Source: an uncultured bacterium
Lineage (GTDB): Bacteria; Oederibacteriota; PGYV01; CAWJRG01
Assembly (NCBI GenBank): GCA_963845185.1
Contig: CAWJRG010000010.1
Coordinates: forward strand, 608,001-672,000
Length of the DNA stretch: 64,000 bases
Direction: 5' to 3'
Numbering within the stretch: position 1 is the first letter of the stretch; the number at the start of each line of letters is the position of its first letter. A program made the translations under genes and the position numbers. The notes below the pieces were generated by a model that ran no database searches, was not told the origin of the DNA, and was given only the letters and a program-made list of their open reading frames with translations. Of this stretch, positions 1-64,000 are shown one piece after another.

Positions 1-1128
1 CCCTAAAACTCCATTAATAATCCTGCTTATTTCTTTTACCTGATTTTCAAGCGTAAATTTTTCTCTTACTGTTTTAACCGCATTTTTCTTTATTTTTAAA
101 AGCTTGTTTCTTTTCGTATACACTTCTAGTATTTTTTCTGCAAGCGATGATTCATTTATATTGTCAGCCAGGAATCCGTTATAATTGTTTTTTATTATTT
201 CTTTTGTCCCGCCTGCATTAAATGCGATTACAGGAAGCCCCTGCGCCATTGCCTCTATTGTCACCAGCCCGAAAGGCTCCGCTGGCGACGGTAGAATAAA
301 AGCATCGAAAGCCGGAAGATACGCCTGCTTGTCCTGGTATCCTGTAAAAACAAGCGTGTCGGAAAGCCCAAGGTATTCTGCCAATTTTTTCAGCTCATGT
401 TCTGTTTTTACGTCGTTGTCCTCCCCTTTGCCTATTATCAAAAATTTAATATCCTTATTCTTTTCCTTTATGAGCGCGGCTGCTTTTATCAGAATATCAA
501 AGCCCTTGTTGCTGCGCAAAAAACCAACGCTTCCGGCCATAAAATTATCTTTGAATCCGTATTTTTTTCTTATTTTTTGTATTTGGCTACGCCCTTTAAA
601 GTCCTTTATTTCAATGCCATTATGCACTGTTATTAATTTGTTCTCGTCCACACCCAAGGCGGCAAGCGAGTCACGGACCGCTTTAGATACACATATTATT
701 TTCCGCACCATTTTTGAAAAATGCCTTATCTGCCTTGCCATATAAGAATTATGTGTCTTGTCTATTATGATATGCTTGTGCCATATAAGCGGTATTTTTA
801 AAAAATTCGCCGTATCTGCCGAAAGCTTTACCGAAAAAAAATTATTTGCATATATAAGGTCCGGCTTCTCTTCCTTTAAAAAAGCCAGCAATTTTTTTTG
901 AAATAAAAACATTGGTATAAAATGCCTGAATTTAACTGTTTTCGGTGAAGGTATGTGGAAATATCTTATTTTTAATTTTGTCAGTTCTTTTTCTATATCT
1001 CCCTTTTTAAAAACAAGCACTGAAATGTCGTATTTACACTTCAGCTTGTCAATAAGCCTTAAAAGCACTGCCTGACCGCCGCCTATAAAAGGAAAATACT
1101 CTAAAAAAAGTATCTTTTTACCAATCAT
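1..1128 (-). CDS. Glycosyltransferase family 4 (GT-B fold), runs off the window edge
   Basis: Not in the ORF track because no stop lies in the window. Translated by eye from ATG 1128: MIGKKILFLEYFPFIGGGQAV...NKGFDILIKA...ILPSPAEPFGLVTIEAMAQGLPVIAFNAGG, containing the GT4 E-x7-E motif. Confidence 0.9.
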   Translation of the reverse strand, partial: MIGKKILFLEYFPFIGGGQAVLLRLIDKLKCKYDISVLVFKKGDIEKELTKLKIRYFHIPSPKTVKFRHFIPMFLFQKKLLAFLKEEKPDLIYANNFFSVKLSADTANFLKIPLIWHKHIIIDKTHNSYMARQIRHFSKMVRKIICVSKAVRDSLAALGVDENKLITVHNGIEIKDFKGRSQIQKIRKKYGFKDNFMAGSVGFLRSNKGFDILIKAAALIKEKNKDIKFLIIGKGEDNDVKTEHELKKLAEYLGLSDTLVFTGYQDKQAYLPAFDAFILPSPAEPFGLVTIEAMAQGLPVIAFNAGGTKEIIKNNYNGFLADNINESSLAEKILEVYTKRNKLLKIKKNAVKTVREKFTLENQVKEISRIINGVLG

Positions 1129-2137
1129 CGTTTAACCTATAACTATTTATCTGCCCGTCTTTTTGCTCTTGAATCTGGTCGCCCTGCACGCCGCCTTTAA
1201 TGTCTGAAGGAAAAACAAAGTCAAGTGTTATACCGAGCCTGTTGTTAATGCTGTCCGGTAATATGGGATCAATGGTAAACGCGTAGTCAGCTTTTATATC
1301 GAATACTTTTGACGCGACAAAGCATACTCCCGCGCCTGCTGTAAGGCCGTTGTCATAGCCTAAACGGATACAAAACGCATCTATCCTTGCCTCAACTCCA
1401 GCATTAAACCTCGCAGGCCCGAAAGTATTGTATAGAATATCGCCGTCGGCTGTTAGTTCTGTTTTATCTATATTAAACAGGTTTTTAAAACTATACGATA
1501 TCCCTGTTGCGATTGTAGCGGGTATTGACTCATTAGCTGAACTGCCTGCCCAGCTTATGTCTGACCCGATATTTTCAAATGAAGCGCCCACCCTTAATCC
1601 GGGCATAAGTTCAAGAAGCAACCCAATATCAAAACAAAAGCCGTTTGAGCTCGCCTGGCTTATGTTGTGCATCAGGTATTTTGCGTTTACCCCCAGGCTT
1701 AAACTTTTTGAAATCCGTAGGGCTGCCGAGCCTGTAAATATATTCGTCGTATCCGAAAAAGTGCTGTCCGGGTTTGGGGAATTTGTCGCCCTCGCCTCAA
1801 TATTACTTCCGGCTGAATAATTAATCCATGAAATGCCGTAGGAATAAGTATTTTGGTCTATCAAAAAAGGCTTTGCCAGTGATAAATAATTCATATTTCT
1901 TCCAAATGTCAAAAAATATGTTTCCGCCATGAATTGCAGGCTTGAAAGCTGCGTTAATCCAGCCGGGTTATAAAAAGCAGCTGAACAATCGTCTGCAATT
2001 GCGGTAAAAGCTGATCCCATGCCTGTCGCGCGCGGCGATGAGCCTAGCATCAAAAATGCGTCAGGCTGCCCGCCGTAACCGGCAAACGCCCTGCAGGCTG
2101 TCAGGAATAGGACTGTGATTATTACCGCTTTTTTCAC
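1118..2137 (-). CDS. PorV/PorQ (UPF0164)-family outer-membrane beta-barrel protein
   Basis: Signal peptide, N-terminal FLMLGSSPRATGMGSAFTAIADDCSAAFYNPAGL motif typical of the PorV/FadL-like family, and amphipathic beta strands. Confidence 0.8.
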   Translation of the reverse strand: MKKAVIITVLFLTACRAFAGYGGQPDAFLMLGSSPRATGMGSAFTAIADDCSAAFYNPAGLTQLSSLQFMAETYFLTFGRNMNYLSLAKPFLIDQNTYSYGISWINYSAGSNIEARATNSPNPDSTFSDTTNIFTGSAALRISKSLSLGVNAKYLMHNISQASSNGFCFDIGLLLELMPGLRVGASFENIGSDISWAGSSANESIPATIATGISYSFKNLFNIDKTELTADGDILYNTFGPARFNAGVEARIDAFCIRLGYDNGLTAGAGVCFVASKVFDIKADYAFTIDPILPDSINNRLGITLDFVFPSDIKGGVQGDQIQEQKDGQINSYRLNDDW

Positions 2138-2209
2138 CGCAATAGGCTCCTTTTTAATGTTGTAAATTTTAATTCCCGTTTCCGGTTTAAAAATTTCTAA
2201 ATCAACATG

Positions 2210-3874
2210 TCAATACAATACCGCTATTTTATTTTTTCCATAGGTATTTTGTGATTTTACGAGGTAAAAATACGTGCCATTGGCCACTTGTTTACCGCTC
2301 GAGTTCGTGCCGTTCCAGTGAACAAAATTATACCCCATCGCTACGTTGCTGCTTTGCAGGTCCTGTGACCAGACAAGGTTTCCTCCACCGTCGTAAATTT
2401 CTATTTTTACATTGGCAGGAGCCTGCATAATAAAAGTTATGTTTGTAAATCCATTCTTAGTCGGGGAAAATGGGTTTGGCCAGTTGTATGTTGTTATACC
2501 GCTGGTTGAACTTGGAGTATTTAAGTTTCCTGAAAGTGCTCTGTAAACATTTATCCTGCCCCAGCCTGTGCGGTTATCGTATCCGGCCGTGTAAACATCG
2601 TCCGCGCTTTGTTCTATTATGTTTATTATCTGGTCGGGCGTTTTATCATCGTATTTTAAAAGCAAAAGAGCGGCAAGCCCTGAAACAAATGGTGTAGAAA
2701 AGGAAGTCCCATCCATCTCAATTCCGTCGCAAGAAAAGTTAATTTCGCTATAACTACCGTCGTAAGAACCGTTGGTATTGCAGCTCATAATAGAAACCCC
2801 TGGCGCCGCCACATCAATTTTGCCGTAATTTGACCATGGAGCCGGTTGATCATTCTGGTCAGTTGCCGCAACTGCTATTACGTTTGGATAAGCTGCAGGA
2901 TATGAAGTATTTATAGGGTTGTTATTTTCGTCGCCATTCCCTGCCGCCGCTACATTTATACAGCCTTGATTATAAGCGTAATTTATGGCATTCTGCAGCG
3001 CGTCGCTGCCCTGAGGTTCTCCAAAGCTGCAATTGAGAACCTTCGCGCCGTTATTGACTGCCCAGTAAATTCCTGAAATTATATCGCTTTCTTCTCCGTT
3101 TCCGTCAAAATACAGGACTTTAACAGGCATAACAAGTATTTTTGCTGCCCATGTGGAGTTCAAATAAGCCGTGCCTGCAATACCGGTTCCGTTATTTGTA
3201 TTTGCCGCTATTATGCCGGCAACATGCGTGCCGTGTCCGTAAATCGGCTCGCTTGAATCAATATTATCGTCATTCGTCGAAGCTGAAGGAGTTACCATAT
3301 TTGCACCATTTGTTATTCTTCCTAACATGTCCGGATGTGAGGACAGTAACCCTGTGTCAAGCACGGCAACTATTATGGTTTTATTTTTATTCGGGTCAAT
3401 CAGTCCTGCGTTGAAAGCAGTATCAGCCTGTATCTGCGAAAAACCCCATTGGCATCCTTGCTGATAAAAAGTATCGTTCGGTCCTGCCTGTGGCGTATAT
3501 AGTGCATATACGAAATGGTCCGGCTGTGCGAATAAAACTATATTTTCAGAGTTGATATCTTTTACAATATTTTCAAGGTTGTTTTTGTCCGCAGCCTGAA
3601 GCTGATAGACCGAAAAAGGCAAATTTGTAAGATATTTCTTTGCCCTTGTCAGGTGATGGATATTTTCAATCAAGGTTATCATGTCTTGTTTGTCCCGCAG
3701 GTCAACATTGTGCTTATTTTTAAAAAGGTTAATGTCGTTGCTCGTGATATTGTCTTTGTACTGTACGATAATTTTATCGCCGTACCGCGGTAATTTTGCC
3801 ATGCTGCGGTGTGCGGCAGCAATGAACGAATATGTAAAGGTGAAAATTAAACTTATTAAAATTATTTTTTTCAT
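2210..3874 (-). CDS. Subtilisin-like S8 serine peptidase with C-terminal FlgD-Ig/T9SS-like sorting domain
   Basis: Catalytic triad motifs VAVLDTG, HGTHVAG and GTSFSTP; signal peptide and prodomain; C-terminus YNWPNPF...WNGTNSSGKQVANGTYFY. Confidence 0.92.
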   Translation of the reverse strand: MKKIILISLIFTFTYSFIAAAHRSMAKLPRYGDKIIVQYKDNITSNDINLFKNKHNVDLRDKQDMITLIENIHHLTRAKKYLTNLPFSVYQLQAADKNNLENIVKDINSENIVLFAQPDHFVYALYTPQAGPNDTFYQQGCQWGFSQIQADTAFNAGLIDPNKNKTIIVAVLDTGLLSSHPDMLGRITNGANMVTPSASTNDDNIDSSEPIYGHGTHVAGIIAANTNNGTGIAGTAYLNSTWAAKILVMPVKVLYFDGNGEESDIISGIYWAVNNGAKVLNCSFGEPQGSDALQNAINYAYNQGCINVAAAGNGDENNNPINTSYPAAYPNVIAVAATDQNDQPAPWSNYGKIDVAAPGVSIMSCNTNGSYDGSYSEINFSCDGIEMDGTSFSTPFVSGLAALLLLKYDDKTPDQIINIIEQSADDVYTAGYDNRTGWGRINVYRALSGNLNTPSSTSGITTYNWPNPFSPTKNGFTNITFIMQAPANVKIEIYDGGGNLVWSQDLQSSNVAMGYNFVHWNGTNSSGKQVANGTYFYLVKSQNTYGKNKIAVLY

Positions 3875-3932
3875 TAGGCCATCCTTTGGTTTTCTATGCT
3901 GCTTTCCCGGAACACTGCCCCCCTGTTATCTG

Positions 3933-5119
3933 TCACGCTTTTTTATGCATTTGTTTTTCAATGCAGTCCATTATTTCCCCTGCAAGTTCTACTTTTGTGC
4001 CTTTGCCCTCAAAAATTATTCTTCCTTTTTTATTTAGAACCGTAATTTCATTTGTATCAGTCCCAAAACCAGAATCCGGTTTTGACACATCGTTAAAAAC
4101 TGTCAAGTCAAGATTTTTTTCTTTTGCTTTATCCCTGGCTTTTCCAACTTCCCGGCCGTAACCCGCGGAAAAACCCACAAGGATCCTTTTGCCTTTATGC
4201 CTTCCAACCTCGGCCAGTATGTCATGCGTCGGCTTTAACTCAAGCCTGATTGTCCCTTTTCTTTCTATTTTGCCTTTTACCTTTTCCACCGTGAAATCGC
4301 CCACCGCGGCCGCGCCTATTATCACGTCTGCTTTTTTATAATATTTTTTCACCAGGTTGAGCATATTTTCTGCCGACACTGCCTCGCAGACAACATCAGC
4401 CTCTGGAATAAAGCTGCTTTTCCCCGTAATAAAAATTACTTTTGCCCCTCTTGCCTGTGCCTCTTTTGCGAGAAAGTATCCGGTTTTGCCTGTGGCAGGA
4501 TTGGAAATGAACCTGACATCATCGATTGGCTCCCGGGTAGCGCCGGAAGTAATGAGCACGGTCTTATTTGTCAGTGTTTTTTTTTTAAATAGCTTAAAGT
4601 CTTTCCTATTATTGCGTTCGTGTCCTCTATATGTCCGTTTCCGTATTCGCCGCATGCAAGCTCTCCCTTGCCTGGCCCGATGAATATATAACCTGTTTTT
4701 GTCAGTTTTTTCACGTTTTCCTGAACTATCGTATTATTCCACATGCTGGCATTCATAGCAGGCGCCATTAAAATCTTTTTTTCACTTGCCATTACCACGG
4801 TAGTAAGCAAATCGTCGGCAATTCCAGATGCTATCTTTCCTATTATATTGGCTGTTGCCGGCGCTATCAAAATAAGGTCATTATCCCTTGCGAGGTCTAT
4901 ATGCTGGACTTTTTCTCCGAAATTTTTCGATTCAAAAAACATGTCGTCATATACCGGCCTGCCTGATAGGGTTCGAAGCGTAAGTGGTGTAATAAACTCT
5001 TTTGCCTCGTTTGTTACGATGCACGTCACCCCCACGCCTTTTTTTTGAAAACCCCTGATTATGTCGCAAGCCTTATAAGCTGCTATGCTTCCGGTTACTC
5101 CGAGTATAATATTGGCCAA
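3933..5119 (-). CDS. coaBC: Bifunctional phosphopantothenoylcysteine decarboxylase/synthetase CoaBC, split by a -1 frameshift at an A10 run (4577-4586)
   Basis: CoaC half (GVTGSIAAYK, APATAN, PAMN) in 4571-5119; CoaB half (VLITSGATREPIDDVRFISN, AAAVGDF) in 3933-4570. Adding one A fuses them into a 395-aa protein. Confidence 0.92.
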
Positions 5120-5123
5120 TGTA

Positions 5124-5351
5124 TCAGTCTGCTTCGTTTATTATTTTTACATCAAAATCCGGGTATTTTACCCTGTCTTCCAGAAACTCTTTCATGGCAA
5201 TAAGGGTAGGTTTAAGTTTCCTGTCTTCGTCTTCGGTTTCTTCCGGATTTTCCCTTATGTATTTTGCCCTGCTCGATACCGCCAGCACGGCTGCGTATTT
5301 ATTCGGGATTTTTTTCTCTATGTCTTTTATAGTAAATTCCATTTTTTTCAT
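5124..5351 (-). CDS. rpoZ: RNA polymerase omega subunit
   Basis: KIPNKYAAVLAVSSRA and KPTLIAMKE motifs; conserved gmk-rpoZ-coaBC order; GGAGG upstream of ATG 5351. Confidence 0.88.
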   Translation of the reverse strand: MKKMEFTIKDIEKKIPNKYAAVLAVSSRAKYIRENPEETEDEDRKLKPTLIAMKEFLEDRVKYPDFDVKIINEAD

Positions 5352-5373
5352 TTGCCTTACCTCCAAGTCTAAA

Positions 5374-5934
5374 TTATTTTTGACGCGCTACTATTTCTTC
5401 AAGGCGCATGATACTCTTCTTTAAATCTCGGTTTACAATAATATAATCATATTTTGTTGTTTCTTTCAATTCTTTTTTCGCCAGTGCCAGCCGCCTTCTT
5501 ATTTCCGGCATTTTGTCCGTTTTTCTTTTCAAAAGCCTTTTTCTAAGTTCCGGCAGCGACGGAGGCTTTATAAAAATTGTCACGCAGCTTTTTATCTTTT
5601 TCCTCATGCTGGCCGCGCCCTGGACATCTATATCCATTATGACATTTTTTTCCTTTTTTGTATTGCCAAAAACTGCTGAACGCAAAGTCCCGTAAAAATT
5701 ACCCACCACATTCGCATATTCAAGAAATTTTCTTTCCTTTATGAATTTCTTGAACTTTTTACAGGTAAAAAAATGATAATCCCTGCCGTCAACCTCGCCT
5801 TTCCTTTTTTTGCGGGTGGTGACTGAAACAGACAGGACAAAATCCTTTTTATGTCTTTTCAAAAATTCCTTTATTATTGTTGTTTTACCCGTGCCTGAAG
5901 GCGCGGATATGACAAATACAACGCCCTGTTTCAT
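5374..5934 (-). CDS. gmk: Guanylate kinase
   Basis: SAPSGTGKTT P-loop, SVSVTTR, GEVDGRDYHF, DIDVQGA. Confidence 0.97.
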   Translation of the reverse strand: MKQGVVFVISAPSGTGKTTIIKEFLKRHKKDFVLSVSVTTRKKRKGEVDGRDYHFFTCKKFKKFIKERKFLEYANVVGNFYGTLRSAVFGNTKKEKNVIMDIDVQGAASMRKKIKSCVTIFIKPPSLPELRKRLLKRKTDKMPEIRRRLALAKKELKETTKYDYIIVNRDLKKSIMRLEEIVARQK

Positions 5935-5956
5935 TTCGGCTTTTTGCTCCTTTGTT

Positions 5957-6832
5957 TCATTCCATGTTTTGCGATTGTTCCCTGATTTTATCGATATTTT
6001 CTTTTATTGCTATGGCGCTGTGCACAATATCGCAACTGCCGATTTTGCTCGTTATGGTATTGGCTTCCCTGTGCATTTCCTGCGCAATAAAATCAAGTTT
6101 TTTCCCGATTAATTTTTCGCTTTTAAGCATACTGAATGCCTGCTTTAAATGTGATTGCAGCCTGACTATTTCTTCGGTTATATCGTATTTGTCGAGTACC
6201 TCAACTATATCAGCACGCAAAAAATTCTGGTTTTCCTGCGCGGATTCATGTCCTGCAAAGACTGTCTTAATCCTTTCCCTTGCCTTTTCCATATATTGGT
6301 CCTTAAACTTTTCGTACATTTCTTTTATTTTAAGTGCTTGTTTTTCTATTAGGACGAGCTTTTTCCCAGTATCAGCCGCAATGTCCTTGCCTTCCTTTTC
6401 TTTCATTTTATTAAAACTCAGCAGTGCTTTCGCAAAATTCTTTTTCACCCTTGCCCAGTCGAATATTTCCCTGTCAACCGCGTCTTCGAGCGTTATTATG
6501 CCGTCAACGTTGGAAAATATTATATTTAAAGGTATGTCCTTTTTATATTTCACCGACCCGAGAAGTTTTTTCAGGGAATCATAGGTGCTTTTAAAAAGTT
6601 TTTTATTTAAGACAACTTTTTTCTCAAGTTTTGCCTTGTTAAGGTTGACATACACATCCACTTTTCCCCTGGTTATATTGTCGTTCAAATATTTATAAAT
6701 TAGCGGCTCGATAGCAAAAAATTCTTGGGGCATATGCAGAAAAATTTCCTTATACTTTGAGTTCAGTCCTTTTATTGTTATGGTGTATTTCAGGGTCTTG
6801 CAAGATCCCCATCCGGTCATGCTTAAAGGCAT
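5957..6832 (-). CDS. yicC: YicC/YloC family endoribonuclease
   Basis: N-terminal SMTGWG, DITEEIVRLQSH, GKKLDFIAQEMHREANTITSK, IREQSQNME; lies upstream of gmk. Confidence 0.93.
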   Translation of the reverse strand: MPLSMTGWGSCKTLKYTITIKGLNSKYKEIFLHMPQEFFAIEPLIYKYLNDNITRGKVDVYVNLNKAKLEKKVVLNKKLFKSTYDSLKKLLGSVKYKKDIPLNIIFSNVDGIITLEDAVDREIFDWARVKKNFAKALLSFNKMKEKEGKDIAADTGKKLVLIEKQALKIKEMYEKFKDQYMEKARERIKTVFAGHESAQENQNFLRADIVEVLDKYDITEEIVRLQSHLKQAFSMLKSEKLIGKKLDFIAQEMHREANTITSKIGSCDIVHSAIAIKENIDKIREQSQNME

Positions 6833-6845
6833 TAATCTTCCTCCT

Positions 6846-7595
6846 TTATTTTGAAGCCGCGACGCAGGCTATTATCAATCCTATTAATGCTATGCCGCCT
6901 ACGGCAAGCACGGCGTAAGGTGATTTTGAAGCCTGCACAAAGACGTTGTCTTCGCCCTGGTCGTTTTTAAGGGAATTGATTTCTTTTTTCAGCCTGGCAA
7001 TTTCAATATCATTGTTGTTAATGCTTTTTTTCAGCACCCCGAGAATATCGTCCCAGCCCTGCATTTTATCCATTTTTTCCTTCAGGCTGTCCTGCATGTC
7101 TGTGAAATCATCCATGTATTTATCTGTTTTTTTCTTGTTCTCCGCATATCCGGAATTCAGGGTGCTTAAATCATCTTTCAATTTGCTCACATCATCCGCA
7201 ATATTTGCTATTTCTATCGTCTTCTCTTCAAGCCTTTTTAAATTATCCTGAATTTCATCTATTCTTTTGTTCAGTTCTTTTATTTGCTCGTCGGTAACAG
7301 CGTTGGTTTCTTGGTTTTTGGTTTTTACATCGGCAGCAGCATTGGTTTCCTGTTTCTTGGCTTTTACTTTTGTTTCCTTTTTTGCCTCGCCCGCAGTTGG
7401 GGTGACCTGGTTTCCGGCACCGCTTTCTCCTGTTCCGGCATTGTCACTGTCGTCGGATATTGCGTTTCCCTGTGCTTTAAGCGCCGCGTCTGCATCCGCG
7501 TCTTTTGCCGCAGGCGCAGCAAAACAGAAATTTACCTGGGCAAAAACAAAAATAATAATTAAAAGGTAAATAAAATTATTGGTTTTGTGTTTCAT
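6846..7595 (-). CDS. Hypothetical exported coiled-coil protein with C-terminal membrane anchor
   Basis: Signal peptide from MKHK (7595), low-complexity linker, long heptad-rich region, C-terminal hydrophobic helix. Confidence 0.65.
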   Translation of the reverse strand: MKHKTNNFIYLLIIIFVFAQVNFCFAAPAAKDADADAALKAQGNAISDDSDNAGTGESGAGNQVTPTAGEAKKETKVKAKKQETNAAADVKTKNQETNAVTDEQIKELNKRIDEIQDNLKRLEEKTIEIANIADDVSKLKDDLSTLNSGYAENKKKTDKYMDDFTDMQDSLKEKMDKMQGWDDILGVLKKSINNNDIEIARLKKEINSLKNDQGEDNVFVQASKSPYAVLAVGGIALIGLIIACVAASK

Positions 7596-7866
7596 TTTTC
7601 TTTGCGACTTTTTCATATATGAAATCAAACAGCGAAACAAAGGTAAATCCCCCGCCGAATACCGCGAAAATAAATACAAATACATTTTCCATTACAGGGT
7701 CCATCTGGGCTCCGGTTGTAAAAAACACAATTATTGAGAGCAACACGAGAAACCCCCAAAAAAACAGGTTTATATAGAAATAGTCTTTAAGGGTAAAGTT
7801 TTCCTTATTGGCTTCTTCTTGTTTTTCTTTTTGGTCTCTTTGTTCCTTGTTTTTATTTTTCGCCAT
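7576..7866 (-). CDS. Hypothetical small two-TM membrane protein
   Basis: Charged N-terminus and two hydrophobic helices; GAGGTGG upstream; in operon. Confidence 0.6.
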   Translation of the reverse strand: MAKNKNKEQRDQKEKQEEANKENFTLKDYFYINLFFWGFLVLLSIIVFFTTGAQMDPVMENVFVFIFAVFGGGFTFVSLFDFIYEKVAKKNETQNQ

Positions 7867-7970
7867 AATCCACCTCTTTATCTGCTAAGTATTGTTTATT
7901 AATTATCAAACATTTATTTGTATATTTTACTATCAACATTCAACAATCAACCATCAACATTTTTTATTTA

Positions 7971-9257
7971 TTATTCCCTGCCTATACCCGTGTATTCGAA
8001 TCCGGCTTTTTTAACATCCTTTGGCTCGTAAATGTTCCTGCCGTCGACTATTGCCGGGTTTTTCATGAGCTTTTTGATTTTTTTAAGGTCAAGCTCCTTA
8101 AACTCTTTCCACTCGGTCAAAACCACAAGACAATCCGAATCTTTAGCGGCCTCATAAGGGCTTTCCACATATTTTACTCCCTTTAACACCTTTTTTGCGT
8201 TTTCAACAGCCACCGGGTCGTAAGCTTTTATCCTGCACCCTTTTTCAAGCAGCGCCGCCATGACATCTATTGCCACAGCTTCCCTTATATCGTCGGTATC
8301 TGGCTTAAACGCGATCCCCAGTATCCCAACCTGCCTGCCCTCCAGTGTCCCCATGATATTTTTTATTTTATTAACGACTATTTTTCTCTGCTGTTTGTTT
8401 ACTTCCATGACAGCGCTCAGCAAAATCGGCTCGTAATCCTCATTCCTTGCCATGCACCTGAGGGCAGCGACGTCCTTGGGGAAACACGAACCGCCGTATC
8501 CTGCGCCGGCATTTAAAAACATTTTCCCTATTCTTTTGTCCAGCCCCATGCCGCTTGCTACCATCTCAACGTCGGCCCCCACCCTCTCGCAGATGTTCGC
8601 TATTTCGTTTATAAAAGAAATCTTCATAGCAAGGAAAGTATTAGAAGCGTGCTTTATCATTTCAGCGCTTCTTATGTCGGCTATTATTATTTTCGCGTTA
8701 AGCGGCTTGAATATTTCCGCTACTTTTTCCGCGGCTTCCTTCCGCTTTGCGCCGATAACAACCCTGTCAGGGTTCATAAAGTCATGTATAGCGCTTCCTT
8801 CCCTGAGGAACTCGGGACAGGAAGCAACATCAAATTTGTATTTCCCTTTTGAGTATTCGTCTATTATGCTTTCTACAATATCCCCCGATCCCACCGGAAC
8901 GGTTGATTTATCCACAATTATTTTGCTTGAGTTCATGTTTTTCCCAATCTCTTTGGCAACCGACTTGACGTAAGTCAGGTCCGCCTCGCCGGTTTCCGTG
9001 GGCGGCGTTCCAACTGCAATAAATATTATGTCTGATTTAACAACACCGTCCTTAAGGCTGGTAGTAAAAGTGAGCCTTTTTTTGTTTCTCTTCACAAGTT
9101 CTTCAAGCCCTGGCTCGTAAATAGGAAGTATATTTTTCTTTAAATTTTGTATTTTTTTCAGGTCAATATCTACGCATATCACATTGTTTCCCAGGTCAGC
9201 CATGCATGCGCCTGTAACCAGCCCAACATATCCTGTCCCTACTACACAAATGCTCAT
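7971..9257 (-). CDS. ugd: UDP-glucose 6-dehydrogenase
   Basis: GTGYVG Rossmann motif, KSTVPVG, PEFLREG, catalytic GGSCFPKD, FKPDTDDIRE. Confidence 0.96.
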   Translation of the reverse strand: MSICVVGTGYVGLVTGACMADLGNNVICVDIDLKKIQNLKKNILPIYEPGLEELVKRNKKRLTFTTSLKDGVVKSDIIFIAVGTPPTETGEADLTYVKSVAKEIGKNMNSSKIIVDKSTVPVGSGDIVESIIDEYSKGKYKFDVASCPEFLREGSAIHDFMNPDRVVIGAKRKEAAEKVAEIFKPLNAKIIIADIRSAEMIKHASNTFLAMKISFINEIANICERVGADVEMVASGMGLDKRIGKMFLNAGAGYGGSCFPKDVAALRCMARNEDYEPILLSAVMEVNKQQRKIVVNKIKNIMGTLEGRQVGILGIAFKPDTDDIREAVAIDVMAALLEKGCRIKAYDPVAVENAKKVLKGVKYVESPYEAAKDSDCLVVLTEWKEFKELDLKKIKKLMKNPAIVDGRNIYEPKDVKKAGFEYTGIGRE

Positions 9258-9427
9258 TTCTTAAATTACCTCCGTCTTAGATGAATGCGACCGGCACTTC
9301 ATACCGATAACAGCAAAAATATTATCATAATCCCGGCGTTTTTACAATTTAAAAGTATCCCCCTTATTTATTACGGTCAAAGTGGCAATATATCGCATTT
9401 TTATCGAGTAATTTTTAGTAAACTGCC

Positions 9428-9462
9428 AAAAATACAAAGCCCGGAGCTTGCGGCCCCGGGCT
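9428..9462 (-). terminator. Intrinsic terminator after the 9489-10817 gene
   Basis: Minus strand AGCCCGGGGC-CGCAA-GCTCCGGGCT followed by TTGTATTTTT. Confidence 0.65.
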
Positions 9463-9488
9463 CTTAAATATATATTAAACCAATTATG

Positions 9489-10817
9489 CTACTGTGTCTG
9501 GACAGGCTGGTTTGTCTGGTCTTCTTCAGAAGTTCCGGGATTATAAGGATTGCCATTGCTGTCAAACATATCAAAAGAACCGTCATTGAGCCTTAAGACC
9601 ATTTCAAGAGGCCTTCCGTTGTTTGAATTCGAAAACAATACATCCTGCACGCCTGAAGCAAGGTACACCGGGTTAAATGCCGGCGGGTTTGCCGTGTCAT
9701 ACAGGAAAGCATCCTGGGTATCAGCAATCACTTTTACTACCCGGGTATTATCCGGGCTTGTGAAAGTCTGCATATCGGTACTGTCCGGCACGGTCACTGC
9801 AACATTGTCCTCTGCCGAGTTGACCGGTATATAAAAGGCATTGTCATAACAGTACAGGTCCCCTACGTGATAAGGGTCCTGCCACCACCAGAAACCGTCG
9901 TTCCAGAAGCACCAGCGGTCGTAATCCGCATCATACCACCACCAGCGGTTGTTGAAATACCGTGTCCAGAAATAATTGCTGCCCACATACCAGCCGTACC
10001 AGTGGTAGCCCCAGTTGTCTATGTAGTGGCAATAATTGAAATTATCATCCTTATGCCAGTAGTAATGGCCTGTGTCTGTCTCGGTTTTATTAAATCCGTT
10101 AATCTTGCCCTGCCAGTCACTGCTACTAACCAGGGACATTTGTGTCCGGACAACGCTGTCGTTAAAATGCCTGTAAGAAACCGCTGCAACTTTAAGCGGC
10201 TGGTTGTCAACGCCTGTTTTTGGATAGCCGACTATTGAATGCTCCCTGTCTGTATGGATAACCTCTTCCCTGTTTGTAATATAACCCGGCTCTACTGTCA
10301 CTCCGAGTTTCTGCAATTTTTTACGCACATAATTCGGTTCATAAGGGTGATGGTGTATCACGCTTGTGGCTTTAATCCCTGAAGTATTGACAATCGGCAT
10401 TTGATTTATCACGCCGATATTTTTAATTTCATTTGGGTAATTGTTTACTTGAGGGGCCACGGCCTGCTGCTGTACCTGCGGTTTGGTCTGTACAGGCGGC
10501 TTGTTTTGGACAAAAGGTTTGGTCTCGTTTGCCGGCGGCAATTGCAGTCTGCTGTAAGTCAATGCCTGATTTTCCTGCTGCTGTACAGGCTGCTGTTGCT
10601 GCTGCGGCTGCTGCGATGGAAAATTCCGGTTATGCCCGCCGCTTGATGGGTGGCTTATATTAATTACCACCTGTTGGTGTATTGTGTTGGCCTGTACCGA
10701 GGGCGGGGGCGCTTCCTTTTTATCTTTATCTTCCTGCAAGTCGCGCTGGTCCCGTGCCATGACATACAAGGCAGATACCAAAATTACCGTTAGAACCAAT
10801 ATTGTCAAACGTTTCAT
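9489..10817 (-). CDS. Hypothetical secreted protein with Gln/Pro-rich linker and Trp/Tyr-rich segment
   Basis: GAGGTG then MKRLTILVLTVILVSALYVMA signal peptide; no family recognised. Confidence 0.7.
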   Translation of the reverse strand: MKRLTILVLTVILVSALYVMARDQRDLQEDKDKKEAPPPSVQANTIHQQVVINISHPSSGGHNRNFPSQQPQQQQQPVQQQENQALTYSRLQLPPANETKPFVQNKPPVQTKPQVQQQAVAPQVNNYPNEIKNIGVINQMPIVNTSGIKATSVIHHHPYEPNYVRKKLQKLGVTVEPGYITNREEVIHTDREHSIVGYPKTGVDNQPLKVAAVSYRHFNDSVVRTQMSLVSSSDWQGKINGFNKTETDTGHYYWHKDDNFNYCHYIDNWGYHWYGWYVGSNYFWTRYFNNRWWWYDADYDRWCFWNDGFWWWQDPYHVGDLYCYDNAFYIPVNSAEDNVAVTVPDSTDMQTFTSPDNTRVVKVIADTQDAFLYDTANPPAFNPVYLASGVQDVLFSNSNNGRPLEMVLRLNDGSFDMFDSNGNPYNPGTSEEDQTNQPVQTQ

Positions 10818-10937
10818 GCTTTCACCTCGCTTAATTTTTATTTGGCTTCCCGCATTCAAAATATTAGACGATTAAATTCTTTATAAAGTTCATTCCCTAT
10901 TATTTAGTATTTATCAATAAATCCTTACAAATACTTC

Positions 10938-13233
10938 TTAAAACTCAGCCTCCAGCCCGAAATACATCAGCCTCGGCAAATTGTTGAGGATGCTTATAGT
11001 GCTGTAATCCGGTGAAAATATCAGCCCTTGCGGGTTTGCCCGGTTCAGCGCGTTAATTATTTCAAAATACAGGTTTAGTTTCCACCCCTCAAAGCGGAAT
11101 GAATAGTCCGTCCTCAGGTCAAAGCGCAGATAGTCATCGAGCCTCATATTATAAGTGTCTGAAAATTCAGGGTACCATATCCCGCCGTTTTGAAAACGGC
11201 CCATTAAACTCTGCTGAAGCGGGCCTGTGTTATAGCGCATTTTCCCGCTTATGCTCCATGCCGGAGTTATGTTATAACCCCCTACAAGGTTTACTATATT
11301 GGGCTGGTCATATTCATATAATGACCATAGCCCTGTATTAGGGTCAAGCCTCTGGGATTCCGACAAAGAATAGGATGCCCATGCAAAAAACCTGTCAGCG
11401 CGCTCCTGCAAAAAGAAATCCATTCCTTTTGCTATTCCAAAACCTTTATTGTTGTATGTTTCATTTGTATTAATGCTGGTAACGCTGGTTACAAGGTCAG
11501 TATATGTCTTGTAATAAACATCCATGCTGGCAATCAGGCTGTCTGAAAATTTCTTTTCCACGCCAAGCACCATGTGTTCGGCGATATTCGCGCTCAGGTT
11601 GGGATTTCCCAGTTCCGGGTTCAACTGCTCAGCGTTCGGGAACTGGCTGTAGTATCCCCACGCTGCTTTCCACTGCGTGCTGTCATCGTACTGGTATTCC
11701 AGCCGCATCCTTGGCATCACGGTGTCATGCGCCACGTCATCCCTCTTGTCATATCTCACACCAGGTATAAATGCCCATTGCTTGTTTATCTGGATTTTAT
11801 CCTGTAGGTAAACCCCGCGGTCATAAAGCGCGGAGGTTACAGTCACGCCGGTTAGGTCCGCATATGTTTCGGTGTTGGATGAATAATATTTAAAATTATA
11901 TTCGTTGTCGCTTTCGTCTATTATTCCCAGATTTCCGCCGAAGCCAATTTCATTTTTCATCCCGAGCAGCTCGCCGATGTCCCATACAGCCTCTTCTTTT
12001 ATCCCTAAATAATTTTCACCGGCAGTTTGGTCAGTCGCACCCGTGATATTTTTTTCTTCTGTCCAGTAATAATAAGGGGTCAGCGTCGATATTATTCCCT
12101 GCAAAGAAGTGTTTACCCAGCTCATGCCGCTTGTAAACCCGAAACTGTTAAAGCTGTAATTCCCGGCAAAAGCCGGGTTATTTACCTCATCCGCGGTCTG
12201 GTTCATGCTCATAAAATCGTCGCTGCTCTGCACCAGGCCCTTGAAATGGTTGTTCGGTCCAAGTGAAAAATCAAGCGTGCCTGCCACGTCCCAGAATGCC
12301 GGCACCACGGTAAACCCCATGCTGTCAAGGTATCCTTTAAGCAGCAGGTCTATGTAACTGCGCCTGCCTGCAGAGCGTGAAAGAAGCGTCGCCTATGCCA
12401 AGCGGCCCCTCAAGTAGTGCCTGTGACATTATCATGTTTATATCAGCTGTTACATGAAGCCTGTCCTTTCTGCCGGTTATTGTCTGGGCATTCAGGACAG
12501 ATCCCATGCAGTCGCCCCATTTGACTCCGAAACCCGCGGCATTCAGGTCAACTGAAGAAAGGAGGTCTGAATCCACGGTTGCCAGCATGCCGAAAAAATG
12601 GAACGGCGTGGGCCACGGTATATTGTTGAGAAGGTACAGGTTGTCATCAGGCCCGCCGCCCTGTACAACCAGCTGTCCGGAAAAGTCGTTCGGAGCTGCC
12701 ACTCCCGGCAGGCTTTGCACTGCCCTTAATGCGTCCCCGCCGTTGCCCGGAGTTTTCTTTATTTCCTCCTTGTTTACCGTGCTCTCGACTACATGGTCGG
12801 TATCTTTTTTCCCTTTTATGACAACCGCGTTCGAAGTAAAGTCCACTTTCTCAAGGTGTACGTCCAGCTCCAGGTCCTGCCCTGCCTTGACTGTAATATT
12901 TTTTGTCTTCTCCGCGTAACCGTCCGCTGTAAATACAAGCTTGCTGTCGCCTGCAGGAAGCTTAATTGCGTAGTGCCCTTTCGCGTCGCTTTCCGCTGTC
13001 AGGCTTGTCCCTTTTACCTGCACAAGCGCGTATTCCACAGTATCCGGCGAGCCCAGCTCAAACGTCCTGCCGTGGACACTGCCATATGCTGTCAGCGTGC
13101 CTGCTGCCGCATCTCCAGATACAGGGGTTATTGTGTTAGCGGCCGGGCCGTCTGCCGCGCGGATGCAAAAAGGCAGGCTGATAAGCCAGATGAATACTAT
13201 TGTTTTAAAAAATAATCCTGTATTTATTTTCAT
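10938..13233 (-). CDS. TonB-dependent receptor (carboxypeptidase-regulatory-like N-domain + plug + barrel), frameshifted near 12375
   Basis: Plug motifs (LRAVQSLPGV, GGGPDDNLYLL) in 12337-13233; barrel ending ...MYFGLEAEF in 10938-12320; the alternative frame reads AGRRSYIDLLLKGYLDSMGF across the junction. Confidence 0.85.
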
Positions 13234-13254
13234 TATTATCTCCAATTCATTAAA

Positions 13255-13377
13255 GTGGAACCCCGCCGACTGAAGTCGGCGGCTCCTCTAAAACCCACCG
13301 GAGGTTATAAAGAGTTCCCTCCGGAAAGGTATCATTCATCCCACCAACTGAAGTTGGGGGATTTCTTTCTGGATTAA
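13255..13377. mobile_element. Non-autonomous IS200/IS605-like miniature element (two terminal hairpins, no ORF), copy 1
   Basis: Hairpins CCGCCGACT-GA-AGTCGGCGG (13263-13282) and CCCACCAACT-GA-AGTTGGGGG (13340-13360); a homologous copy lies at 41997-42092. Confidence 0.55.
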
Positions 13378-13392
13378 ATTTATCGGCATCTT

Positions 13393-15321
13393 CTACATGG
13401 GAAGACGCGCCAGGATCTGGTGGGCGACCGAGTTATCCGGTGAATCCTCCAGCACCCGTTCCATGCAAACCCTGGAAAAATCGTATTTCTTCATATAATA
13501 ATACATCGAGCCAAGGTTAACTTCAAACTCAAAATATTTCCCGCCTGTGTGGCGTATAGTTTCCAGGAACATGGCTTCAGCTGTCTCAAAATGGCTGTTG
13601 TAAAACTCGAACATGGCCATGGTGAACAGCCCGTCAGGATAGTCCTGCGTCCGGTAAAAGCCTTCCATCCATGTCTGGAAACCCGATGGAGAAAGCCTGA
13701 TGATCCGGTTGGCGTCATCTGCGATGCCAGTCGAGATTCCCCTTTCCTTCAACAAGGAGACGTCATCCAAAAACGGCACCTGTGGCGCGTAATCTTTCCT
13801 TAAATAAATTGCGAAATATTCGTCCAGATAAACCAGCCGCCAGTCAGTCATTTGCTTGAGAAAAAGGATCCATGTGGGAGCTGCAAAAGGGTTGAAAAAT
13901 ATAATGTCAGCCTTGTATTTTTCCGCCAGTTTCGCAAGCCCACCGGGATTAAATGAAGTCATGTATTCTTTAAAAAAGTCATCTCCCATGACCTCGGTAC
14001 GCCCGTCAATGAAAGTCTTTTGCGGCCCCTGCCAGTCCAGCCACCCGCCGGCATTCATCTGATTCAGGATAACCCCATTCAATTTGTCCTTAATGAGGAA
14101 GTCCACTGATTTTTGCGGCTGCTTTTCCAGGTCAATGCCTGCTCCAAAGCGGTCCTCCCTCCTGTCCGAGATGTAATAAGCATTAGTAATAACCCTTAAA
14201 CCAATTAATAAAATAAAAACACAAAGGAAAATCGGCACCCACTTCCTTACGGCAAGAAAATTTCCAGTTTTACGCCAGATTCCCCATTCCAAATCCTTCA
14301 GGCACTGTGCCATTATCGGAAGTGCCGCTATAAAAAAAAGCGGCACATTCTTGACTGCGGTGGCTGATAAATAAATAAAGGAAATTCCCAGGATAATTTC
14401 GTGTGCTTTTCGTTTTTTAAAAGTCGCGAGTATTAGAATCAGGCATATAACGCTGATGATTTTATAAGCGTTAAGCGCAATGCCCGGCGTAAAAAGATAA
14501 TAGCCGTTTGCATGCATGGCCCACGGCGACTGGAATTCGGCTATGTTTGCCTTGAGCACCGTGCCGTTCAGCCGGGTGAAAAGCTGCAAAGGGAAAAGCA
14601 CTCCCTTCAGAAAATACGGGTTCAGGAAGGAAGCTGCCGCGGATAATGCAGAATACTTCAACAGGCCTTTGTCCAGCCGCTTTTCATTGGCCCAGCCCGT
14701 CAAAAGAAAAGCTCCCATGGCAAGCCATCCTAAAATAAAAAGGCCGTGCATGTTGACCCAGGCCAGCTGGATCAATGGAAACAAAAAAAGAGGCATGGAT
14801 TTTTGCTTCAGCCGTTTTTCCAGCAGATAAAGCGTCAGGCCCAGCCAGAGATATGTGACGATTTCAGGCCGCACGATAAAGCGGGTTTCAGAGCCGAGTA
14901 TGGGGAAAAAAACAAGCGGGACTCCTATCCATAAAGGGATTCCGTTAAGCCGCAGCCTCAAGTGAAGGATGTAAAAAGCCAGAACCAAAAGCAAGGCGTT
15001 TGCCCAGGTTAAGATGGTATAACTTCCCAGCTTATAAAAAATATAAAGTATGATTTGATACAGCCAGTAAGTGTCCACGTAATCCCTGTTCACGGCAGTA
15101 TAAGTAAATGGGTCCTTAGCCGGGAAAGCGTGATGTTGAAGTATCCACTGCCCGCTTTTTAAATGATACCCAAGGTCAAAGTCTGAAATGAGACGGAGAG
15201 AAAAGATAAAAAGAAGTATAAAGCATGCAAAAAGCGGGAAAAACCATGGCCGTATTGTCCACCCTCTGCCAGCAGAGTCGGGTTTTTTGGGTAAAACGCT
15301 CGGGGGCGGAATGGTAGCCAA
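13393..15321 (-). CDS. Polytopic membrane protein, GT-C-like, with C-terminal TPR
   Basis: First loop DFDLGYHLKSGQWI, RPE, WVNMHG and FIDGR motifs; many TM helices; helical TPR-like C-terminus. Confidence 0.6.
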   Translation of the reverse strand: MATIPPPSVLPKKPDSAGRGWTIRPWFFPLFACFILLFIFSLRLISDFDLGYHLKSGQWILQHHAFPAKDPFTYTAVNRDYVDTYWLYQIILYIFYKLGSYTILTWANALLLVLAFYILHLRLRLNGIPLWIGVPLVFFPILGSETRFIVRPEIVTYLWLGLTLYLLEKRLKQKSMPLFLFPLIQLAWVNMHGLFILGWLAMGAFLLTGWANEKRLDKGLLKYSALSAAASFLNPYFLKGVLFPLQLFTRLNGTVLKANIAEFQSPWAMHANGYYLFTPGIALNAYKIISVICLILILATFKKRKAHEIILGISFIYLSATAVKNVPLFFIAALPIMAQCLKDLEWGIWRKTGNFLAVRKWVPIFLCVFILLIGLRVITNAYYISDRREDRFGAGIDLEKQPQKSVDFLIKDKLNGVILNQMNAGGWLDWQGPQKTFIDGRTEVMGDDFFKEYMTSFNPGGLAKLAEKYKADIIFFNPFAAPTWILFLKQMTDWRLVYLDEYFAIYLRKDYAPQVPFLDDVSLLKERGISTGIADDANRIIRLSPSGFQTWMEGFYRTQDYPDGLFTMAMFEFYNSHFETAEAMFLETIRHTGGKYFEFEVNLGSMYYYMKKYDFSRVCMERVLEDSPDNSVAHQILARLPM

Positions 15322-15323
15322 AG

Positions 15324-16280
15324 TCAGTCATTCCTCGCAAAGCGGAATCCGAAATAATTACTGTATTTATAATATGGGTAGCCCAGGTAATTACTGTCGC
15401 GGAATCCGACCTGGGTATGTTCTGCGCCAAGGACACAGCTGCCGCCCCTCATCACACGGCAGGTTCCGCTTGCAGGTCCCCTGTAATTTGTGGATTCTTT
15501 AGCATGGTAGTTATCGTACCAGTCCCAGCACCATTCAAATACATTGCCTGACATATCATAGATGCCAAAAGCGTTTGCTGTTTTGCCGCCCACATCCTGC
15601 GTAGAACCGGAATTCGCGTTATACCACGCCACAAGCCCGGTTGCCGCTGCGTTGGTGTAATCTGCTGTCGCGCCGCTGGCATAATTATATGGCGTCCAGT
15701 TAGTACCGTTAATATAGCTTGCCGTGTACTGGTATTCCCCCTCGGTCGGGAGCCTGTACCCGTTGGCACTCCAGTTGGCATAAGGATTGTCGCTGCTGCC
15801 TGGTGTTGTATCCATATTTTCTCCATGCATTCCTGCAGAACTCTTGATCACTGCGGTAAAACCTGCGTCCGAATAATACACAGGTATCAGCCCGGATTTC
15901 TGGCTGTATGCATTGCACCACACTATGGCATCCCTCCAGTTCACTGTTGTAACAGGCTGGTATTGTGCTGCGGTCGGCGCTGCTCCGGCTTTCCCTTTAT
16001 TTCCCTCTGTGCCTGCATTTTGAAAAGCATAACCGTTGGCAATGGCCCACTGGTATACCATGTACCATAAATAATATGTCACAGGATATTTTCCTATTTT
16101 AAAAGAAGAGATTGTGTGGATGAAACTGATTGTTCCGTTGGTCTGGGTAAATGTGCCTCCGGGAACGGTTGCAAGCGCAGAAGAATCAACTGCCGTGGTT
16201 GCTGTTTTTTTACTGCAATTTGTAATAAGAATGAATGCAGCAATAACTATTAAAACAAAAAGAAATACTGCTTTTTTCAT
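15324..16280 (-). CDS. Formylglycine-generating enzyme (SUMF1/FGE-sulfatase) domain lipoprotein
   Basis: Lipobox-like LITNC; RLPTEGEYQY, NAFGIYDMSGNVFEWCWD, RGGS, GFRF. Confidence 0.88.
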   Translation of the reverse strand: MKKAVFLFVLIVIAAFILITNCSKKTATTAVDSSALATVPGGTFTQTNGTISFIHTISSFKIGKYPVTYYLWYMVYQWAIANGYAFQNAGTEGNKGKAGAAPTAAQYQPVTTVNWRDAIVWCNAYSQKSGLIPVYYSDAGFTAVIKSSAGMHGENMDTTPGSSDNPYANWSANGYRLPTEGEYQYTASYINGTNWTPYNYASGATADYTNAAATGLVAWYNANSGSTQDVGGKTANAFGIYDMSGNVFEWCWDWYDNYHAKESTNYRGPASGTCRVMRGGSCVLGAEHTQVGFRDSNYLGYPYYKYSNYFGFRFARND

Positions 16281-16294
16281 TTCTATTACTCCCT

Positions 16295-16341
16295 ATGATA
16301 GCGTTTGTTTTATTGAGCCGTCAACAGGCAATGACAAAGCA
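16295..16341 (-). repeat. Two-hairpin leader motif, copy E (RBS-proximal hairpin only)
   Basis: Shares CCTATGATAGCGTTT with the 53 kb copy and AGCCGTCAACAGGC with the 25.2 kb copy; abuts the RBS of the 16280 gene. Confidence 0.75.
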
Positions 16342-16503
16342 CAAAGTACTAATAAATCATATATCCACCCTGTGTATTTTGTCAATCTTCAAATTTTCCG
16401 GACTTTTAGCGTAAGGCAAGTGAATGAGTGGGATAGAAAATAGAGGGTTTTAAAGCAGCACAACTGTGTTCAATGGCCTGCCGGCGCCTGTTATTCAGTA
16501 CTA

Positions 16504-17439
16504 TTATTGATTTGTTTGTCCTGGTCTTATTGTGTCAGTCGCGCCTTTTAGCATCCGGCCAAGAACGCCCAAATATTCTTTTAAATTAATATAAACCGAT
16601 TTTTCAGGCAAAGCAATTTCATGGGGAAAAGGCCTTGAATAAACCGAAGTCAGGGTGTGGTGCAGGACATGTTCCCTCGAATCGCCGTGCGTAAAGAACA
16701 GGAACAATTTTTCCGGCCATGCCGTATCCTTAAGGTTCCGCGCCCAGATATTTCTCTGGTCAAAGCTTCCGTCAACTATCAGGTTGCCGTGCTCTATCAT
16801 CTGCGAATGGTGTATTATAAAACTGTTCAGCCATATGCTGGCGATAAACGGGATTATTACCTGTTTCGCGCTCACTCCGAATGCCAGGTGCGATAATAAC
16901 CCTATACCTGCCAGGAATATTACTATGAATAAAAGCGATAGCAAAGCTTTCCATGCCTTGAATTTTTTCCCGTGCACAGGATGGCCAGGCATGACAAACT
17001 GGGCAAGGAGCGAAATAAAAATAATGCCTATGAATATCTCAAAAAAATTATAAACAGCCCTCAGGAACCTGTTTTTTATTTCGCCTACGGGGTGGAACTC
17101 TGTGTCATCCCATGTATGCACCTTTGAATGATGGAACCCGTGCACCGCGCGGTAAACCTGCGGGTCAGTGATGAGCATCCATGCGTACAGGTTATAAAAC
17201 AGGCCGTTCGGTACATTGGGCACGTATTTGTGCCATGTTTCATGCATCATGTAGCCTGCCCACGTAAAAAGGTATATACCCGGAAATACCATATACAGTA
17301 TAGACCAGTAGCCTGCTTTCGCGCACACCGCAGGCAGGAAAAACAAATAAGCAGGCCAGGCAAAAAGCACAAAATAAAATTTCCACGCCTGCGACCTTAT
17401 CCTTGCTTCAGTTATTGTATTTTCCATTATTTTCTCCAT
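16504..17439 (-). CDS. Membrane fatty acid desaturase-family (His-box) protein
   Basis: Three His boxes HETWH, HGFHH and HVLHH, with TM helices. Confidence 0.8.
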   Translation of the reverse strand: MEKIMENTITEARIRSQAWKFYFVLFAWPAYLFFLPAVCAKAGYWSILYMVFPGIYLFTWAGYMMHETWHKYVPNVPNGLFYNLYAWMLITDPQVYRAVHGFHHSKVHTWDDTEFHPVGEIKNRFLRAVYNFFEIFIGIIFISLLAQFVMPGHPVHGKKFKAWKALLSLLFIVIFLAGIGLLSHLAFGVSAKQVIIPFIASIWLNSFIIHHSQMIEHGNLIVDGSFDQRNIWARNLKDTAWPEKLFLFFTHGDSREHVLHHTLTSVYSRPFPHEIALPEKSVYINLKEYLGVLGRMLKGATDTIRPGQTNQ

Positions 17440-17532
17440 CTCAATATTGATGCGTTATTTAAAATAAGTTTACTTTTAATTAATGGTTTTTGTATCCCAA
17501 AATTCTCCATATAATTGACTTTTATCTATAGG

Positions 17533-17562
17533 TGTAGAGACGTTTTGCAAAACGTCTCTACA
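17533..17562. repeat. GTAG-type REP palindrome
   Basis: Perfect palindrome TGTAGAGACGTTTTGCAAAACGTCTCTACA, the form of RAYT-associated REPs. Confidence 0.75.
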
Positions 17563-17630
17563 TTTAATTATAATTTTTACCTAATTTTAGATTTGTCCGT
17601 GTGGTATTCATCTATTTTTAACCTTCCAAA

Positions 17631-17662
17631 TAAAAAAGCCCGGAGCTTATTACCACAGGCTT
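17631..17662 (-). terminator. Probable intrinsic terminator/attenuator
   Basis: Minus strand AAGCCTG...CGGGCTT imperfect stem followed by a T run. Confidence 0.45.
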
Positions 17663-17666
17663 ATTT

Positions 17667-17719
17667 GCTATCTCATACCTGCTCAAGTCCAAGGCTATAA
17701 CCAAGGGCAAGCGGTACTA
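17667..17719 (-). repeat. Two-hairpin leader motif, copy D (distal hairpin)
   Basis: TACCTGCTCAAGTCCAAGG...GGGCAAGCGGTACTA aligns with TACCCGCTCAAGTCCAAGG...GGACAAGTGGTACTA at 53215-53260. Confidence 0.75.
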
Positions 17720-17759
17720 TTTTTCATTTTGAATTCTATCAGTTTGTTACTTATTTATT

Positions 17760-18137
17760 TTACGCTTTGCCCACCATTAAATATATACTGATAAAAGCCG
17801 AGATGGCAGCCAGCACCGACAGCACTGCGTGTGTGATTTTTATCACATGATTCGCCGGCTTATCAAAACTTAATATTGCGCCTGTCGCGAACAGTCCCAG
17901 GAACAATATGGCTGTGACAACTATCGCGGTGATTATTGCACTGTTTACAGGCATGCCTTTGCTCATTCCCTTTATCACAATTACCATTAATACCACGGTT
18001 GCAAGCGCGATAAGTTTATGCACCGTTAATAATGCGGTGTCCAGCGGCTTGTCCATCCTGCTAAGCCATATGCCTGATACAATAGTAAGAATGAATAAAA
18101 TTCCCGTGCTTAAAATCCTGACGTCCATAAGTTTCAT
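17760..18137 (-). CDS. Hypothetical four-TM membrane protein
   Basis: GGAGG upstream of ATG 18137; four hydrophobic helices with His residues (VHKL, ITHA). Confidence 0.7.
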   Translation of the reverse strand: MKLMDVRILSTGILFILTIVSGIWLSRMDKPLDTALLTVHKLIALATVVLMVIVIKGMSKGMPVNSAIITAIVVTAILFLGLFATGAILSFDKPANHVIKITHAVLSVLAAISAFISIYLMVGKA

Positions 18138-18171
18138 AATCATCCTCCATTTTTTAATAGTATATTCAGGC

Positions 18172-18906
18172 TTACTTTGCTGCTGTACCCGCCGCCACAG
18201 GCTCCTTATCATATCCAAGTGCCTTGCGGATTTCAGCTTTTGATTTTTCAAAGTCAGCCTTGAATTCTCTGCTTTTGAACATGTCAGCCGCGATTAATGT
18301 CGCAGCTATCCTGCCTGCTTCGGCATCGCTGCGGTAATGCACGCCTCCGATAATCCTGTTCACTGCGAATGCCCAGCCGCGGTTGAAAATCTCGGCGCTT
18401 TTTTCCGGCAGCATGTTTGCCAGTATTATGGCCATGAGGTTACCAGCAGCAGAATGCCCGCTCGGGTATGCTGGGTTTACAGGCACCTTGACGCATGGTT
18501 TTACCCTGCTGTCATACACGCTCGGCCTCGGCCTTTTCCAGAAATCTTTTGCCGGGTCTGTTATGTCACGCTCATTGCTGATTAAGTTGTCAAAAAACTC
18601 GGCTGTAAACGGCTGTTTTTCTTTTGTAAAATTTTCTCCAAGTATGTCGCTGAACCTGAAAACAGTAATAGTCTGGTCCGCAATCGCGTAATCGACCATT
18701 TCCTTGGTCCTGTTTTTCTGAAAATCAAGTATTTCCTTTATTTCTTTTTTCGTCTGTATTGAATCCTGCGTAGGCGGCGGTGGCAGAAGCTTTGTCAGGT
18801 CAATGTCAGACGGCGCTATGTAAGTTTTCCCTTTAGCGTACAATACGCCTGCTGCCAGAATTAAGGCAACAGATAAAACCAGCACAATCTTTGAAAATCT
18901 TTTCAT
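18172..18906 (-). CDS. Class A non-specific acid phosphatase (PAP2 superfamily)
   Basis: KxxxxRPRP, YPSGH and RIIGGVHYRSD motifs; signal peptide. Confidence 0.92.
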   Translation of the reverse strand: MKRFSKIVLVLSVALILAAGVLYAKGKTYIAPSDIDLTKLLPPPPTQDSIQTKKEIKEILDFQKNRTKEMVDYAIADQTITVFRFSDILGENFTKEKQPFTAEFFDNLISNERDITDPAKDFWKRPRPSVYDSRVKPCVKVPVNPAYPSGHSAAGNLMAIILANMLPEKSAEIFNRGWAFAVNRIIGGVHYRSDAEAGRIAATLIAADMFKSREFKADFEKSKAEIRKALGYDKEPVAAGTAAK

Positions 18907-18993
18907 GTCTATTCCTCCTTTGTTTATTTACTCCGGACTCAGGACAAAATTTATATTATTTCTGTTATAAAAGAGTTAAAAAAATAATAAGTT

Positions 18994-20388
18994 TTAATAA
19001 TTACTAACGCATGAGCAGGCATAAAAGTCCTGGAAATCCCTGCTTGTCAAAGCGCATTCATATACACGGCTTTTTTCTTTAATCAGCGAATACAGCGTGG
19101 GATTGCTTACCGTATAATATAGAAGGTATTTGTCCAGCTTATCGGCATCGACTGTCATGGACACAGTAAGCGAAAAAAGGCTCTCGGGCGTGTAGTCAAA
19201 GTATCTGTATGCGTCGCAAAACGTGTATTCTAAGGCCCATTTTGCCCTGGTTTGGGCGTCTTTTGCGCCGAACCCGGACAGGTAATACACGGCAGTGTCC
19301 TTTATATCCCCGTCATTTTTTATCAGCGCCAGTTCAAATGCCGGGTTGTTGCCGTGAACCGGGCTTATTGACGGGATAATGCATGTCAAAAGCGCAGGCC
19401 TGCCTGACGGTGAAAACACGCGGAAGTCGTCAAAATGGGAGTGCCCTGCAAACATATTTTTTAAAGCCTTAATGTGGGCTTTCAGGATTTTAAAAAATTT
19501 TTTGTTGTACTCGGGCGCAAGGAACCCGTCATCGCCCTTGCAGTTTTTGTCTTTTGCCGCAAGAAATGTGTCTATTCCCGGCGGTATGTGCATGGCAATG
19601 ATTGCCTTTTTCCCGTTTTTCTCATCCGAGGCAAGCTTGCTTGCCAGCCATTTCATCTCAATCTCGCCCGGGTTGTTATTTGCTTTTTTTGCCTGCCTGT
19701 AATTTTTATGCCAGAAAACGTCGTTTAAAACAATAAGCTCGTTGTTTTCCACACCTGGAAAAAGCAATTCGTAATAACCGCCTTTGTAAAAATCCGCAGC
19801 TGCCTGCCTGTCTGCCTTGACAGTATCAAAATAATCCGCCAAATTCTTTAGCATTGGGCCGCCGGGTACTATATTATAGTCTCCGTTATCAGAGTCGTTA
19901 TTGCCCATGACAAAATATATTGGCTTGCCGGGTAAAGCCTGCTTTATCATGTCTGCTATGAATTCTATGGTTTTTATTGCAAAGGACGGGCATGCGCCCG
20001 CTGCCAGGCCTGAAAGCCTGTATTTAGTCTCGAAATTATGGCATAAAAGGTCCCCGCCTATTATGGCAGAGTTGATGTCCGCGGACATTTGGCTTATTTC
20101 ATCTATTGCGGACAATAGCAGCCGGTAGTTTGTGTCTTTCATGTAGGCCGGGAAATCCCCCTGCTTCTGTTTTTCCAGTACTGCGCGCCATCCGCTTATC
20201 GGCGTTTTTTCAAGCTCTTTGGCAGCGCCGTCAACAAAAGGATCGAAATGTATGTCTGACAGGAGCAGAACAACAGTTTCTTTTTCTGTATTATTGGCTG
20301 TATTCCACGGCAGTTCAATGCCTGATGCTTTAAAGCATAAAGCAACAACAAGAATAAAAATCAATATAAATAATTTTATTTTTCTCAT
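18994..20388 (-). CDS. Secreted calcineurin-like metallophosphoesterase, acid sphingomyelinase-like
   Basis: SDIHFDP, GGDLLCH, GNND, MHIPPG, AGHSHFDDF, PSISPVHGNNP. Confidence 0.85.
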   Translation of the reverse strand: MRKIKLFILIFILVVALCFKASGIELPWNTANNTEKETVVLLLSDIHFDPFVDGAAKELEKTPISGWRAVLEKQKQGDFPAYMKDTNYRLLLSAIDEISQMSADINSAIIGGDLLCHNFETKYRLSGLAAGACPSFAIKTIEFIADMIKQALPGKPIYFVMGNNDSDNGDYNIVPGGPMLKNLADYFDTVKADRQAAADFYKGGYYELLFPGVENNELIVLNDVFWHKNYRQAKKANNNPGEIEMKWLASKLASDEKNGKKAIIAMHIPPGIDTFLAAKDKNCKGDDGFLAPEYNKKFFKILKAHIKALKNMFAGHSHFDDFRVFSPSGRPALLTCIIPSISPVHGNNPAFELALIKNDGDIKDTAVYYLSGFGAKDAQTRAKWALEYTFCDAYRYFDYTPESLFSLTVSMTVDADKLDKYLLYYTVSNPTLYSLIKEKSRVYECALTSRDFQDFYACSCVSNY

Positions 20389-21107
20389 TTTATTCCTTTC
20401 TTTTTTATACTAAGATAGGTTTTTGCGCCTTTTAAAAATTCATATCCGGTCTTTTCCAGTGAAAAAGCTACACCCGCAAGCTCCCTGTCTTTTTTCAGCA
20501 TATCCACATACCCGCATTTTTCTCCTGCCATGTTGCACGCCGGATATATCCGTATCTCTTTGGAAGTGATACGGATTAGCTCCTTTATTACGTCCCTGTG
20601 AAACCCGTAGGAGAGTTTGTCCTCAAAAAGAAAAAGCAAATGCGACATAAGTGTCATAGTGAACTGCTTATTTTTAAACGGGGATTTTGGAAAATCCGCG
20701 TAAACATAAAGTTTTTTGCCGTATCTTTTATAGTCATCAATGAATAAATCAAGCGCCTTTTGCCTGAATGTCATGAGCCTTTCCGGATTTTTATAATACT
20801 CCCACCTGTATTTGTGCAGCACAGGATCCAGTTCTTTCGTTACTGTGGCAATATCCGCCTCGGATTTTTTGTAAAGCTTCCCCGCCGGAATAGCATAAAT
20901 ATTATCCGAGCCTGTTACGTCCATGCCCTTTGCGCGCGCCTCTGCAGTGAATGAACTTACTCCGCTGCCAGCGTCAAGGATCTTTTCTTTTTGCAGGTTG
21001 ATATTTTTTAGGTTGAACATTTTATCATACTCGTCAAACACCCTGCCTATAAGCATTATTTTTTTCAGGTTTATCTGTTTTTGTTTCATGCAGCCTTCCT
21101 GATGCAT
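20385..21107 (-). CDS. Class I SAM-dependent methyltransferase
   Basis: ILDAGSGVSSF motif I; SHLLFLF; overlaps the next gene by ATGA. Confidence 0.8.
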   Translation of the reverse strand: MHQEGCMKQKQINLKKIMLIGRVFDEYDKMFNLKNINLQKEKILDAGSGVSSFTAEARAKGMDVTGSDNIYAIPAGKLYKKSEADIATVTKELDPVLHKYRWEYYKNPERLMTFRQKALDLFIDDYKRYGKKLYVYADFPKSPFKNKQFTMTLMSHLLFLFEDKLSYGFHRDVIKELIRITSKEIRIYPACNMAGEKCGYVDMLKKDRELAGVAFSLEKTGYEFLKGAKTYLSIKKKGIK

Positions 21108-21255
21108 TATCTTTTTAAATCTTTTACTAGTTTTAAGGAAAATAATACAGGCTCCTACTTATTTTACCGCCAGAAATACGCCGAATTTTAAATAAAACCA
21201 TATCATCGAGTATTTTTTAAAGCCTGCTTTTTTGAGAACCGACGATTACTCCTTG

Positions 21256-21633
21256 TTATGTATTTATTTTATAATACTTTTTATCGTGGACGCAGAGAAT
21301 TCCTTTTTTGGAAACCCACTTCTTATTTTCTTTTTCTATGAATTTTTTTATCCCTTTCTCCTTGATATACACCAGGTTTTCAATCTCGCTCATGCCATAG
21401 CGCGTCCGGTACCTTTTATCCAGCCGCTGTAACCTGTCGCACGGGAATTCAACACAGCTAAAGCAGAATTTTCCTTTGCGTTTTGTGCAGATCCGCAGCC
21501 TGCAATGTTCGCGGGATTTAGGCCGGTTTTGCCCGGCGTAAGTGCAGCCATGGCAGGGGTTGTTTTCCCGTAAATGTGCCCTGCATATATTGCAGTTCAT
21601 CCCGCATGGTGCAATAAGGTCTTTTCGTTCCAT
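21256..21633 (-). CDS. DUF3795-like Cys-rich protein
   Basis: APCGMNCNIC, CHGC, CRLRIC, CFSCVEFPC; AGGAGG before ATG 21633. Confidence 0.8.
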   Translation of the reverse strand: MERKDLIAPCGMNCNICRAHLRENNPCHGCTYAGQNRPKSREHCRLRICTKRKGKFCFSCVEFPCDRLQRLDKRYRTRYGMSEIENLVYIKEKGIKKFIEKENKKWVSKKGILCVHDKKYYKINT

Positions 21634-21705
21634 GATTCCTCCTGAATAAAATATTTTAGGATACATAGGATACAATTGAGAAAAGCATATATAAATTTAT
21701 TTTAT

Positions 21706-21776
21706 GGGTGAAGTAGCGGCTATACGTAAATCACAACTTTAACTATTGTTACGACGATCTTGCTGCTACTTCACCC
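21706..21776. repeat. Long intergenic inverted repeat (15-bp arms containing GTAG/CTAC)
   Basis: GGGTGAAGTAGCGGC ... GCTGCTACTTCACCC, 14 of 15 Watson-Crick pairs plus one G-T. Confidence 0.6.
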
Positions 21777-21881
21777 TTTCCTAAGTCCTCTTCCATCGAG
21801 GGAGAGGGAGCCCACCAACTTTGTTGATAGGCAACGAGTAAAACCATAAACTAATCCTGCCACAATCATTTATATATAATA

Positions 21882-23384
21882 TTATTCCTCTTTCTTTTGG
21901 TAATCAAACCAGTCAAAGTCAGCCGGGTTTTGGCACGGCTTGCCGTTTCCGCTCGCGTACATCGCCAGATACACTCCTGTAAATCCGCCTGCCACTTCTG
22001 TCGAGAGATAACGCGTTTCGCCCTCACCCAAAAGTTTCAGGTCGTTTTCGGATGGACCGTAAGAGAACATGTATTTATTGCGGTCCGCCTCTATGGAGAG
22101 CACCCAGTTCAAAGCCTGTGGAAGGACATGGCACGCCACCTCTGCCTGGAGGCTGCCTATCCGCCTCCGCAGCACAACGCTTTCCTGCCCGTTGCGCATG
22201 GTTACGAAGATTTCATAATGATGCTTCTCGTTCATACGCACTGTTATCCCTGCTTCCTCGTTATCTGTTTTCGGCTGGAACTCCAGGCACGCCATTGCTT
22301 TCAGCGCGAAATGGCATTGCCGCCTGCCCACCCATGCAGGCGACGCAACATCGTCGAGCCCGTCCTTTGACCCGTGCATACGCAAATATCCCGGCCGCTC
22401 GTCGAGAGAATAAAGCGCTGGTTCCGGGTTGCGCAGGAAATTCCAGCAAAGGGCAAACCTTATTGAATCGAAATCGTCGCGCATTGACGAGTCAGTCTCC
22501 GGCTCAAGCGCTAAGCCCGTTTTCATTTCCAGCGCCACATGCCCATGGTCGCCAATCATTGGAAAGCCGTCTTCCAGCCATGCGACAGGGCTCAGGAATG
22601 TCTCGCGGCCAAGGTGATAACATGGCGGGTAGCCATTGGGACGGACGCCGAGAAAGACCGCGAACCAGATATTGTTTATTTCAACCAGGTCTGCATGCCC
22701 GGTTGCCTGGATTGGGCTGTTAAAACTCCTGTGGCTGAGGATTGGATTGCGGCCGCATGATACAAATGGCCCCCACGGGCTTTTTGCGCGTGCCACTACT
22801 GCCATGTGCCCGTACTCAGTGCCTCCCTCGGCCATAAGCAGATAGTACCAGTCGTCTTTGTGATACAAGTGCGGAGCTTCAGCATACTGCCCGCCTGTGC
22901 CTGTCCACACGACTTTCGGTTCAGACAGAAGCTTGCCGCTTTTGACATCAATGCGGCTTTGCAGCGCCCCGCCGCTTGAGGTAGTATATAGGACGCTCCC
23001 GTCTTTGTCGAAAAACAGAGACGGGTCAATGCCCTGCTGCTTTATTGGGATGGGCTCTGACCACGGCCCTTCCGGTGCCTGGCTGGTAACTATGAAGTTT
23101 CCGCCGGATGATACATTTGTTGTTGTCATGTAAAAGGTTCTGTTATTGTGGCGCAGCGTCGGCGCGTAAATGCCGGCTGAGGCGCCTGCACCTGTGAGTG
23201 GCAGCTGGCTTTGCCGGTCCAGGCAATGTCCGACTTGGCGCCAGTGTACAAGATCGCGGCTGTGAAAGATTGGTACGCCGGGAAAATATTCGAAACTGCT
23301 TGTAACCAGATAGAAATCGCTGTCGACCCGGCAGACGCTCGGATCCGGATAAAAACCAGGCAATACGGGATTTCGGTATTTCAT
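21882..23384 (-). CDS. GH43 beta-xylosidase/alpha-L-arabinofuranosidase with C-terminal beta-sandwich
   Basis: NPVLPGFYPDPS, TSSFEYFPG, GIDPSLF, EAPH, EGGTEYGH, GRET, GGFTG. Confidence 0.93.
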   Translation of the reverse strand: MKYRNPVLPGFYPDPSVCRVDSDFYLVTSSFEYFPGVPIFHSRDLVHWRQVGHCLDRQSQLPLTGAGASAGIYAPTLRHNNRTFYMTTTNVSSGGNFIVTSQAPEGPWSEPIPIKQQGIDPSLFFDKDGSVLYTTSSGGALQSRIDVKSGKLLSEPKVVWTGTGGQYAEAPHLYHKDDWYYLLMAEGGTEYGHMAVVARAKSPWGPFVSCGRNPILSHRSFNSPIQATGHADLVEINNIWFAVFLGVRPNGYPPCYHLGRETFLSPVAWLEDGFPMIGDHGHVALEMKTGLALEPETDSSMRDDFDSIRFALCWNFLRNPEPALYSLDERPGYLRMHGSKDGLDDVASPAWVGRRQCHFALKAMACLEFQPKTDNEEAGITVRMNEKHHYEIFVTMRNGQESVVLRRRIGSLQAEVACHVLPQALNWVLSIEADRNKYMFSYGPSENDLKLLGEGETRYLSTEVAGGFTGVYLAMYASGNGKPCQNPADFDWFDYQKKEE

Positions 23385-23496
23385 ATGCGCTCCTTAAAGT
23401 CAAAGGTTGGAACTCAATTATTGATATTTTATCAGATAATGTAGGAAAATCAAGGTAATGAAATAAACAGGGTGTGGGATACCTCAAGGTTTGGAC

Positions 23497-23528
23497 ACCC
23501 CCCCTTAACAAGGGGGCTTAAGGGGATT
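23497..23528. repeat. CCCCCCTTAACAAGGGGG palindromic repeat, copy 1
   Basis: Same core recurs at 42180-42210. Confidence 0.65.
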
Positions 23529-23547
23529 TGCTGTATAGGAGCCCTTG

Positions 23548-24612
23548 TTATTTGACGCTTTTCAAAAGTCCTATCTTATACGGCAGCAAATGATACTCTA
23601 AACCATTGCTCGCAGGATCCCTGCCCTGGAAAAGCATCTGCAGATTATCCGGGTCTATTGTCAAAGTCTCATCATAACCATCGCGTATAAGCTCTCCGTG
23701 GCTTATGTCCTTTGTCCATGGATTTACGCCCTGCTCAAACGTCACATTGTTGATTCCGGCAAAAGGCTCTTCCCATGTGGTTGCCTGCTCTTTCCATTCG
23801 CCGTCAAGCGAGTCCGCAACAAAGCTCCTGTAATACCTGTCCCAGGAATCGCCGTTTGCCGCCTCTATTATGGTCAAATACTTGTCCTGTCCCTTTATGT
23901 GATAAGTGCAGCTGCCCTCATAGAACATGCGTTTGTCGCTGTTATGCAGTACTGCAACCGCATCGCTCATATTATTCGGGAAGTCCTCTATCTTTGTCCT
24001 GCAGCGGTAAAAATGGCCGTTGTCGCCTGAAAAGAAAAGATAGGCGTATTTGCTGTCGCATATGACCCAGAAATCAAGCCATTCGGGCCCCCACTGACCT
24101 TTTTCCAGCCCGGAAGGCGCTGTCTTGAAAAAATCCTGCGGCTTTGTCCAGCCGCCGGGGTTGTCTATGTTGTCGTTTGTCGAGTATTGGGGCTGGCCCG
24201 ACTGGAATATCATGTACCATTTCTTCTGCGGGGTAAAATAAAAAACTTCGGGCGCGCAGTGGTATCCCTGCAAATTCGGGTTGTTGTCCTTTGAATATGC
24301 CTTTGCTTTTTTAACGTCTTTCCAGTCCTTGAAGCTTATGAACTGCATGCTCCATGCGCCTGCCTTATCGCATGTTGTATAAAACACATACCATTTGCCG
24401 TTGTAAAATACCACTGACGGGTCCTTTGCAGATACTATTTCGCGGCCTTTTTCAGGCTGTGGCAATATGACAGGCTCGCCTGTAGTCCATTGGAACCTTG
24501 TATTTTCATCAAATCCCTTTATCACCGGTGCACCGCCTTTTTCCGTAGTTGCTGATACGCATGACAGCATCAGAAAAATTAATATGATTATTACATATAA
24601 TTTTTTCAACAT
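23548..24612 (-). CDS. GH62 alpha-L-arabinofuranosidase, secreted
   Basis: KDPSVV, APEVFYFTPQKKWY, LDFWVICD, YEGS, WTKDISHGELIR. Confidence 0.9.
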   Translation of the reverse strand: MLKKLYVIIILIFLMLSCVSATTEKGGAPVIKGFDENTRFQWTTGEPVILPQPEKGREIVSAKDPSVVFYNGKWYVFYTTCDKAGAWSMQFISFKDWKDVKKAKAYSKDNNPNLQGYHCAPEVFYFTPQKKWYMIFQSGQPQYSTNDNIDNPGGWTKPQDFFKTAPSGLEKGQWGPEWLDFWVICDSKYAYLFFSGDNGHFYRCRTKIEDFPNNMSDAVAVLHNSDKRMFYEGSCTYHIKGQDKYLTIIEAANGDSWDRYYRSFVADSLDGEWKEQATTWEEPFAGINNVTFEQGVNPWTKDISHGELIRDGYDETLTIDPDNLQMLFQGRDPASNGLEYHLLPYKIGLLKSVK

Positions 24613-24631
24613 ATTGAACCTCCTGTTTTTT

Positions 24632-25174
24632 TTACAGCGTTTTTATCCAGTCCTTGCTTGTCAATACTTCAGCCTGCCTCGGGAATATTTTTTCTGTCAA
24701 AACCCTGTGCACTTCAGGGTCCGCATCGCTGCACAAATCCGACAGGATGGTGAGCTGTAAATCCTTGTCTGCCGCTTCCCTTGTAGTTGACAATACCACA
24801 CCGCTGGTGGCTATGCCGCAAAGTACAAGGTACCGGATGTCCATGGAACGCAGCACCACCTCAAGGTCGCTCCCGCTGAACGCGCTGACCCGCCGTTTTG
24901 TAACAACGACATCGCCGGCAATTGGCTCTATGGCAGGAGCTGGGTCGACCATATTGCCAAGCGGCGACTCCTTTATCCTGCTAAAGCTCTTGTTCTGCGG
25001 ATTTATTTCCGGGAAACCCGGCCTGAACCCAACCACAACATAGATGACAGGCACCTGCTTGCTGTGCGCCGCGTCTATCGCGGGCCTTAATTTTGCCAGA
25101 TACTCGTCTTTTTTCTCCAGCCTGCTTAATGTCCCAGGCTGTACATCCATAACCAGTAACGCGCTTTTACTCAT
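24632..25174 (-). CDS. Isochorismatase-family cysteine hydrolase
   Basis: ALLVMDVQ, KRRVSAFSGSDL, GIATSGVVLST; GGAGG before ATG 25174. The usual Cys nucleophile position reads Val. Confidence 0.88.
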   Translation of the reverse strand: MSKSALLVMDVQPGTLSRLEKKDEYLAKLRPAIDAAHSKQVPVIYVVVGFRPGFPEINPQNKSFSRIKESPLGNMVDPAPAIEPIAGDVVVTKRRVSAFSGSDLEVVLRSMDIRYLVLCGIATSGVVLSTTREAADKDLQLTILSDLCSDADPEVHRVLTEKIFPRQAEVLTSKDWIKTL

Positions 25175-25185
25175 GTTTTGCCTCC

Positions 25186-25293
25186 TTGGTATCGTTTGTT
25201 TTACCAAGCCGTCAACAGGCGCCGGTAAAACATTACGAGACCAAGCACCCGGTCAAGTCCGAGACTTTTAAGTCGAGGACGAGAGGTGCCAGT
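25186..25293 (-). repeat. Two-hairpin leader motif, copy B (complete)
   Basis: Aligns end to end with 53159-53260 with compensatory stem changes; ends at the GGAGG of the 25174 gene. Confidence 0.8.
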
Positions 25294-25304
25294 ATGTTTT
25301 TGTT

Positions 25305-25385
25305 GTAGGGGTAATTCACGAATTACCTAGTCGTTGTTATTTCTTCAGTTTTGGGCAGTTAAATAGTCCTGTGGACTATTTAACG
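25305..25385. repeat. REP-like palindromes
   Basis: GTAGGGGTAATTCACGAATTACC and GTTAAATAGTCC-TGT-GGACTATTTAAC. Confidence 0.55.
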
Positions 25386-25423
25386 GGTAGTTTCCATAAA
25401 TCATCATATTAATAACTACCCTG

Positions 25424-25477
25424 AATATTACGCTATCATGTACCCGCTTAAGTCCTCGGCTACAGCCGAGGACAAGC
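25424..25477 (-). repeat. Two-hairpin leader motif, copy C (partial)
   Basis: 25 nt AATATTACGCTATCATGTACCCGCT identical to the 53 kb copy, then the GTCCTCGGC-TACA-GCCGAGGAC hairpin. Confidence 0.8.
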
Positions 25478-25521
25478 TTTAATATATACTATTCTATTTT
25501 GTATTTGGCATTTATAGGGCT

Positions 25522-26226
25522 TCAATTTCCTGTTTCATAGGAATTTACTGAATTGCATTGCCATGTTACTGTACCATCCGTTGTGCTGACTGTGCAGATT
25601 GCTTCATTCATTATCACCGCAGAACAAATACCCCAATCGACCGACGGTTGATAATAATAATATTTAATATCGGATGTATATGCGCCCGCAGTTTGTGTGA
25701 CATCAGAGCTGTATATATCTTTTACCTCACCCGGATAAGAGACGGGGCCGTAGCCGCTGCAGTTCTCGTTAAGCAGCCAGTATTCCGCGAATTCCTTGAC
25801 TGCTGCTGTTGATGTTACAGATTGCAAAACCCTTGTTGAGGGATCATAATAACTACAATTATAAACTCTTTGTTGAAAAACCGGATTTGCGTTCCAGTCG
25901 CGTTCGTAATACATGCTTGTTGCGCGCTCGGAATATGAGGTATAACCCCAGGCATTAACCGTATTTGAATAATCAAAAATAGCGTCTGCCTGGACCGTTG
26001 TGCTCGCGCATACAAAAGAATAATAATAACAGGTAGATACAGGCGGTGTTGTATCTATATAAAATCCGGCCGGATACAAAAAATTACCGCTTTGCGCGTT
26101 CGAAATAAGGGTATTTGCTTCGGGTGCAATGGATCTTTTGCAATTATTGTTGTTCTTCCTGCAGCTCCAGCAACCGCTGCTGAATATCATAGCTAAAGCT
26201 GCAAGTATGATTAATAGTTTTTTCAT
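25522..26226 (-). CDS. Hypothetical Tyr/Cys-rich lipoprotein
   Basis: MKKLLIILAALAMIFSSGC lipobox, AGGAGG RBS, consensus promoter upstream. Confidence 0.75.
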   Translation of the reverse strand: MKKLLIILAALAMIFSSGCWSCRKNNNNCKRSIAPEANTLISNAQSGNFLYPAGFYIDTTPPVSTCYYYSFVCASTTVQADAIFDYSNTVNAWGYTSYSERATSMYYERDWNANPVFQQRVYNCSYYDPSTRVLQSVTSTAAVKEFAEYWLLNENCSGYGPVSYPGEVKDIYSSDVTQTAGAYTSDIKYYYYQPSVDWGICSAVIMNEAICTVSTTDGTVTWQCNSVNSYETGN

Positions 26227-26256
26227 GACCGCCTCCTTTTCCTTTAGTTTTATATA

Positions 26257-26285
26257 ATTATATCCCTTATTGACAGCCCTGTCAA
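26257..26285 (-). promoter_or_regulatory. Consensus sigma70 promoter with overlapping palindromic operator
   Basis: TTGACA-17 nt-TATAAT on the minus strand; TTGACAG-CC-CTGTCAA dyad at 26270-26285. Confidence 0.7.
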
Positions 26286-26316
26286 ATTCCTTTCCGTATA
26301 AAAGGCCTTAAGGGGG

Positions 26317-26345
26317 TTGCCTAAATGCCGGCTGTTGGCTATAAT
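26317..26345 (+). promoter_or_regulatory. sigma70 promoter, leaderless architecture
   Basis: TTGCCT-17-TATAAT, then 6 nt to ATG 26352; no Shine-Dalgarno. Confidence 0.65.
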
Positions 26346-26351
26346 AAACAC

Positions 26352-26837
26352 ATGGATTCCAAAACTGTTATAGAACTATATAAGTCGCTGGAAAACATCG
26401 GCATTCAGATATGGATTGACGGCGGCTGGGGTGTCGATGCCCTTTTGGGCAGGCAGACACGCCCGCATAAGGACCTGGACATAGCTGTCCAGTGGAAAGA
26501 TGTTCCTCTGCTCCGTGAATTCATGGAGGCTAAAGATTACAAACAAATCAAAGAAGACAACAAATGGAACTTTGTACTGGCCGATACTGGCGGCAATGAG
26601 CTTGATGTACATGCCTTTGTTTATGATGACAAGGGCAATGTGGTAGACGGAATCATGTATCCTGCCGAATCCCTCACAGGCACTGGCTCTATAGATGGCC
26701 AGGTTGTAAAATGCATCTCTTCCCAATATATGGTTGAGTTCCTGACTCCGTGGATGAGCAAATATCCGGAAAAATACAAACAGGCTGTTTTTGATTTGTG
26801 CAAGAAATTTAACATACCCGTTCCCGGTTGGAATTAA
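26352..26837 (+). CDS. Lincosamide/aminoglycoside nucleotidyltransferase family (Lnu/ANT(2'')-like)
   Basis: WIDGGWGVDALLGRQTRPHKDLD signature, ELDVH; 161 aa from ATG 26352. Confidence 0.85.
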   Translation: MDSKTVIELYKSLENIGIQIWIDGGWGVDALLGRQTRPHKDLDIAVQWKDVPLLREFMEAKDYKQIKEDNKWNFVLADTGGNELDVHAFVYDDKGNVVDGIMYPAESLTGTGSIDGQVVKCISSQYMVEFLTPWMSKYPEKYKQAVFDLCKKFNIPVPGWN

Positions 26838-26874
26838 AGGCAGAATTCGGCATCTTTCCTTTCTTCATGCAATA

Positions 26875-29439
26875 TCATTTCCCATCCCAGACGTATGTTC
26901 CGCCCTTTTCCAGCTTCAATTCACGCTCGTTTTTACCGTAACGCAATTTTATCGTATCGCCTTCCAAAGACCGGACCTTTGCCGAGACAAGTTTTCCATC
27001 TTGCCATGATATGTCCACTTCAAAGCCGCCCCGTGCGCGCAGTCCCTTCACACTCCCATTGGGCCATGCTTTCGGCAGTGCGGGAAGCAGGTTGATGATC
27101 CGGATGACGTTGGCCGAATCTCCGGTTTCCATCTCGTGGCTTTGCAGCAGCATCTCTGTTATGCCTGAAACCGCGCCGAAATTGCCGTCAATCTGGAAAG
27201 GCGGATGCGCGTCAAGGAGATTCGGGTAAGTACCGCCTCCTGTGTCGAATGAGCTGCCATGGCTGCCCGGCGCGCTCAGCAGGTTCGTCAGCATAACATA
27301 AGCGTGGTCGCCTTCGAGCAGCCTTGCCCATAAATTCATTTTCCACGCGAGGCTCCAGCCTGTGCCAGCATCGCCGCGCGCACGCAGCGTGACCTTCGCT
27401 GCGTTAAATAAATCCGGAGTACCGCTTTTGGTAACCTGGCTGCTGGGGAACAGCGCGTAGAGCTGCGAAACATGGCGGTTGGTATCGTTCCAGCTGTCAA
27501 CATCCTCCAGCCATTCCTGGAATTGGCCCCATTTACCGGTCTGGAACGGAGGCAGTTTCGCGCGCAATGCCAGGATTTTCCTTTGGAACTTTTCATCTTT
27601 GGAAAGTATCCTGGCCGCCTCAGCAGTCTGAGCGAAAAGGTCGCGCAGGATGCCGTTATCCACCGCGGGCCCGGCGCATAAGCCGCCGTTCTCCGGGGAA
27701 TACGACGGGCATGTCACAAACCAGCCCTTATCAATATGCCTTGGATCCTGTACCAAAAAATCAATAAAAAATTCACATGAGCCTTTCATCAACGGATAAG
27801 CCCGTTTTAAAAACACCTTATCTCCGGTGAAAAGGTAGTGCTCCCAGAGGTGTGTACAAAGCCAGGCTCCGGCCAGCGGCCATTGGCTCATAGGAGGAAA
27901 ATCCACAGGCGCGGTGCCGCGCCAGAGGTCGGTATTATGATGTACCACCCAGCCGCCCGCGCCATACATTTTTTTTGCGGTTACTGCGCCGGCACTGGAC
28001 AGGTCTGCGATCATCGCAAACAGCGGTTCGGCGCATTCAGAGAGGTTGGCGCTCTCGGCTGGCCAGTAATTCATCTCCGTGTTGATATTGACGGTATATT
28101 TGCTTCCCCATGCCGGTGACATCGGCGATCCATAGTAGTCCCGTCCGCTCATATCGAGTTCTCCGGTTTGGAAATTCGCCCCGTTCCATATACCCTGCAG
28201 GTTCGCCGGCTGGCCGCCCGGGCGGCTGCATGCGATAAGCAGGTAGCGTCCAAACTGAAAGTAAAGCGCTGCCAGGCCGGGATCTCCGCCTTTTGCAAAA
28301 CCGGATATGCGTTCGTCGGTCGGTTTGCCGGCGCTATCGGTACTGCCGAGATCAATCGATACGCGCCCGAACAGGGCCTGGTAGTCGGCGAGATGTTTTT
28401 CTTTGAGTTTAATATACGTTTTTTTCAGCGCTGAGCCCAGTATCGCCCCGGTTTTTTTCTTCGCGTCGCCTGAAACATCATGGTAGTTTTTGAAATTCGT
28501 TGCGCCTGAAATGATAAGCGTCGCCGAATCCGCCCCCTTGATAATAATCCCGCCATCCGTAACAGTGAACGTCCCTCCCTCATGCATTGTCGCCAGCCGC
28601 GCATATGCCGTAATGGCGGCCGGCACATCCACATCAGGAATGTTGGCGCAGGCAGACTTCGGCATCTGGTCCGGAAGCCACCATTCCTTGGTGGTCCGCT
28701 TGTAATCTTTTCCCATTCCTTTCATCATAAGCGTGTTTCCGTCAGCGCTTTGCCTGAATCCCGGCAGGGGCGAGGCAAACGACGCGTTGAAACTCACGCA
28801 GCCGGGTTTGTCCGCCGAGATGTGTACTACGATTATTCGATCCGGGTAACTGGCGAAAACTTCGCGGGTATAGATGACATTTTCAACTTTATATGTAGTC
28901 ACGGCCATGGCTGTATCCAGATCAAGCCAGCGCTTATAGTCCGTAACTGCGGCAACAGGATCCGGGAATGTCAGCAGCAGGTCTCCTAAAGGAAGATAGG
29001 ATGTTTCCTTCATCGGCTGGCCCATGGCGTTCTGGTAAAGAAGCCCGCAGGCTTCCGACAATGCCGCAGGTGTGCCTTCAAAAACCAGTTTCCTGGCCTT
29101 GTTGACAGCGTTAAACGCCGTGTCCCGCGCCGGTGTATATGGCCCGCCGGACCACACAGTACCTTCATTAAGCTGGATATTTTCCGTATCAATGCCGCCA
29201 AAAACCATGGCGCCCATATACCCGTTGCCGATTGGCAGCGCCTCATACCAGTTCTTTGCGGGCTGCCTATACCATAGGATATAGCGGCCCTCGGGCCCTT
29301 TATCCGAGCCGTAAATCATTTCAGCGGATTTTGAATCCACAGCCGGAGCGCAGGCTGCGGAGGTTGCCAGGACAAGCCATGTTACTGTAAAAAGGAATAA
29401 AATCATTGCCCTTCCGTTTCCTGTCATATAATATGACAT
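26875..29439 (-). CDS. GH95 alpha-L-fucosidase/alpha-L-galactosidase, secreted
   Basis: [56 protein letters not shown]. Confidence 0.95.
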
Positions 29440-29719
29440 CTTATTTTATCCATTATGTTTCTCCACCAGGGTTATATTTCCGGAATTTTTATGCCCTCCG
29501 CTATATTTTATGAATGAAACACCCCACTGTCAATATAAATCAATAAGGCAGAACATTTGTGAATCCAGAATACCAGGATAATTTATAGATTATTATGGAT
29601 AATACCTCTTTTCTTTAACTTAAACAAAAAATATGAGGTGTTTGGATATGTTTCCCAAAAGAAAATATCAAGTTAAATCCCCGCTTGATTTGTTGATGGA
29701 TACTCCCCGCTGATATTGA

Positions 29720-30463
29720 TCATATACCAGCCCGCTCAAACAAACATACGGCAAATAAAACTGTTATTTCCGTCAATTCATTTATCGCGCCGATTGTATC
29801 CCCTGTTATGCCGTTTATTTTTTTATTAATATACCGGCTTATTGTATATGAAACCAGGGCAGCCAATACAAAAGCAATCATGCCTTTTAACCGCCATAAA
29901 GCAACAGCGGCCGACAGGGCAATTATTGACGGGAGAATAAATATTGGTAAATTTAATTTTTCCATGAAGTGTTTTGCCTTGCCCTGTTTTCGTGCGTAAG
30001 GAAACAAAAACATTACAAATACCATGGCCCACCTGCCAAGCAAGCACATTAAAACTATGGCTATAGGTTTTGCAGGCGCGGTGACGGCGTTAAGCAGTGA
30101 GATTTTTAAAATAACCGCGCTTATTATGGCGAGCACTCCCATTGAACCGGTATGCGGGTCGCGCATTATCCTTAATTTATCCTTTATGTTCTTCCCGCCG
30201 TATAATCCGTCAAAAGTATCGGACAGCCCATCCAGATGAAGTCCCCCCGTCAAAACCGTCAGTAAAATAATTGTCATTGTGCTTGCAAGCAGAGCGTCAA
30301 AACCCGCCCGTATCATAAGCATATTTAGCCCTGCAGTCAGGAACCCCAGCAGCAGCCCGACAACCGGGAAAAAAATCACCGCCCCGGCAAATTTTTTTAC
30401 GGAATATTTAACGTTAACCGGGATTATACCGAGAAACTGGACGGCGAGCAGGAATTCAGTCAT
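29720..30463 (-). CDS. cobS: Adenosylcobinamide-GDP ribazoletransferase (cobalamin synthase)
   Basis: TGGLHLDGLSDTFDG, IMRDPHTGSMGV, GITGDTIGA. Confidence 0.95.
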   Translation of the reverse strand: MTEFLLAVQFLGIIPVNVKYSVKKFAGAVIFFPVVGLLLGFLTAGLNMLMIRAGFDALLASTMTIILLTVLTGGLHLDGLSDTFDGLYGGKNIKDKLRIMRDPHTGSMGVLAIISAVILKISLLNAVTAPAKPIAIVLMCLLGRWAMVFVMFLFPYARKQGKAKHFMEKLNLPIFILPSIIALSAAVALWRLKGMIAFVLAALVSYTISRYINKKINGITGDTIGAINELTEITVLFAVCLFERAGI

Positions 30464-31514
30464 TTTTTTTCGAAACTGCCGCTTCTTCAAAAGTAGCCAT
30501 CTGTGCCAGCACTTTTACCGACGCATCGGCTATACTTATTCCAAGCGCAGCGCCCGTGCCTTCGCCGAGCCTCATGTTAAAATCAAACAAAGGCACAAGC
30601 CCCATATGTTTAAGCATTGCCCTGTGCCCTTTTTCAACTGAACAGTGGCCGGCTATCATGAAATCCTTTGCCTTCGGCTCTATATGATAAGCCAGCATAG
30701 CCGCGGCACCTGAAATAAAACCGTCTATGACAACAGGCACCCTGTGAGCCGCTGCCGCAAGTATCACGCCTGTCAGGCCGCCTATTTCAAAACCCCCTAC
30801 TTTTGCGAGCACGTCTATTGCGTCCATTTTATCCGGATTGTTTATTTTCAGCGCCTTCTCTATCACCTTGACCTTGTTCTCGAATCCTTTCTCATCAATG
30901 CCTGTCCCGTGCCCGGTCAGATCCCTGACTTTCTCTTCCGTATACACGGCAGCTATGGCGCTGGAAGGAGTGGTGTTGCCGATGCCCATTTCGCCGGTCC
31001 CGGCGATATCGATGCCTTTCCTGTATTCGTCCTCGAATATTTCCATGCCAGCTTCTATTGATTTTACCGCCTCGTTCCTCGTCATTGCCGGGCCCTTTGC
31101 CATATTCTTTGTACCGTAACCCACTTTATTTATAATAAGCCCGGGATTTGGGGTTAAATCAACTGCTACGCCAAGGTCGGCCACAATCACTTTTGCGCCA
31201 ACATGCCTGGCCAGCACGTTAATCCCTGCTCCTCCGTGAAGGAAATTGTAGACCATCTGCGGGGTTACTTCTTTTGAGAAGGCGCTGACGCCTTCATCCG
31301 TAACCCCGTGGTCGCCGGCAAAGGCAAATATTACTTTTTTCTCAATCAACGGCTTTTCTTTGCCTGTGATTCCTGCTATCTGCTTTGCTAGTTCTTCCAG
31401 TCTGCCGAGGCTTCCCTGTGGCTTTGTGAGGTTATCAAGTCTTTTTTGCGTTTTTTCCATAATTTCGTCGTTAAGGCTGCTGATTTTTTCTACTGTTGTT
31501 TTCAGTTTTTCCAT
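30456..31514 (-). CDS. cobT: Nicotinate-nucleotide--dimethylbenzimidazole phosphoribosyltransferase
   Basis: LTKPQGSLGRLE, FAGDHGV, GEMGIGNTT, MRLGEGTGA. Confidence 0.96.
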   Translation of the reverse strand: MEKLKTTVEKISSLNDEIMEKTQKRLDNLTKPQGSLGRLEELAKQIAGITGKEKPLIEKKVIFAFAGDHGVTDEGVSAFSKEVTPQMVYNFLHGGAGINVLARHVGAKVIVADLGVAVDLTPNPGLIINKVGYGTKNMAKGPAMTRNEAVKSIEAGMEIFEDEYRKGIDIAGTGEMGIGNTTPSSAIAAVYTEEKVRDLTGHGTGIDEKGFENKVKVIEKALKINNPDKMDAIDVLAKVGGFEIGGLTGVILAAAAHRVPVVIDGFISGAAAMLAYHIEPKAKDFMIAGHCSVEKGHRAMLKHMGLVPLFDFNMRLGEGTGAALGISIADASVKVLAQMATFEEAAVSKKND

Positions 31515-31515
31515 A

Positions 31516-32037
31516 CTATTTTAACCTCCACGGGATTCCGGACACCATGAAAAATACCCGGTTTGAATTCTTTGCGACCATCTGGTTGACCCTGCCTGCA
31601 ATGTCCCTGAAATCTCTCGCCATCTTATTTTCCGGCACTATCCCAAGCCCGGCTTCATTCGATACAATGACGGTTTTTGACTTCGTTTTTTTTAAAGCTT
31701 TAAGCAAAACGTCTATTTCATGCGCTATATATTCCATCCTGCGCCGAGCCACCATATAGTTTGATACAAGCAGTGTCAGGCAGTCGATGATGATTACATC
31801 ATATTTGCTCCTGAAATTTTCGAGCAAGCCTGCTATATCCTCAGTCCGCACAAAAGTGTCCCATGCCGCCGGTCTTGATTTCCTGTGCATGTTGACCCGT
31901 TCTTTCATTTCGTCGTCGCGCGGTTCGCAGGTCGCGATAAACGCAACCTTTTTCTTTTTGTGATTTTCAGCCAGTTTGACGGCATAGGAACTCTTCCCGC
32001 TTCTCGCCCCGCCAAGTATAAAAGTTATCTTACTCAT
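31516..32037 (-). CDS. cobU: Adenosylcobinamide kinase/guanylyltransferase
   Basis: GGARSGKS, DCLTLLVSN, VSNEAGLGIVP. Confidence 0.95.
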   Translation of the reverse strand: MSKITFILGGARSGKSSYAVKLAENHKKKKVAFIATCEPRDDEMKERVNMHRKSRPAAWDTFVRTEDIAGLLENFRSKYDVIIIDCLTLLVSNYMVARRRMEYIAHEIDVLLKALKKTKSKTVIVSNEAGLGIVPENKMARDFRDIAGRVNQMVAKNSNRVFFMVSGIPWRLK

Positions 32038-32629
32038 AATAAGCCTTTCCTTTTCCAATTTTCAGCAGCCGCGCGCCGCCGGGCGGTGTTTGAACGTCCT
32101 TGCTTTTAAATAAAACATTCATTATTACGCATATGGGCCCTCCATGTGTAATAACGACAACTGTCTTTCCCCTGTTCCCTGAAACTATGCGTTTTATGGA
32201 TCTTACAACTCTTTTCTCGAATTCATCCATTGCTTCAGCGCATGGTATTGTTGTGTTATACGGGTCTGTTATCCATTTTCTGTATGTTTTTTCCTGCTTC
32301 TTCATCAACTGCGCGTGCGTCATGCCCTCAAACGCGCCAAAGTCATATTCCCGTAAATCCTGCATTATCTCCGGCTCCCTGTCTGGAAAAATAATCCTTG
32401 CAAATTCAAGCGCTCTTTTCCTGTCGCTTGTGTATACGCGGTCAATATGCGCGTTTTCATATTTTTTTCTCAGTTCTTTTGCCTGTTTTATGCCGGCGGC
32501 GTTAAGCCCTGTATTGGTCATGCCGAAATAACGTTTCTTCGCGTTCCAGCCGGTCTCGCCGTGCCTGATCAGGAATAATTTTGTCAAATCTTTGTCTCTT
32601 TGTTCTTTTTTTGCTCTTACAGTACACAT
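32030..32629 (-). CDS. cobC: Histidine phosphatase, probably alpha-ribazole phosphatase
   Basis: LIRHGET, LREYDFG, ITHGG; position in the cob operon. Start uncertain (TTG 32587 possible). Confidence 0.8.
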   Translation of the reverse strand: MCTVRAKKEQRDKDLTKLFLIRHGETGWNAKKRYFGMTNTGLNAAGIKQAKELRKKYENAHIDRVYTSDRKRALEFARIIFPDREPEIMQDLREYDFGAFEGMTHAQLMKKQEKTYRKWITDPYNTTIPCAEAMDEFEKRVVRSIKRIVSGNRGKTVVVITHGGPICVIMNVLFKSKDVQTPPGGARLLKIGKGKAYYE

Positions 32630-32630
32630 T

Positions 32631-33320
32631 TTAACCCTTGCTCAGCCCTTCGTCCGGAAGCAAGTCGCAGAAACAAAATCTGCCTTCTTTCAAAACGACG
32701 TCTCCTCTTTTCACGTAAATTTTCCTGTCGAATATGGGCCCGTCATAAACAAAAGTATGGAATTCTCCGTTCTCGCCGCACGGGTCAACTGAAAACGGCA
32801 AATCGGATAACAGGGTTTTGTCGAATTCCCGTCCTGCAAAGCTTGCGTCAAGAAATTTCGTATCGACGCAGGTAATAACCGCCTTGAAGCCTAAATTGAT
32901 AAATGAATCGGCAAGCTGCCTGGAGTCTTTCTTCCACAGCGGAAAAATCGCGTTCATTTGAAGTTTTGCAAGGTTGTTTTCGCGGTATTTACGCAAATCT
33001 TCAAGAAAAATGTCTCCAAAAACGACGGAATCCGTGCCCCTGTCCCTGTAATTCCCGAGAATCCGCGCCATGTTGGTTTCATATTCTTCGTTTGACGCGT
33101 TTTTCGTAATAAGCACTTTTTCAAGCCGGAGGTTCAGGGCATTTGCCTGTTGCGCAAGCAGGACACTGCGCACGCCGTGCATGCTGATCCTGTCATAATC
33201 TTCCGTAACTGTTGTCAGTAAAGCCTCCACGGAATAATTGCCGGATTTAAGAATTTCATATAAGGCGAATGAACTGTCTTTTCCGCCGCTCCATGACGAA
33301 ACCACGCTGATATTATTCAT
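32631..33320 (-). CDS. Diphthine-ammonia ligase-like PP-loop ATPase (DUF71/Dph6 family)
   Basis: SWSGGKDS, VFGDIFL, DPCGENGEFHT. Confidence 0.88.
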   Translation of the reverse strand: MNNISVVSSWSGGKDSSFALYEILKSGNYSVEALLTTVTEDYDRISMHGVRSVLLAQQANALNLRLEKVLITKNASNEEYETNMARILGNYRDRGTDSVVFGDIFLEDLRKYRENNLAKLQMNAIFPLWKKDSRQLADSFINLGFKAVITCVDTKFLDASFAGREFDKTLLSDLPFSVDPCGENGEFHTFVYDGPIFDRKIYVKRGDVVLKEGRFCFCDLLPDEGLSKG

Positions 33321-33374
33321 CTACCCGTCCTCCCAAATTCAAAATTTCTCCTTCCACCCTGATGGCGGAAAATA

Positions 33375-35372
33375 TCAAAACTGCACTTCCATGCCTGCCA
33401 TTATCATCCGTCCCTGTGTCTGATAATCATAAACTATGCGGTATTTCGTATTGTCGAATATGTTGCTCACATTGCAGAATATCCGTATATTATCGTTGAG
33501 TTTCTGTGCCGCATTTATATTTAAAAGATAATACGGCTTTAGAATTACTGAATTCCCTGAAGTAGAGTCAATTCTGTTATCGACATACTCGGCGTCAGCC
33601 GAAAGTTTTATCGCGTAAGGCAGAGAGACCGACGTATTTCCGGTAATTTTATTCCTCGGCATATACGGCAGGGGTTTGCCGCTTACTTCGTCGGTGCCGA
33701 GCATGCATGTATATCCCGCGGCAATGGACCAGAAATCATAAGGCCTATAACTCGCCTTTACCTCTGCGCCCGTGATGACAGCTTTGCCGATATTTACAGG
33801 TGTCGTTATATAAGTAGCGGGATTATATGAATAATTAATCAGGTCAGTCACGCTTCTGTAAAACCACACCAGCGATCCTGTAAACCTGTCGGTTTTATTA
33901 TCCACTCCAAGTTCGTAGGACATGGCTTGCTCGGGTTTTAAATCAGGGTTGGACTTTATGCCCCACGCTATATCGGAATAATAAAGCTCGTCAAGCGTGG
34001 GCGCTGAAAATGAATAATCCATGGTTCCGTGAACATTCGTATTTTCAGGCAGCGCGTACTTTGCCCCGAAGCTCCAGCTGTACATATTCCCATATACCGT
34101 GTTGATGTCATATCTCCCTCCGGCATCGGCCACGAGCGCTTTTATCGGCATCAGGGACACATTTAACATGATGCCTTCGTTCTGGATAATTTTCGTTCCT
34201 ATGCTGGTATCATTTATCGTTTTAATATTCTCATCAAAACCGCCTATAAGCGAAAGATAGCTTAATTGGTCATAAATTCCCATTATGCTTCCCTGCGTTT
34301 CTTTGGCGACTGTCCGCGTAGATGGATACATTGGAGAGGTGTTTGTCATGTCCCCGCTTCTCTTAAACACGCTCGCATCAATCTTTACGGCGTCAAGAGT
34401 TTCAATTTCATCGGCGCCGAATGAATAATTTTCATCATATTGATTGCCGGAAAATTCAGGGTTTGAAATGGAACCCGGGTATGCCGCATATCTATTAAGG
34501 TAATTGCCTGTCAGCGTTGTTTTGCTCCAGCCCTCTTCGAACGTAAGCTTCCCGTTAAAATATCTCTTCAGATAATCGCTGCCGGGAAAATTATCAATGT
34601 TTGGAAGATATCCCGCGCTTCTTTCCTGCAGCCCGCTTGCCGAAATCCCTGCTTTTCCAAGTTTGAAAGCGGTGCCGAGCGTTTCTCTCAGGGTATTATA
34701 GGACCCGTTTGAAACAGATGCATTTATAATGTTTTTCAATCCGGAATTTGTGATGATATTTACCACGCCTGCCGTAGCATCCGGCCCGTATATTGAAGAT
34801 AACCCTCCTTTTACAACTTCAATCCTGTCGATATTCAAAAGGTTTATCAAACCCATGTCGGTTGCGCCTGAAAGCATATCCGCCGTGGGCATATTGTCTA
34901 CCAGCACGAGCACCTGGTTTGATGCTGAGCCTCTCATCAGCAGCGATGCCGTGCCTTCTGCCCCGGAATATTTTTCTATCGTAATATCGGAAATCTCCTG
35001 AAGGATGTCTTCCGCTTTTGTCTTTCCCGAGTCCTGAATCTGTTCATTTGTTATTACATCTACGCTGCGCGGCACAAGGTTTAATATTTCCGGCACCTTA
35101 CGCGCTGTTACTACTACCTCGTTTAGCGTTGACTGCTGCGCTGTTTGAGTCGCCGCCTGCATAGAATTTGAATTATTTTCCTTTTTACCGGCCTCCGGCG
35201 GCGCAGTTTCTGCGACATTTTGTTGCGTTGTTTTATCCGGTTCGCTTTTTTGTATTATGGCAGAGCTTCCATTTGTTGCACTTTCAGGCAAATAGCCCGC
35301 ATCGTCAGCATGCGCCTGCAGCGCTCCTGCGGACAAACAGAGACAGATAAAAATTACTTTTTTAATCGGCAT
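33375..35372 (-). CDS. btuB: TonB-dependent cobalamin receptor (BtuB-like)
   Basis: EVVVTA TonB box, IDRIEVVKG...GVVNIIT plug, NPDLKPE, terminal Phe; lies in the riboswitch-led cob operon. Confidence 0.8.
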   Translation of the reverse strand: MPIKKVIFICLCLSAGALQAHADDAGYLPESATNGSSAIIQKSEPDKTTQQNVAETAPPEAGKKENNSNSMQAATQTAQQSTLNEVVVTARKVPEILNLVPRSVDVITNEQIQDSGKTKAEDILQEISDITIEKYSGAEGTASLLMRGSASNQVLVLVDNMPTADMLSGATDMGLINLLNIDRIEVVKGGLSSIYGPDATAGVVNIITNSGLKNIINASVSNGSYNTLRETLGTAFKLGKAGISASGLQERSAGYLPNIDNFPGSDYLKRYFNGKLTFEEGWSKTTLTGNYLNRYAAYPGSISNPEFSGNQYDENYSFGADEIETLDAVKIDASVFKRSGDMTNTSPMYPSTRTVAKETQGSIMGIYDQLSYLSLIGGFDENIKTINDTSIGTKIIQNEGIMLNVSLMPIKALVADAGGRYDINTVYGNMYSWSFGAKYALPENTNVHGTMDYSFSAPTLDELYYSDIAWGIKSNPDLKPEQAMSYELGVDNKTDRFTGSLVWFYRSVTDLINYSYNPATYITTPVNIGKAVITGAEVKASYRPYDFWSIAAGYTCMLGTDEVSGKPLPYMPRNKITGNTSVSLPYAIKLSADAEYVDNRIDSTSGNSVILKPYYLLNINAAQKLNDNIRIFCNVSNIFDNTKYRIVYDYQTQGRMIMAGMEVQF

Positions 35373-35386
35373 GTTCCCTCCTGTTG

Positions 35387-36259
35387 TTATTTTAACCGGA
35401 TTTTATCGAAAATATTCTCCAACATTTCGATAGCCTTTGATATTCTCGGCCCGGGCCTGAGCATTATATCCATATCTTTTTTCCCGATTACGAAGATATT
35501 TCCAAAAATCCCCGCTTTTGCCAATTTAAACCAGCTTCTTTCCATGTATCCGGATTCCGGTGTATATAAGAGCAGTATCACGTCTGGATTTCTTTTGATT
35601 ATTTCTTCGGGCGATACTTTGGGATAAAAAGAAATTGAGTCGGCCATCACGTTTATTCCGCCTGCTTTTGAGATGACATCGGTTATGAAAGAGTCCCTGC
35701 CGATGCTTATGGCGGGATTTCCCCATAACTCCAAATATACTTTTATATGTTTGTTTTGTTTTATATGTGAAATGGTTTTTTCGATGCTTGTAACTATTTT
35801 ACCGGCGGTTATTTCATTTCCAAGCAATTTTCCCATAATTTGTATGTCTTTCTCTATGGCTGAAATATCCCGCGAATAAAAAATAACGACTTTAATCTTT
35901 AATTCTTCAAGTTTTTCTATTATTTTATCCTGAAGGTCCTTTGTCGCGAGCACAACATCCGGTTTCAACGCCAATATTTTTTCAATATCCGGACTGACAA
36001 ACGAGCCTGCCTTTTCTTTTGTCAAGGCAGAAATCGGATAATTGCAGTTGATAGTGACAGCTTTAAGCTTCTTCCCGCCGCCAAGGGCATAGACCATCTC
36101 GGTTTGCGCCGGAGAAAGCGAAACAATACTTTTTACCGGTAATTTGATATCTGTTTTTCTTCCGGCATCATCAGTTATAATTTCAGCATGCGCTGAAATT
36201 ATACAGAAAAAGGAAATAAAGAAAACAAACCCGGTGCTTCTTAATAAATTAATTTTCAT
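35387..36259 (-). CDS. btuF: Cobalamin-binding periplasmic protein (BtuF-like)
   Basis: IVSLSPAQTEMVYALG, EKILALKPDVV, RPGPR. Confidence 0.82.
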   Translation of the reverse strand: MKINLLRSTGFVFFISFFCIISAHAEIITDDAGRKTDIKLPVKSIVSLSPAQTEMVYALGGGKKLKAVTINCNYPISALTKEKAGSFVSPDIEKILALKPDVVLATKDLQDKIIEKLEELKIKVVIFYSRDISAIEKDIQIMGKLLGNEITAGKIVTSIEKTISHIKQNKHIKVYLELWGNPAISIGRDSFITDVISKAGGINVMADSISFYPKVSPEEIIKRNPDVILLLYTPESGYMERSWFKLAKAGIFGNIFVIGKKDMDIMLRPGPRISKAIEMLENIFDKIRLK

Positions 36260-36354
36260 CAGTTAAGCGCTCCTTATTACTTAAAAATTCTGCATATAAT
36301 TTTACAGGCGGATAATGAAGCACCTTTCGGCAGGAGGGAGTAATAGCGGTTTTA

Positions 36355-36383
36355 AAATAAAAAACCCGGCAACCTGCGCCGGG
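36355..36383 (-). terminator. Intrinsic terminator in the riboswitch expression platform
   Basis: CCCGGC-GCAGGTT-GCCGGG-TTTTTTATTTT between the aptamer and btuF. Confidence 0.75.
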
Positions 36384-36439
36384 AATGGAATCATAATTTT
36401 GCTATATTTTCCCTTTGTGCGAAGGTACTAACCTGTAAA

Positions 36440-36517
36440 CTACAGTGGACCGGGCTACCCTTTCGGGATTACCGTTGCGACACAGCGCCCTGAATTTCAC
36501 AGGGACTTCCTCTGTAA
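36440..36517 (-). promoter_or_regulatory. Cobalamin riboswitch (compact variant)
   Basis: Minus strand TTACAGAGGAAGTCCCTGTGAAATTCAGGGCGCTGTGTCGCAACGGTAATCCCGAAAGGGTAGCCCGGTCCACTGTAG contains the GGAA, GTGAAAT T-loop and CGCAACGGTAA B12-box elements; upstream of btuF-btuB-cob genes. Confidence 0.85.
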
Positions 36518-36807
36518 TAATGGTTCTGCCAGAAACTTAGCATAAACAGCAGTCGGCTGTCAACAACTTTCTTATATTGTTTTGTTTTGATTGTCAATTT
36601 CATACATAATATTTTATACTGGAGCCCCATCACGCGCATGCGCGTAGTACCAGTTAACGGCATACGACTCTTTTCCGTCCTGAGCGAGTCGTGGGACTCG
36701 CTTTCTGCCCGCCGCTGCTAATCTAACGCTTGCCGTTGTGGCAGTAATATGACCTACATGAAGCAGAATGCGTAAGGTATTGGTAAATAAAATATATGCG
36801 CATAAAT

Positions 36808-39261
36808 TTATTGGATTGCTTTTGGCCCTATCCCCGCGTCCGCCATCTGCATGGTGTACTCCAGCATATGGTATGCTGCTGAGGCGTCGTCCGGTATCGT
36901 GACGATATTTATGGACATGGGCGAAAAAGTTATTTTCCTGGGCTTGAGTTTTTCGACCGCAAGCGTCAGGACCCTCTTCACTGTATCTTTGTTGACGACC
37001 AGTATTGCTGTGGCTGCCTTTTTTCCGTCGTAGCTCGCATATACAGACATGCCATCAGGCGCCTCAGACGGCTTGACTGATATGCCGCTGAAGTTTGTGT
37101 CCACCATTTGCTGGACGTAATATTCAGGCGTGAGTTTATATGTCACCGGATTTTTTGTTGGGTCAGTCAGCACAAACCCGAAGACAGTAAAGTTTGCGCT
37201 CTGTACAGGCTCGGCAAGTTCCCAGAACGAGAAGTTCCAGAGCCCTGCCTCGAGCGCGGCGCCCATCCTGTCCGCGTCCCAGATGGCCGCGTAGAATGTC
37301 CCGGGCCCTACCTTGCGTGTCTCCGGAGTGTATAAATTGGTATTAGCGTCGTAGCAGACGCTTGCCTCGGTGATGGCCAGCTGCGTGCCCGACTTTCCGT
37401 GTTTTGCTATTCGGTTTTTTACGCTCTGGACAAACTCCGGAAACCCGTCTATATCATTTAGCACGCCCGCTTCAGTGAGCTCCCGTGCGGAAAAACCATA
37501 ATGATGTATGCTCACTATGTCGATGTAGTCCTTGCACCCGTCGAGCATCGGGCTCAGCCAGTCATTGCCATCATTGTATTTGGCGCCGAGCTCCGGCCCT
37601 ACGAATTTAATATCCACGCCGCTGTGCGCCTTTTCATTGGCGTCCAGCATTGCCTTTGCGTAGGAATTGTAGATAGCGGCATATTCGGACACGGTCGTAA
37701 CAGGCAGGCCTGTTTTCCTTTGAAAGAATACATCATATATATCCACCTCGTCGCCTATGCTCCAGTACTTGACCCCGTACTTTTTGGTGCCGTTTATATA
37801 GGTGACAATGTCCGCCGCTCCCTGCGCCGAGGTCTTGCCGCCATCCTTGTTGTTTCCGTAAACAGGTACCATCATGATAGGCTCTGCGCCTGTTGCGCGG
37901 CAATATTCTATAAACTTATCCTCCTGGCTATTGTCGAAAAGCTCAGGACTGTTCGCGTCGTTTTGGTTGTCCGCGCCTACAATTACGTTAAGTTTCAGCG
38001 CCTTGACAGGCTCCTCTGATCCCTTTAACCCGACCAGGCCGTTTTTGTTCCAGTCTATCCAGTCAAAGTAGCAGCTGCCGAAAGCATAGGGTGATATTGG
38101 GACACCGTTGTCCCGGCTTATCTTTACCGTCTTTATCTGGGCGCCGGCTTTTGCTTTGTCAAAAAAAGCGCCTCCTGTGCCTGCCGCCTCAACCTGACCT
38201 ATTTCCAGGACAGAATCGCCTGTGATCCTTGGCATAAAAGTAATGCCCTTGGTCAACTTCAGGTCCATGCTGTGCCCCAATCGCGCGCCGGCCGGTGTGT
38301 AATATGGGTCCTTTTGGAATGATGAAAATGGGAGCGTGACTTCTGTCCAGTCCCCGGATGATACCTGGAACACTGTGCCATACTGCACGTTAAATGAGTC
38401 CTTCAAAGACATCTGCACGTTGCCTGCCGCGCTTGATTTTATTTTAAATTTGAAACAGGTATTTTTGGAAAGGTCGGAAACCGGGACATTGCGTCCAATG
38501 CCGCACCACCCGCCCTTGGCCAGGCTGTAGGTAAGCTTTACTGCCTTTTGTCCGTCGGGCCCTGTCTCAAGCACAGCGTCACACCTGGAGCCCATAGAGT
38601 CTGCGAAAGTCCCAAGCATCTGGAAAGGGCTGGTAAACCAGTCCTCGATTATCCTGCCGTTTGAAGTAGAAACTATTATTACAGGCGTGGGTGCCGCGCC
38701 CGCTGATGCTTTCCCGGCTGCCTCGATGGGCCCGATTTCCACGGTTGAGTCTCCGGTAATTTCCGGCTGCAAATTCATGCTTTTGGTCATGGTGAGGTCC
38801 ATGGCATGCCCGGGTATCGCGTCCGGCGGCGTGTAATAAGGGTCCTTGTTAAAGGATGAAAAAGGAACCGTGACTTCTGTCCAGTCCCCGGATGAAACCT
38901 GGAACATGGCGACATACTGCACGTTGTATGAGTCCTTGAGCGCTATTTGCACTTGCCCGTCCGCGTTTGACCTGGCTTTGAACTTGAGTGAATTGTCTTT
39001 GGAAAGGTCGGCCGCGACAGCGCGCCAGATCCCGCACCAGCCGCTCGCGGTTATTTTTGATGTCAGCTTGATGGCCTTGTTTCCGTCAGGCCCGGCTTCA
39101 GCCGTGAAACTGATCTTGGAACCCGTGGTATCCGCGAATGTCCCAATGTCCTGCCCCGGGTTCACCATGCTCCAGTCCTCGATGACCGCCGCAAAAACAG
39201 CTGAAGACAGGAACAACAAAACCGCCGCGAGACTTAAAAGTCTTTTCATTTTTCTTTTCAT
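36808..39261 (-). CDS. Secreted clan GH-A-like glycoside hydrolase with two N-terminal CBM11/CIA30-like modules
   Basis: Signal peptide, repeated IEDW...GWCGI...SSGDWTEVT(V/L)PFSSF module, then KYWSIGDEVD, IDIVSIHHY and LAITEAS (GH44/51/79-like). Confidence 0.7.
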   Translation of the reverse strand: MKRKMKRLLSLAAVLLFLSSAVFAAVIEDWSMVNPGQDIGTFADTTGSKISFTAEAGPDGNKAIKLTSKITASGWCGIWRAVAADLSKDNSLKFKARSNADGQVQIALKDSYNVQYVAMFQVSSGDWTEVTVPFSSFNKDPYYTPPDAIPGHAMDLTMTKSMNLQPEITGDSTVEIGPIEAAGKASAGAAPTPVIIVSTSNGRIIEDWFTSPFQMLGTFADSMGSRCDAVLETGPDGQKAVKLTYSLAKGGWCGIGRNVPVSDLSKNTCFKFKIKSSAAGNVQMSLKDSFNVQYGTVFQVSSGDWTEVTLPFSSFQKDPYYTPAGARLGHSMDLKLTKGITFMPRITGDSVLEIGQVEAAGTGGAFFDKAKAGAQIKTVKISRDNGVPISPYAFGSCYFDWIDWNKNGLVGLKGSEEPVKALKLNVIVGADNQNDANSPELFDNSQEDKFIEYCRATGAEPIMMVPVYGNNKDGGKTSAQGAADIVTYINGTKKYGVKYWSIGDEVDIYDVFFQRKTGLPVTTVSEYAAIYNSYAKAMLDANEKAHSGVDIKFVGPELGAKYNDGNDWLSPMLDGCKDYIDIVSIHHYGFSARELTEAGVLNDIDGFPEFVQSVKNRIAKHGKSGTQLAITEASVCYDANTNLYTPETRKVGPGTFYAAIWDADRMGAALEAGLWNFSFWELAEPVQSANFTVFGFVLTDPTKNPVTYKLTPEYYVQQMVDTNFSGISVKPSEAPDGMSVYASYDGKKAATAILVVNKDTVKRVLTLAVEKLKPRKITFSPMSINIVTIPDDASAAYHMLEYTMQMADAGIGPKAIQ

Positions 39262-39279
39262 TTTTGTCTCCATTTATGT

Positions 39280-41981
39280 TTATTCCATTTCAATCGAAAT
39301 AACATTATAATATTTCAAATTGTCCACCTTCAGTTTCAAGACTCCGTTATTAAAATCATACTTAACGTCCTTTTTGCCGTTGAAATCAGGCGAAACAGCG
39401 TACACTTTTAACGGCTTTTTTTGCAGCTCTATAAGTACATTAAAATCCCTTTGTGGCAGGATTTTGCCCTTATAGTTGTGATTGACCAGGTGAAGGACAT
39501 AGCGGTTGTCCTTTTTTTGTTCCATAAGGTTGTATGAAATATTTTTCCGCGGTATCCTCACGTTTACCGGCGAATAATCGTTGCCGTGGTAAAAGCCGCT
39601 GTTGTCTTTATAATACTTCGCGTATTCCGCGAAAAAATCCAATACCCGGATTCTTCAGCCGTGGGCTCGCCGGGCATCACGGTCGCGAGATGAAAGGCGT
39701 AATAACAGCCCGCGGCGTATGCTTCAGCGGCGTATATCCGCCAGAAATCCATTTTTTGTCCGGCTGAAAGCGCGTAATAGCCGTCAATTACCCTGTTTGG
39801 AAAATCAAGAAAAAATACAAGCGGGACATCTCCCGATGCTTCTTTACTGCGTTTATACATTTTCTTGTATATGTCCATGACTGACACGCTTCCGTCAAGT
39901 TTTCCGTCTTTTATGGGCACATAATCAAGGCCGTTCCAGTCCATGGGGGCGTTATCCGGGTTCGGCATGTAAATGCCCAGGCTGTTAAAATCGACGCATG
40001 GCATAATGCCGTTGCAGGTTATCAGTATCTTTTTCCCGTATTTTTCCCTGCCGTACGCCCTTGCAGCGTCAAATATTTCTTTTAAATACTTCTTTATGTA
40101 GACGCCTGTAAAAGTGCCGTCATTATACAGCCTGTTTCCCATTTGCTTGCCCCATTCTTTCGCGAGCGGGTTTGACTCTTCCTGCACCGTATCCTTTCCC
40201 CATGTTTTGCCGGTCCAGCCGTTTTTTTGCAGGTATTTCCTGTAGTTGAAATTCCTGTCAAGGTCGTCTGCCGGGACGCCTTTTTTTATGATGTTGTCGT
40301 CCGTCATTTTAAAATTATTTTTCCAGTCCGCGTCTTTATAATTTGGATATTTGTCCATAAGGTACCTGTTGAAATCCGCTATTGAATAGTCATCGAACCC
40401 TTCGTTGCCCGACCAGTTTTTTGCGGGCCCGCCCAGATACCCTGAATTTGCCTCGTCAAGGTGTATGCCGTCTGCGCCGCCGTCTATGAGCATTTTGCAG
40501 GTTTCTATTAGGTATTGCCTGTATTTCGGGTTTGCGAGCGCGCCGCGGTTTCCCACGCCCAGGAAGTCGTCCCACGGCACGACCTCGTTGTTTGCGTCCC
40601 TGGAAGCCATATTTAAAAAATCCCCGTTTGATTTAAATTCATTTTTATCTATGACCGTCGTAATCCCGCCCATGGCCAGTATGCCGGAATAATGGTATTT
40701 TTTCATATTGCTGAAATCGTAATCTGTCTTAGCGGCTCCGTCCGCGCCCCATTTGCAGAAATTCCTGATATTTATATCCGGTTTTACCTTATAAATCAGC
40801 GGGTCATATTCCTTCGGCCTTAGCTGGTCAAACACAAAGACCGTACAATCGCCAATATCCTTGTTTAACTTTTTATCTTCCAGGTTTTCAGGAAAAATAA
40901 TTTCGGATTTGTCCCCGCCCAGGTCGGTTACTGCGACATTACTGAAAATTATTGTGCTCTTTGCCTGCCCGCCGAACATCAGCTGGAAGGATGCTTTGGG
41001 GTCGGTCTCCATGTGCATGGTAAAGGTATAGGAGTATTTCCCGCTTTTTCCGGATAATTTGAATGTCCTTTGCTTTGAATATGAGGTCCACGGTTCTTTG
41101 TCCAGGTGTATTTCAGAAACTATGCTTATCGGCGGGTCTGCCCTGGCCTCAAACTCAACCCTGTATATTCTTCCCTTTACAATATTTATGCCCGGATTTG
41201 AAATACCCGCTGACCATAAATATGGCCCCGGCTCAGTAATTTCCACCTGCCCCCGGCCGTTTGCCGCGGTAAATACGCCCTTGCCTGTCTGGTTTGTCCA
41301 GAAATACCAGTTATTATTTCCCTGGCTGAAGTCTCCATTTACAGGCTGTAAAACATCATTGCCCGGTATCCCGCTTTTTGAAGCAGAAGAAGCGCCGCTG
41401 ATGGGCGTTGGAGCCGCGTTTGCAGATGCTTTCCCGGCTGCCTCGATGGGCCCGATTTCCACGGTTGAGTCTCCGGTAATTTCCGGCTGCAAGTTCATGC
41501 TTTTGATCATTGTGAGGTCCATGGCATGCCCGGGTATCGCGTCCGGCGGCGTGTAATAAGAGTCCTTGTTAAATGATGAAAAAGGTACTGTGACTTCTGT
41601 CCAGTCCCCGGATGAAATCTGAAACACGGCAACATACTGCACGTTGTATGAGTCCTTGAGCGCTATTTGCACTTCCCCGGCAGTGTTTGACTTGACCTTG
41701 AATTTCAAGGAACCAAACTTCGAAAGGTCTAGCGCAACAGCGCGCCATATTCCGCACCAGCCGCTCTCGGATATTTTTGAGGTCAGCTTGATGGCCTTGT
41801 TGTTGTCAGGCCCGGCTTCAGCCGTGAAACTGATCTTGGAACCCGTGGTGTCCGCAAACGTTCCTATGTCCTGACCATGGTTCACCCTGCTCCAGTCCTC
41901 AATGACTGCCGCAAAAGCAGCCGAAGACAGGAATAACAAAACCGCTGCTAAACTTAAAAGTCCTTTCATTTTTCTTTTCAT
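39280..41981 (-). CDS. Secreted CBM11-like + CBM4/9-like + putative TIM-barrel glycoside hydrolase; frameshifted at GGG near 39646
   Basis: GGAGG then MKRKMKGLL; NGDFSQG...IYRVEFEARA CBM4-like; GADGIHLDE. One extra G in TCC GGG (G)TA TTG joins it to ORF 39280-39642, giving 900 aa. Confidence 0.7.
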
Positions 41982-41996
41982 TTTTGCCTCCATTTT

Positions 41997-42092
41997 GTGG
42001 AACATCGCTAAAAACCGCCGGAGATTATCATAAGTTCCCTCCGGAAAGTTATAATACATCCCCTCAACATGGGGGATTTCTTTCTGGATTAA
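41997..42092. mobile_element. Degenerate copy 2 of the IS200/IS605-like miniature element
   Basis: Shares GTGGAAC, AGTTCCCTCCGGAAAG and GGGGGATTTCTTTCTGGATTAA with 13255-13377; the first hairpin is missing. Confidence 0.55.
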
Positions 42093-42179
42093 CATCGTTA
42101 CCTTACCCTGTATAATGGAGTTAAATGAAAAAGGTTGCAAATGATAGTTAAAAAAATTTGAATTGTAAGGGGTTTAACG

Positions 42180-42210
42180 CCCCCCTTAACAAGGGGGGCG
42201 TAGGGGGGAT
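42180..42210. repeat. CCCCCCTTAACAAGGGGGG palindromic repeat, copy 2
   Basis: Matches 23497-23528. Confidence 0.65.
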
Positions 42211-42353
42211 TATGCCCTACCACAGATTTTTATTGGATTCCAAAAAAACTACCCCTGCCCAAACGCGACCCTACCCGGAATTTCTTGCTATTGATAAGAA
42301 TCCTCTTCTACACCGTTTTTCACAAAAAAAATCTCATATAATGTTATATACTA

Positions 42354-42431
42354 AATTACCATACAATGTGCAATACTATACAATTTGTATGGTAATTATT
42401 TCTTGACAACAGTTACCATACAATATATGCT
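42354..42431 (+). promoter_or_regulatory. sigma70 promoter with three TTACCATACAA operator boxes
   Basis: TTGACA 42403-42408, 17 nt, TATGCT 42426-42431; boxes at 42356 (forward), 42385 (reverse) and 42413 (forward). Confidence 0.75.
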
Positions 42432-42465
42432 AATTCAAATAATGTATGATAACGAGGTGAGTACA

Positions 42466-42783
42466 ATGGCAGTAATTAAAGCTATATTAAGGGAAGAACT
42501 TCGTAATGCTGTTGTTATGAAGTCAGAATATGAAAAAGCCTTATCCAACCTTCCTGAAGGGGCGCTTTTTAAAAAGATGATTAAAAACAGGGAATACTGG
42601 TACCTGATTTCAAGGAAAGATAAAAAGGTCCATTTTAAATATATGGGGAAGCTGGATAAAGACAAAATTAATGAATATAACGAATCAAAGAAACTAAGAG
42701 CAAAATACCGTAGCTTGCTGTCCCAGGTAAAAATTCGTATCAAGTATCTTAAAGGAGTTTTACGTGGAAAAAGAGAAATATGA
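42466..42783 (+). CDS. Small basic protein, putative antitoxin/DNA-binding partner of the nucleotidyltransferase
   Basis: GAGGTG RBS, 105 aa, LPEGALFKKMIKNREYWYL...KYMGK; overlaps the next gene. Confidence 0.75.
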   Translation: MAVIKAILREELRNAVVMKSEYEKALSNLPEGALFKKMIKNREYWYLISRKDKKVHFKYMGKLDKDKINEYNESKKLRAKYRSLLSQVKIRIKYLKGVLRGKREI

Positions 42784-43453
42784 GTTGTTTACCGAAGTAT
42801 TAAAAAGGTTCGACAAGTCCGGCGTTTTAAGTGATCTTATAATAGCCGGCAGCTGGAACATCTTTCTTTACAGAGACTTTTTTGGCAAAGATTTCGAAAA
42901 AATACCACAGTTAAGAACGACAGATGTGGATTTTTTGGTTCCAAATCCTTCAAAAATAATCCATAAATCCAATATACCGGAAATTATGAAGGACCTTGGA
43001 TTTATAGTTAAATTTAAAGGAAACGAAGGTTTCGTCAAACTTATTCATCCCGACCTCACAATTGAGTTTATTGTGCCGGAAAAGGGCAAAGGAGTTGATA
43101 ATAAACCTGTTTCTTTGCCTGGGTTAGGCATAAATGCCCCTGCATTAAGGTTTATGGATATCCTTTATGAAAATATAATAACAGTAGTGTACGATGGCAT
43201 AAAAGTTAATATTGCCCATCCTGCGGCATTAGCTTTTCATTATTTGATGATTTATCCAAGACGTAAAAACAAAGAAAAGGCTGAAAAGAATCTTGAACAT
43301 GCGGCTTCTATACTTAAATTAATGATTGAAAAAGACAAACAAAAAGAAACCCGTGATATTTTTAACAAACTGCATAAAAACTGGAAAAAAGAAATAATTG
43401 AATTAATGAAAAAAAAAGACCTTGCTAATATTGTGGCGGACTTAAAGCTTTAA
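42764..43453 (+). CDS. Pol-beta-fold nucleotidyltransferase (GSU2403/AbiEii-like)
   Basis: IIAGSWN and RTTDVDF motifs, C-terminal helical RRKNKEKAEKNL segment. Confidence 0.78.
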   Translation: MEKEKYELFTEVLKRFDKSGVLSDLIIAGSWNIFLYRDFFGKDFEKIPQLRTTDVDFLVPNPSKIIHKSNIPEIMKDLGFIVKFKGNEGFVKLIHPDLTIEFIVPEKGKGVDNKPVSLPGLGINAPALRFMDILYENIITVVYDGIKVNIAHPAALAFHYLMIYPRRKNKEKAEKNLEHAASILKLMIEKDKQKETRDIFNKLHKNWKKEIIELMKKKDLANIVADLKL

Positions 43454-44169
43454 GGTGTGTTTACCTCCATATTGTCGCATTTACCGGTTAGTCTATGTTT
43501 TCAAATTTGAAGCCGTTAAAATCCATAATCATGCGGGCTTTACAACCTTGTCAAATTCTTTTCCGTGTCGCCCCGGGAGCACTGGCGGGTGACGTGATTA
43601 TTTCATTATATAGGACTACTAGGGGACGGCTTAACCCATGCGGTTTCTATACAAAACATAGCTAACTAACTCAGAATTTTACACTTTTAGTGTATTTTAT
43701 TTTCCGACCAATGTACCTTCCGGTAATATGGCCCTAAACCCGAACTAAAATGAGTGATTTAGGGTTTTACACTTTAAATGTAAACCTATCCCCTTATTTT
43801 ATACCCTGGGTATAAATTGCCCTGCCAAAATGTGGATAATATGGGATTCCCATAAATTGCCCTGCCTTCCTACCCCATTTTATTACGTCGTAATAATTTG
43901 CCTTTTTTTCTATTTTTCCCCAATATTTACAAGCCTTTTTTGGCACGAACAGCCAAAAATCGCAATATTGCAACTTTTTTTTGGATCAAATTCCGGCTAT
44001 TTTTCCAAGCCTGAGCCTGTCGAAGGCCCCCTTCTCACTTACCCCTTGCCCCTTACCACTTCCCCCTTACTCCTTATAACTACCAGTGTCGTTTCAAACT
44101 GAAACAGGCATGCTTCTCAAAGGTAGAAGCTGGGATTGTTATCATTATGTGCTCATATTCCTTCTTTTA

Positions 44170-44604
44170 TTATTTTTTCCCGTTCAGGTATTTTGCCAAC
44201 GATTCGGCAAGCAGCCGGTTCCTTTTGACATTATTTTCCAAAGCCTGCGGTTCCGGCTCCCCGCTTTCCTTTTTAAAATCCTCGATAAGGGTCAGTTTCG
44301 ACCCCTGGCCGTGTTTTTGCACTGTGAAAATATTCATGGCGTATGTAATCCCCGGCATGCCGCTTCTCGTATTGACTACTGTCATGCTTTCCGGGATGAG
44401 AATCCTTTCTGATTTCATCGACACCGGGATGCCGTTAAAAACACCTTTTACCGTATATTGTATTACGCGCTCATCCTGGAAGGATACTATATTTTCGATT
44501 CCAGGGCTTGCTCCGGCTTTCTTTAGAAAGTTTATATCCGAAACTTCATTAAAAACGGCTTCCGGGGGCTGATCCAATAAAATTTCATCCTTTATTACGG
44601 GCAT
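44170..44604 (-). CDS. SRPBCC/START-fold family protein
   Basis: N-terminal EILLDQPPEAVFNEVSD pattern; AGGAGG RBS; TTGACA-17-TATATA promoter at 44638-44666. Confidence 0.6.
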   Translation of the reverse strand: MPVIKDEILLDQPPEAVFNEVSDINFLKKAGASPGIENIVSFQDERVIQYTVKGVFNGIPVSMKSERILIPESMTVVNTRSGMPGITYAMNIFTVQKHGQGSKLTLIEDFKKESGEPEPQALENNVKRNRLLAESLAKYLNGKK

Positions 44605-45203
44605 ATTTGTCCTCCTAAATGGAATTTTAGGGTGCTTTATATACTACTAAACAGAAAAATTGTCAATAAAAAACCCCTCTGGTAAAAAAAGTTGAGCGGG
44701 ATAGATTCGGACTTCTAACATAAAATGATAGTGCAGTTACATATGTTTCAGTCTTTTTTCTACTTTATGTTTCAAGATCAAGGGAAAAACGAGGTTTATT
44801 GCGGATGGGGCCCATGTATTAGTCATTTCATTCCGGAGCCCTAAATCCTGTACCACTCATTTCGTCTGGGTGCAGGACTTGCCCGAGTTATAGTGAGTTT
44901 TAACCTTGAACTTGAGCTACAACGAATAGGTGAGAGGAGAATGTTTTAGAGTTTAATTTATAATCTAAATGTTCTAATAATACTTTCAATAATTTGTTTT
45001 ATGATTGATATTTCCATCCTCTTATCTTTGAATAAGCTTTAAATACTGGATCCGAGAATCTATAGCATTTATTACGAATTTTTATTAATATTGGGGATTT
45101 TGGATCTGCCGTTAATTCCTTCATTAGCTGCGAAGGATTTGTGATTCCCATTTCTTTTACGGTAGCATAAATACTTTCTGTATCCATTTCATCATCAGTA
45201 GTA

Positions 45204-46477
45204 TGGAATGAACCCCTTCGTTTGGACACTCGGATTAGAACAAACCGGCCTGTTCCTGTAGTTTAGTTTCAAATTCTACCGGTGGAACGTAGCCTATTGC
45301 CGAATGCAATCTTTTTTGATTATACACCTCCTCTATAAAAAATGGAATCCTTTTCAAGACGTCATCGATAGTTTTATAATCCCACATATAAACTTCTTCA
45401 CATTTAATTGTTTTCATAAAACTCTCGGCTCCGGCGTTGTCGTACGGGTTGCCTTTGCGCGACATGCTGATAGTAAATTCGTGTTCCTTCAAGATGCCAA
45501 CGTAATCGTTGCAGGCATACTGCACGCCGCGGTCTGAATGATGGACTACGCCTGTTCCGGGCTTACGTCTCTCTATGGCCATTTTAAGCGCTCCTATAGC
45601 AAGGTCGGCATCAAGATACAGCGAAATATTGTAGCCTATGACCTTTCTTGAAAAAGCGTCCAGTATCACCGCTAAATACACGAAGCCAAGCAAAATTCTG
45701 ATGTATGTTATGTCTGAACGCCAGAGCTGGTTTAACGTTGTCAGGATCATGTCCTTCGCTATATTCGGGTAAATCCTGAACGGGTGATTGGAGTCTGTGG
45801 TTTTTACCCACTTGCGTTTGTACACCACCAAAAGCGAGCTTTCACGCATGATTCTTTGTACTCTTTTGTGGTTTACAATCACACCTTCACGGTGAAGCTG
45901 TTTTGTAACCCGCCTATATCCATATCCTGCAAACTCAAGAACTATCCGTTCAATTTTATCTCTTAAATCACAGTCCACCTTTAATTTTTTCTGGTTTTTT
46001 TCTTTGGGTTTGTAGTAATAACTGCTTCGGCTCAACCCAGTCATTTTGCACCATCTTTTAACTTCTCCTTGCCTTCTTCGCCCGGATATGGCCCGCCGAA
46101 TAAACTCTCTCTTTTCTTTGGTGCTTTTGCAAGGTGTTGACAGGCTTTTTTTAAAAAGTCATTGTCCATAGTCATCTGCCCAAGCTTGCGTTCAAGCTCC
46201 CGGACATGTTCTTTAAGCCCCTCGACTTCATCAGGTTCATTGCCGTATTTGCCACGGGCATAATTTTGCTTCCAATTCTGGAGTAATCCCCCTGATATTC
46301 CATATTTCCGGCTTATCTGCGCCGGCGTACTTACCTTGGATAGCAATTCTTCTACTACTTGTATCCTAAATTCTTTGTCAAAAACTCTCTTTGGTTTCAT
46401 AGATGGTCTCCTTTGCCTTATCAGGCCAGGTCTCCGTCTATTCTAACACATGTGTCCAGTCTCTTGGGTGCAGCCCA
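45204..46477 (-). mobile_element. IS3-family insertion sequence, 1274 bp, intact
   Basis: 26-bp imperfect TG...CA terminal inverted repeats (TGGGCTGCACCCAAGAGACTGGACAC / TGGAATGAACCCCTTCGTTTGGACAC); 3-bp target duplication GTA at 45201-45203 and 46478-46480. Confidence 0.95.
45235..46400 (-). CDS. IS3 transposase OrfA (46041-46400) / OrfB (45235-46044), joined by a -1 programmed frameshift
   Basis: OrfA HTH; OrfB DDE motifs WRSDITYI, HHSDRG and DNAGAESF; slippery A7 at 46146-46152 with the -1 frame open into OrfB; ATGA overlap. Confidence 0.93.
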
Positions 46478-47566
46478 GTATCTGAAAATGCTTTTAATAA
46501 TATTTCTCGTTGTGGTGAATTTTTAACAGCAGCGTGATAAATATCTTCGTATATAGTCTTTAGTTTACCTTCTGAAATTTCTTTGACTAAAATATCAATT
46601 GTTGATTTATTAATTGTTCCTTGCCCTCTTTCATATGCCAATAACATGGCTTCTCTTCCTAATAAATGAACGAAATAAGGAAAACCTTCACTTTTATTAA
46701 TAATTATTTTTTTAACATCTTCATCAAATAAAATTTTTTTAGAAATATGATGCTCGGCTTTCGTTATAATTTCCATTAATTCTGTTTCTGGCATTCTTTC
46801 AATTTCGATAGATTCAATTTGTCTACCAACAGAAGAATGATCTTCAATCAACTCAGTTATTGATGATGCGATACCAATTATTCCAAATTTTACAAATTCT
46901 GACGAACAAGCTTTTACTAACGATGAAAAACCTTTTTTATCTTTTAAAGTGTCAAATTCATCAATTAAAATAAAAATTCCTGTTTTATCTTGGTTATCCT
47001 TTTGAACCGTACCTAACATTTGTCTAAATTGTTGTGTTAAATCATCCGACATATATGTTTTAAATGTTTTTTCCTCTTTTCCCGAACCATTTATTTTTGC
47101 TCCAAAAAAATTAGCGCCTCCATCTATTCCTATTGTTTTTTTAAAACTTTCTAATTTTATATCACCAGATTTTGTTAAATTAAATAAAGGAGGATTCTTA
47201 TCATCGCCAAATAAAATTCTTTTCAATAAATCAAAAACGTTTTTAATTGAACTATCTATTTTAATGTAATATGTAATAAACTTGAATCCATTATTAGGGA
47301 TAAAACGATCTAAACTTAATGTTCTTGGCAATTTATTATTTCCAGAAGCAATTAGGGATAGTTGGTGTCCTATTGAAGATTTTCCAACACCTCTTAAGCC
47401 ATATATAGCAAGAAAAGATCCGGGATTGCTTAGACAAATTATACCATTACGTATTTGTTCCTTTCTTCCTACAAATAAATCAGGATTTTGTATTTCTTGA
47501 GTAGGCGAAAAAGCTTCGTTAATTATTTTAATATCCATAGTTCTCCTTTTTAAAAATTTTTAATAT

Positions 47567-49969
47567 TTAATCATTTATTAATTTAAAAATATAAGAATAA
47601 ATATTATTCAACGGTCCTGAAATTTTATTATTATCAAGAAAAGAACTTACAATATTCATATAATTTACGTTAATTTTATATAGAATATTTTCATCTTTAG
47701 TTGATATAGTTTTTTGATCTAACGTAATTATTTGCAATTTAATAAATTCTTCAAAAATTTTTTCAATTTTAGGAATATTTTTTATACAACCAATAATTAT
47801 ATTTATTTTTTTTACTGAATGATAAACCTTTCCCGTTCTAAATTTTCCAAGTATTTGATTAATCCATTTTTTAACGTCATCTTCATAAACAGGTACTTCA
47901 TTCTCAGCTAATATTTTCATTAAACATGCTTTAGAATCTTCATCAATTTTTTCTACTTTTGAAAAATTTTTTTTAAATGATAATCTTTTAAGTCCTTTAC
48001 AGTTTTTAAATTCAATTCTTCCAGTAAATTCTCCATTTTCGAATAATGTATTTTCATTGAAATCACATTTATCAAATACTACGTCTTTAAAATTACAATT
48101 TATAAAAGTAACATTGAATAAATTAATTTTGGTTATTGTTCCTTTGATAGACATATTTTCAAATTTTCCATCAAACACAAATAATATATCTTCTATAATA
48201 TCCTCCGATTTTCTTTCAGTGCTTTTAAAATTTGTTGATAGATATTGGATTAAATTAAAGAGTGCGGGTGAATAATAATTTCGCCAATCTTTATGTCCTC
48301 TTAATTTATCTGATAAAATTTTTATTCTATTTATTAGAGCTTTATATTCTAAATTATTAATTTTATTTAATCTAAAAATTTCATTTAAATTCCCAAAATA
48401 TTCAGTTAACCCCGAATGTAATTTTTCAGAGAATTTTTTTAAATACTCATATTCAGATATTTCTTCTTGAAACAAAATATCGTAAAAAACCAAACACTCG
48501 AAAAATGGTCCTGCAAAATTCCACCTAAATTCATAATTATTTTGTTTATTTTTTTTAATAAGAGGATGGCTAATAAATGAACGGAATCTATTTTTGTCTT
48601 TTGGATTTTCTTTATCAATATTTGAATAAATCCATATAAAATCTTCGGAAAATGAATTTCCAATATATTCTCTATCTTTAACAATATTTTTAAATATTTC
48701 CATTTGTGTAGTAGAATCTAACCCTATTCCTTGTTTTAATGAATTACGATCACAAACTTTTTTTAATACCGCATACATAATTCCTAAGTTAGAAACACTT
48801 AATTCTGCATTATTAGTATCTTCTGCTGCTAAACAAATCATTTCTAGCATATAAGGATTAATTTCAATCTTACTTTTATTATCATAAGCATCTATAACGC
48901 TTCTAGCAAGTTTTTCGGCACGCTTACGTTGTATTTCATTTGTCAAATCAGGTGAAGATTGAATAAAATCAATCATTTGTTTTTCATTAAAATCTTTTAA
49001 AGCAAATATATCTATATTTTTCTCTATTAATTGCATAACTTCACTACTTTTAACATCTTTTATTGCTTCATCCCAAAAAACATCTCTTGTTGTAAGTAAT
49101 ATTCGACCAGTATCAATTGTCTTATTAAGACCGCTGACAAGAGAAGTAATTTTCTCTAAAACATCTTGTGCATTAAAAGAATGATAAAACATTGTACATA
49201 ACTCATCAAATCCGTCGAAAATTATTAAAAAACTACCATTATTCAAAAAAGTTTCTAAAAATTCTGTAGATTGTCTTTTAAATTTTAATTGAACCAATGA
49301 TTCAGATAGAATATCTTCAATCGCAATGGGGGACTTATCTAATAAATTTTTCCATTGGGAAGAATCAATAAAGATTGGAAGAATTTGTCTATTTTCGAAA
49401 TTTATTGCATAATTAAAATTAATTTTTTCACATAATCTAGTTTTTCCACCACCCCCAGCTCCCAATATTACTGCCACATTTCTTTTACCATTGATCAACC
49501 ATTCATTAATAAAATAATTTAATGCATTATCTTTTGATTCTTCATGCGAATCATGGCGAAAATAAATAAGAGCTTGGGATGTATATTTAGGCTCGTTTAA
49601 GTTTTCAAACAAAGATTTATCAATATTCCTTTTTATTATATCAAACGAAAATTGTCTAACAGTCCTAATTGTTGTAGCACTAAGACTTTTTTTAATACTT
49701 TCCAATTTCATTTGAATTTTGCTTGAATTTTTACCACTAATTAATGGTGAAGAATTTTGGATTAAAATATTTAATTTTCTTTCATGAGAATTTTTTTCTA
49801 AGGCATCATCAAGTGACGTATTATTAGCATCAGAATCAAAAAAAATAAATTTTATTTTTTTAATTTCAGCATAATCATAATATTCACATTCATATAATTC
49901 CCATTGCTTTCCTTGATTAATAATAGCAACATTTTCATATGCTTGTCTTAATTCGTTTATTATTGACAT
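47567..49969 (-). CDS. NACHT/STAND NTPase with C-terminal pentapeptide-like repeats
   Basis: Walker A GAGGGGKT, Walker B LIIFDGFDE, ILLTTR; FNVTFINCNFKDVVFDKCDF repeats; very AT-rich. Confidence 0.85.
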   Translation of the reverse strand: MSIINELRQAYENVAIINQGKQWELYECEYYDYAEIKKIKFIFFDSDANNTSLDDALEKNSHERKLNILIQNSSPLISGKNSSKIQMKLESIKKSLSATTIRTVRQFSFDIIKRNIDKSLFENLNEPKYTSQALIYFRHDSHEESKDNALNYFINEWLINGKRNVAVILGAGGGGKTRLCEKINFNYAINFENRQILPIFIDSSQWKNLLDKSPIAIEDILSESLVQLKFKRQSTEFLETFLNNGSFLIIFDGFDELCTMFYHSFNAQDVLEKITSLVSGLNKTIDTGRILLTTRDVFWDEAIKDVKSSEVMQLIEKNIDIFALKDFNEKQMIDFIQSSPDLTNEIQRKRAEKLARSVIDAYDNKSKIEINPYMLEMICLAAEDTNNAELSVSNLGIMYAVLKKVCDRNSLKQGIGLDSTTQMEIFKNIVKDREYIGNSFSEDFIWIYSNIDKENPKDKNRFRSFISHPLIKKNKQNNYEFRWNFAGPFFECLVFYDILFQEEISEYEYLKKFSEKLHSGLTEYFGNLNEIFRLNKINNLEYKALINRIKILSDKLRGHKDWRNYYSPALFNLIQYLSTNFKSTERKSEDIIEDILFVFDGKFENMSIKGTITKINLFNVTFINCNFKDVVFDKCDFNENTLFENGEFTGRIEFKNCKGLKRLSFKKNFSKVEKIDEDSKACLMKILAENEVPVYEDDVKKWINQILGKFRTGKVYHSVKKINIIIGCIKNIPKIEKIFEEFIKLQIITLDQKTISTKDENILYKINVNYMNIVSSFLDNNKISGPLNNIYSYIFKLIND

Positions 49970-50432
49970 TATTTTAACTTTAATTTTTTGTCATAAAAGA
50001 TTTGTTCATGATTTTTACTCATATTTTTCACCTCTAATTAACATTCGCATATCAAAAGTAGTTTAAAATTCACAGTTTTAAGCATTTAAATTATACGCCT
50101 CATTGTTTATCGCGTCAATAATATTTGAAATCTTATAAAAAATATTAATGATTTTAATTAAAAATTGACAATTCAAACCAATTTTCCATTTCAAATTTGG
50201 GATTCGAATGCCAAATCCTATACCAGCCGTTTACCCATGTACCAGTCTTTTCATTCCGGTACATGGCCCTAAACCCGAACCATAAGTGAATGGTTTAGGG
50301 CTACTTCGTCCACCATACATTTTTAACAATTTCCAATTCTCAATTCCCAATTTTCAATGAAAAATTTTTGTGTCCTGCACATTTCGTTTACAAACAAAAT
50401 CATTTAATATGTTAAAACCCTTACCATTATAT

Positions 50433-50975
50433 TTATTGAGGAGATTTGTATAATTCCAATAATGTACTTACTGCTTTATCATATTTTGGAGTTGTAGTCC
50501 CTACAACCTTTGTGCTTATAGTTGGTGTCGCATTTGCAATAGCTACGGTTTGCATTATTGCAAATCCTTTTGCAATTTTTGCGACAGCCAGGCTTTGGGA
50601 ATCGATAAAATTTTGCAGGGCAAGTACACCTTTGAGAGCCTCATCGCTGCACGGGGTCATACGCAGTGTTTCGAGCGCGCTTTTTAACTTAAGTTTCAGC
50701 CGGATTGAATCCTGATCCAGTGTTTGCTGAAAATTAGTGATTTCATTCTTTGTATTAACAGAAATTTGGCCGCTGCCCAGTACATTTGCTACATTTGAAA
50801 CTGCCAATGCCACGGAAGTATCGTACCCTTGAGTATAATCAGCAAAATCTTTTGAAACATCTATGTCTCTTACAGGCTCTCCGTTCGCGCATCTAATTGG
50901 GCATCCACAGCATGAACTTATTACTAATACAGATACTAATAATAACAGTAAACATAAAAATCGTTTTGTATTCAT
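50433..50975 (-). CDS. Hypothetical lipoprotein
   Basis: AGGAGG before ATG 50975, MNTKRFLCLLLLLVSVLVISSC lipobox. Confidence 0.65.
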   Translation of the reverse strand: MNTKRFLCLLLLLVSVLVISSCCGCPIRCANGEPVRDIDVSKDFADYTQGYDTSVALAVSNVANVLGSGQISVNTKNEITNFQQTLDQDSIRLKLKLKSALETLRMTPCSDEALKGVLALQNFIDSQSLAVAKIAKGFAIMQTVAIANATPTISTKVVGTTTPKYDKAVSTLLELYKSPQ

Positions 50976-51668
50976 TATTACCCTCCTTTTACTTTTTTTA
51001 TATGCCTTAAACTTCCTCTTTATCTTTCCGCGGGCACAAATTCCATTCAGTAATTTGTATTTGGCATTTGGGATTCGAACGCCTAATGCCAAACCCCTAA
51101 CAATGGTGCTACTCCAAATAATTGCATTTTTACAATTCTTCTTTGTCTTTCCACGGGCACGAGGAATAAGGTCTCATCGTGAATGAAAAATCGCAGGACG
51201 TGTCAAAAACCGGTGATTCCCTTTTAAATCCCAGTACTTTTAATCTTGTATTGATTTCAAGGGCATTATTATTATTCATCTGTTTAAGCCTGCAGAAACA
51301 TACCGTAATCAGCTCATGCCTGCCGAAAGTCTTTAAGGATTCTTTTTTCTTTGCTATATTTTTGCAATTCATTTGTACACTTTACCCCTGCAGGCGGACT
51401 CCGCCTGCTGTATAACTAACTGTATCCCTTAATATTTGTTTTGTCAAGGTGAAAGCACCCCCCGGGTGTTGCAGGGATAAATAAAACAAGGCAGGCCAAG
51501 GGGGGTTTGGAGGGGAATGGGGGATAAAGGCCTGCCCTGTGTATTCATCTCTAAATTTTTATCTTTCGCATTAAATGATACATTAATAATTCCGGTATTT
51601 CAAGAAACAAAATCAACTTTTCATACTCTTTTTTCTTCCACGGGATTTAACTGATGATTGCCCGCATA

Positions 51669-53147
51669 TTATTTCAGTACAATAAATTTATCAACCCTGC
51701 TAAAATTTGTTGTCTTTCCTTTTTGCTTGTATGCTATAAAATATATGCCGCTTGCAAGGTTTTGCACGTTGATTTCAACGGTATTTACCCCTGCGTTCAA
51801 ATTCTGGCTAATTTTTCCTATCAACCTGTATGCCGCTGTATAAATGGTTAATTCTATATTGGCGTCTTCTGTGATGTTAAATACATATTTAAGCTTGTCT
51901 TTTGCAGGGTTTGGATATATCAGCGACTTGCCAGGCGCAACTGCCAGGGGAGGAGGGGTCGGAGCCGGGCATAGCGGTTGCGCCGTCCCTGTCAGCCATG
52001 CCAGAACATCCGCGCCGTGGCACGAGGTGGGCGTATAGCTCCAATCCTTTATGAGTGTGGGCCCTGAATACGGGTTCAGGTCCCATGCAGTCGCGTTGTA
52101 CATGTAATTCGCGTTATTGCCGCCGTCAAGCCATGAAATAAAGCTGGACTCATACGGGTTGCACCCGCTGTCGTCCCAGCCGCAGCAGTTGCCTTCGTTG
52201 TTTGTGCCGCCCATTAAAGACCCGAATTCCCCTACTATGACGCAGTAACCGGCGTTCACTGCCACCCCTACATACTGGTCCCAGCTTGCCGCGTCATTGT
52301 TCCCCGGGTTGCCGTAATATATATGCGCGTCATAAGCTATGCCGTAACCTGTCAGGGTGTTGCCGGTGTTCCTGTCCGTTATCGGATTCGACGGTACTCC
52401 GGTCAGGTCATGCGCCCAGACCAGGCCGTCCACAATGGCTATATTCTTCGCACCTGTATCGCGGATAGTCTCTACCATAGTCTGGTATCCCGGGCTGACA
52501 AAACTGCCGGTCCAGCCGCCGTTCTGCCATGTGGTCAACGGCATATAAGTCGGCTCATTATAAAGGCCGAAAAGCACAGCAGGGTTATTGCCGAATGTCA
52601 CGGCAAGGCTCTGCCAGAACACCAGGGCATTCATGTCACACATGGCCGGCCCGGTTGCCTGCACAGAAGTGGAAGTACCCCATGTGCCAAGGCCTGACCA
52701 GTGCAAATCCAGGATCACATAGCAGTTGAGTGCCGACGCAGTGTTTACCATATCGGCAACAAGGGTTCTGTAATTGCTCTGGTTTGTCAAATCCTGCGTG
52801 GTAGAGGAAGATGTTACGCCGTTACTGTAGCCAAACCAAAAATCCTGGTTTAAGGGTATCCTTACGATATTGGCTTTCCATGTGTTCACTGCCACGGTTA
52901 TTGACTGTGTCATATCCCCGCCTGGCCCGCTTGCCAGGCCTTTGCCGTCCGCTTCCCATTCCAGCCCGTCCACGTTTACGCCCACGAGCCTTACAGGGCA
53001 GCCGGTCGCCGCGTTTACAAAGTATTTTCCCGACACCGCAAGCTGCGGAGGCGCCGCAATAAGGACTGTATTTATAAGGAATATGCATGATAATGCTGTG
53101 AAGGTTATAAATATAATCTTTGGTACTAGATTAATGCTCTTATACAT
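51669..53147 (-). CDS. GH5 glycoside hydrolase (endoglucanase-like) with T9SS-like C-terminal domain
   Basis: LVGVN, NIVRIPL, YVILDLHW, LYNEP, VGEFG; C-terminus IYPNPAKD...LASGIYF. Confidence 0.9.
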   Translation of the reverse strand: MYKSINLVPKIIFITFTALSCIFLINTVLIAAPPQLAVSGKYFVNAATGCPVRLVGVNVDGLEWEADGKGLASGPGGDMTQSITVAVNTWKANIVRIPLNQDFWFGYSNGVTSSSTTQDLTNQSNYRTLVADMVNTASALNCYVILDLHWSGLGTWGTSTSVQATGPAMCDMNALVFWQSLAVTFGNNPAVLFGLYNEPTYMPLTTWQNGGWTGSFVSPGYQTMVETIRDTGAKNIAIVDGLVWAHDLTGVPSNPITDRNTGNTLTGYGIAYDAHIYYGNPGNNDAASWDQYVGVAVNAGYCVIVGEFGSLMGGTNNEGNCCGWDDSGCNPYESSFISWLDGGNNANYMYNATAWDLNPYSGPTLIKDWSYTPTSCHGADVLAWLTGTAQPLCPAPTPPPLAVAPGKSLIYPNPAKDKLKYVFNITEDANIELTIYTAAYRLIGKISQNLNAGVNTVEINVQNLASGIYFIAYKQKGKTTNFSRVDKFIVLK

Positions 53148-53158
53148 AAAGCTCTCCT

Positions 53159-53260
53159 ATGATAGCGTTTATTTTGTCGAGCCAAAGGCAGCAACAAAAT
53201 ATTACGCTATCATGTACCCGCTCAAGTCCAAGGCCACAAAGGCGAGGACAAGTGGTACTA
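53159..53260 (-). repeat. Two-hairpin leader motif, copy A (complete)
   Basis: GTACC..GGTAC hairpin followed by ATGATAGCGT..ACGCTATCAT hairpin ending at AGGAG; sits downstream of TTAACT-17-TATAAT (53278-53306). Confidence 0.8.
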
Positions 53261-53389
53261 GTCTCTTGGCTGTATTAATTATACAGCTAAAAAACCTGAA
53301 AGTTAATTCTATTTAGTAAAACAAATTATCCGCCTTGCTATATGAACAAAATATCCCTGAGCCTTATTTTCTGCCCAAGGCTGATGCCT

Positions 53390-55015
53390 TCAGTCTATTA
53401 CAATATCAAGTGATTCTTCTTTAGTCTTCCCGCGCTTGGGCCCGTGGGTGTGCGGCTGTCGCACAACATTTGCCGGAAGCATCAGGGCCAGCGGCACCGC
53501 TATCATGACCACCAGCGCGGCTATAAAAAATGTGTCCTGAAAAGCCTTTATCACGCCTGATTTGACAATGGCGCCCATCAGCATGCCTCTTGAGGCCAGC
53601 ATTGACGTGCCGAAACCGTAGCCCAGCTCGTGGACATGCGCCATGATATTTTCCAGCGACTGCCTGAAAGCAGGGTTTGATGCCTTTATGTTTTGCCCGG
53701 CCATCGCTATATGGAACACCGACCTGTTTGAAAGGATTGCGGTGAAAAAGGCTATGCCTATGGACGCTCCCACCTGCTGTATTATGCTGTTCATCGAGGA
53801 CGCAATGCCTATTTTTCTTTGCGGCACGGAATTCATGAATGCCAGCATGACCGGCGCCATAAGCAGGCCCATGCCTATGCTTCTTAACATCATCGGGTAT
53901 ATCATTCCCCATATGCCCGTATTCACGTCAAGCTTGTCGTAAACAAGCAGGCTGTAAGCCACTATCAAAACTCCTATTGTGCACGGTATTCTCGGCCCTA
54001 TCCTGTCGGACATAATGCCGACCAGGGGCAGTACGATCCCCATAAAAAGCGCTGACGGCAGCATCAACATCCCGCTCTGGAGCGCTGTGTACCCCATCTG
54101 CTGCTGCACAAAAACAGGTATTAAAAAAATCGAGCCGAAAAGCCCGGCGGACCGCGCCACTGTTATTGCCGTGGCGCTGGCGAATACCGGGATTTTAAAA
54201 AGGCTCAGGTCTATTATGGGGTAATCAATGTATGAATCCACAAGCATAAAGCCTATGAAGCCGATTGCAGCCAGGCTGAAGCAGGTAATTATGAAAGCGG
54301 ATGACCATCCCTCCCTCTGGCCTTTTGAAAGGCCGAGCAGCGCAAAAACGAGAAACACCGATAAAAAGCCGAACCCCCAGAAATCAAACGGTTTTTTGAC
54401 CAGCTTGTGCGGTGCGTCCTTGAGGAGCAGTTCCATGGCAGCCACAATGCCTATTATGCCGAGCGGCAGGTTGACGAAAAAAATCGAGCGCCACCCGAAA
54501 TAGTCAGTAAGGAACCCGCCGAGCGTGGGACCGAACGCAGGCCCGATTATTATCGCCACGCCGAATACGCCCATGGAGCTCCCTCTCTCTTCCGGCGGGA
54601 AAACTTCAGCTGCCATTGCCATGGATGTGGGCTGCATTGCCCCGCCGCCAAAAGCCTGTATTACGCGCGCGAATATCAGCATGGGCAGGTTCCATGCAAG
54701 CCCGCACAGGACCGAGCCGAGCGTAAAAAGGAAAAGCGCGCCTATATAAATGTTCCTGTACCCTATCCTATCCCGCAGCCATCCTGTCATGGGCATTAGC
54801 GTAGCAAAGGCCAGCATGTAGCCCGTCGATACCCATTCTATATCATCAAGGTTCACGCCGAAATCAGCCATTATTTTCGGGATGGACACGTTGACGATGG
54901 ACTGGTCTATTGCCGCCATAATCATGCCAAGCATGACAATACCCATAACCACCCATTTATATCCTTCCGGAAATTTCTGCTGCTTAATTTGCTGTAAGTG
55001 CGGTTCCTGCGCCAT
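53390..55015 (-). CDS. DHA2 (EmrB/QacA) family MFS efflux transporter
   Basis: DQSIVNVSIP, GWLRDRIG, GPAFGPTLGG, WRSIFFVNLPLG; 14-TM pattern. Confidence 0.93.
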   Translation of the reverse strand: MAQEPHLQQIKQQKFPEGYKWVVMGIVMLGMIMAAIDQSIVNVSIPKIMADFGVNLDDIEWVSTGYMLAFATLMPMTGWLRDRIGYRNIYIGALFLFTLGSVLCGLAWNLPMLIFARVIQAFGGGAMQPTSMAMAAEVFPPEERGSSMGVFGVAIIIGPAFGPTLGGFLTDYFGWRSIFFVNLPLGIIGIVAAMELLLKDAPHKLVKKPFDFWGFGFLSVFLVFALLGLSKGQREGWSSAFIITCFSLAAIGFIGFMLVDSYIDYPIIDLSLFKIPVFASATAITVARSAGLFGSIFLIPVFVQQQMGYTALQSGMLMLPSALFMGIVLPLVGIMSDRIGPRIPCTIGVLIVAYSLLVYDKLDVNTGIWGMIYPMMLRSIGMGLLMAPVMLAFMNSVPQRKIGIASSMNSIIQQVGASIGIAFFTAILSNRSVFHIAMAGQNIKASNPAFRQSLENIMAHVHELGYGFGTSMLASRGMLMGAIVKSGVIKAFQDTFFIAALVVMIAVPLALMLPANVVRQPHTHGPKRGKTKEESLDIVID

Positions 55016-55185
55016 TTAAAGTTTCCCTTCTAATCCTGAAATTCGGCTGATAACCAAACCGGCAAAATAATAATTTCAATGCTTATAACGAATATACTCC
55101 TGAAAGCAGGCTTATTCAATAAATTTTTGTGGTTTTTGGATTGGATGAGGCAGGAATTAAGATGGATATATTCCGTCACAAAAAC

Positions 55186-55227
55186 AAAAAAACCCCCACC
55201 GATGGCGGTGACCGAATCGGCGGGGGT
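55186..55227 (-). terminator. Intrinsic terminator after the GH30 gene
   Basis: ACCCCCGCCGAT...ATCGGTGGGGGT followed by a T run. Confidence 0.8.
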
Positions 55228-55248
55228 CTCCCCTTATGTCAAATTTTA

Positions 55249-58200
55249 TTATTTAAGTATCAATATTGTTGAAAAGCCTGCGCTGGATATGCCCTGGCCT
55301 TTCATTTCTACCTTGAGCCTGTAAGCGCCGGGTGCAAGCGTCTGGCCGCCTGAAGCTTTACCGCTCCATTGCACCGTGTGGTCCCCTGTGGAAACGTAAT
55401 AGACTCCTGTAAGCTCCTGCTGCCATATGAGCCTGCCGGACACTGTGTATACTTTCAAATATACTGTAGTGTCCGGGGATGGGACATAGACTCTCTGACC
55501 TAAGGCTGCGGCAGCCGCTCCTGTGGATGTAGTGTTCACAGTGTACTTTATATTCACACCTGTTGCCGCTGTCGCAGGGTTCGGGTAAGTCATTACATTG
55601 GAAACCACGGCTGTACTTTGAGTAGATGAAGGCTCCTGTCCCCAGACCAGCACTCCCGAAGAATATGCAGTTACCCTGGTCCATGCCTGCCAGCTCTGCG
55701 TATTTGAGTAGCTCCAGTCGTTTGACTGCACCATGGCGGACCAGTCTGATTTGTTGAACCTTGCCTGGATCTCTATCGTCTGTCCGGGCTGCAGCACCAG
55801 GTTTCCCGTAAATTTGTAACTTATGTAATCGGTCTGTCCTCCCAGAGTTGTCGGTACTACCGTGGTTTGCACATCCTGGGTAACCGAGGTTCCGGCCGGC
55901 AGTAATCCCGCCCAATCAACCCAGGCCTGTATTGCCTGGCCTGTGCAGTCGCAGTTAAACCAGTACCTCACCTCTATATTATTAAGGTTTATCGCAGAGG
56001 TACCACTGTTTACTATCTGGAACTGCGGGTGCGGGCTGTTTGAATTGTTGTTGGTGTCAGCGCTTCTTAGTTCAATGGTCAGATTCACAGTAGTTGGCAC
56101 TGTAGGTGATGGCGTTATCGGCGTATTCGTCGGAACAGGCGTTGTTGGTGTCGCTGACGGCGTTATTGGTGTATTCGTAGGTACAGGTGTCGTAGGTGTT
56201 GCTGACGGCGTTATTGGCGTGTTCGTTGGAACCGGTGTCGTCGGTGTCGCTGACGGCGTTATTGGCGTGCTTGTTGGAACCGGTGTCGTCGGTGTCGCTG
56301 ACGGCGTTATTGGCGTGTTTGTTGGAACCGGCGTCGTCGGCGTCGCTGACGGCGTTATTGGCGTGTTCGTCGGAACCGGCGTCGTTGGCGTCGCTGACGG
56401 TGTCACCGGTGTATTTGTCTTTGTGAATGTATTGGTACTTGTGAAAGTATTCGTCGCCGTATAAGTGTTCGTGAAAGTATTTGTCGGCGGCACCGGCGTA
56501 TTTGTCTTTGTAAAAGTATTGGTGCTTGTTAATGTATTCGTCGCCGTGTAAGTCAGTGTATTGGTACTCGTTAACGTATTCGTCGGCGTATAAGTAAACG
56601 TATTGGTGCTCGTTAACGTATTGGTTGGCGTCGCCGGCTGGGGTATTATCTGGATAGCGCATACCTGTGCATTGTCCGCGCTCGCGGGCCCGAACTGGAT
56701 CGTGATCTGCCCGTTGCTTGGCGATATATTGTTAAACACTTTATCGTCAGCTTTGTATTCCGCACCCGAATCAGCGAATATGTCGAAGTTGCTCAGGACC
56801 TGGGTGCCGTTTATCGACACGTTGAACACACGCGACCCGGCTGCGGTCCAGATATGTCTCGGCGAATTTCAGCGTTACCTGGTAGCTGCCCGCTGGCACG
56901 TTAAATGTGTAAGTAAACGGGTTGCCGTACCTTTCACTCTGGTAAAGTGTCGGGTCCGTGGTATTTGAAATACTGTTTGTTAAAGTTTTTGCCGTGCCGC
57001 TGCTGTAATTCTCATCCGCGGCCCACACATTGCCGCTGCCGTCCGTATACGACGAACCTCCGGCATCCACCCTCCATATTGACTGAATAACGGGCGTCGG
57101 TGTCGGCGAAGGAGTAACAGGTGTATTCGTAGGAGCGGGTGTAGTTGGAGTCGAAGTCGGCCCCACCGGTGTATTTGTCTTTGTGAAAGTATTGGTCGGT
57201 ATAGGCGTCGTAGGCTGCGGTGTCACTCCGCCTGATGTGCCTACAAATGACATCACGCTCTGCGCCGGCAGCGAATAGGTAAAGCTGTTCCCGGAAACTG
57301 ACACGGCAGACTGCGCAACGAGGTTATTGTTAGCGTCCGTTTGCCAGGGCGTGACCGACGTCGCGGAAAGCCCGTTAAGGCTGAACTGCTGGCTTGTGGC
57401 CGACGAATTCTGGTTTATGACGACTATAACGAACTTGCCTGAGTTCGGGTCCGTATATGCCGAGCAGCTCAGGCCCGATGTCGGCGCCTCTGTAGCGCCT
57501 ATGCGGACGAAGCCGGGCTTGACGAACTTGCTGTAGTTGCCAATGGTATAAAGCCTCTTTGTCGGGTTGCCGCTCGAGTCGCACAGCCCCTCATCGTCGG
57601 AGCCCGTTGGGACCAGCCACCAGTAACAAAATGCGTTGAAATTGTTGTCCACGATACATTTGTGAAGCAGAGCGGCGTAGTAGATACCGCTGTCTATATT
57701 ATTATCGCTGGTTTTCTCCGAGATCTCCGTCTCCCAGCTCTCGACCGTATGGCCGGCAGTAGTGGAATAACTGGACGGTATCGCGGTAGGGCCGCCGCCG
57801 TACAGGTGCATGCCGATGACTTTCACGTATTTCGCCGCGTTCGAGTCCGCCATAGTGGTGTTGGAACCGGTCAGGTTGTCCGCAAAGGATTCCGGCATCA
57901 TGATGATGTTGTTAAAACCGGCGGCTGCGAGGTCCGGGCCCAGGTAGCTGCCGATGAAGGTGTCAAATGCCGATGGCGACCAGAGGCAGGCATCATAGCT
58001 GGGGTCGTAGTCCGGTTCGTTCTGGACCGAGATCGCGTAAAGTGTAAAACCGTAGGTGTTTTTGCAGGCTGTAACAAAGCTTGTCAGGTAGCTGGCATAG
58101 TCGCCATAGTGCGAGGTGTTAAGCTGGTTGGAGTTGGATCCGGGATTGAAGTTGTCGTTGCCGGTGTTGTTGCCGCTTGTGCTGTTGTTGTTCTTCCATT

Positions 58201-58534
58201 TCGCCGGCGGGCTCCACGGGCTGGCAAAGACCCTGACGTTGGGGTTGATGGCCAGTGCCTGTGTCGCAAATGCGCATTGTGAGCCCCAGTTGCCGTTGCC
58301 GGAATCATCAATGCCGAGGCGAAGTATGGATAGCCCGGCATGGCCGTTGGTGGAATCGTCCGCCCAGAAAGTGTTGGCAAGCGAGGACGAGAATGTGTTG
58401 TCCCATTGGCTGCTTGCACCGAAACCTGAGATCGTTTGGTATTTTGTGGTTGAATCAATTGTAGCTGTTCCTGCAAAAACTTGTGAAACAAAAACTAAAA
58501 GTAAAGCCATTAAACCGATTAACTGTTTTTTCAT
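55249..58534 (-). CDS. Modular GH30 (xylanase-like) - malectin - Thr/Pro linker - CBM3 - FlgD/T9SS-like domain; frameshifted near 56851
   Basis: QTISGFGAS, ASPWSPP, VQNEPD, WETE. Malectin KFAETY|WTAAGSRVFNV is restored by removing one base (1094 aa). CBM3 EVRYWF...QSNDWSY; TYPNPA C-terminus. Confidence 0.88.
56100..56418 (-). repeat. Coding tandem repeat, 48-nt unit (TNTPITPSATPTTPVP), six copies plus a partial
   Basis: Seen directly in DNA and protein. Confidence 0.9.
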
Positions 58535-58564
58535 TTTTACACCTCATTTTGACCTGGATTTTCA

Positions 58565-58613
58565 TTGCACACGTGTGCAAATAAAATATATCAAATAATT
58601 ATAAATTTGTCAA
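58565..58613 (-). promoter_or_regulatory. GH30 promoter and LacI-type operator
   Basis: TTGACA (58608-58613), 17 nt, TATATT (58585-58590); perfect 16-bp palindrome TTGCACACGTGTGCAA at 58565-58580. Confidence 0.8.
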
Positions 58614-58796
58614 GCATTTTCACGTTTTATTTTCCAATAATGAACGTTCATAATATGATTGCGAAAAACAAATACCTTGCAGTTTAAAACGACGTTTTAA
58701 AAAATGATTAGATGGATTACTGCACACTATAAAATTTAAAAATAGCTCGCAATGACAGATTCTGTCGTTTATCCCTCTGACTGAATTCTCATTTTT

Positions 58797-59810
58797 TCAT
58801 GTGCTGTTCCTTATAATAAGCTCGGGGTAGAATATCTCGTCGTGCATGTTTTTCAAATCATTCTCCTGTATTGCCCTGACAGCAATCTCGACGGCTTTCC
58901 TGCCCATCTCAGCTGCCGGCTGCCTGACAGCTGTCATGCCTGCAGCGAGAGACAGGCGCATGTCGTCCTGGCTTACGATCGCCAGGTCATCGGGTATCTT
59001 CAGCCCTTTTTTCCTTGCCTCATCGAGCACCCTCAGCATGTAGCCCTCTCCTGCCGCGAAATATATAGCGTCCACTTTTTTGTCCAGGAAAAAATTCAGC
59101 GCTGTCCTGTGCACCTCCGGGTAGTCTTCGGGGAATTCGAATATGTTATGTTCGCCGGCGTTAAGGCCGTGGCTTGCCATGATCCTTTTGAAACCGGTCA
59201 GCCTTTCCTTGTAGCTCTGCACATAGCGCGTGTTGCCTATCATCATTCCTATTCTTTTCCTGCCCCTCTCCACAAGGTGGTTCACTGCCAGTACAGCAGC
59301 TTTCTCATTGTCGTAGTGCACCCTGTGACCCCACAAGCCCCTGCCTTCTATAAATACTACGTGTATTCCAGCCTGCCTGTACCTGTCCAGTATATTCCCC
59401 CTGCCTGTCATATTGGCAGTTATTATGATGACTGCCTCGGCCTTTCTCTCGTCGAGTATCTTTTCAAATATATATGTGTCCCTGCCTTGGGTGCCTACAA
59501 CCGTGAATTTTTGGGTGGTATAATAATCCATCTCAAACCCGGTATTTATCATTGCAGGCTCTATCCCGCGCATGACCTCGGCCGGGTAAATGGAAAAATA
59601 CGAGAATGTCACTATGGCTATTGCGTTTGATTTTGCCCTTGCCAGGCCTTTTGCGGCAGTATTCGGGATATAATTCATTTCCATTGCAGTCTGCCTGATT
59701 TTTTCGGCAGTTGCCTTGTTTATGCGCGGGTCATTATTCAGGGCGCGCGACACAGTTGAATGGTTTATGCCAAGCTTTTTTGCTATGTCCTTGATTGTGG
59801 TTAGTTTCAT
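58797..59810 (-). CDS. LacI-family transcriptional regulator
   Basis: TIKDIAKKLGINHSTVSRALN HTH, YIPNTAAKGL, IPDDLAIVSQDD. Confidence 0.96.
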   Translation of the reverse strand: MKLTTIKDIAKKLGINHSTVSRALNNDPRINKATAEKIRQTAMEMNYIPNTAAKGLARAKSNAIAIVTFSYFSIYPAEVMRGIEPAMINTGFEMDYYTTQKFTVVGTQGRDTYIFEKILDERKAEAVIIITANMTGRGNILDRYRQAGIHVVFIEGRGLWGHRVHYDNEKAAVLAVNHLVERGRKRIGMMIGNTRYVQSYKERLTGFKRIMASHGLNAGEHNIFEFPEDYPEVHRTALNFFLDKKVDAIYFAAGEGYMLRVLDEARKKGLKIPDDLAIVSQDDMRLSLAAGMTAVRQPAAEMGRKAVEIAVRAIQENDLKNMHDEIFYPELIIRNST

Positions 59811-59816
59811 GTTGAT

Positions 59817-59845
59817 ATTATAAAATATATAATCAATTTAGGCAA
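59817..59845 (-). promoter_or_regulatory. sigma70 promoter, leaderless architecture
   Basis: TTGCCT-17-TATAAT, then 6 nt to the LacI ATG; no Shine-Dalgarno. Confidence 0.7.
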
Positions 59846-59900
59846 GATTAGTATCATGCATGAAAATCTATATGTGCCCATCCAACCGTTATTGCTTTAT

Positions 59901-60179
59901 TCACCCGCAATCGCAGGAGACTTTTTTGCCCTTGCCCCTGAACTTTGAGGCAAGCACAGCTGACGCGCAGCCCGGGCCAGCGTCGACCTTTATCGCGCCG
60001 AACGCGCAGTTTGTCATGCATGCCCCACATTCAATGCATTTGTCTTTGGCGGTCACAATTGCCTTTTTCCCTTTCATCTGGAATATCCTGTGAGGGCACA
60101 CAATGACACACATCTGGCATCCTGTGCATTTTTTCTCGTTGTATTCAAGGGTGTTCAGGCCAAGGTAAGTCAGTTCCAT
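59901..60179 (-). CDS. hgcB: Mercury methylation ferredoxin HgcB
   Basis: Two CxxCxxCxxxC motifs, CIECGAC signature, GPGCA and C-terminal SCDCG; overlaps the hgcA stop. Confidence 0.93.
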   Translation of the reverse strand: MELTYLGLNTLEYNEKKCTGCQMCVIVCPHRIFQMKGKKAIVTAKDKCIECGACMTNCAFGAIKVDAGPGCASAVLASKFRGKGKKVSCDCG

Positions 60180-61348
60180 TTTATTGCACCTTTTATTACG
60201 AAGTCTGCTATCTGCAGGCCTATACCGATTATTGCCGCAATTATCATCACAGGCACTGATACTGCGATTTCTTTGCGCACGCCTGTAAGCGATGTGAAAG
60301 TAGATGTGCCTGTGTAATTCATGAAAATAAAAGAAGTAAATGCGGTAGATAGCATCACAATGGATGCCTGCGTGAGATGCGTCATGCCAAGCGCGAGCAG
60401 CACAAACGCCAGCGAACCTATGAGTCCGGTAACTGCTCCTTTAACCGAAAACATTCTGCCCGGCAATACAGGCAGCAGCGCAGCAGGCAGTACAGTCGCG
60501 CATAGCACTGCGACAAACAGGGCCTCTATAAAATACGCTGCGTTGGAAAAGCCCGTGGCCAGGTTAAAACCATTTTTTGTGAAACTTGCGGCCAGTACTG
60601 CAACAACAGAAGTAGTAAGTATTATCTTCACAGCAGATACAAACTCTATACCTGTTATTTCCATCCTTTTCCGCAACCCGAAACCAACTGTCCTCTGTTT
60701 TTCATCTGCCTTCATCCCGTTTTTCAAAAACTCTTTTATGTCCCGCGCCTCAACAGGCCCGAATATGACTTTGAACCTTGCGCCTTTCCTTACAAGGTGC
60801 GCTGCTATCCCCGGCGCGCCGAGCTGCGGCACTATCACGTCCCTGTGTGCGACAACCCTGTCCAGCTTCACAAGCTTTATCCTTTTAATAAGTTCCTCTG
60901 TCCCAAAAGTGCCCTTGCCTGCAGCGCACCAGACATTCACTCCCTTTGAGTCCAGCACAAGTATCCACGCGTCAATGCCTGTGAGTTCTTTTCTCAGCGA
61001 GTCAAAAGACATCTTGTAATTTGCAGATACCAGCACAGGCGAGTTCCTGTCTGGCTTTCCCACCGCGTATAACCCCGGCCGCACGCCATGGTTCATCCTG
61101 TTTATCCCGAACCGAGCAAGCAGGTTTCCTATTATATCGGTTATTCCTAATTTTGTCGGCACAACAGGCGCGCTGCCTCCTGCTGTTTTTAATATATCCA
61201 GCACGCGGAATTTTTTAAATTTTGTTATTTCCTTTATCGGCCCGCCGCAGCAGCATTCCTCTTCTTCTTTATCTTCTTCAGCCGCACATCCGCATGAAGC
61301 CTGTTCTTTTTCCTCTTCGCAGCAGCAGCTTTGCTTTTGTTTTTTCAC
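60170..61348 (-). CDS. hgcA: Mercury methylation corrinoid protein HgcA
   Basis: Cap-helix motif NVWCAAGKG, SANYKMSFD, PQLGAPG, GPVEARD; C-terminal TM domain with NYTGTSTFTS. Confidence 0.95.
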   Translation of the reverse strand: MKKQKQSCCCEEEKEQASCGCAAEEDKEEEECCCGGPIKEITKFKKFRVLDILKTAGGSAPVVPTKLGITDIIGNLLARFGINRMNHGVRPGLYAVGKPDRNSPVLVSANYKMSFDSLRKELTGIDAWILVLDSKGVNVWCAAGKGTFGTEELIKRIKLVKLDRVVAHRDVIVPQLGAPGIAAHLVRKGARFKVIFGPVEARDIKEFLKNGMKADEKQRTVGFGLRKRMEITGIEFVSAVKIILTTSVVAVLAASFTKNGFNLATGFSNAAYFIEALFVAVLCATVLPAALLPVLPGRMFSVKGAVTGLIGSLAFVLLALGMTHLTQASIVMLSTAFTSFIFMNYTGTSTFTSLTGVRKEIAVSVPVMIIAAIIGIGLQIADFVIKGAIKWN

Positions 61349-62265
61349 CTGCCTGCTCCTTTTCCCGCCTGTTTGCCGAATTCTATCGTGCTTTTTATGA
61401 AATCACCGGGCGTGCCGAAATCAAAGCGCCTGGCGTCTTTTATTTCCAGCGCGCAGTATCCCTGCCTCTGCCTTAAGAGCTCCTGCGCATAGGTTAGCTG
61501 TATTTCGTTGTTCTGCCTGATATTGGCTGCTATCATTTCCTCAAGCACATCATATATACCCGGCGTAAGCACATGCATCCCGAACCAGCCGAGGAATTCG
61601 CCCGGTCTCAGCCCGCTGACTTTCAGTTTCTTCCCGGCTGTTTCTGCGCCTGGTTTTTCTATGATAAGCGACACGTCTATTAAACACGGGTTGTTTTTCC
61701 TCCGCACGCCCGCAATCACCCCGTAGCCTTTTAAATCTTTTGTCCGGATGCGGTTGACCGCAGAGACAGCCCTGCCGCACTCTTCATACGCCCTCATCAG
61801 CCGGCTATGGCAGGACCTGGCGCCTGACCTGAACAAATGGTCGCCGAGGCAAAGCAGTACAGGCTCATTGCCCGCGAACTTCCTGCTCTGGAATACGGCG
61901 TGCCCGTATCCTTCCTGTTTTTTCTGCACTGCGAATGATATCCTGCTTAATGCCGCGCGCATTTTTTTTGCTTCACCGTATAATGCCTTATGCTTTTTCA
62001 GCCTTCCGATATAATCGGCGTCCGGGCCGTTAAAATAATCCTCGATAAGCTTTTCTTCACCGGGCCTCACAATGACGCAGATTTCTTTTATCCCTGCGCC
62101 GATCAGGTCCATCACCTGGTAATGTATCATTGCCCTTGCTATGCCGTCGGGCCCGACCACAGGGAAAAGCTCTTTTTTGCAAGCGTGGACCGCAGGAAAC
62201 AGGCGCGTGCCCAGGCCTGCAACAGGTATGACTGCTTTTTTTATCATCATATTTCCCTTTTCCAT
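61345..62265 (-). CDS. Sugar-1-phosphate nucleotidyltransferase (GalU-like)
   Basis: KAVIPVAGLGTRLFPA..ACKKELFP, QEGYGHAV, LGDH, IIEKP, EIQLT, RFDFG. Confidence 0.88.
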   Translation of the reverse strand: MEKGNMMIKKAVIPVAGLGTRLFPAVHACKKELFPVVGPDGIARAMIHYQVMDLIGAGIKEICVIVRPGEEKLIEDYFNGPDADYIGRLKKHKALYGEAKKMRAALSRISFAVQKKQEGYGHAVFQSRKFAGNEPVLLCLGDHLFRSGARSCHSRLMRAYEECGRAVSAVNRIRTKDLKGYGVIAGVRRKNNPCLIDVSLIIEKPGAETAGKKLKVSGLRPGEFLGWFGMHVLTPGIYDVLEEMIAANIRQNNEIQLTYAQELLRQRQGYCALEIKDARRFDFGTPGDFIKSTIEFGKQAGKGAGR

Positions 62266-63692
62266 CCTGCTTTACCTTTCCTGTATGCCAGCGCGCCGAA
62301 CTCTTCCGCGCCCGGCGAGGTTCCGGAAAAAACATCCGGTTTTAACCCGGTTTCTTTTTCGTATTCATCTGCTACGGCGCGTATTTCTTTTGCGATGGTT
62401 TTCCTGCTGCCGAATACCGCCACAGTACCGCCGGAGCCTCCGCCTGTTATTTTTGCTCCGTACAATCCGCCCGGCCTTACCCTTTTTTTTACGCAATCCA
62501 CCAGGTAGTCCGTCTCAGGCACCGACAGCCGGCAGTTTTTACCGTAGCTTTCATGGCACGCGAACATGTACGTACCGGCTTTTATAAAATCCTTTTCGTC
62601 CTTTGCTGTTTTCAGCGCCTGTATAAATCCCAGCACTCTCTGGTTTTCGTGTACCGGGTGCGCCGTCGGCCCGGCTACCCTGTAAGCCCTGTCATGCCTT
62701 ATTTCGGTTGCCGGGTCCTCATGCGTCCTGAATTTTTTCAAAAACCCGCTGCCGCTTATCGTTTCCGGCAGCAGGCCCCTGTATTTTTTTTCGAATTCCG
62801 CCGCGCCAAGCTCGGTCAGGTACTGTATTTCTTTTTCGCCTTTTGACGCGCGCGCAGCGTTGATTATGCGCTTGCCCATAAAAGCGCCTGTGCGCACGTC
62901 GCCGTATGCCCTGCCTGCGACTGAATGCCTGACCATTGAATTAATTCCTGCAAAAGCAGCGCCTCGGGGTATGCTTATCTCGCCTGCTATGCTGCCCGGC
63001 CTGCATAAAATATGGAGTAGTTTCCCGTGCCTGCCCGCGGCAACTGTTATCTGGTCCATTGCGCCGCACGGCGCGCCCACTACCATGTTTTCAGCGAGCT
63101 GCCCGAGCTCGGCCATGCGCAATGCCGGCATGTCCAGCTTCAGGTAATTCTGCAGGGCGTAAAGCGTGGATATTTCCACGGCAGCCGAGCTGCTTATGCC
63201 CGAGTTCATGGGCACCCCGCTTAAAAGGAAAATATTGAGGCCGTTATAAAGGCGCATGCTGTGTTCTTTTAGGAGGACAAAAATAGAACCTACTATATAA
63301 GCGGACCATGCCGCAAGAGGGTTTGACCGGCAGATGGACCTGATTTGCCCGTATGCCGCATATTCCCCGTTTGAGTTGAATAAATCCAGCGGTATTCCTG
63401 TTTCCGCAGCCAGGTTCTGCGCGCCCATCTGCAGTGTCCTTATCCTGATTGTCCGGTCTTTCCGCGGCTGTATTGCCATGGCTATGCCGCAGCCGAGCGT
63501 GCCTTCGCATACGTTGCTGCCCGAATAGTCGGCTATGCCGCCCATGATGTCAAGCCTAGCAGGCACCCTTGTGACAGTGATTCCGCTTTGGTTGAAAAAT
63601 CCGTCCAGCCCTGGTTGGCTGTTTTGTTTCTCATTCAAAAGCGATTCAAACCGCGCAATTTCCGGCAGCAGTTTATTGTCCAAATGGCTCAT
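62247..63692 (-). CDS. GHMP-family sugar kinase, L-arabinokinase/galactokinase-like
   Basis: PARLDIMGGIADYSGS, PMNSGISSSAA, ENMVVGAPCGAMDQ, GAKITGGGSGGTV; ATG 63692 overlaps the upstream stop (ATGA). Confidence 0.85.
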   Translation of the reverse strand: MSHLDNKLLPEIARFESLLNEKQNSQPGLDGFFNQSGITVTRVPARLDIMGGIADYSGSNVCEGTLGCGIAMAIQPRKDRTIRIRTLQMGAQNLAAETGIPLDLFNSNGEYAAYGQIRSICRSNPLAAWSAYIVGSIFVLLKEHSMRLYNGLNIFLLSGVPMNSGISSSAAVEISTLYALQNYLKLDMPALRMAELGQLAENMVVGAPCGAMDQITVAAGRHGKLLHILCRPGSIAGEISIPRGAAFAGINSMVRHSVAGRAYGDVRTGAFMGKRIINAARASKGEKEIQYLTELGAAEFEKKYRGLLPETISGSGFLKKFRTHEDPATEIRHDRAYRVAGPTAHPVHENQRVLGFIQALKTAKDEKDFIKAGTYMFACHESYGKNCRLSVPETDYLVDCVKKRVRPGGLYGAKITGGGSGGTVAVFGSRKTIAKEIRAVADEYEKETGLKPDVFSGTSPGAEEFGALAYRKGKAGWKREI

Positions 63693-64000
63693 TTTATAAA
63701 CACTCCCTGTAAAATAAGCAGTCCAGCTCCGGTAAAAATAAACGGGCAAAGCTTGTACGGCAGGAAATTTATCTGAAAGCCCGTGAAAAGCGACAGTATA
63801 GACATGGCGATGAGCATTAAAAATATAAGCACATACACTGCCTTTGCCACGTCAATGCCTTTGTCCTCGACAATTGCCGTAGTAATAGCCAATATGCCCA
63901 AAAATATCAGCGCCATGCCCTCGGTCACCCATTCCATTGTTATTACTCTGGCGTTGTCAAGGGTGATGTTTCCGAATCCTTTTACAACCGATACTGTTGG
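63689..64000 (-). CDS. Hypothetical membrane protein, 5' end outside the window
   Basis: Frame is open to the window edge (...VVKGFGNITLDNARVITMEWVTEG...), with hydrophobic helices. Confidence 0.65.
   Translation of the reverse strand, partial: PTVSVVKGFGNITLDNARVITMEWVTEGMALIFLGILAITTAIVEDKGIDVAKAVYVLIFLMLIAMSILSLFTGFQINFLPYKLCPFIFTGAGLLILQGVFIK

Follow-up and report, generated by a model that had tools for sequence, protein, structure and literature searches.

Five copies of a two-hairpin element in the window

The window, i.e., the whole 64,000-nucleotide stretch of DNA analysed here, contains five copies of a two-hairpin element, at the positions given in an earlier note on this DNA. A covariance model built from 27 copies and run over the whole window with the filters off recovered exactly these five; the sole extra match was a plus-strand echo of the palindromic hairpin 2. 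Because all neighbouring genes lie on the minus strand, we take this strand as the functional orientation. The five copies are all on it, so that the orientation they had been reported to share is the sense strand of the genes. All features described below are on the minus strand.

Copy E (53153–53260) is one of two full elements and has hairpin 1 ahead of hairpin 2 (118 bits and E 6e-27 with the covariance model; nhmmer match to model positions 1–100, E 3e-24). It runs into the start region at 53145–53158 (Shine-Dalgarno (SD) sequence AGGAG at 53158–53154, ATG at 53147–53145) of a GH5 gene with a T9SS tail (51669–53147; Pfam Cellulase and Por_Secre_tail). Copy B (25180–25291, 102 bits), the other full element, is joined in the same manner to the start region at 25172–25187 (SD AAGGAGG at 25187–25181, ATG at 25174–25172) of an isochorismatase gene (24632–25174; Pfam Isochorismatase). 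Copy A (16289–16381) is a degraded remnant with a weak covariance score (13 bits, E 0.27) and a 28-nt BLAST match of 89%, and it retains only the loop and the 3' arm of hairpin 2 (16341–16295). It is followed by an SD (AGGGAG, 16294–16289) and the ATG (16280–16278) of a gene that matches Pfam FGE-sulfatase and whose protein begins with a lipobox-like signal. As had been proposed, hairpin 2 ends at the SD of the GH5, isochorismatase and FGE-domain lipoprotein genes.

The two remaining copies are partial. Copy C (25403–25484, 30 bits; nhmmer match to model positions 5–59) contains hairpin 1 and the 5' arm of hairpin 2, and it is interrupted by a second repeat module of ~68 nt (25354–25421), which folds into two hairpins and is nested where hairpin 2 breaks off. 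This second module has more than 50 BLAST copies in the genome, many of which come straight after position ~72 in the main element. Copy D (17667–17719), located 41 nt past the stop codon of the ORF at 17760–18251, contains hairpin 1 only (nhmmer positions 1–50; 35 bits over 17626–17719).

The signals reported around the copies were only partly borne out. Promoter-like boxes are present 5' of copy E (TTAACT-17-TATAAT, 53278–53306, 10/12 matches in the pattern scan) and of copy A (TTGACA-18-TATGAT, 16356–16385, 11/12 matches), but such matches are not more frequent than in shuffles. Likewise, the terminator-like hairpin after copy D, between an A-run and a T-run (17627–17667), appears in the fold but not in a simple terminator scan, and its z of -0.8 does not set it apart from shuffles.

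A dispersed, co-oriented family with a covarying fold

Iterated nhmmer searches (E<1e-3) found 186 copies of the element in the 3.5-Mb genome, and the covariance model matched 141 of 150 scored candidates. The downstream gene is co-oriented with 160 of the 186 copies (86%, p 1e-24). With gene coordinates taken from a longest-ORF picker, i.e., from crude gene calls, for 111 of the 162 3'-complete copies 3–13 nt separate the end from the start codon of an ORF of ≥80 amino acids, compared with 15% both for antisense (24/164) and for random intergenic positions (296/2000). A fixed -10 box is absent from the 60 nt upstream of 161 copies. Among the 24 genomes of the order, only this one shows a large expansion.

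The module is ~100 nt long and consists of two hairpins, with a nearly invariant internal loop in hairpin 1 and with helices in hairpin 2 that vary in sequence but stay paired. Direct reading of copies E and B confirms that the stem differences quoted in the earlier note are compensatory; in copy B, the outer stem of the second hairpin contains a single C-T mismatch. The folds of the two copies have z values of -4.9 and -3.5, each better than all 200 shuffles, and in both minimum-energy folds the SD is unpaired. Over 27 copies, 95.4% of the cells are paired, compared with 85.9 ± 0.6 in shuffles (0 of 500 reach 95.4%), 21 of 31 pairs show double changes, compared with 9.7 ± 1.7, and slid controls pair at 30–42%. 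The covariation, which the note had proposed as a check, is thus strong, with compensatory changes in both hairpins.

The element matches no Rfam family of riboswitches, ribozymes or small RNAs, in line with the note, which could not assign it to a riboswitch class: the Rfam 15 covariance models gave no match at gathering scores in the whole window. At E up to 10 or 1, we found chance-level microRNA, snoRNA and small-RNA matches, none of which recurs across 12 loci, and the Rfam scans gave no match to a ribozyme family. In addition, 20 of the 24 downstream proteins scanned match unrelated Pfam families, including LysA-like, MurC, ArgG, IlvD, FabD, GatC, PstB, PhoU, Dcd and PFK. A riboswitch would stand before genes of a single pathway and have an expression platform that masks the SD or forms a terminator. 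Since the downstream genes are functionally unrelated, the element is not a riboswitch, and the suggestion of a ligand-binding leader is also left unsupported by the 186 copies and the unpaired SD.

We also considered an ordinary DNA repeat (REP, MITE or IS200/IS605-derived), in which the hairpins would serve a transposase only as single-stranded DNA or as a cruciform and would have no role as RNA. The high copy number, the tandem arrays, the partial copies and the nested insertions of the second repeat agree with this reading. Furthermore, when the opposite strand is read, a pyrimidine run is found 5' of every insertion (CTCCT in this genome, and a T-run in the sister family described below); this arrangement resembles the IS200/IS605 target rule. 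The mismatches in hairpin 2 are strand-symmetric as well: genome-wide we counted 92 G-U, 87 A-C and 177 others, and the wobble-strand preference noted for the window copies disappears at this scale. We judged this spectrum to be close to that of neutral single hits, which speaks against RNA-level selection on each copy. In contrast, a sense-strand U-G pair that hardly ever changes (128 of 139 copies) argues for a fold of the sense strand; the role as single-stranded DNA raised in the note may nonetheless apply.

The machinery and the termini also speak against this reading. No Y1 transposase (PF01797) match was found in this 99.4%-complete genome, and although Y1 genes are present elsewhere in the order, in 14 of the 23 remaining genomes, no element match adjoins their coordinates; the element was accordingly rejected as an IS200/IS605-derived PATE. 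In the alignment, the two ends do not form an inverted repeat, and flank matching, a sign of target-site duplication, is at best marginal (2 nt: 30 vs 24.8 ± 2.7 shuffled; 4 nt: 7 vs 2.3 ± 1.4). A MITE would have terminal inverted repeats and a target-site duplication; here the ends are not complementary, and flank matching barely exceeds that of shuffles. REP and BIME elements are short palindromes (20–40 nt) that occur in both orientations and are associated with a Y1 (RAYT) transposase gene. The unit here is ~100 nt, PF01797 is absent and 160 of 186 copies are co-oriented, so a RAYT-associated REP was rejected; an ordinary REP, which the note had offered as the outcome to be tested, is not indicated because the orientation is far from random and the covariation is strong. 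With the copies in a sister family also resembling transcribed genes, we regard a purely DNA-level repeat as very unlikely.

Insertion at conserved junctions and small-RNA-style copies in relatives

At the argG, murC, ilvD, fabD and lysA junctions, the element is absent from all 4–5 sister-family genomes checked, while synteny is conserved. The SD plus spacer is conserved as well, with 12 nt at argG common to sister-family genome G014 and 14/15 nt at ilvD common to genome G004, and at lysA the promoter -10 region is conserved upstream of the insertion. Therefore, the element was inserted just 5' of a native SD. This comparison is at the level of sister families, and an exact filled-versus-empty junction was not seen among them. 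As seen at argG and ilvD, the SD is the gene's own and not supplied by the element. The orthologues exist in sister families without the element, and the element-bearing genes are not specifically acquired ones.

These junctions divide the earlier proposal of a repeat that supplies leaders to acquired genes. A dispersed, oriented leader element is what we find, but the cassette junction, the restriction to acquired genes and the supplied SD do not hold. Integron attC sites follow each cassette in an array of mobile, mostly accessory genes next to an integron integrase. By its placement, the element was rejected as such a site or cassette junction: there are five copies in 37 kb, and it stands 5' of housekeeping genes that keep their synteny between families.

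The setting of the element is different in f10, a sister family within the order. It is antisense to both flanking genes at 19 of 21 loci, as read from crude ORFs and Pfam matches, a TATAAT-like box lies 5–7 nt upstream, and a strong hairpin is present downstream of 18 of 19 terminal copies. The folds have z values of -7 to -10, and these loci are shared among genomes and genera, where their stems show compensatory changes. From this layout, the f10 copies appear to be independent small-RNA genes with their own -10-like box and terminator. On metagenome contigs that carry homologues (77–92% identical) of the GH43 gene in the window, the element abuts an SD and start codon in 3 of 3 copies; the surroundings of the window GH43 gene are not syntenic on these contigs.

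The internal loop of hairpin 1 and two short motifs flanking the inner helix of hairpin 2 do not vary across the order, unlike the helices. This raises the possibility of a global cis-regulatory leader, in which hairpin 1 binds a lineage-specific RNA-binding protein or nuclease that controls more than 100 mRNAs, and the free-standing small RNAs of sister families are decoys or substrates of the same factor. One fold serving both as small RNA and as leader, the location of the copies exactly at translation-initiation regions, and the occurrence of hairpin 1 alone in window copies C and D are consistent with such a factor. Also, the hairpin-1 core is almost invariant although the copies are only 68% identical pairwise; each copy could thus be selected for a trans-acting partner and be more than a passenger. 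However, the downstream genes have no common function, the sister-family orthologues work without the element, and degraded copies such as copy A persist before intact genes. The neutral appearance of the hairpin-2 mismatches also counts against this reading, and no recurring neighbour protein gene was found beside the 21 sister-family loci. We therefore view a global regulatory leader as possible but rather unlikely.

A probable spread of an RNA module as leader

From the distribution, fold and junctions described above, we consider it probable that the element is a lineage-specific structured RNA module whose promoter-less body has spread as a co-transcribed leader. The sister family would carry the module as a small-RNA gene standing on its own, equipped with a terminator and a -10-like box. 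In the present lineage, a body devoid of both would have been copied to well over 100 sites, with each copy landing in sense orientation immediately 5' of a pre-existing SD. A module placed in this way would have the ribosome-binding site on its 3' side and, on its 5' side, either the promoter of the gene or the cistron before it; co-transcription would therefore make it a leader, either 5'-UTR or intercistronic. The SD would remain single-stranded directly after hairpin 2, and the likely effect would be that of a structural 5' cap or insulator: the module may shield the 5' end of the mRNA or of a processed cistron, and it may keep upstream sequence from pairing with the SD. Many of the copies are probably tolerated passengers. 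The transcription of the copies, their effect on the mRNA and their way of spread are what we infer from the sequences.

As for the way of spread, the leader copies might have arisen from the small RNA by retro-copying and would then be the bacterial equivalent of eukaryotic SINEs. The promoter and terminator of the sister-family genes are missing from them, leaving only the RNA body, and in both lifestyles a purine run adjoins the 3' end (AAGGAG here; A7-9 opposite the terminator T-tract in the sister family). In a retro-copy, this run would fit reverse transcription primed by a pyrimidine-rich DNA end via microhomology. This genome is the only one of 24 in the order with a multi-copy reverse transcriptase, and it carries six near-identical group II introns that likewise home to SD+ATG sites. 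Even so, we think retro-copying improbable.

The leader copies share features with several known repeats. ERIC/IRU of enterobacteria and BOX/RUP of Streptococcus pneumoniae are structured intergenic elements of ~100–130 nt that are co-transcribed and can affect mRNA stability; neither their orientation nor their distance from genes is fixed, in contrast to the 86% co-orientation and fixed start-codon distance found here. The ends of IS200/IS605 elements and the gene-less PATEs are hairpin-bearing and strand-specific and insert beside a short specific sequence without duplication, whereas here the genome has no Y1 transposase and none of the relatives' Y1 genes is flanked by the element. RiboJ-type synthetic insulators place a ribozyme and a hairpin just before the ribosome-binding site. 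The element resembles them in that an unpaired SD comes directly after a stable hairpin, which standardises the 5' context of many different genes, but RiboJ is engineered and self-cleaving, and the element, which is not known to cleave, matches no ribozyme family.

Other close parallels come from passages in Delihas 2011 (PMC3184786), and the likenesses below are to the repeats as described there. Neisseria REP2 is a dispersed intergenic repeat of 120–150 bp with ~26 copies and its own promoter, ribosome-binding site and ATG, and the Borrelia plasmid repeats IR-A/IR-B are similar to it. Like REP2, the element has no terminal inverted repeats and two internal stem-loops predicted at the RNA level, and it is located at the ribosome-binding site, just before ORFs, as a predicted part of the 5' UTR. 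Unlike REP2, it is ~100 nt long, has 186 copies and, in this genome, no promoter, abuts the gene's own SD, and has free-standing small-RNA homologues in relatives. Membership in REP2 was rejected, as there is no fixed -10 box and the SD/spacer is orthologous to that of element-free relatives; the likeness is one of behaviour, with no sequence relationship claimed. The mycobacterial MIRUs are intercistronic repeats of 40–100 bp that are co-transcribed with the operon, have short direct repeats and imperfect terminal inverted repeats, overlap the flanking ORFs, and are missing from the homologous site of a related species, suggesting insertion (Delihas 2011, PMC3184786). The element is likewise a repeat that is predicted to be co-transcribed, in part between cistrons, and that is absent from homologous sites in relatives, but its termini are not inverted repeats, it shows no clear duplication, and its position, 5' of the SD, is fixed.

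Approximately 4% of the genes of this genome carry one foreign structured leader, placed with nucleotide precision before the ribosome-binding site, and these include essential genes such as murC, argG, ilvD, fabD and gatC. This amounts to a natural genome-wide experiment in 5'-UTR standardisation. It offers a handle on how a small mobile RNA or DNA module is aimed at translation-initiation regions, on how a small-RNA gene becomes a dispersed cis element, or the reverse, and on how bacteria tolerate or use structured leaders. In addition, it brings to light a structured RNA that is new and found across an order of a candidate phylum; a protein partner or a catalytic role is to be expected for its invariant internal loop.

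Copies of the element in the window and their fold

The genes neighbouring all five copies of the element lie on the minus strand, according to the gene map and our reading of the sequence; therefore, the element is read on the minus strand. Copies E (53260 to 53153, minus strand) and B (25291 to 25180, minus strand) are complete and share a common layout. In hairpin 1 the outer stem is YACC/GGTR and the inner stem GTCC/GGAC, with an asymmetric conserved internal loop between them and a variable tip. A linker of 2-4 nt leads to hairpin 2, whose outer helix varies; beyond this helix are a small internal loop that is conserved, an inner helix rich in A and U, and a small stem at the apex. The Shine-Dalgarno sequence (SD) follows hairpin 2 directly, with the start codon 6-7 nt beyond it. 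In both copies the predicted fold is more stable than those of 200/200 shuffled sequences and leaves the SD unpaired. The two-hairpin structure ending at the SD, as claimed in the earlier note, is thus seen in copies E and B, and a remnant of hairpin 2 stands before the SD in copy A.

A covariance model (R1) was built from 27 copies (alignment A1) and used, unfiltered, to scan the entire window. Its minus-strand matches are exactly the five copies that the earlier note had listed, copy A being recovered weakly (E 0.27), and the sole extra match is a plus-strand echo of the palindromic hairpin 2. Among the incomplete copies, all on the minus strand, copy C contains hairpin 1 and the 5' arm of hairpin 2 and is interrupted by a different repeat of ~68 nt, copy D contains hairpin 1 and then, in the fold, a terminator-like hairpin, and copy A is a weak remnant with the hairpin-2 loop and 3' arm before the SD. 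Surrounding the copies is a minus-strand polysaccharide-degradation cluster (13393-29439 and 51669-55015) that encodes GH95, GH43 with a C-terminal lectin-like domain, GH62 and GH5 with a T9SS sorting tail, together with an FGE-domain lipoprotein, a metallophosphoesterase and an MFS transporter.

The compensatory stem changes proposed from the window copies were borne out in A1, where 95.4% of cells are paired compared with 85.9 +/- 0.6 in shuffles (0/500 as high), and 21 of the 31 pairs are doubly changed compared with 9.7 +/- 1.7. In slid-alignment controls the pairing was 30-42%. The outer helix of hairpin 2 occurs as discrete variants, each complementary within itself. The fold is unchanged in an order-wide alignment (A2) of 23 copies from other genomes and five from the genome holding the window (G000), in which single pairs are doubly changed in up to 17 of 28 sequences; the few invariant positions are in the hairpin-1 loop and on both sides of the hairpin-2 internal loop. 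When tertiary pairs or a pseudoknot were sought by mutual information, the top pairs were nested helix pairs, with nothing convincing outside them. Judged by eye, neither hairpin fits the motifs of a K-turn, loop E, an attC core or domain 5 of group II introns.

The earlier remark that wobble pairs favour one strand for each hairpin does not generalise, since the non-Watson-Crick cells of hairpin 2 (G-U 92, A-C 87, other 177) have no strand preference. We judge this mismatch spectrum to be close to the expectation for unselected single substitutions. One U-G pair of hairpin 1 is kept on the gene-sense strand in 128/139 copies; on the other strand it is a C-A mismatch. On our reading of these alignments, the structure would be under selection in source copies, with many single copies drifting. 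The hairpin-1 core is much less variable, which would allow for selection acting copy by copy. The 5' arm of hairpin 2 (53205-53216, minus strand, in the window) holds a three-codon mini-ORF in about half of the copies, which stops at the invariant TAA of the internal loop; it is not preceded by an SD and is therefore probably meaningless.

Genome-wide distribution

G000 comprises 3.50 Mb in 11 contigs with 42% G+C and is 99.4% complete. Iterated nhmmer searches (E<1e-3) converged at 186 hits, of which some 150 are close to full length, and the covariance model matched 141 of the 150 candidates scored. Among 139 full copies, the median identity is 88% to the nearest neighbour and 68% over all pairs, and only seven have a neighbour at >=99% identity, indicating that the family is old and diverse, with no recent burst.

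All counts of position and orientation rest on 2785 ORFs from a crude longest-ORF picker. The downstream gene is co-oriented with the element in 160/186 copies and the upstream gene in 141/186. Of 162 copies with a complete 3' end, 111 have the start codon of an ORF of at least 80 aa 3-13 nt beyond the element (mode 8-9), compared with 24/164 when measured antisense from the 5' end and 296/2000 at random intergenic positions. Among the other 51, 14 are followed by a tandem unit, one by a terminator-like hairpin, and 36 were classed as 'other', at least eight of which, by eye, precede a shorter ORF with an SD and ATG. Leader copies, those directly 5' of an SD and start codon, have a co-oriented upstream ORF in 83 of the 96 cases with a full 5' end and a divergent neighbour in 13. 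The gap from the upstream stop codon is <=30 nt in 22 of these 83 and 31-100 nt in 18; in the remaining 43 it is longer. This mix of short and long gaps and divergent neighbours indicates that the element is located within operons and in 5' UTRs alike. We found no fixed -10 box in the 60 nt upstream of the G000 copies, a stretch that is A-rich.

Head-to-tail arrays were also observed, with seven units at an exact 100-bp period in G000 (C9:916571-917178, minus strand) and, in the relative G014, three units (C31:7611-7911) and two (C20:95229-95421). The ~68-nt repeat, itself of two hairpins, occurs in the window at 25354-25421 (minus strand) and in >50 other places in G000. Very often it immediately follows position ~72 of the main element, which places it within hairpin 2. 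Two readings are offered, a nested insertion with site specificity or an alternative 3' domain that spreads in composite form. One example, at C11:63520-63460, stands directly before an SD.

Insertion sites and routes of spread

The earlier note offered a riboswitch or protein-binding leader as one reading. The riboswitch is rejected because the downstream genes are functionally unrelated: 20 of the 24 proteins scanned match unrelated Pfam families, and the set includes a LysA-type decarboxylase, MurC, ArgG, IlvD, FabD, GatC, PstB, PhoU, Dcd, PFK and a response regulator. The other reading was a REP or cassette-junction element supplying leaders to acquired genes. Metagenome contigs with GH43 proteins 88-92% identical to that of the window have flanks that do not align with it; we therefore made the empty-site comparison at five housekeeping loci elsewhere in G000, using argG, murC, ilvD, fabD and lysA orthologues from five genomes in four other families of the order. 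Counting only cases with the 5' end on the contig, the element is absent and the upstream gene or promoter region conserved in 4/4 argG junctions and in 5/5 each for murC, ilvD, fabD and lysA. Searches of the orthologous junctions with nhmmer (E up to 1) returned only the G000 loci and one unrelated hairpin-1 fragment in locus L164. The argG SD and spacer share 12 consecutive bases between G000 and G014, those of ilvD share 14/15 bases between G000 and G004, and the lysA -10 region, conserved in 6/6 genomes, lies upstream of the element in G000. These element-free junctions and conserved signals indicate that the SD is the gene's own and that the element was inserted directly 5' of it, downstream of the gene's promoter. 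Of the REP or cassette-junction reading, the inserted, dispersed leader thus stands; the integron junction, the ordinary REP and the supplied SD do not.

In a test for target-site duplications, the signal was only marginally above that of shuffles. Upstream of argG and fabD in G014, G019 and G003 (L141, L142, L162-L164), the relatives have unrelated short tandem or palindromic repeats of their own at places where G000 carries the element.

An origin as an IS200/IS605 derivative fails its key test here, because no Y1 transposase (PF01797) was found in G000 and the Y1 genes of 14/23 other genomes of the order, mostly ORFs of ~320-345 aa, never adjoin an element match. Reverse transcriptase PF00078 was found in only 2/24 genomes of the order, with six copies in G000 and one in G013. 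We keep an RNA-mediated route open for the leader copies, on the basis of one genome and analogy, given that the element's 3' end joins a purine run in both layouts (AAGGAG in G000, A7-9 in the sister family f10) and that the leader copies have no promoter or terminator.

The six G000 reverse transcriptases belong to a ~1.93-kb group II intron (Rfam RF02005 and RF00029) with 99.4-99.8% identity among copies, at C9:699931-701857(+), C9:813089-811164(-), C9:846928-845005(-), C10:385233-383312(-), C10:831383-833306(+) and C11:63458-61535(-), with one degraded copy at C1:269908-269104(-). All seven lie directly after GGAGG-N5-7-ATGA and before an A-run, and by our reading the joined exons encode proteins that begin with MKK and continue into a hydrophobic signal or lipoprotein peptide. 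The translation start of genes for secreted proteins seems to be the homing site of the intron. The two-hairpin element lies upstream of the SD at two of the seven intron sites.

Relatives, sister-family copies and known repeats

We compared G000 with 23 other genomes of the order, all from other families, and with 17 from other orders within the phylum. The covariance model (E up to 1e-3) found the element in 11 of the 23, with 1-19 matches each, and in 0/17 of the latter. A pattern scan of species-representative genomes gave 11 stretches. True copies come only from three MAG records, which account for ten of these stretches and bear the titles 'candidate division FCPU426 bacterium', 'uncultured bacterium' or 'bacterium'. 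The eleventh, in a Terriglobia record, is taken as a chance match, since it lies in apparently coding sequence and has no covariance-model match. Phage origin was set aside, as the pattern scan gave 0 matches in viral contigs. The SD-abutting layout recurs in two copies of G001 (family f2) and in three copies on metagenome contigs with GH43 homologues 77-92% identical to the window GH43.

The copies in f10 (G014, G023, G020 and G019) look like free-standing small-RNA genes, judging from their sequence context. The end of a TATAAT-like box lies 5-7 nt upstream of hairpin 1, the repeated unit of one subfamily extends ~35 nt upstream, and a strong hairpin, in most cases between an A-run and a T-run, comes after 18/19 terminal copies. 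Their folds have three hairpins (z -7 to -10). From crude ORFs and Pfam, we read 19/21 loci as opposite in strand to both co-oriented neighbours. No recurring neighbour gene was found beside the f10 copies. The loci that recur are RadC/TPR in three genomes, FtsK/PGM across two genera, and the Fer4 and pilin loci in two genomes; their stems differ yet are compensated. Many f10 copies, including L037, L041, L042 and L046, conserve, in the apical internal loop of their hairpin 2, an anti-SD-like UCCUC that is predicted to be unpaired and is missing from the G000 copies.

The novelty suggested in the earlier note agrees with the Rfam results, in which the whole window had 0 matches at gathering scores and E-value scans of copy E and 12 loci gave inconsistent chance matches only. 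No description of the RNA was found in Rfam or in a narrow literature search on Goldbacteria noncoding RNA, a narrow basis for calling it unpublished. ERIC, BOX, IS200/IS605 derivatives, RiboJ and SINEs are comparison systems. Among described repeats, the closest analogue is Neisseria REP2, which according to Delihas 2011 (PMC3184786) occurs in about 26 copies, contains two internal stem-loops, lacks terminal inverted repeats and lies in the 5' UTR immediately upstream of ORFs. The element resembles REP2 in its two stem-loops and position before ORFs, but a promoter, RBS and ATG are part of REP2 itself. MIRUs are described in the same review as intercistronic and co-transcribed, with evidence for insertion; the element shares the position and the evidence for insertion, and would likewise be co-transcribed.

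The feature is real and highly non-random, and it belongs to a rare 'leader repeat' type. In the literature consulted, we found no description of SD-adjacent insertion and small-RNA homologues together. What would be new is this combination: nucleotide-precise insertion 5' of the native SD at >100 genes, with homologues in a sister family that look like free-standing small RNAs.

Follow-up and report, generated by a model that had tools for sequence, protein, structure and literature searches.

The AT-rich islet in the window (the whole 64,000-nt stretch of DNA analysed, from an Oederibacteriota-lineage genome) probably comprises two independent, horizontally acquired one-gene modules that happen to be adjacent: a NACHT protein that works as a single chain, and an ATPase whose copy here is probably non-functional. 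The two genes are neighbours; their grouping as a conserved two-gene system is not supported.

Organisation of the locus

Both ATPase genes and the IS3-family element lie on the minus strand. The features of the locus are listed below, with positions in the window.

50090..50118, minus strand: best promoter-like site of the region, a candidate (TTGACG, 17 nt, TATAAT; 11/12 in a consensus scan)
49969..50022, minus strand: upstream ORF of 17 codons with a GAGGTG ribosome-binding site of its own (read from the sequence)
47567..49969, minus strand: intact NACHT (bacterial NLR-like) gene, 800 aa (ORF, Pfam NACHT, AlphaFold model, Foldseek)
49565..49969, minus strand: N-terminal domain, residues 1-135, in effector position (model secondary structure)
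48470..49522, minus strand: NACHT module, residues ~150-500 (nucleotide-binding, helical and winged-helix domains)
47960..48169, minus strand: probable short pentapeptide-repeat beta-helix, residues ~601-670 (model and family Pfam matches)
47570..47959, minus strand: C-terminal alpha/beta domain, residues 671-800, presumed sensor (model secondary structure)
46478..47538, minus strand: ATPase N-part, residues 1-354, with Walker A, Walker B and arginine finger (ORF, homologues, profile)
45204..46477, minus strand: IS3-family insertion sequence, 1274 bp (orfA 46041-46400, orfB 45235-46044)
44999..45203, minus strand: ATPase C-part, last 66 residues, winged-helix end, beginning with the second TAC copy (profile)

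The ATPase ORF starts at 47538, 28 nt from the end of the NACHT ORF at 47567, and is preceded by a GGAGA ribosome-binding site. This spacing and the restored ATPase length of 420 aa were as given in the initial annotation, and its description of an AT-rich gene pair also held (24-32% GC in both genes vs. 45-50% in the flanks). GC content was 24.0% for the NACHT gene, 27.8% for the ATPase N-part, 31.7% for the ATPase C-part, 43.4% for the IS, 45.2% for the left flank and 50.0% for the right flank. No terminator-like site was found on the minus strand between the NACHT and ATPase genes. The shared strand, 28-nt gap, low GC content and lack of an intervening terminator fit an operon, and the two genes are probably co-transcribed. 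The stop codon of the 17-codon upstream ORF overlaps the NACHT start codon (TAATG). The promoter-like site is ~120 nt upstream of the NACHT start; it is considered a candidate only, because the number of such sites in the region does not exceed that in shuffled sequences. A search of sequencing runs returned two DNA runs with 5-7% of the words and listed no RNA runs. No integrase, replication or conjugation genes were found within the AT-rich islet.

An insertion sequence interrupts the ATPase gene

The IS3-family element is an ordinary active IS. It has TG...CA termini and a 3-bp TAC duplication, and four copies with 100% identity are present in the genome; comparison of these identical copies set its ends at 45204-46477. 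Its two overlapping reading frames carry Pfam HTH_Tnp_1 followed by rve, and the transposase matched the NCBIfam model transpos_IS3 (NF033516) with 284 bits (cut-off 160). The insertion left the NACHT gene untouched. The N-part ORF of the ATPase encodes 366 aa, of which the last 12 are read from the IS element. The N-part aligned with positions 3-359 of the ATPase family profile and the C-part with positions 358-423 (E 1.8e-23), indicating a clean, in-frame split (354 + 66 = 420 aa), and the C-part agrees with the conserved C-terminal consensus of the family. Because the element removed the last 66 residues, this ATPase copy is probably non-functional.

The ATPase belongs to a conserved, usually solitary family

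The search revealed 220 ATPase homologues with 50-67% identity, distributed from Cyanobacteria to Firmicutes and Bacteroidota and including one archaeon. Residues G48, K54, D194, E195 and R240 are invariant in the family alignment. The fold was modelled on a full-length homologue with 66% identity (P0007; pLDDT 83.7). The best Foldseek matches of this model were SSO1545 (2fna), Drosophila ORC1, PAB2304 (2qen) and Cdc6, with E-values of 1.8e-9 to 2.8e-8 and TM-scores of 0.44-0.57 against ORC/Cdc6 and ATPase_2 structures. The predicted structure combines an AAA+ core, with a helical insert after strand 2, an arginine finger and a lid, and a winged helix at the C-terminus; this makes the compact 420-aa protein ORC/Cdc6-like, the match being at fold level only. 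The initial annotation had labelled it a STAND/AAA ATPase; it is no STAND protein with sensor repeats, and its gene is usually solitary. At the sequence level the ATPase fell below the Pfam cut-offs of PF01637 (19.2 vs. 33.2 bits), AAA_16 (18.2 vs. 32.6) and nSTAND1 (23.1 vs. 27.1), and no PDB relative was found by sequence profile at E ≤ 0.1. No family model for it was found in Pfam (above cut-off), NCBIfam, PADLOC or PDB. Some homologues carry precomputed matches to PF01637, AAA_16 or nSTAND1.

The ATPase gene is usually solitary and is a lone gene in several genomes, where it is AT-rich relative to its surroundings (e.g., GC 0.37 within a neighbourhood of 0.65). A known defence gene was next door in only 4 of the 21 ATPase loci tested with PADLOC; these neighbours were type I and type IIG restriction, TIR-STAND and PDC-S41 genes. 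Three further genomic loci lie among housekeeping genes. Given these two counts, the case for a role of the ATPase in defence is weak. The repeat search saw no mobile-element ends at the borders of solitary ATPase genes. Plasmid records contained only eight distant relatives (23-32% identity), and the family profile had no match in IMG/VR viral contigs. The family is strongly conserved, promiscuously transferred and, outside this locus, solitary.

Domain structure of the NACHT protein

Pfam NACHT matched residues 165-328 of the 800-aa protein (E 5.7e-9, 36.5 bits vs. cut-off 26.7). The AlphaFold model had a pLDDT of 84.6, and its best Foldseek matches were NOD2, NLRC4 and NLRP3; the wide fold search with the 800-residue model covered residues 111-525 only. 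NACHT proteins are defined by a Walker A motif (GxxxxGK[ST]), a Walker B motif of DGxDE type and, beyond the strand that follows, a sensor arginine. In the window protein, Walker A is at residue 170, Walker B (DGFDE type) at 251, TTR at 293 and the SHPL histidine at 467. Residues G175, K176, D252, G253, D255, E256 and R295 are invariant across 40 family sequences. The protein has the nucleotide-binding, helical and winged-helix domains of the NLR type, including the winged-helix histidine. These findings show that the NACHT module retains Walker A and B, the sensor arginine and the winged-helix histidine.

The N-terminal ~130 aa, described as unrecognised in the initial annotation, indeed gave no Pfam, NCBIfam or PDB-profile match. 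The order of its secondary-structure elements in the model is alpha-beta-beta-beta-alpha-beta-alpha-beta-alpha. The family alignment revealed conserved residues G8, W23, S46, A48, S73, L108 and P132, and no conserved acidic/lysine set in the columns of this domain. The alpha-beta-beta-beta-alpha-beta topology is compatible with an Mrr-like PD-(D/E)xK nuclease; such nucleases carry conserved catalytic acidic and lysine residues on strands 2 and 3, however, and no D/E/K columns are conserved here. An atlas search led to an Mrr_cat cluster with a score of only 0.83. When the domain profile was searched against PDB sequences, the best match (E 0.007, to a protein named OT3) was judged not meaningful.

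In the C-terminal part, a short stretch that is probably a pentapeptide beta-helix precedes an alpha/beta domain of ~130 aa. Pentapeptide-repeat proteins have five-residue units in tandem that form a right-handed beta-helix. Pfam pentapeptide models aligned to residues 615-666 below their cut-offs (19.0, 17.5 and 12.8 bits vs. 38, 27 and 20.2). Pentapeptide_3 matched 29 of 40 family members at E ≤ 0.01 (best E 2e-7), the model shows a beta ladder at residues 607-666, and a profile search matched pentapeptide protein 2w7z (E 0.0044). The suggestion that these repeats mimic DNA found no support: the stretch is short (residues ~605-666) and, in relatives, resembles a connector, placed between the NACHT module and a WD40 propeller. 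An atlas search with the C-terminal part gave a score of 0.76 and no family.

Relatives of the NACHT protein are found beside defence genes and in a phage

The 800-aa protein is a member of an uncharacterised family of ~780 aa. At E ≤ 1e-3 the family had 400 representatives, most of ~770-800 aa and many aligning over their full length; Pfam NACHT matched all 40 aligned members (E ≤ 0.01). Genomic context was evaluated at four full-length or near-full-length loci, three genomic and one on a viral contig. Defence genes adjoined the NACHT-family gene in all three genomic loci: GmrSD, a type IIG methylase/nuclease and a PLD/DrmC-like gene in L074, a methylase and a large helicase in L075, and a type III-like Res and a methylase in L076. 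On the lambda-like viral contig, a full-length member occupies a moron position, flanked by terminase and portal. The proposal that the NACHT protein is a phage sensor on an acquired islet is plausible in view of these defence and phage contexts; its dependence on a partner in a two-ATPase system is not borne out.

Distant relatives have the order TIR-NACHT-pentapeptide-WD40, an arrangement that puts the effector at the N-terminal end and the sensor at the C-terminal end. When the N-domain profile was compared by hhalign with the TIR-NACHT relative in L076, no match emerged; the genome search had aligned model positions 37-698. tblastn searches were negative for the NACHT protein in plasmids and phages and for its phage-borne relative in phages. 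No family member was found in the other 98 genomes of the source's own phylum, or at E ≤ 1e-30 in 401 genomes of the phylum of genome G099, with only two candidates scored per genome. A cluster look-up of 10 relatives yielded no names.

No co-occurrence of the two genes at the other loci examined

No NACHT-family gene was found upstream of the ATPase at 37 loci (0/34 plus the three housekeeping loci), and no ATPase was found at the four NACHT-family loci. The ATPase was likewise absent from all five NACHT-bearing genomes searched, with G000 as positive control. In one sample of 401 genomes, NACHT-like genes were present in eight genomes, the ATPase in four, and both in none. The initial annotation, which proposed a two-ATPase sensor/helper system, had named non-co-occurrence of homologues as the result that would speak against it, and this was the result from either side (0/37, 0/4, 0/401). 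In L074 and L075 another gene comes after the NACHT relative on the same strand, within 40 nt and 14 nt, respectively; by Pfam analysis these downstream genes have no relationship with the ATPase or with one another. Tight spacing within an AT-rich islet is therefore insufficient to call a defence system; both families travel separately.

Proposed mode of action and alternative explanations

Most likely, the NACHT protein acts as an anti-phage NLR made of a single chain. On the analogy of NLRs and of bNACHT proteins already tested, its C-terminal part, the presumed sensor, would detect a phage-derived cue, and the NACHT module would then switch from an ADP-locked to an oligomeric state. Oligomerisation would cluster the N-terminal ~130-aa domain as effector. 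TIR holds the N-terminal position in NACHT relatives, and WD40 propellers hold the C-terminal position in distant ones. Neither an enzymatic fold nor conserved catalytic residues could be recognised in the N-terminal domain, so that its presumed effector role is assigned from position only. A variable partner may act in trans with the NACHT protein. In a bolder variant, NACHT-pentapeptide proteins without an effector of their own may recruit interchangeable downstream partners, including this ATPase.

The operon-like layout (same strand, 28-nt gap, ribosome-binding site, no terminator, similar low GC) would also be expected of a lineage-specific two-gene system, in which a NACHT protein without enzymatic effector signals to its downstream gene, here the ORC-like ATPase as a helper or DNA-directed effector. 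The lack of conserved catalytic residues in the N-terminal domain and the closely following genes in L074 and L075 point the same way. However, the pair is absent from the ATPase loci, NACHT loci and genomes examined, the downstream genes in L074 and L075 differ from the ATPase and from each other, the ATPase is solitary in several genomes, and bNACHT genes are rarely in operons according to the available part of Kibby et al. (bioRxiv 10.1101/2022.07.19.500537); we regard such a system as very unlikely. If the ATPase were needed, the IS would have killed the whole system. It is unlikely, though less so, that neither gene is immune: the NACHT protein would be a STAND ATPase with a signalling or regulatory role, the ORC-like ATPase a DNA-binding regulator or a replication factor of a decayed mobile element, and the islet a remnant of foreign DNA. 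The lack of a PADLOC match beyond P-loop level for either protein, the lack of a recognisable effector domain and the frequent position of the ATPase amid housekeeping genes are consistent with this explanation. Winged-helix STAND proteins can regulate transcription, and the available part of a paper on the mycobacterial regulator IniR mentions SSO1545. Against it are the defence genes flanking every genomic NACHT-family locus, the phage member in a moron slot, the TIR domains of relatives, and the absence of integrase, replication and conjugation genes from the islet; moreover, one would expect to find a conserved target gene beside a regulator, and the ATPase has none.

In another alternative, the ATPase alone would make up a new cassette of one gene, for defence or addiction, that moves between phyla, and the NACHT gene would simply be its neighbour in a defence islet. 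We consider this possible but lean against it. Identity of 50-67% across distant phyla and an archaeon, the occurrence of a single AT-rich gene inside GC-rich housekeeping regions, the four loci with restriction, TIR-STAND or PDC-S41 neighbours and the complete catalytic motifs argue for it, as does the recurrence of ORC/Cdc6-clade ATPases in BREX-type systems, described in the available part of PMC12839542. However, the protein has no effector domain, most of its neighbours are not defence genes, no match to the family profile was found in IMG/VR viral contigs, plasmid records hold only distant relatives, and such strong sequence conservation is unusual for an arms-race sensor. That the ATPase is a DNA-binding one-gene defence or selfish cassette is a guess. 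In its fuller form, an uncatalogued, self-sufficient DNA-binding switch hopping between bacterial phyla and archaea and loading onto foreign or replicating DNA to protect the host or itself, the idea is somewhat doubtful. The spread of this very conserved solitary ORC/Cdc6-like ATPase across phyla needs explanation in any case. Our preferred reading remains that of two adjacent, independent modules. A putative bacterial NLR architecture whose N- and C-terminal domains match no named domain also occurs in a phage, in the slot between terminase and portal. Should the NACHT protein confer phage protection, it would bring a new effector in its N-terminal domain and a new NLR sensor in its C-terminal domain.

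Comparison with known systems

The insertion resembles other IS3-family elements in its two overlapping frames (HTH_Tnp_1, rve), TG...CA ends, 3-bp duplication and identical copies. The ATPase shares its whole-chain fold (AAA+ core with helical insert, lid and winged helix) with ORC1/Cdc6, SSO1545 (2fna) and PAB2304 (2qen); unlike ORC1/Cdc6, it is a solitary, horizontally mobile bacterial gene and not an initiator beside an origin. BrxC and BrxD are BREX ATPases of the ORC/Cdc6 clade; however, BrxC has 1200-1300 residues and belongs to a six-gene system, whereas the window ATPase has 420 residues and no conserved partner.

PADLOC includes Avs models. When PADLOC-DB 2.0.0 was searched, the NACHT protein matched no family at E ≤ 0.1, the ATPase had only P-loop-level matches (mad8, E 0.003; mad3, E 0.022), and any one model was hit by at most 6 of 40 NACHT-family members, all weakly. 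No PADLOC model claims the NACHT protein, whose architecture the initial annotation could not assign to a named system. The protein differs from Avs/AVAST in having an NTPase of the NACHT clade, no TPR-like sensor and no matching PADLOC model. Unlike NOD2, NLRC4 and NLRP3, it has no LRR, CARD or PYD, and sequence identity to them is 12-17%.

The closest resemblance in organisation is to bNACHT proteins, which protect against phage and occur only rarely in operons, as described in the available part of Kibby et al. (bioRxiv 10.1101/2022.07.19.500537). Shared features are the central NACHT module, Walker motifs, winged-helix histidine, single-gene organisation, and N-terminal effector and C-terminal sensor positions; the N- and C-terminal domains of the window family, however, match no named domain. 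The domain key and supplementary discussion of that paper list pentapeptide repeats as a sensor-type repeat. The tested set in its Figure S3, as far as available, comprises LRR, HEAT, REase, TIR, TM, NNH1 and NCH1 and no pentapeptide architecture; the layout of the window protein therefore appears to lie outside the tested set.

Gene layout and base composition of the islet

The islet carries two AT-rich genes on the minus strand, and its features are as follows.

44999-45203 (-): ATPase C-part, GC 31.7%
45204-46477: IS3-family element, TG...CA termini, TAC duplication, GC 43.4%
46478-47538 (-): ATPase N-part, an ORF that starts at 47538 and runs into the IS3-family element, GC 27.8%
47567-49969 (-): ORF of the NACHT gene, 800 aa, GC 24.0%

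The left and right flanks, with GC contents of 45.2% and 50.0%, contain genes for glycoside hydrolases and for carbohydrate-binding proteins; a type-9 secretion sorting domain is present in some of these. The NACHT gene and the ATPase ORF are separated by 28 nt, and this gap holds a GGAGA ribosome-binding site. No terminator-like site was found on the minus strand anywhere in 44600-51700. The top promoter-like site of the region (11/12) lies ~120 nt upstream of the NACHT gene; the count of such sites was not above that in shuffles. The initial annotation had described the ORFs, their spacing, a restored ATPase of 420 aa and the AT-richness relative to the flanks, and was correct in every particular.

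A 17-codon ORF at 49969-50022 (-) has a good ribosome-binding site, and its stop codon overlaps the start of the NACHT gene (TAATG); possible explanations are a leader peptide, translational coupling, or a chance occurrence in AT-rich sequence. The islet edges hold two ORFs, of 144 and 219 aa (44170-44604 and 50433-51092, both -), neither of which had a match in Pfam, NCBIfam or PADLOC. At 42385-43453 (+), the gene for a 229-aa NTP_transf_8 nucleotidyltransferase (PF12281, E 3.6e-20; GC 0.33) shares 20 nt with an overlapping small ORF. The arrangement is reminiscent of a toxin-antitoxin or Abi pair; it matched no PADLOC or NCBIfam model.

The ATPase gene is split by an IS3-family element

The transposase scored 284 bits against NCBIfam transpos_IS3 (cut-off 160). 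Three more copies of the element, at 100% identity, are present in the same genome (contigs C5, C8 and C9); they fix its ends at 45204 and 46477, and the identity of all four copies indicates that the element is currently active. The ATPase-family profile matched upstream of the element over positions 3-359 and downstream over positions 358-423; the insertion thus divides the gene into two clean, in-frame parts (354 + 66 = 420 aa). Because the gene is otherwise intact, the insertion appears to be recent. The ATPase copy in this genome is probably inactive, having lost its last 66 residues and gained 12 IS-derived residues. The NACHT gene, upstream of the element, is unaffected by the insertion.

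The two genes do not form a conserved unit

The two genes had been proposed to form a two-ATPase sensor/helper system, and a lack of co-occurrence of their homologues had been named beforehand as one refuting observation. The homologues do not co-occur. A NACHT-family gene stood beside the ATPase in 0/34 loci from genomes and metagenomes, and the neighbours up- and downstream were heterogeneous. The single large NTPase seen upstream of the ATPase (L017) has only the P-loop in common. The ATPase was found at 0/4 NACHT-family loci and in 0/5 NACHT-bearing genomes, and the same profile detected it in the window's own genome as a positive control. One sample of 401 genomes contained NACHT-like genes in 8 and the ATPase in 4, with none having both. 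Genes starting 14-40 nt after NACHT relatives showed no relation to the ATPase. The absence of co-occurrence from either side indicates that the pair is a local juxtaposition and argues against a conserved two-ATPase unit.

The NACHT protein belongs to a family of fixed architecture

Pfam NACHT scored above its cut-off for the NACHT protein, and pentapeptide models scored below theirs. At E<=1e-3, an exhaustive search gave 400 representatives (208 at E<=1e-10), mostly of 770-800 aa, many of which align from ~residue 10 to ~795 at 22-31% identity. These alignments mark the relatives as a genuine family whose architecture is fixed. Among 40 aligned members, NACHT was matched in 40 and Pentapeptide_3 in 29; invariant or near-invariant residues include the Walker A lysine, the DGxDE Walker B, R295 and H468. 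Sequence matches of the family profile extended to NLRP1 and NLRP3 (E 1e-7) and, weakly, to the pentapeptide protein 2w7z (E 0.0044).

In the predicted structure, a strand ladder spans residues 607-666, and the rest of the chain, up to residue 800, forms an alpha/beta domain; a wide fold search with this model covered residues 111-525 only. The N-terminal 135 residues (alpha-beta-beta-beta-alpha-beta-alpha-beta-alpha) had no Pfam, NCBIfam or PDB-profile match. A language-model look-alike of this domain, an Mrr-type nuclease cluster, had a score of 0.83, which shuffled sequences often reach, and no conserved acidic/lysine set was found in the domain across the family.

Four NACHT-family loci were examined for context. 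At L074, from a Bacteroidota genome, genes for a GmrSD-type nuclease, a type IIG methylase/nuclease and a T5orf172-helicase precede the NACHT-family gene, and a 691-aa gene, starting 40 nt after it and with no Pfam or PADLOC match, and a PLD/DrmC-like gene follow. In another (L075), a methylase and a 1474-aa helicase precede the gene, and a 389-aa DUF4062 protein (8441-9610) starts 14 nt after it. These two downstream proteins are unrelated to each other by Pfam; they could be variable partners or reflect just dense packing. A TIR-NACHT relative in a third Bacteroidota genome (L076) adjoins a Res-type helicase and a methylase. At the fourth locus (L065), on an IMG/VR contig of a lambda-like virus, the stretch from large terminase to portal, a typical moron position, holds a full-length member (hhalign probability 100, E 1e-71, 744 columns) and, preceding it, a separate 282-aa pentapeptide-repeat protein (both within 5124-8385).

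The same Bacteroidota search gave more distant relatives with the order TIR-NACHT-pentapeptide-WD40 (L069, L070 and L072; genomes G855, G555 and G819), which have the NACHT-pentapeptide core in common with the window's protein. This common core indicates modular swapping at both ends. The layout marks the N-terminus as the effector slot and the far C-terminus as the sensor slot, and places the pentapeptide piece after the NACHT helical domains. Searching the remaining 98 genomes of the phylum to which the window belongs gave no family member, consistent with horizontal acquisition of the NACHT gene.

The ATPase is a conserved, often solitary ORC/Cdc6-like protein

A word-index search gave 220 clusters of ATPase homologues at E<=1e-3, the best 120 of which are 50-67% identical; most are 420-430 aa. 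Their named sources are Cyanobacteria, Brevibacillus, Chitinophaga, Flavobacteriales, Marinifilaceae, Parcubacteria, Gammaproteobacteria and a Hodarchaeales archaeon. Invariant in the family alignment are Walker A, Walker B (DEFD) and an arginine, R240; the C-terminal block is strongly conserved. By sequence, the ATPase reached no Pfam cut-off, NCBIfam model or PDB chain, and no PADLOC model matched beyond the P-loop. The model of a 66%-identical full-length homologue (pLDDT 83.7) matched, along its entire length, the archaeal ATPases SSO1545 and PAB2304 as well as ORC1/Cdc6.

Three more genomes of Bacteroidota carry the ATPase as a lone, AT-rich gene amid housekeeping genes: adjoining urocanase (L081, 7036-8355, GC 0.37 within surroundings of 0.65-0.68), beside ribonucleotide reductase, and beside H+-pyrophosphatase. 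No borders of a mobile element were found around the ATPase in L081; a hairpin and then an array of 42-nt host repeats follow the gene. One copy found by genome search (L080/L083, G535:C11) has an in-frame TAG, and may be a pseudogene or a match extended upstream of the start. When neighbours were scanned with PADLOC, a known defence gene adjoined the ATPase in 4/21 loci (type I restriction; type IIG restriction; TIR-STAND with an HmaC-like ATPase; PDC-S41). Pfam found YgjP-like genes and an integrase at other loci, and other neighbours are plainly housekeeping. No family member was found on viral contigs (IMG/VR). The evidence for a defence role is suggestive, not decisive.

Proposed mechanism and comparison with bacterial NACHT proteins

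Directly observed are the order of the domains, the conservation of NTPase and switch residues, and the interruption of the ATPase gene by the IS. By analogy with NLRs and tested bacterial NACHT (bNACHT) proteins, the C-terminal domains would recognise a phage cue, nucleotide exchange would free the protein from autoinhibition held by the winged-helix histidine, and oligomerisation would then switch on the N-terminal domain, a putative effector by its position only. The ORC-like ATPase might act alone, perhaps binding DNA via its winged helix. Two modest leads emerge: the two end domains of the NACHT protein, which have no assigned fold, and the solitary, highly conserved ATPase.

According to passages of the Kibby preprint (bioRxiv 10.1101/2022.07.19.500537), bacterial NACHT proteins protect against phage, their genes are only rarely in operons, and pentapeptide repeats are one repeat-type sensor among them; the legend of its tested set gives no pentapeptide architecture. 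The anti-phage interpretation is partly supported: it fails for the two-ATPase system as a conserved unit, but the NACHT gene is credible as an anti-phage NLR, with an architecture outside the named tested set.

Follow-up and report, generated by a model that had tools for sequence, protein, structure and literature searches.

An hgcAB mercury-methylation gene pair that probably forms the distal end of an inherited arsenic-type cluster, with the probable insertion of a sugar-activation module in one lineage

The window, i.e. the whole stretch of 64,000 nucleotides that was analysed, ends within a minus-strand gene string with the order arsC-membrane gene-kinase-transferase-hgcA-hgcB, in which one 10-nt gap is followed by four overlapping junctions. 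It lies on a 908 kb contig of an 11-contig genome that is 99.4% complete and rich in enzymes acting on xylan, arabinoxylan and cellulose. The window itself carries GH5, GH30, GH43, GH62, GH95 and CBM3/4/11 proteins, along with CobT, CobS and B12-uptake-like genes. Several neighbouring genes seem to be frameshifted or split. The features of the locus are as follows.

58565..58580, no strand: perfect palindrome TTGCACACGTGTGCAA, located after a promoter-like site before the GH30 gene; candidate LacI operator
58797..59810, minus strand: LacI-family regulator gene, located downstream of hgcB across a 90-nt gap; a promoter-like site of its own lies at 59845-59817
59901..60179, minus strand: hgcB, encoding a ferredoxin of 92 aa with two [4Fe-4S] clusters and a ...SCDCG tail
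60170..61348, minus strand: hgcA, 392 aa, GTG start, with a corrinoid domain and a C-terminal membrane domain
60914..60937, minus strand: cap-helix motif NVWCAAGK, HgcA residues 138-145, including Cys141
61166..61348, minus strand: Cys/Glu-rich N-terminal extension of HgcA (SCCC, CGC, CCCGG), conserved among relatives
61345..61363, minus strand: hgcA ribosome-binding region (GGAG, 7-nt spacer, GTG), inside the last transferase codons
61345..62250, minus strand: GalU-like sugar-1-phosphate nucleotidyltransferase gene, 301 aa (ATG at 62250) or 306 aa (ATG at 62265); PF00483
62247..63692, minus strand: predicted GHMP anomeric sugar kinase gene, galactokinase/arabinokinase-like, 481 aa; PF00288 and PF08544
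63689..64000, minus strand: 3' part of a gene for a small membrane protein (129 aa, about four hydrophobic segments), which extends to about 64078, past the window

An overlap at every junction had been claimed in the original prediction, and four of four were confirmed from the sequence. On the minus strand, the membrane gene and the kinase gene share ATGA at 63692-63689, the kinase and transferase genes share ATGA at 62250-62247 (a 19-nt overlap if the alternative ATG at 62265 is used), the transferase gene and hgcA have a GTGA stop/start overlap at 61348-61345, and hgcA and hgcB overlap by 10 nt at 60179-60170. The physical coupling of the sugar genes and hgcAB in this one genome is real.

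Profile searches placed both proteins above the NCBI equivalog cut-offs. HgcA scored 388.8 bits against NF040863 (cut-off 275), with residues 62-382 matched, and HgcB passed NF040864 narrowly (102 bits, cut-off 99). Scores of HgcA against the HgcAB-like fusion model (204 bits, cut-off 285) and the CdhE-type model PRK04165 (72 bits, cut-off 306) were below threshold. The cap-helix motif of HgcA is N(V/I)WCA(A/G)GK and contains the cobalt-ligating Cys; the NVWCAAGK sequence found here conforms to it. Hydrophobic segments consistent with a C-terminal multi-helix membrane domain lie within residues 231-389, as read from a simple Kyte-Doolittle hydropathy scan and not from a topology predictor. HgcB has two CX2CX2CX3C cluster motifs, CTGCQMCVIVC and CIECGACMTNC, together with GPGC, and thus shows both C(M/I)ECGAC and the conserved Cys some 20 residues before the C-terminus that characterise the family. 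Most members finish with a CC pair, whereas the SCDCG tail here has two Cys that are not adjacent; in a comparison of 98 HgcB tails, a terminal CC was seen in 65, a CC close to the end in 13, this CxC type in nine and other types in 11. Relatives L003, L004, L005, G009, G013 and G021 share the Cys-rich N-terminus (SCCC...CGC...CCCGG) that is encoded when hgcA begins at this GTG, and such conservation supports the start codon. An N-terminal CC/CU extension of HgcA has been described by Haft & Gwadz (10.1101/2022.07.06.499078). As far as the available text of that preprint allows comparison, the present protein likewise has a Cys-packed segment N-terminal to the formerly annotated start, but unlike the form with U it is all-cysteine, with two CCC runs and no need for an in-frame TGA.

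In a quick maximum likelihood tree of 102 rows, HgcA formed a clade (SH-aLRT 99) with seven same-order sequences, the nearest from relative G009, and the four sub-threshold paralogues fell on long branches outside. Clustering with CdhD/CdhE paralogues, which had been envisaged as the outcome that would speak against the assignment, was not seen: the protein groups with same-order HgcA, far from the sub-threshold paralogues. The hgcAB identity put forward in the original prediction is upheld by the equivalog scores, NVWCAAGK, the membrane domain, CIECGAC and the tree. As judged from sequence, hgcA-hgcB is a genuine mercury-methylation gene pair, for which methylation activity is predicted. The intact pair, its key motifs and its well-supported clade likewise agree with the proposal that this polysaccharide degrader is a genetic methylator. 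RpoB is 79% and 77% identical to that of the two nearest genomes, and HgcA 71% and 65%, a comparison which supports vertical inheritance of hgcAB within its order.

The two genes preceding hgcA are predicted to act in sugar activation. The kinase scored 153.8 bits against the galactokinase GalK model TIGR00131 (cut-off 226.65) and was likewise under the cut-offs of other galactokinase models; it is predicted to be an anomeric sugar kinase and is not classed as GalK. Its best homologues are 63% identical and carry the JGI names galactokinase or L-arabinokinase. It also matches the PDB entry 9ulx, 'AbGHMP', at 1.9e-94; a literature search for this solved structure found no paper. The transferase did not reach the cut-off of the GalU (UTP-glucose-1-phosphate uridylyltransferase) model TIGR01099 (153.4 bits, cut-off 326.8), and other NTP-transferase genes in the genome are 37% and 32% identical to it. 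By established pathway logic, a sugar kinase paired with a nucleotidyltransferase feeds activated sugars into glycan synthesis and does not serve catabolism. We considered a cobamide-related role of the pair (PduX- or CobY-like) and rejected it, as sugar-1-kinase and GalU-type models match far better. In plants, a salvage route combines a sugar-1-kinase with a UDP-sugar pyrophosphorylase, e.g. the arabinokinase ARA1 with USP (PMC12281597). Measured against the accessible part of that account, the present pair is similar in that a GHMP-family anomeric kinase precedes a nucleotidyltransferase and JGI calls some kinase homologues L-arabinokinase, and different in that it is bacterial, has a separate 481-aa kinase and has a transferase of GalU type and not USP type.

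Beyond the window, a gap of 10 nt separates the small membrane gene from an LMW-PTP/ArsC-type gene (119 bits, under its own equivalog cut-off of 174), which lies 3 kb upstream of hgcAB and on the same strand. Further upstream, still on this strand, are two rhodanese domains, an ABC/FtsX pair, a CoA-disulfide-reductase-like gene, and then acr3 (415 bits, cut-off 283) and arsR, the last two lying 8-10 kb upstream of hgcAB. With arsR, acr3 and an arsC-type gene all co-oriented, hgcAB is embedded in an ars cluster. The earlier view that hgcAB has neither an ArsR nor a metal-resistance gene next to it must be revised in light of these genes; the apparent absence was a window-edge artefact, because the window ends inside the membrane gene.

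The same context recurs in relatives. A same-strand arsR lies upstream in ten of the 12 same-order hgcA loci, and in the other two no more than 830 nt of contig remains before the locus. Across 20 hgcA loci of relatives, arsR was present in 12, acr3 in 12 and arsC in 11, without exception on the strand of hgcA; in a wider set of 80 hgcA loci the counts were 28, 16 and 11, respectively. The conserved hgcAB context in this order is arsR-acr3-(arsC)-hgcAB, i.e. arsenic and not sugar. In relatives G003 and G013, arsC closely abuts hgcA, and a spacer of 212-215 nt precedes hgcA in L003 and L005; these acr3-hgcA spacers have no counterpart in the present genome. In front of arsR are a strong promoter-like site (11 of 12) and a unique 11-N6-11 palindrome. 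This ArsR-operator-like palindrome was found at arsR alone within the locus, 8-10 kb upstream, and ArsR control of hgcAB is therefore doubtful here.

No homologue of the kinase or transferase was found beside hgcA in the 80 wider loci or the 20 loci of relatives, and neither hgcA, hgcB nor ars genes were found beside kinase homologues in 80 metagenome loci. Conserved linkage of hgcAB with sugar genes, for which relatives had been proposed as the comparison, is thus absent. The 80 kinase loci came from an alignment-based scan, a single-protein query having given no relative. In 65 of them the transferase homologue comes immediately after the kinase, with heterogeneous flanks, and one kinase-pair locus adjoins genes for an arabinofuranosidase and a rhamnogalacturonan lyase. 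No kinase orthologue was found in 98 other genomes of the phylum, three of which have homologues at 37-40% identity. Homologues at E<=1e-20 were absent from 60 relatives, and the three nearest genomes have partial kinase paralogues only (31-36% identity). The G+C content is 0.534 for the kinase gene, 0.52 for the transferase gene and 0.529 for the pair vs 0.423 for the genome, which puts the pair at the 99.4th percentile of 6947 genome windows. Compared with 43 of 53 complete homologues, the transferase has 6-7 additional C-terminal residues, whose codons span the hgcA ribosome-binding region. No convincing repeats, direct or inverted, were found on either side of the inserted genes, and no mobile-element genes. 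Taken from sequence comparison, the kinase-transferase pair appears as a portable two-gene module whose insertion is a one-off event peculiar to this genome. The small membrane protein has no Pfam or NCBIfam family match, with weak DUF4345-like leads in the Atlas. The exact insert limits are uncertain, because its gene is host-like in G+C (0.421) and its one homologue (42% identity) lies directly after hgcB in the Bacillota MAG L008.

Regulatory signals were sought across the locus. A LacI-family regulator gene follows hgcB here, and relative G009, which is without the kinase pair, has a LacI homologue (35% identity) after its own hgcAB block. The palindrome TTGCACACGTGTGCAA is present a single time in the 20-kb locus. 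Neither of the two LacI-operator-like palindromes before the GH30 gene has a further copy upstream of the hgcAB gene string. Inside the transferase gene, where an independent promoter had been envisaged, and inside the kinase gene, no minus-strand promoter-like site (at least 9 of 12) was found with a sigma-70 model whose fit to this candidate phylum is uncertain. Two nearby promoter-like sites fall after the hgcA start codon, in the stretch that encodes the HgcA N-terminus. The 80-122 nt before arsC held no convincing promoter in a sigma-70 scan that may not suit this candidate phylum. An Rfam scan of the 20-kb locus gave no family match at E<=0.1, and therefore no cobalamin or other riboswitch. 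A search of this genome for FlaA (PF04620) gave no match, but the controls gave none either, so that this negative carries no weight. Among sequencing runs, none from RNA was listed as containing 59850-64000. Three peat-metagenome DNA runs from one study yielded contigs of 151-416 nt, about 95-97% alike, that cover the kinase and transferase genes only and are uninformative on hgcAB and the junctions; none crosses a junction by at least 31 letters, and one 44-nt piece falls on the hgcA cap-helix region. We infer that the sugar genes and hgcAB are co-transcribed. Their co-expression is likely, but looks accidental.

We consider it probable that hgcAB is the distal end of an arsenic-type cluster inherited within the order, that the sugar module was inserted in this lineage alone, and that the sugar link is accidental. 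An arsR-acr3-(arsC)-hgcAB cluster would represent the ancestral state. A two-gene nucleotide-sugar salvage module (GHMP kinase and GalU-like transferase) would then have landed immediately before the hgcA ribosome-binding site, and the GGDEF, CoA-disulfide-reductase-like, ABC/FtsX and rhodanese genes now separate arsR-acr3 from arsC. Transcription of hgcAB may proceed by read-through from a promoter before arsC or further upstream, and hgcA is probably translated from its own conserved Shine-Dalgarno site, now within the last transferase codons. With such read-through and a site of its own, hgcAB would be coupled in expression to the sugar genes by position and not by conserved regulatory logic.

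Selection might instead keep HgcAB made alongside plant-sugar salvage, so that methylation or the native reaction follows the supply of cell-wall sugars. The four overlapping junctions, whose seamless packing could reflect selection for co-expression, speak for such co-regulation, as do the absence of promoter-like sites (at least 9 of 12) within the kinase and transferase genes, the abundance of xylan, arabinoxylan and cellulose enzymes in the genome, the kinase pair that elsewhere adjoins arabinofuranosidase and rhamnogalacturonan lyase genes, and the LacI regulator after hgcB. We nevertheless regard it as unlikely, given that the linkage occurs in this genome only (none of 100 hgcA loci and none of 80 kinase loci), that the GH30 promoter is the sole place with the LacI-type palindromes, that G009 has LacI after its hgc block yet lacks the kinase pair, and that a kinase with a nucleotidyltransferase would serve glycan synthesis and not catabolism. 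The earlier suggestion that hgcAB expression may follow sugar metabolism and so hint at the native role is not supported, as linkage is not conserved and the LacI-type palindromes are not upstream of the gene string. It is quite unlikely that the insertion put hgcAB under plant-sugar salvage expression and cut off ArsR control, with methylmercury rising with polysaccharide breakdown in a peat-type fibre degrader; if true, this would be a natural rewiring experiment parting the arsenic signal from hgcAB expression.

That hgcAB is expressed independently, from a promoter of its own, retained or newly gained, in the 3' portion of the transferase gene or at another site, and that the overlapping codons are without regulatory meaning, we judge to be very unlikely. 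No minus-strand promoter-like site lies inside the transferase or kinase gene, the two nearby sites come only after the hgcA start, and the abutting arsC of G003 and G013 fits operon expression; against this, hgcA keeps a good GGAG site with a 7-nt spacer, the 212-215 nt before hgcA in L003 and L005 could hold a promoter, and promoter prediction is unreliable in this phylum. Mis-assembly of the metagenome bin, joining the kinase pair to hgcAB, is hardly credible, even with a G+C jump of about 10 points and with frameshifted or split-looking neighbour genes that suggest an error-prone assembly. The contig spans 908 kb of a genome that is 99.4% complete in 11 contigs, synteny with relatives is seen on either side (ars upstream, hgcAB-LacI downstream), and both inserted genes are complete and share start and stop codons with their neighbours on either side, which a chimeric join would not give.

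Association of hgcAB with ars genes has already been published (McDaniel 2020, PMC7438021; Gionfriddo preprint, 10.1101/2022.10.17.512643; Zhang 2023, PMC10349881), and our comparisons refer to the accessible portions of these sources. In Pseudodesulfovibrio mercurii ND132, hgcAB occurs with a co-transcribed ArsR-like regulator (10.1101/2022.10.17.512643). The present locus resembles it in having an hgcA-hgcB pair with the same motifs, accompanied on its own strand by arsenic genes and a regulator of the ArsR family. Unlike in ND132, arsR is not adjacent but 8-10 kb upstream; eleven genes separate it from hgcA, two of which are the foreign sugar-activation module; HgcA has an all-Cys N-terminal extension; and HgcB ends in CDCG, not CC. 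Methylator MAGs have ars-hgcAB neighbourhoods with acr3, arsC, arsM and arsR, and hgcAB flanks are otherwise heterogeneous (PMC7438021). The co-orientation of arsR, acr3 and arsC with hgcAB seen here, also a pattern of ten of 12 same-order relatives, matches those MAGs, but here the cluster has been enlarged and is interrupted by other genes. Among the hgcAB flanks in the accessible portion of PMC7438021, neither a sugar kinase nor a nucleotidyltransferase was seen. What this locus adds is a further case of the known ars-hgcAB arrangement, carrying an insertion specific to its lineage.

The list of genetic mercury methylators gains a fibre degrader from a small candidate phylum. The arsenic link is reinforced, since in this order hgcAB nearly always sits at the end of an arsR-acr3 cluster, and this order-level pattern agrees with the published arsenic link to the native role of HgcAB. 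The sugar-kinase linkage, which could have offered a fresh clue, is a single-lineage insertion and offers no basis for inferring hgcAB function; at most, the insertion may serve as a natural test of hgcAB moved away from its ArsR promoter.

We find that the link between hgcAB and sugar genes in this genome is best read as a foreign two-gene module, a kinase followed by a transferase, inserted into an ars-hgcAB cluster. The original prediction had stated that no ArsR or metal-resistance gene was adjacent. That statement proved to be an edge artefact, because the window stops within the membrane gene 5' of the kinase and the ars genes lie past that edge; in L002, a 20-kb stretch around the locus that extends beyond it (window position = L002 position + 58000), an ArsC-type gene, acr3 and arsR lie upstream on the same strand. 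The rest of that observation (hgcAB, their coordinates and the gene overlaps) was real; the junctions were re-read from the sequence and found correct.

Features of the hgcAB locus, from the far upstream end to beyond hgcB (window positions unless L002 is named)
Upstream of arsR, minus strand: flavodoxin
Upstream of acr3, minus strand: arsR
Upstream of the GGDEF gene, minus strand: acr3 (415 bits, cut-off 283)
L002 11875-12408, minus strand: GGDEF protein, upstream of the CoA-disulfide-reductase-like gene
Upstream of the 281-aa protein gene, minus strand: CoA-disulfide-reductase-like protein
Upstream of the permease gene, minus strand: 281-aa protein with C-terminus CSGGSCCHH
Next upstream of the ABC ATPase and paired with it, minus strand: FtsX-type permease
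L002:7594-8280 (past the window's edge, equivalent to 65594-66280), minus strand: ABC ATPase, frameshifted
Upstream of the ArsC-type gene, minus strand: double-rhodanese protein
10 nt 5' of the membrane gene, minus strand: LMW-PTP/ArsC-type protein (TIGR02691, 119 bits, under the cut-off of 174; CX5R and a second Cys pair visible)
5' of the kinase gene, minus strand: membrane protein, 129 aa, no family match
60170-61348, minus strand: hgcA, 392 aa, GTG start (NF040863, 388.8 bits, cut-off 275)
59901-60179, minus strand: hgcB, 92 aa (NCBI HgcB equivalog NF040864, 102 bits, cut-off 99)
90 nt 3' of hgcB: LacI-family regulator that has a separate promoter-like site
After the LacI-family regulator: GH30/malectin/CBM3 gene

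Several smaller features were noted in these flanks. The ABC ATPase frame ends at 171 aa and its C-terminal part (LDPDNAIQ...GKIGN) continues in another frame over the next 170 nt, reflecting either decay or an assembly indel. Together with the FtsX-type permease and the secreted CSGGSCCHH-ended protein, which has no family, it forms a triad (L002:7765-10350) that recurs beside hgcAB and arsR in four loci (L028, L037, L059 and L195), from three Planctomycetota MAGs and one genome of the window's phylum; the three may together form an exporter that handles thiols or metals and is tied to ars/hgc loci. Between the CoA-disulfide-reductase-like and 281-aa protein genes is a small ORF (L002:10249-10500) whose product resembles a lipoprotein and carries CGPNCTC, and a separate small membrane ORF precedes the GGDEF gene in a 350-nt "gap" after acr3. 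On the other side, the GH30/malectin and CBM3/FlgD_ig ORFs share 59 nt, each in a different frame (window 56771-56829), and it looks as though a frameshift had divided a single secreted multidomain glycosidase.

The identity of HgcA was confirmed against its paralogues, since a quick maximum-likelihood tree with 102 rows grouped it with seven same-order HgcA sequences in one clade (SH-aLRT 99) and left four sub-threshold paralogues outside on long branches. Its closest row by path was that of the relative G009. The sole Pfam match of HgcA is a CdhD-like corrinoid domain, the cap helix NVWCAAGK occupies residues 138-145, and hydrophobic segments take up residues 231-389. Assignment as a fused HgcAB-like protein (204 bits, under the cut-off of 285) or as an acetyl-CoA synthase corrinoid protein (PRK04165, 72 bits, under the cut-off of 306) was rejected. 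HgcB carries two CX2CX2CX3C motifs, one with CIECGAC, a GPGC cysteine and the tail SCDCG; among 98 HgcB tails, CC stood at the end in 65 and near the end in 13, nine had CxC, including that of the window, and 11 had other forms. The organism is a credible genetic methylator.

On the minus strand, like the rest of the string, the membrane gene and kinase share an ATGA (63692-63689). Between kinase and transferase the overlap depends on the transferase start: the ATG at 62250 gives another shared ATGA, and that at 62265 an overlap of 19 nt. The transferase and hgcA share a GTGA (61348-61345), with GGAG 7 nt 5' of the GTG, and hgcA and hgcB overlap by 10 nt. This GTG is the earliest possible hgcA start in the open frame and the only one to cover a Cys-rich N-terminus (SCCC...CGC...CCCGG), which is kept in other hgcA loci (L003, L004 and L005) and in relatives (G009, G013 and G021) and matches the CC/CU extension of HgcA reported by Haft & Gwadz (10.1101/2022.07.06.499078). 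Five further hgcA loci (L043, L060, L067, L077 and L078) have an open frame of just 24-51 codons where the tblastn match begins, and therefore a stop within the matched N-terminal part, which fits the selenocysteine (CU) forms described there.

Description of the organism as a polysaccharide degrader is reasonable, as the window encodes glycoside hydrolases of families GH5 (with a type-IX-secretion-type sorting tail), GH30, GH43, GH62 and GH95, together with CBM3/4/11 proteins and TonB-dependent receptors. CobS and CobT (lower-ligand attachment), a BtuF-like periplasmic binding protein and a TonB-dependent receptor are encoded at 29720-36259, 24-30 kb from hgcAB, and the organism is probably able to finish or salvage the cobamide needed by HgcA. 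An IS3-type integrase (rve) gene lies by a very AT-rich stretch (45235-49969; G+C 0.25-0.30) encoding an 800-aa NACHT-domain protein, likely a foreign island ~10 kb from the hgc locus. The phylum has just 99 genomes in the data searched, which suggests a small candidate phylum; two same-order MAGs carry the submitter label Spirochaetia.

Co-location of hgcAB with arsR, acr3, arsC and arsM is already reported by McDaniel 2020 (PMC7438021). The Gionfriddo preprint (10.1101/2022.10.17.512643) describes an ArsR-like regulator in P. mercurii ND132 that is co-transcribed with hgcAB and controls them, and ArsR-type genes adjoining hgcAB in Spirochaetes MAGs; Zhang 2023 (PMC10349881) examined 31 confirmed methylators and found that 14 have arsR upstream of hgcA at a distance of three ORFs or less. 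The supplementary tables of these papers may list this or similar loci. A literature search turned up no publication that ties hgcA to a galactokinase or uridylyltransferase.

With one genome scanned for each species, at least 576 hgcA-encoding stretches were found, of which the best 80 were examined as loci (tblastn, E<=1e-5, ~8 kb on each side where the contig allowed). HgcA scored above the family cut-off in 23 of 60 relatives, 11 of these among the 23 same-order genomes, and 20 relatives' loci, 12 of them same-order, were examined at E<=1e-4. The two sets comprise 97 distinct loci because three of the 20 are the same records as L003-L005. The linkage to sugar genes that had been proposed was not conserved: kinase and transferase were each found in 0/80 and 0/20 loci. 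The small membrane protein occurred in 1/80 (L008, directly 3' of hgcB) and 0/20. Among the best 80, arsR was present in 28, acr3 in 16 and arsC in 11; among the 20, the counts were 12, 12 and 11, every time in the same orientation as hgcA. Ten of the 12 same-order loci have arsR upstream, and the remaining two, which start 266 and 828 nt ahead of hgcA, offer no upstream DNA to examine. The order in G009 is arsR, acr3, a 125-aa Cys protein, hgcA, hgcB, arsC, nitroreductase, lacI and a lipoprotein with Pro/Thr linkers, so that the downstream LacI neighbourhood is common to G009 and the window. In comparison with the two genomes that contain L003 and L004, RpoB is 79% and 77% identical and HgcA 71% and 65%, and RpoB is ~50% identical to that of two genomes of other phyla, a pattern that fits vertical inheritance of hgcAB in the order. 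The acr3-hgcA spacers of L003 (7789-8000) and L005 (7783-7997), 212-215 nt long and running up to the hgcA ribosome-binding site, are a long imperfect palindrome and 50-nt tandem repeats with GC-rich hairpins, respectively, and neither resembles anything in the window's genome.

At 481 aa, the kinase is a GHMP protein (PF00288, PF08544) of a large family of ~482 aa, matched by 7836 of 8000 scored candidates. It fell under the cut-off of every galactokinase model, and the transferase is GalU-like, but far under the galU cut-off. The best kinase homologues are 63% identical (JGI names: galactokinase or L-arabinokinase); its best solved-structure match is 9ulx, "AbGHMP", on which a literature search found no publication. 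In established pathways, an anomeric kinase with a nucleotidyltransferase after it yields an activated sugar for glycan synthesis, which is salvage and not catabolism. The kinase was not found in 60 relatives at E<=1e-20; homologues of 37-40% identity occur in three of 98 other genomes of the phylum, all of one family, and only partial paralogues (31-36%) occur in the three genomes whose HgcA is closest. Metagenomes scanned with an alignment built from 25 kinases yielded 80 kinase loci. A transferase homologue lies directly 3' of the kinase in 65 of them (54-70% identical, save one cut at a contig end), and many of the other 15 stop too soon to tell whether it follows. The genes hgcA, hgcB, arsC, acr3, arsR and the membrane gene were each found in 0/80 kinase loci.

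Pfam searches of 30 ORFs, hand-picked from 112 in 10 longer kinase loci, gave mutually unrelated flanks (UxuA-like dehydratase, aldehyde dehydrogenase, tRNA synthetase/IF3, integrase, QueC, arabinofuranosidase with rhamnogalacturonan lyase, formate transporter and others), and the pair is a self-contained, portable module because its flanks among the scanned loci are unrelated. Its G+C is 0.529 vs 0.423 for the genome (99.4th percentile of 6947 equal-length windows); that of hgcAB is 0.487 (91.8th percentile) and that of the membrane gene 0.421. The window's transferase is 6-7 residues longer at its C-terminus than 43 of 53 complete homologues, and the added codons pass through the hgcA Shine-Dalgarno site to the common GTGA. 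Such an extension would be expected from an insertion just 5' of the hgcA ribosome-binding site. The sugar link is limited to the window's genome among 97 distinct hgcA loci, 80 kinase loci and 99 phylum genomes.

From gene packing alone, we infer that arsC through hgcB would be co-transcribed and translationally coupled; a search for RNA runs covering the region found none. Promoter-like sites were sought by a sigma-70 scan scored out of 12, the value of which is uncertain for a candidate phylum. The region's best site (TTGACA-17-TATATT, 11/12) fronts arsR and overlaps with a perfect 11-N6-11 palindrome that has no other copy in 20 kb. At >=9/12, two sites lie within the hgcA codons for the N-terminus and one in the membrane gene, and no minus-strand site lies within the transferase or kinase genes. 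Terminator-like matches in the gene string are weak and inside coding sequence, and no Rfam family matched in 20 kb. In front of the GH30 gene, the perfect 16-bp palindrome TTGCACACGTGTGCAA (58565-58580) lies just 3' of a TTGACA-17-TATATT promoter-like site, and AATGAACGTTCATA (58639-58652) has one mismatch to the palindrome AATGAACGTTCATT. Both are candidate operators, and likely ones, for the LacI regulator next to them; neither was found again upstream of the hgcAB string. That the insertion rewired hgcAB expression to follow sugar salvage is conceivable but quite improbable, and unsupported. Read as an insertion into an ars-hgcAB cluster, the locus adds to an already known arrangement, and what differs is the foreign two-gene module inserted in the window's genome.
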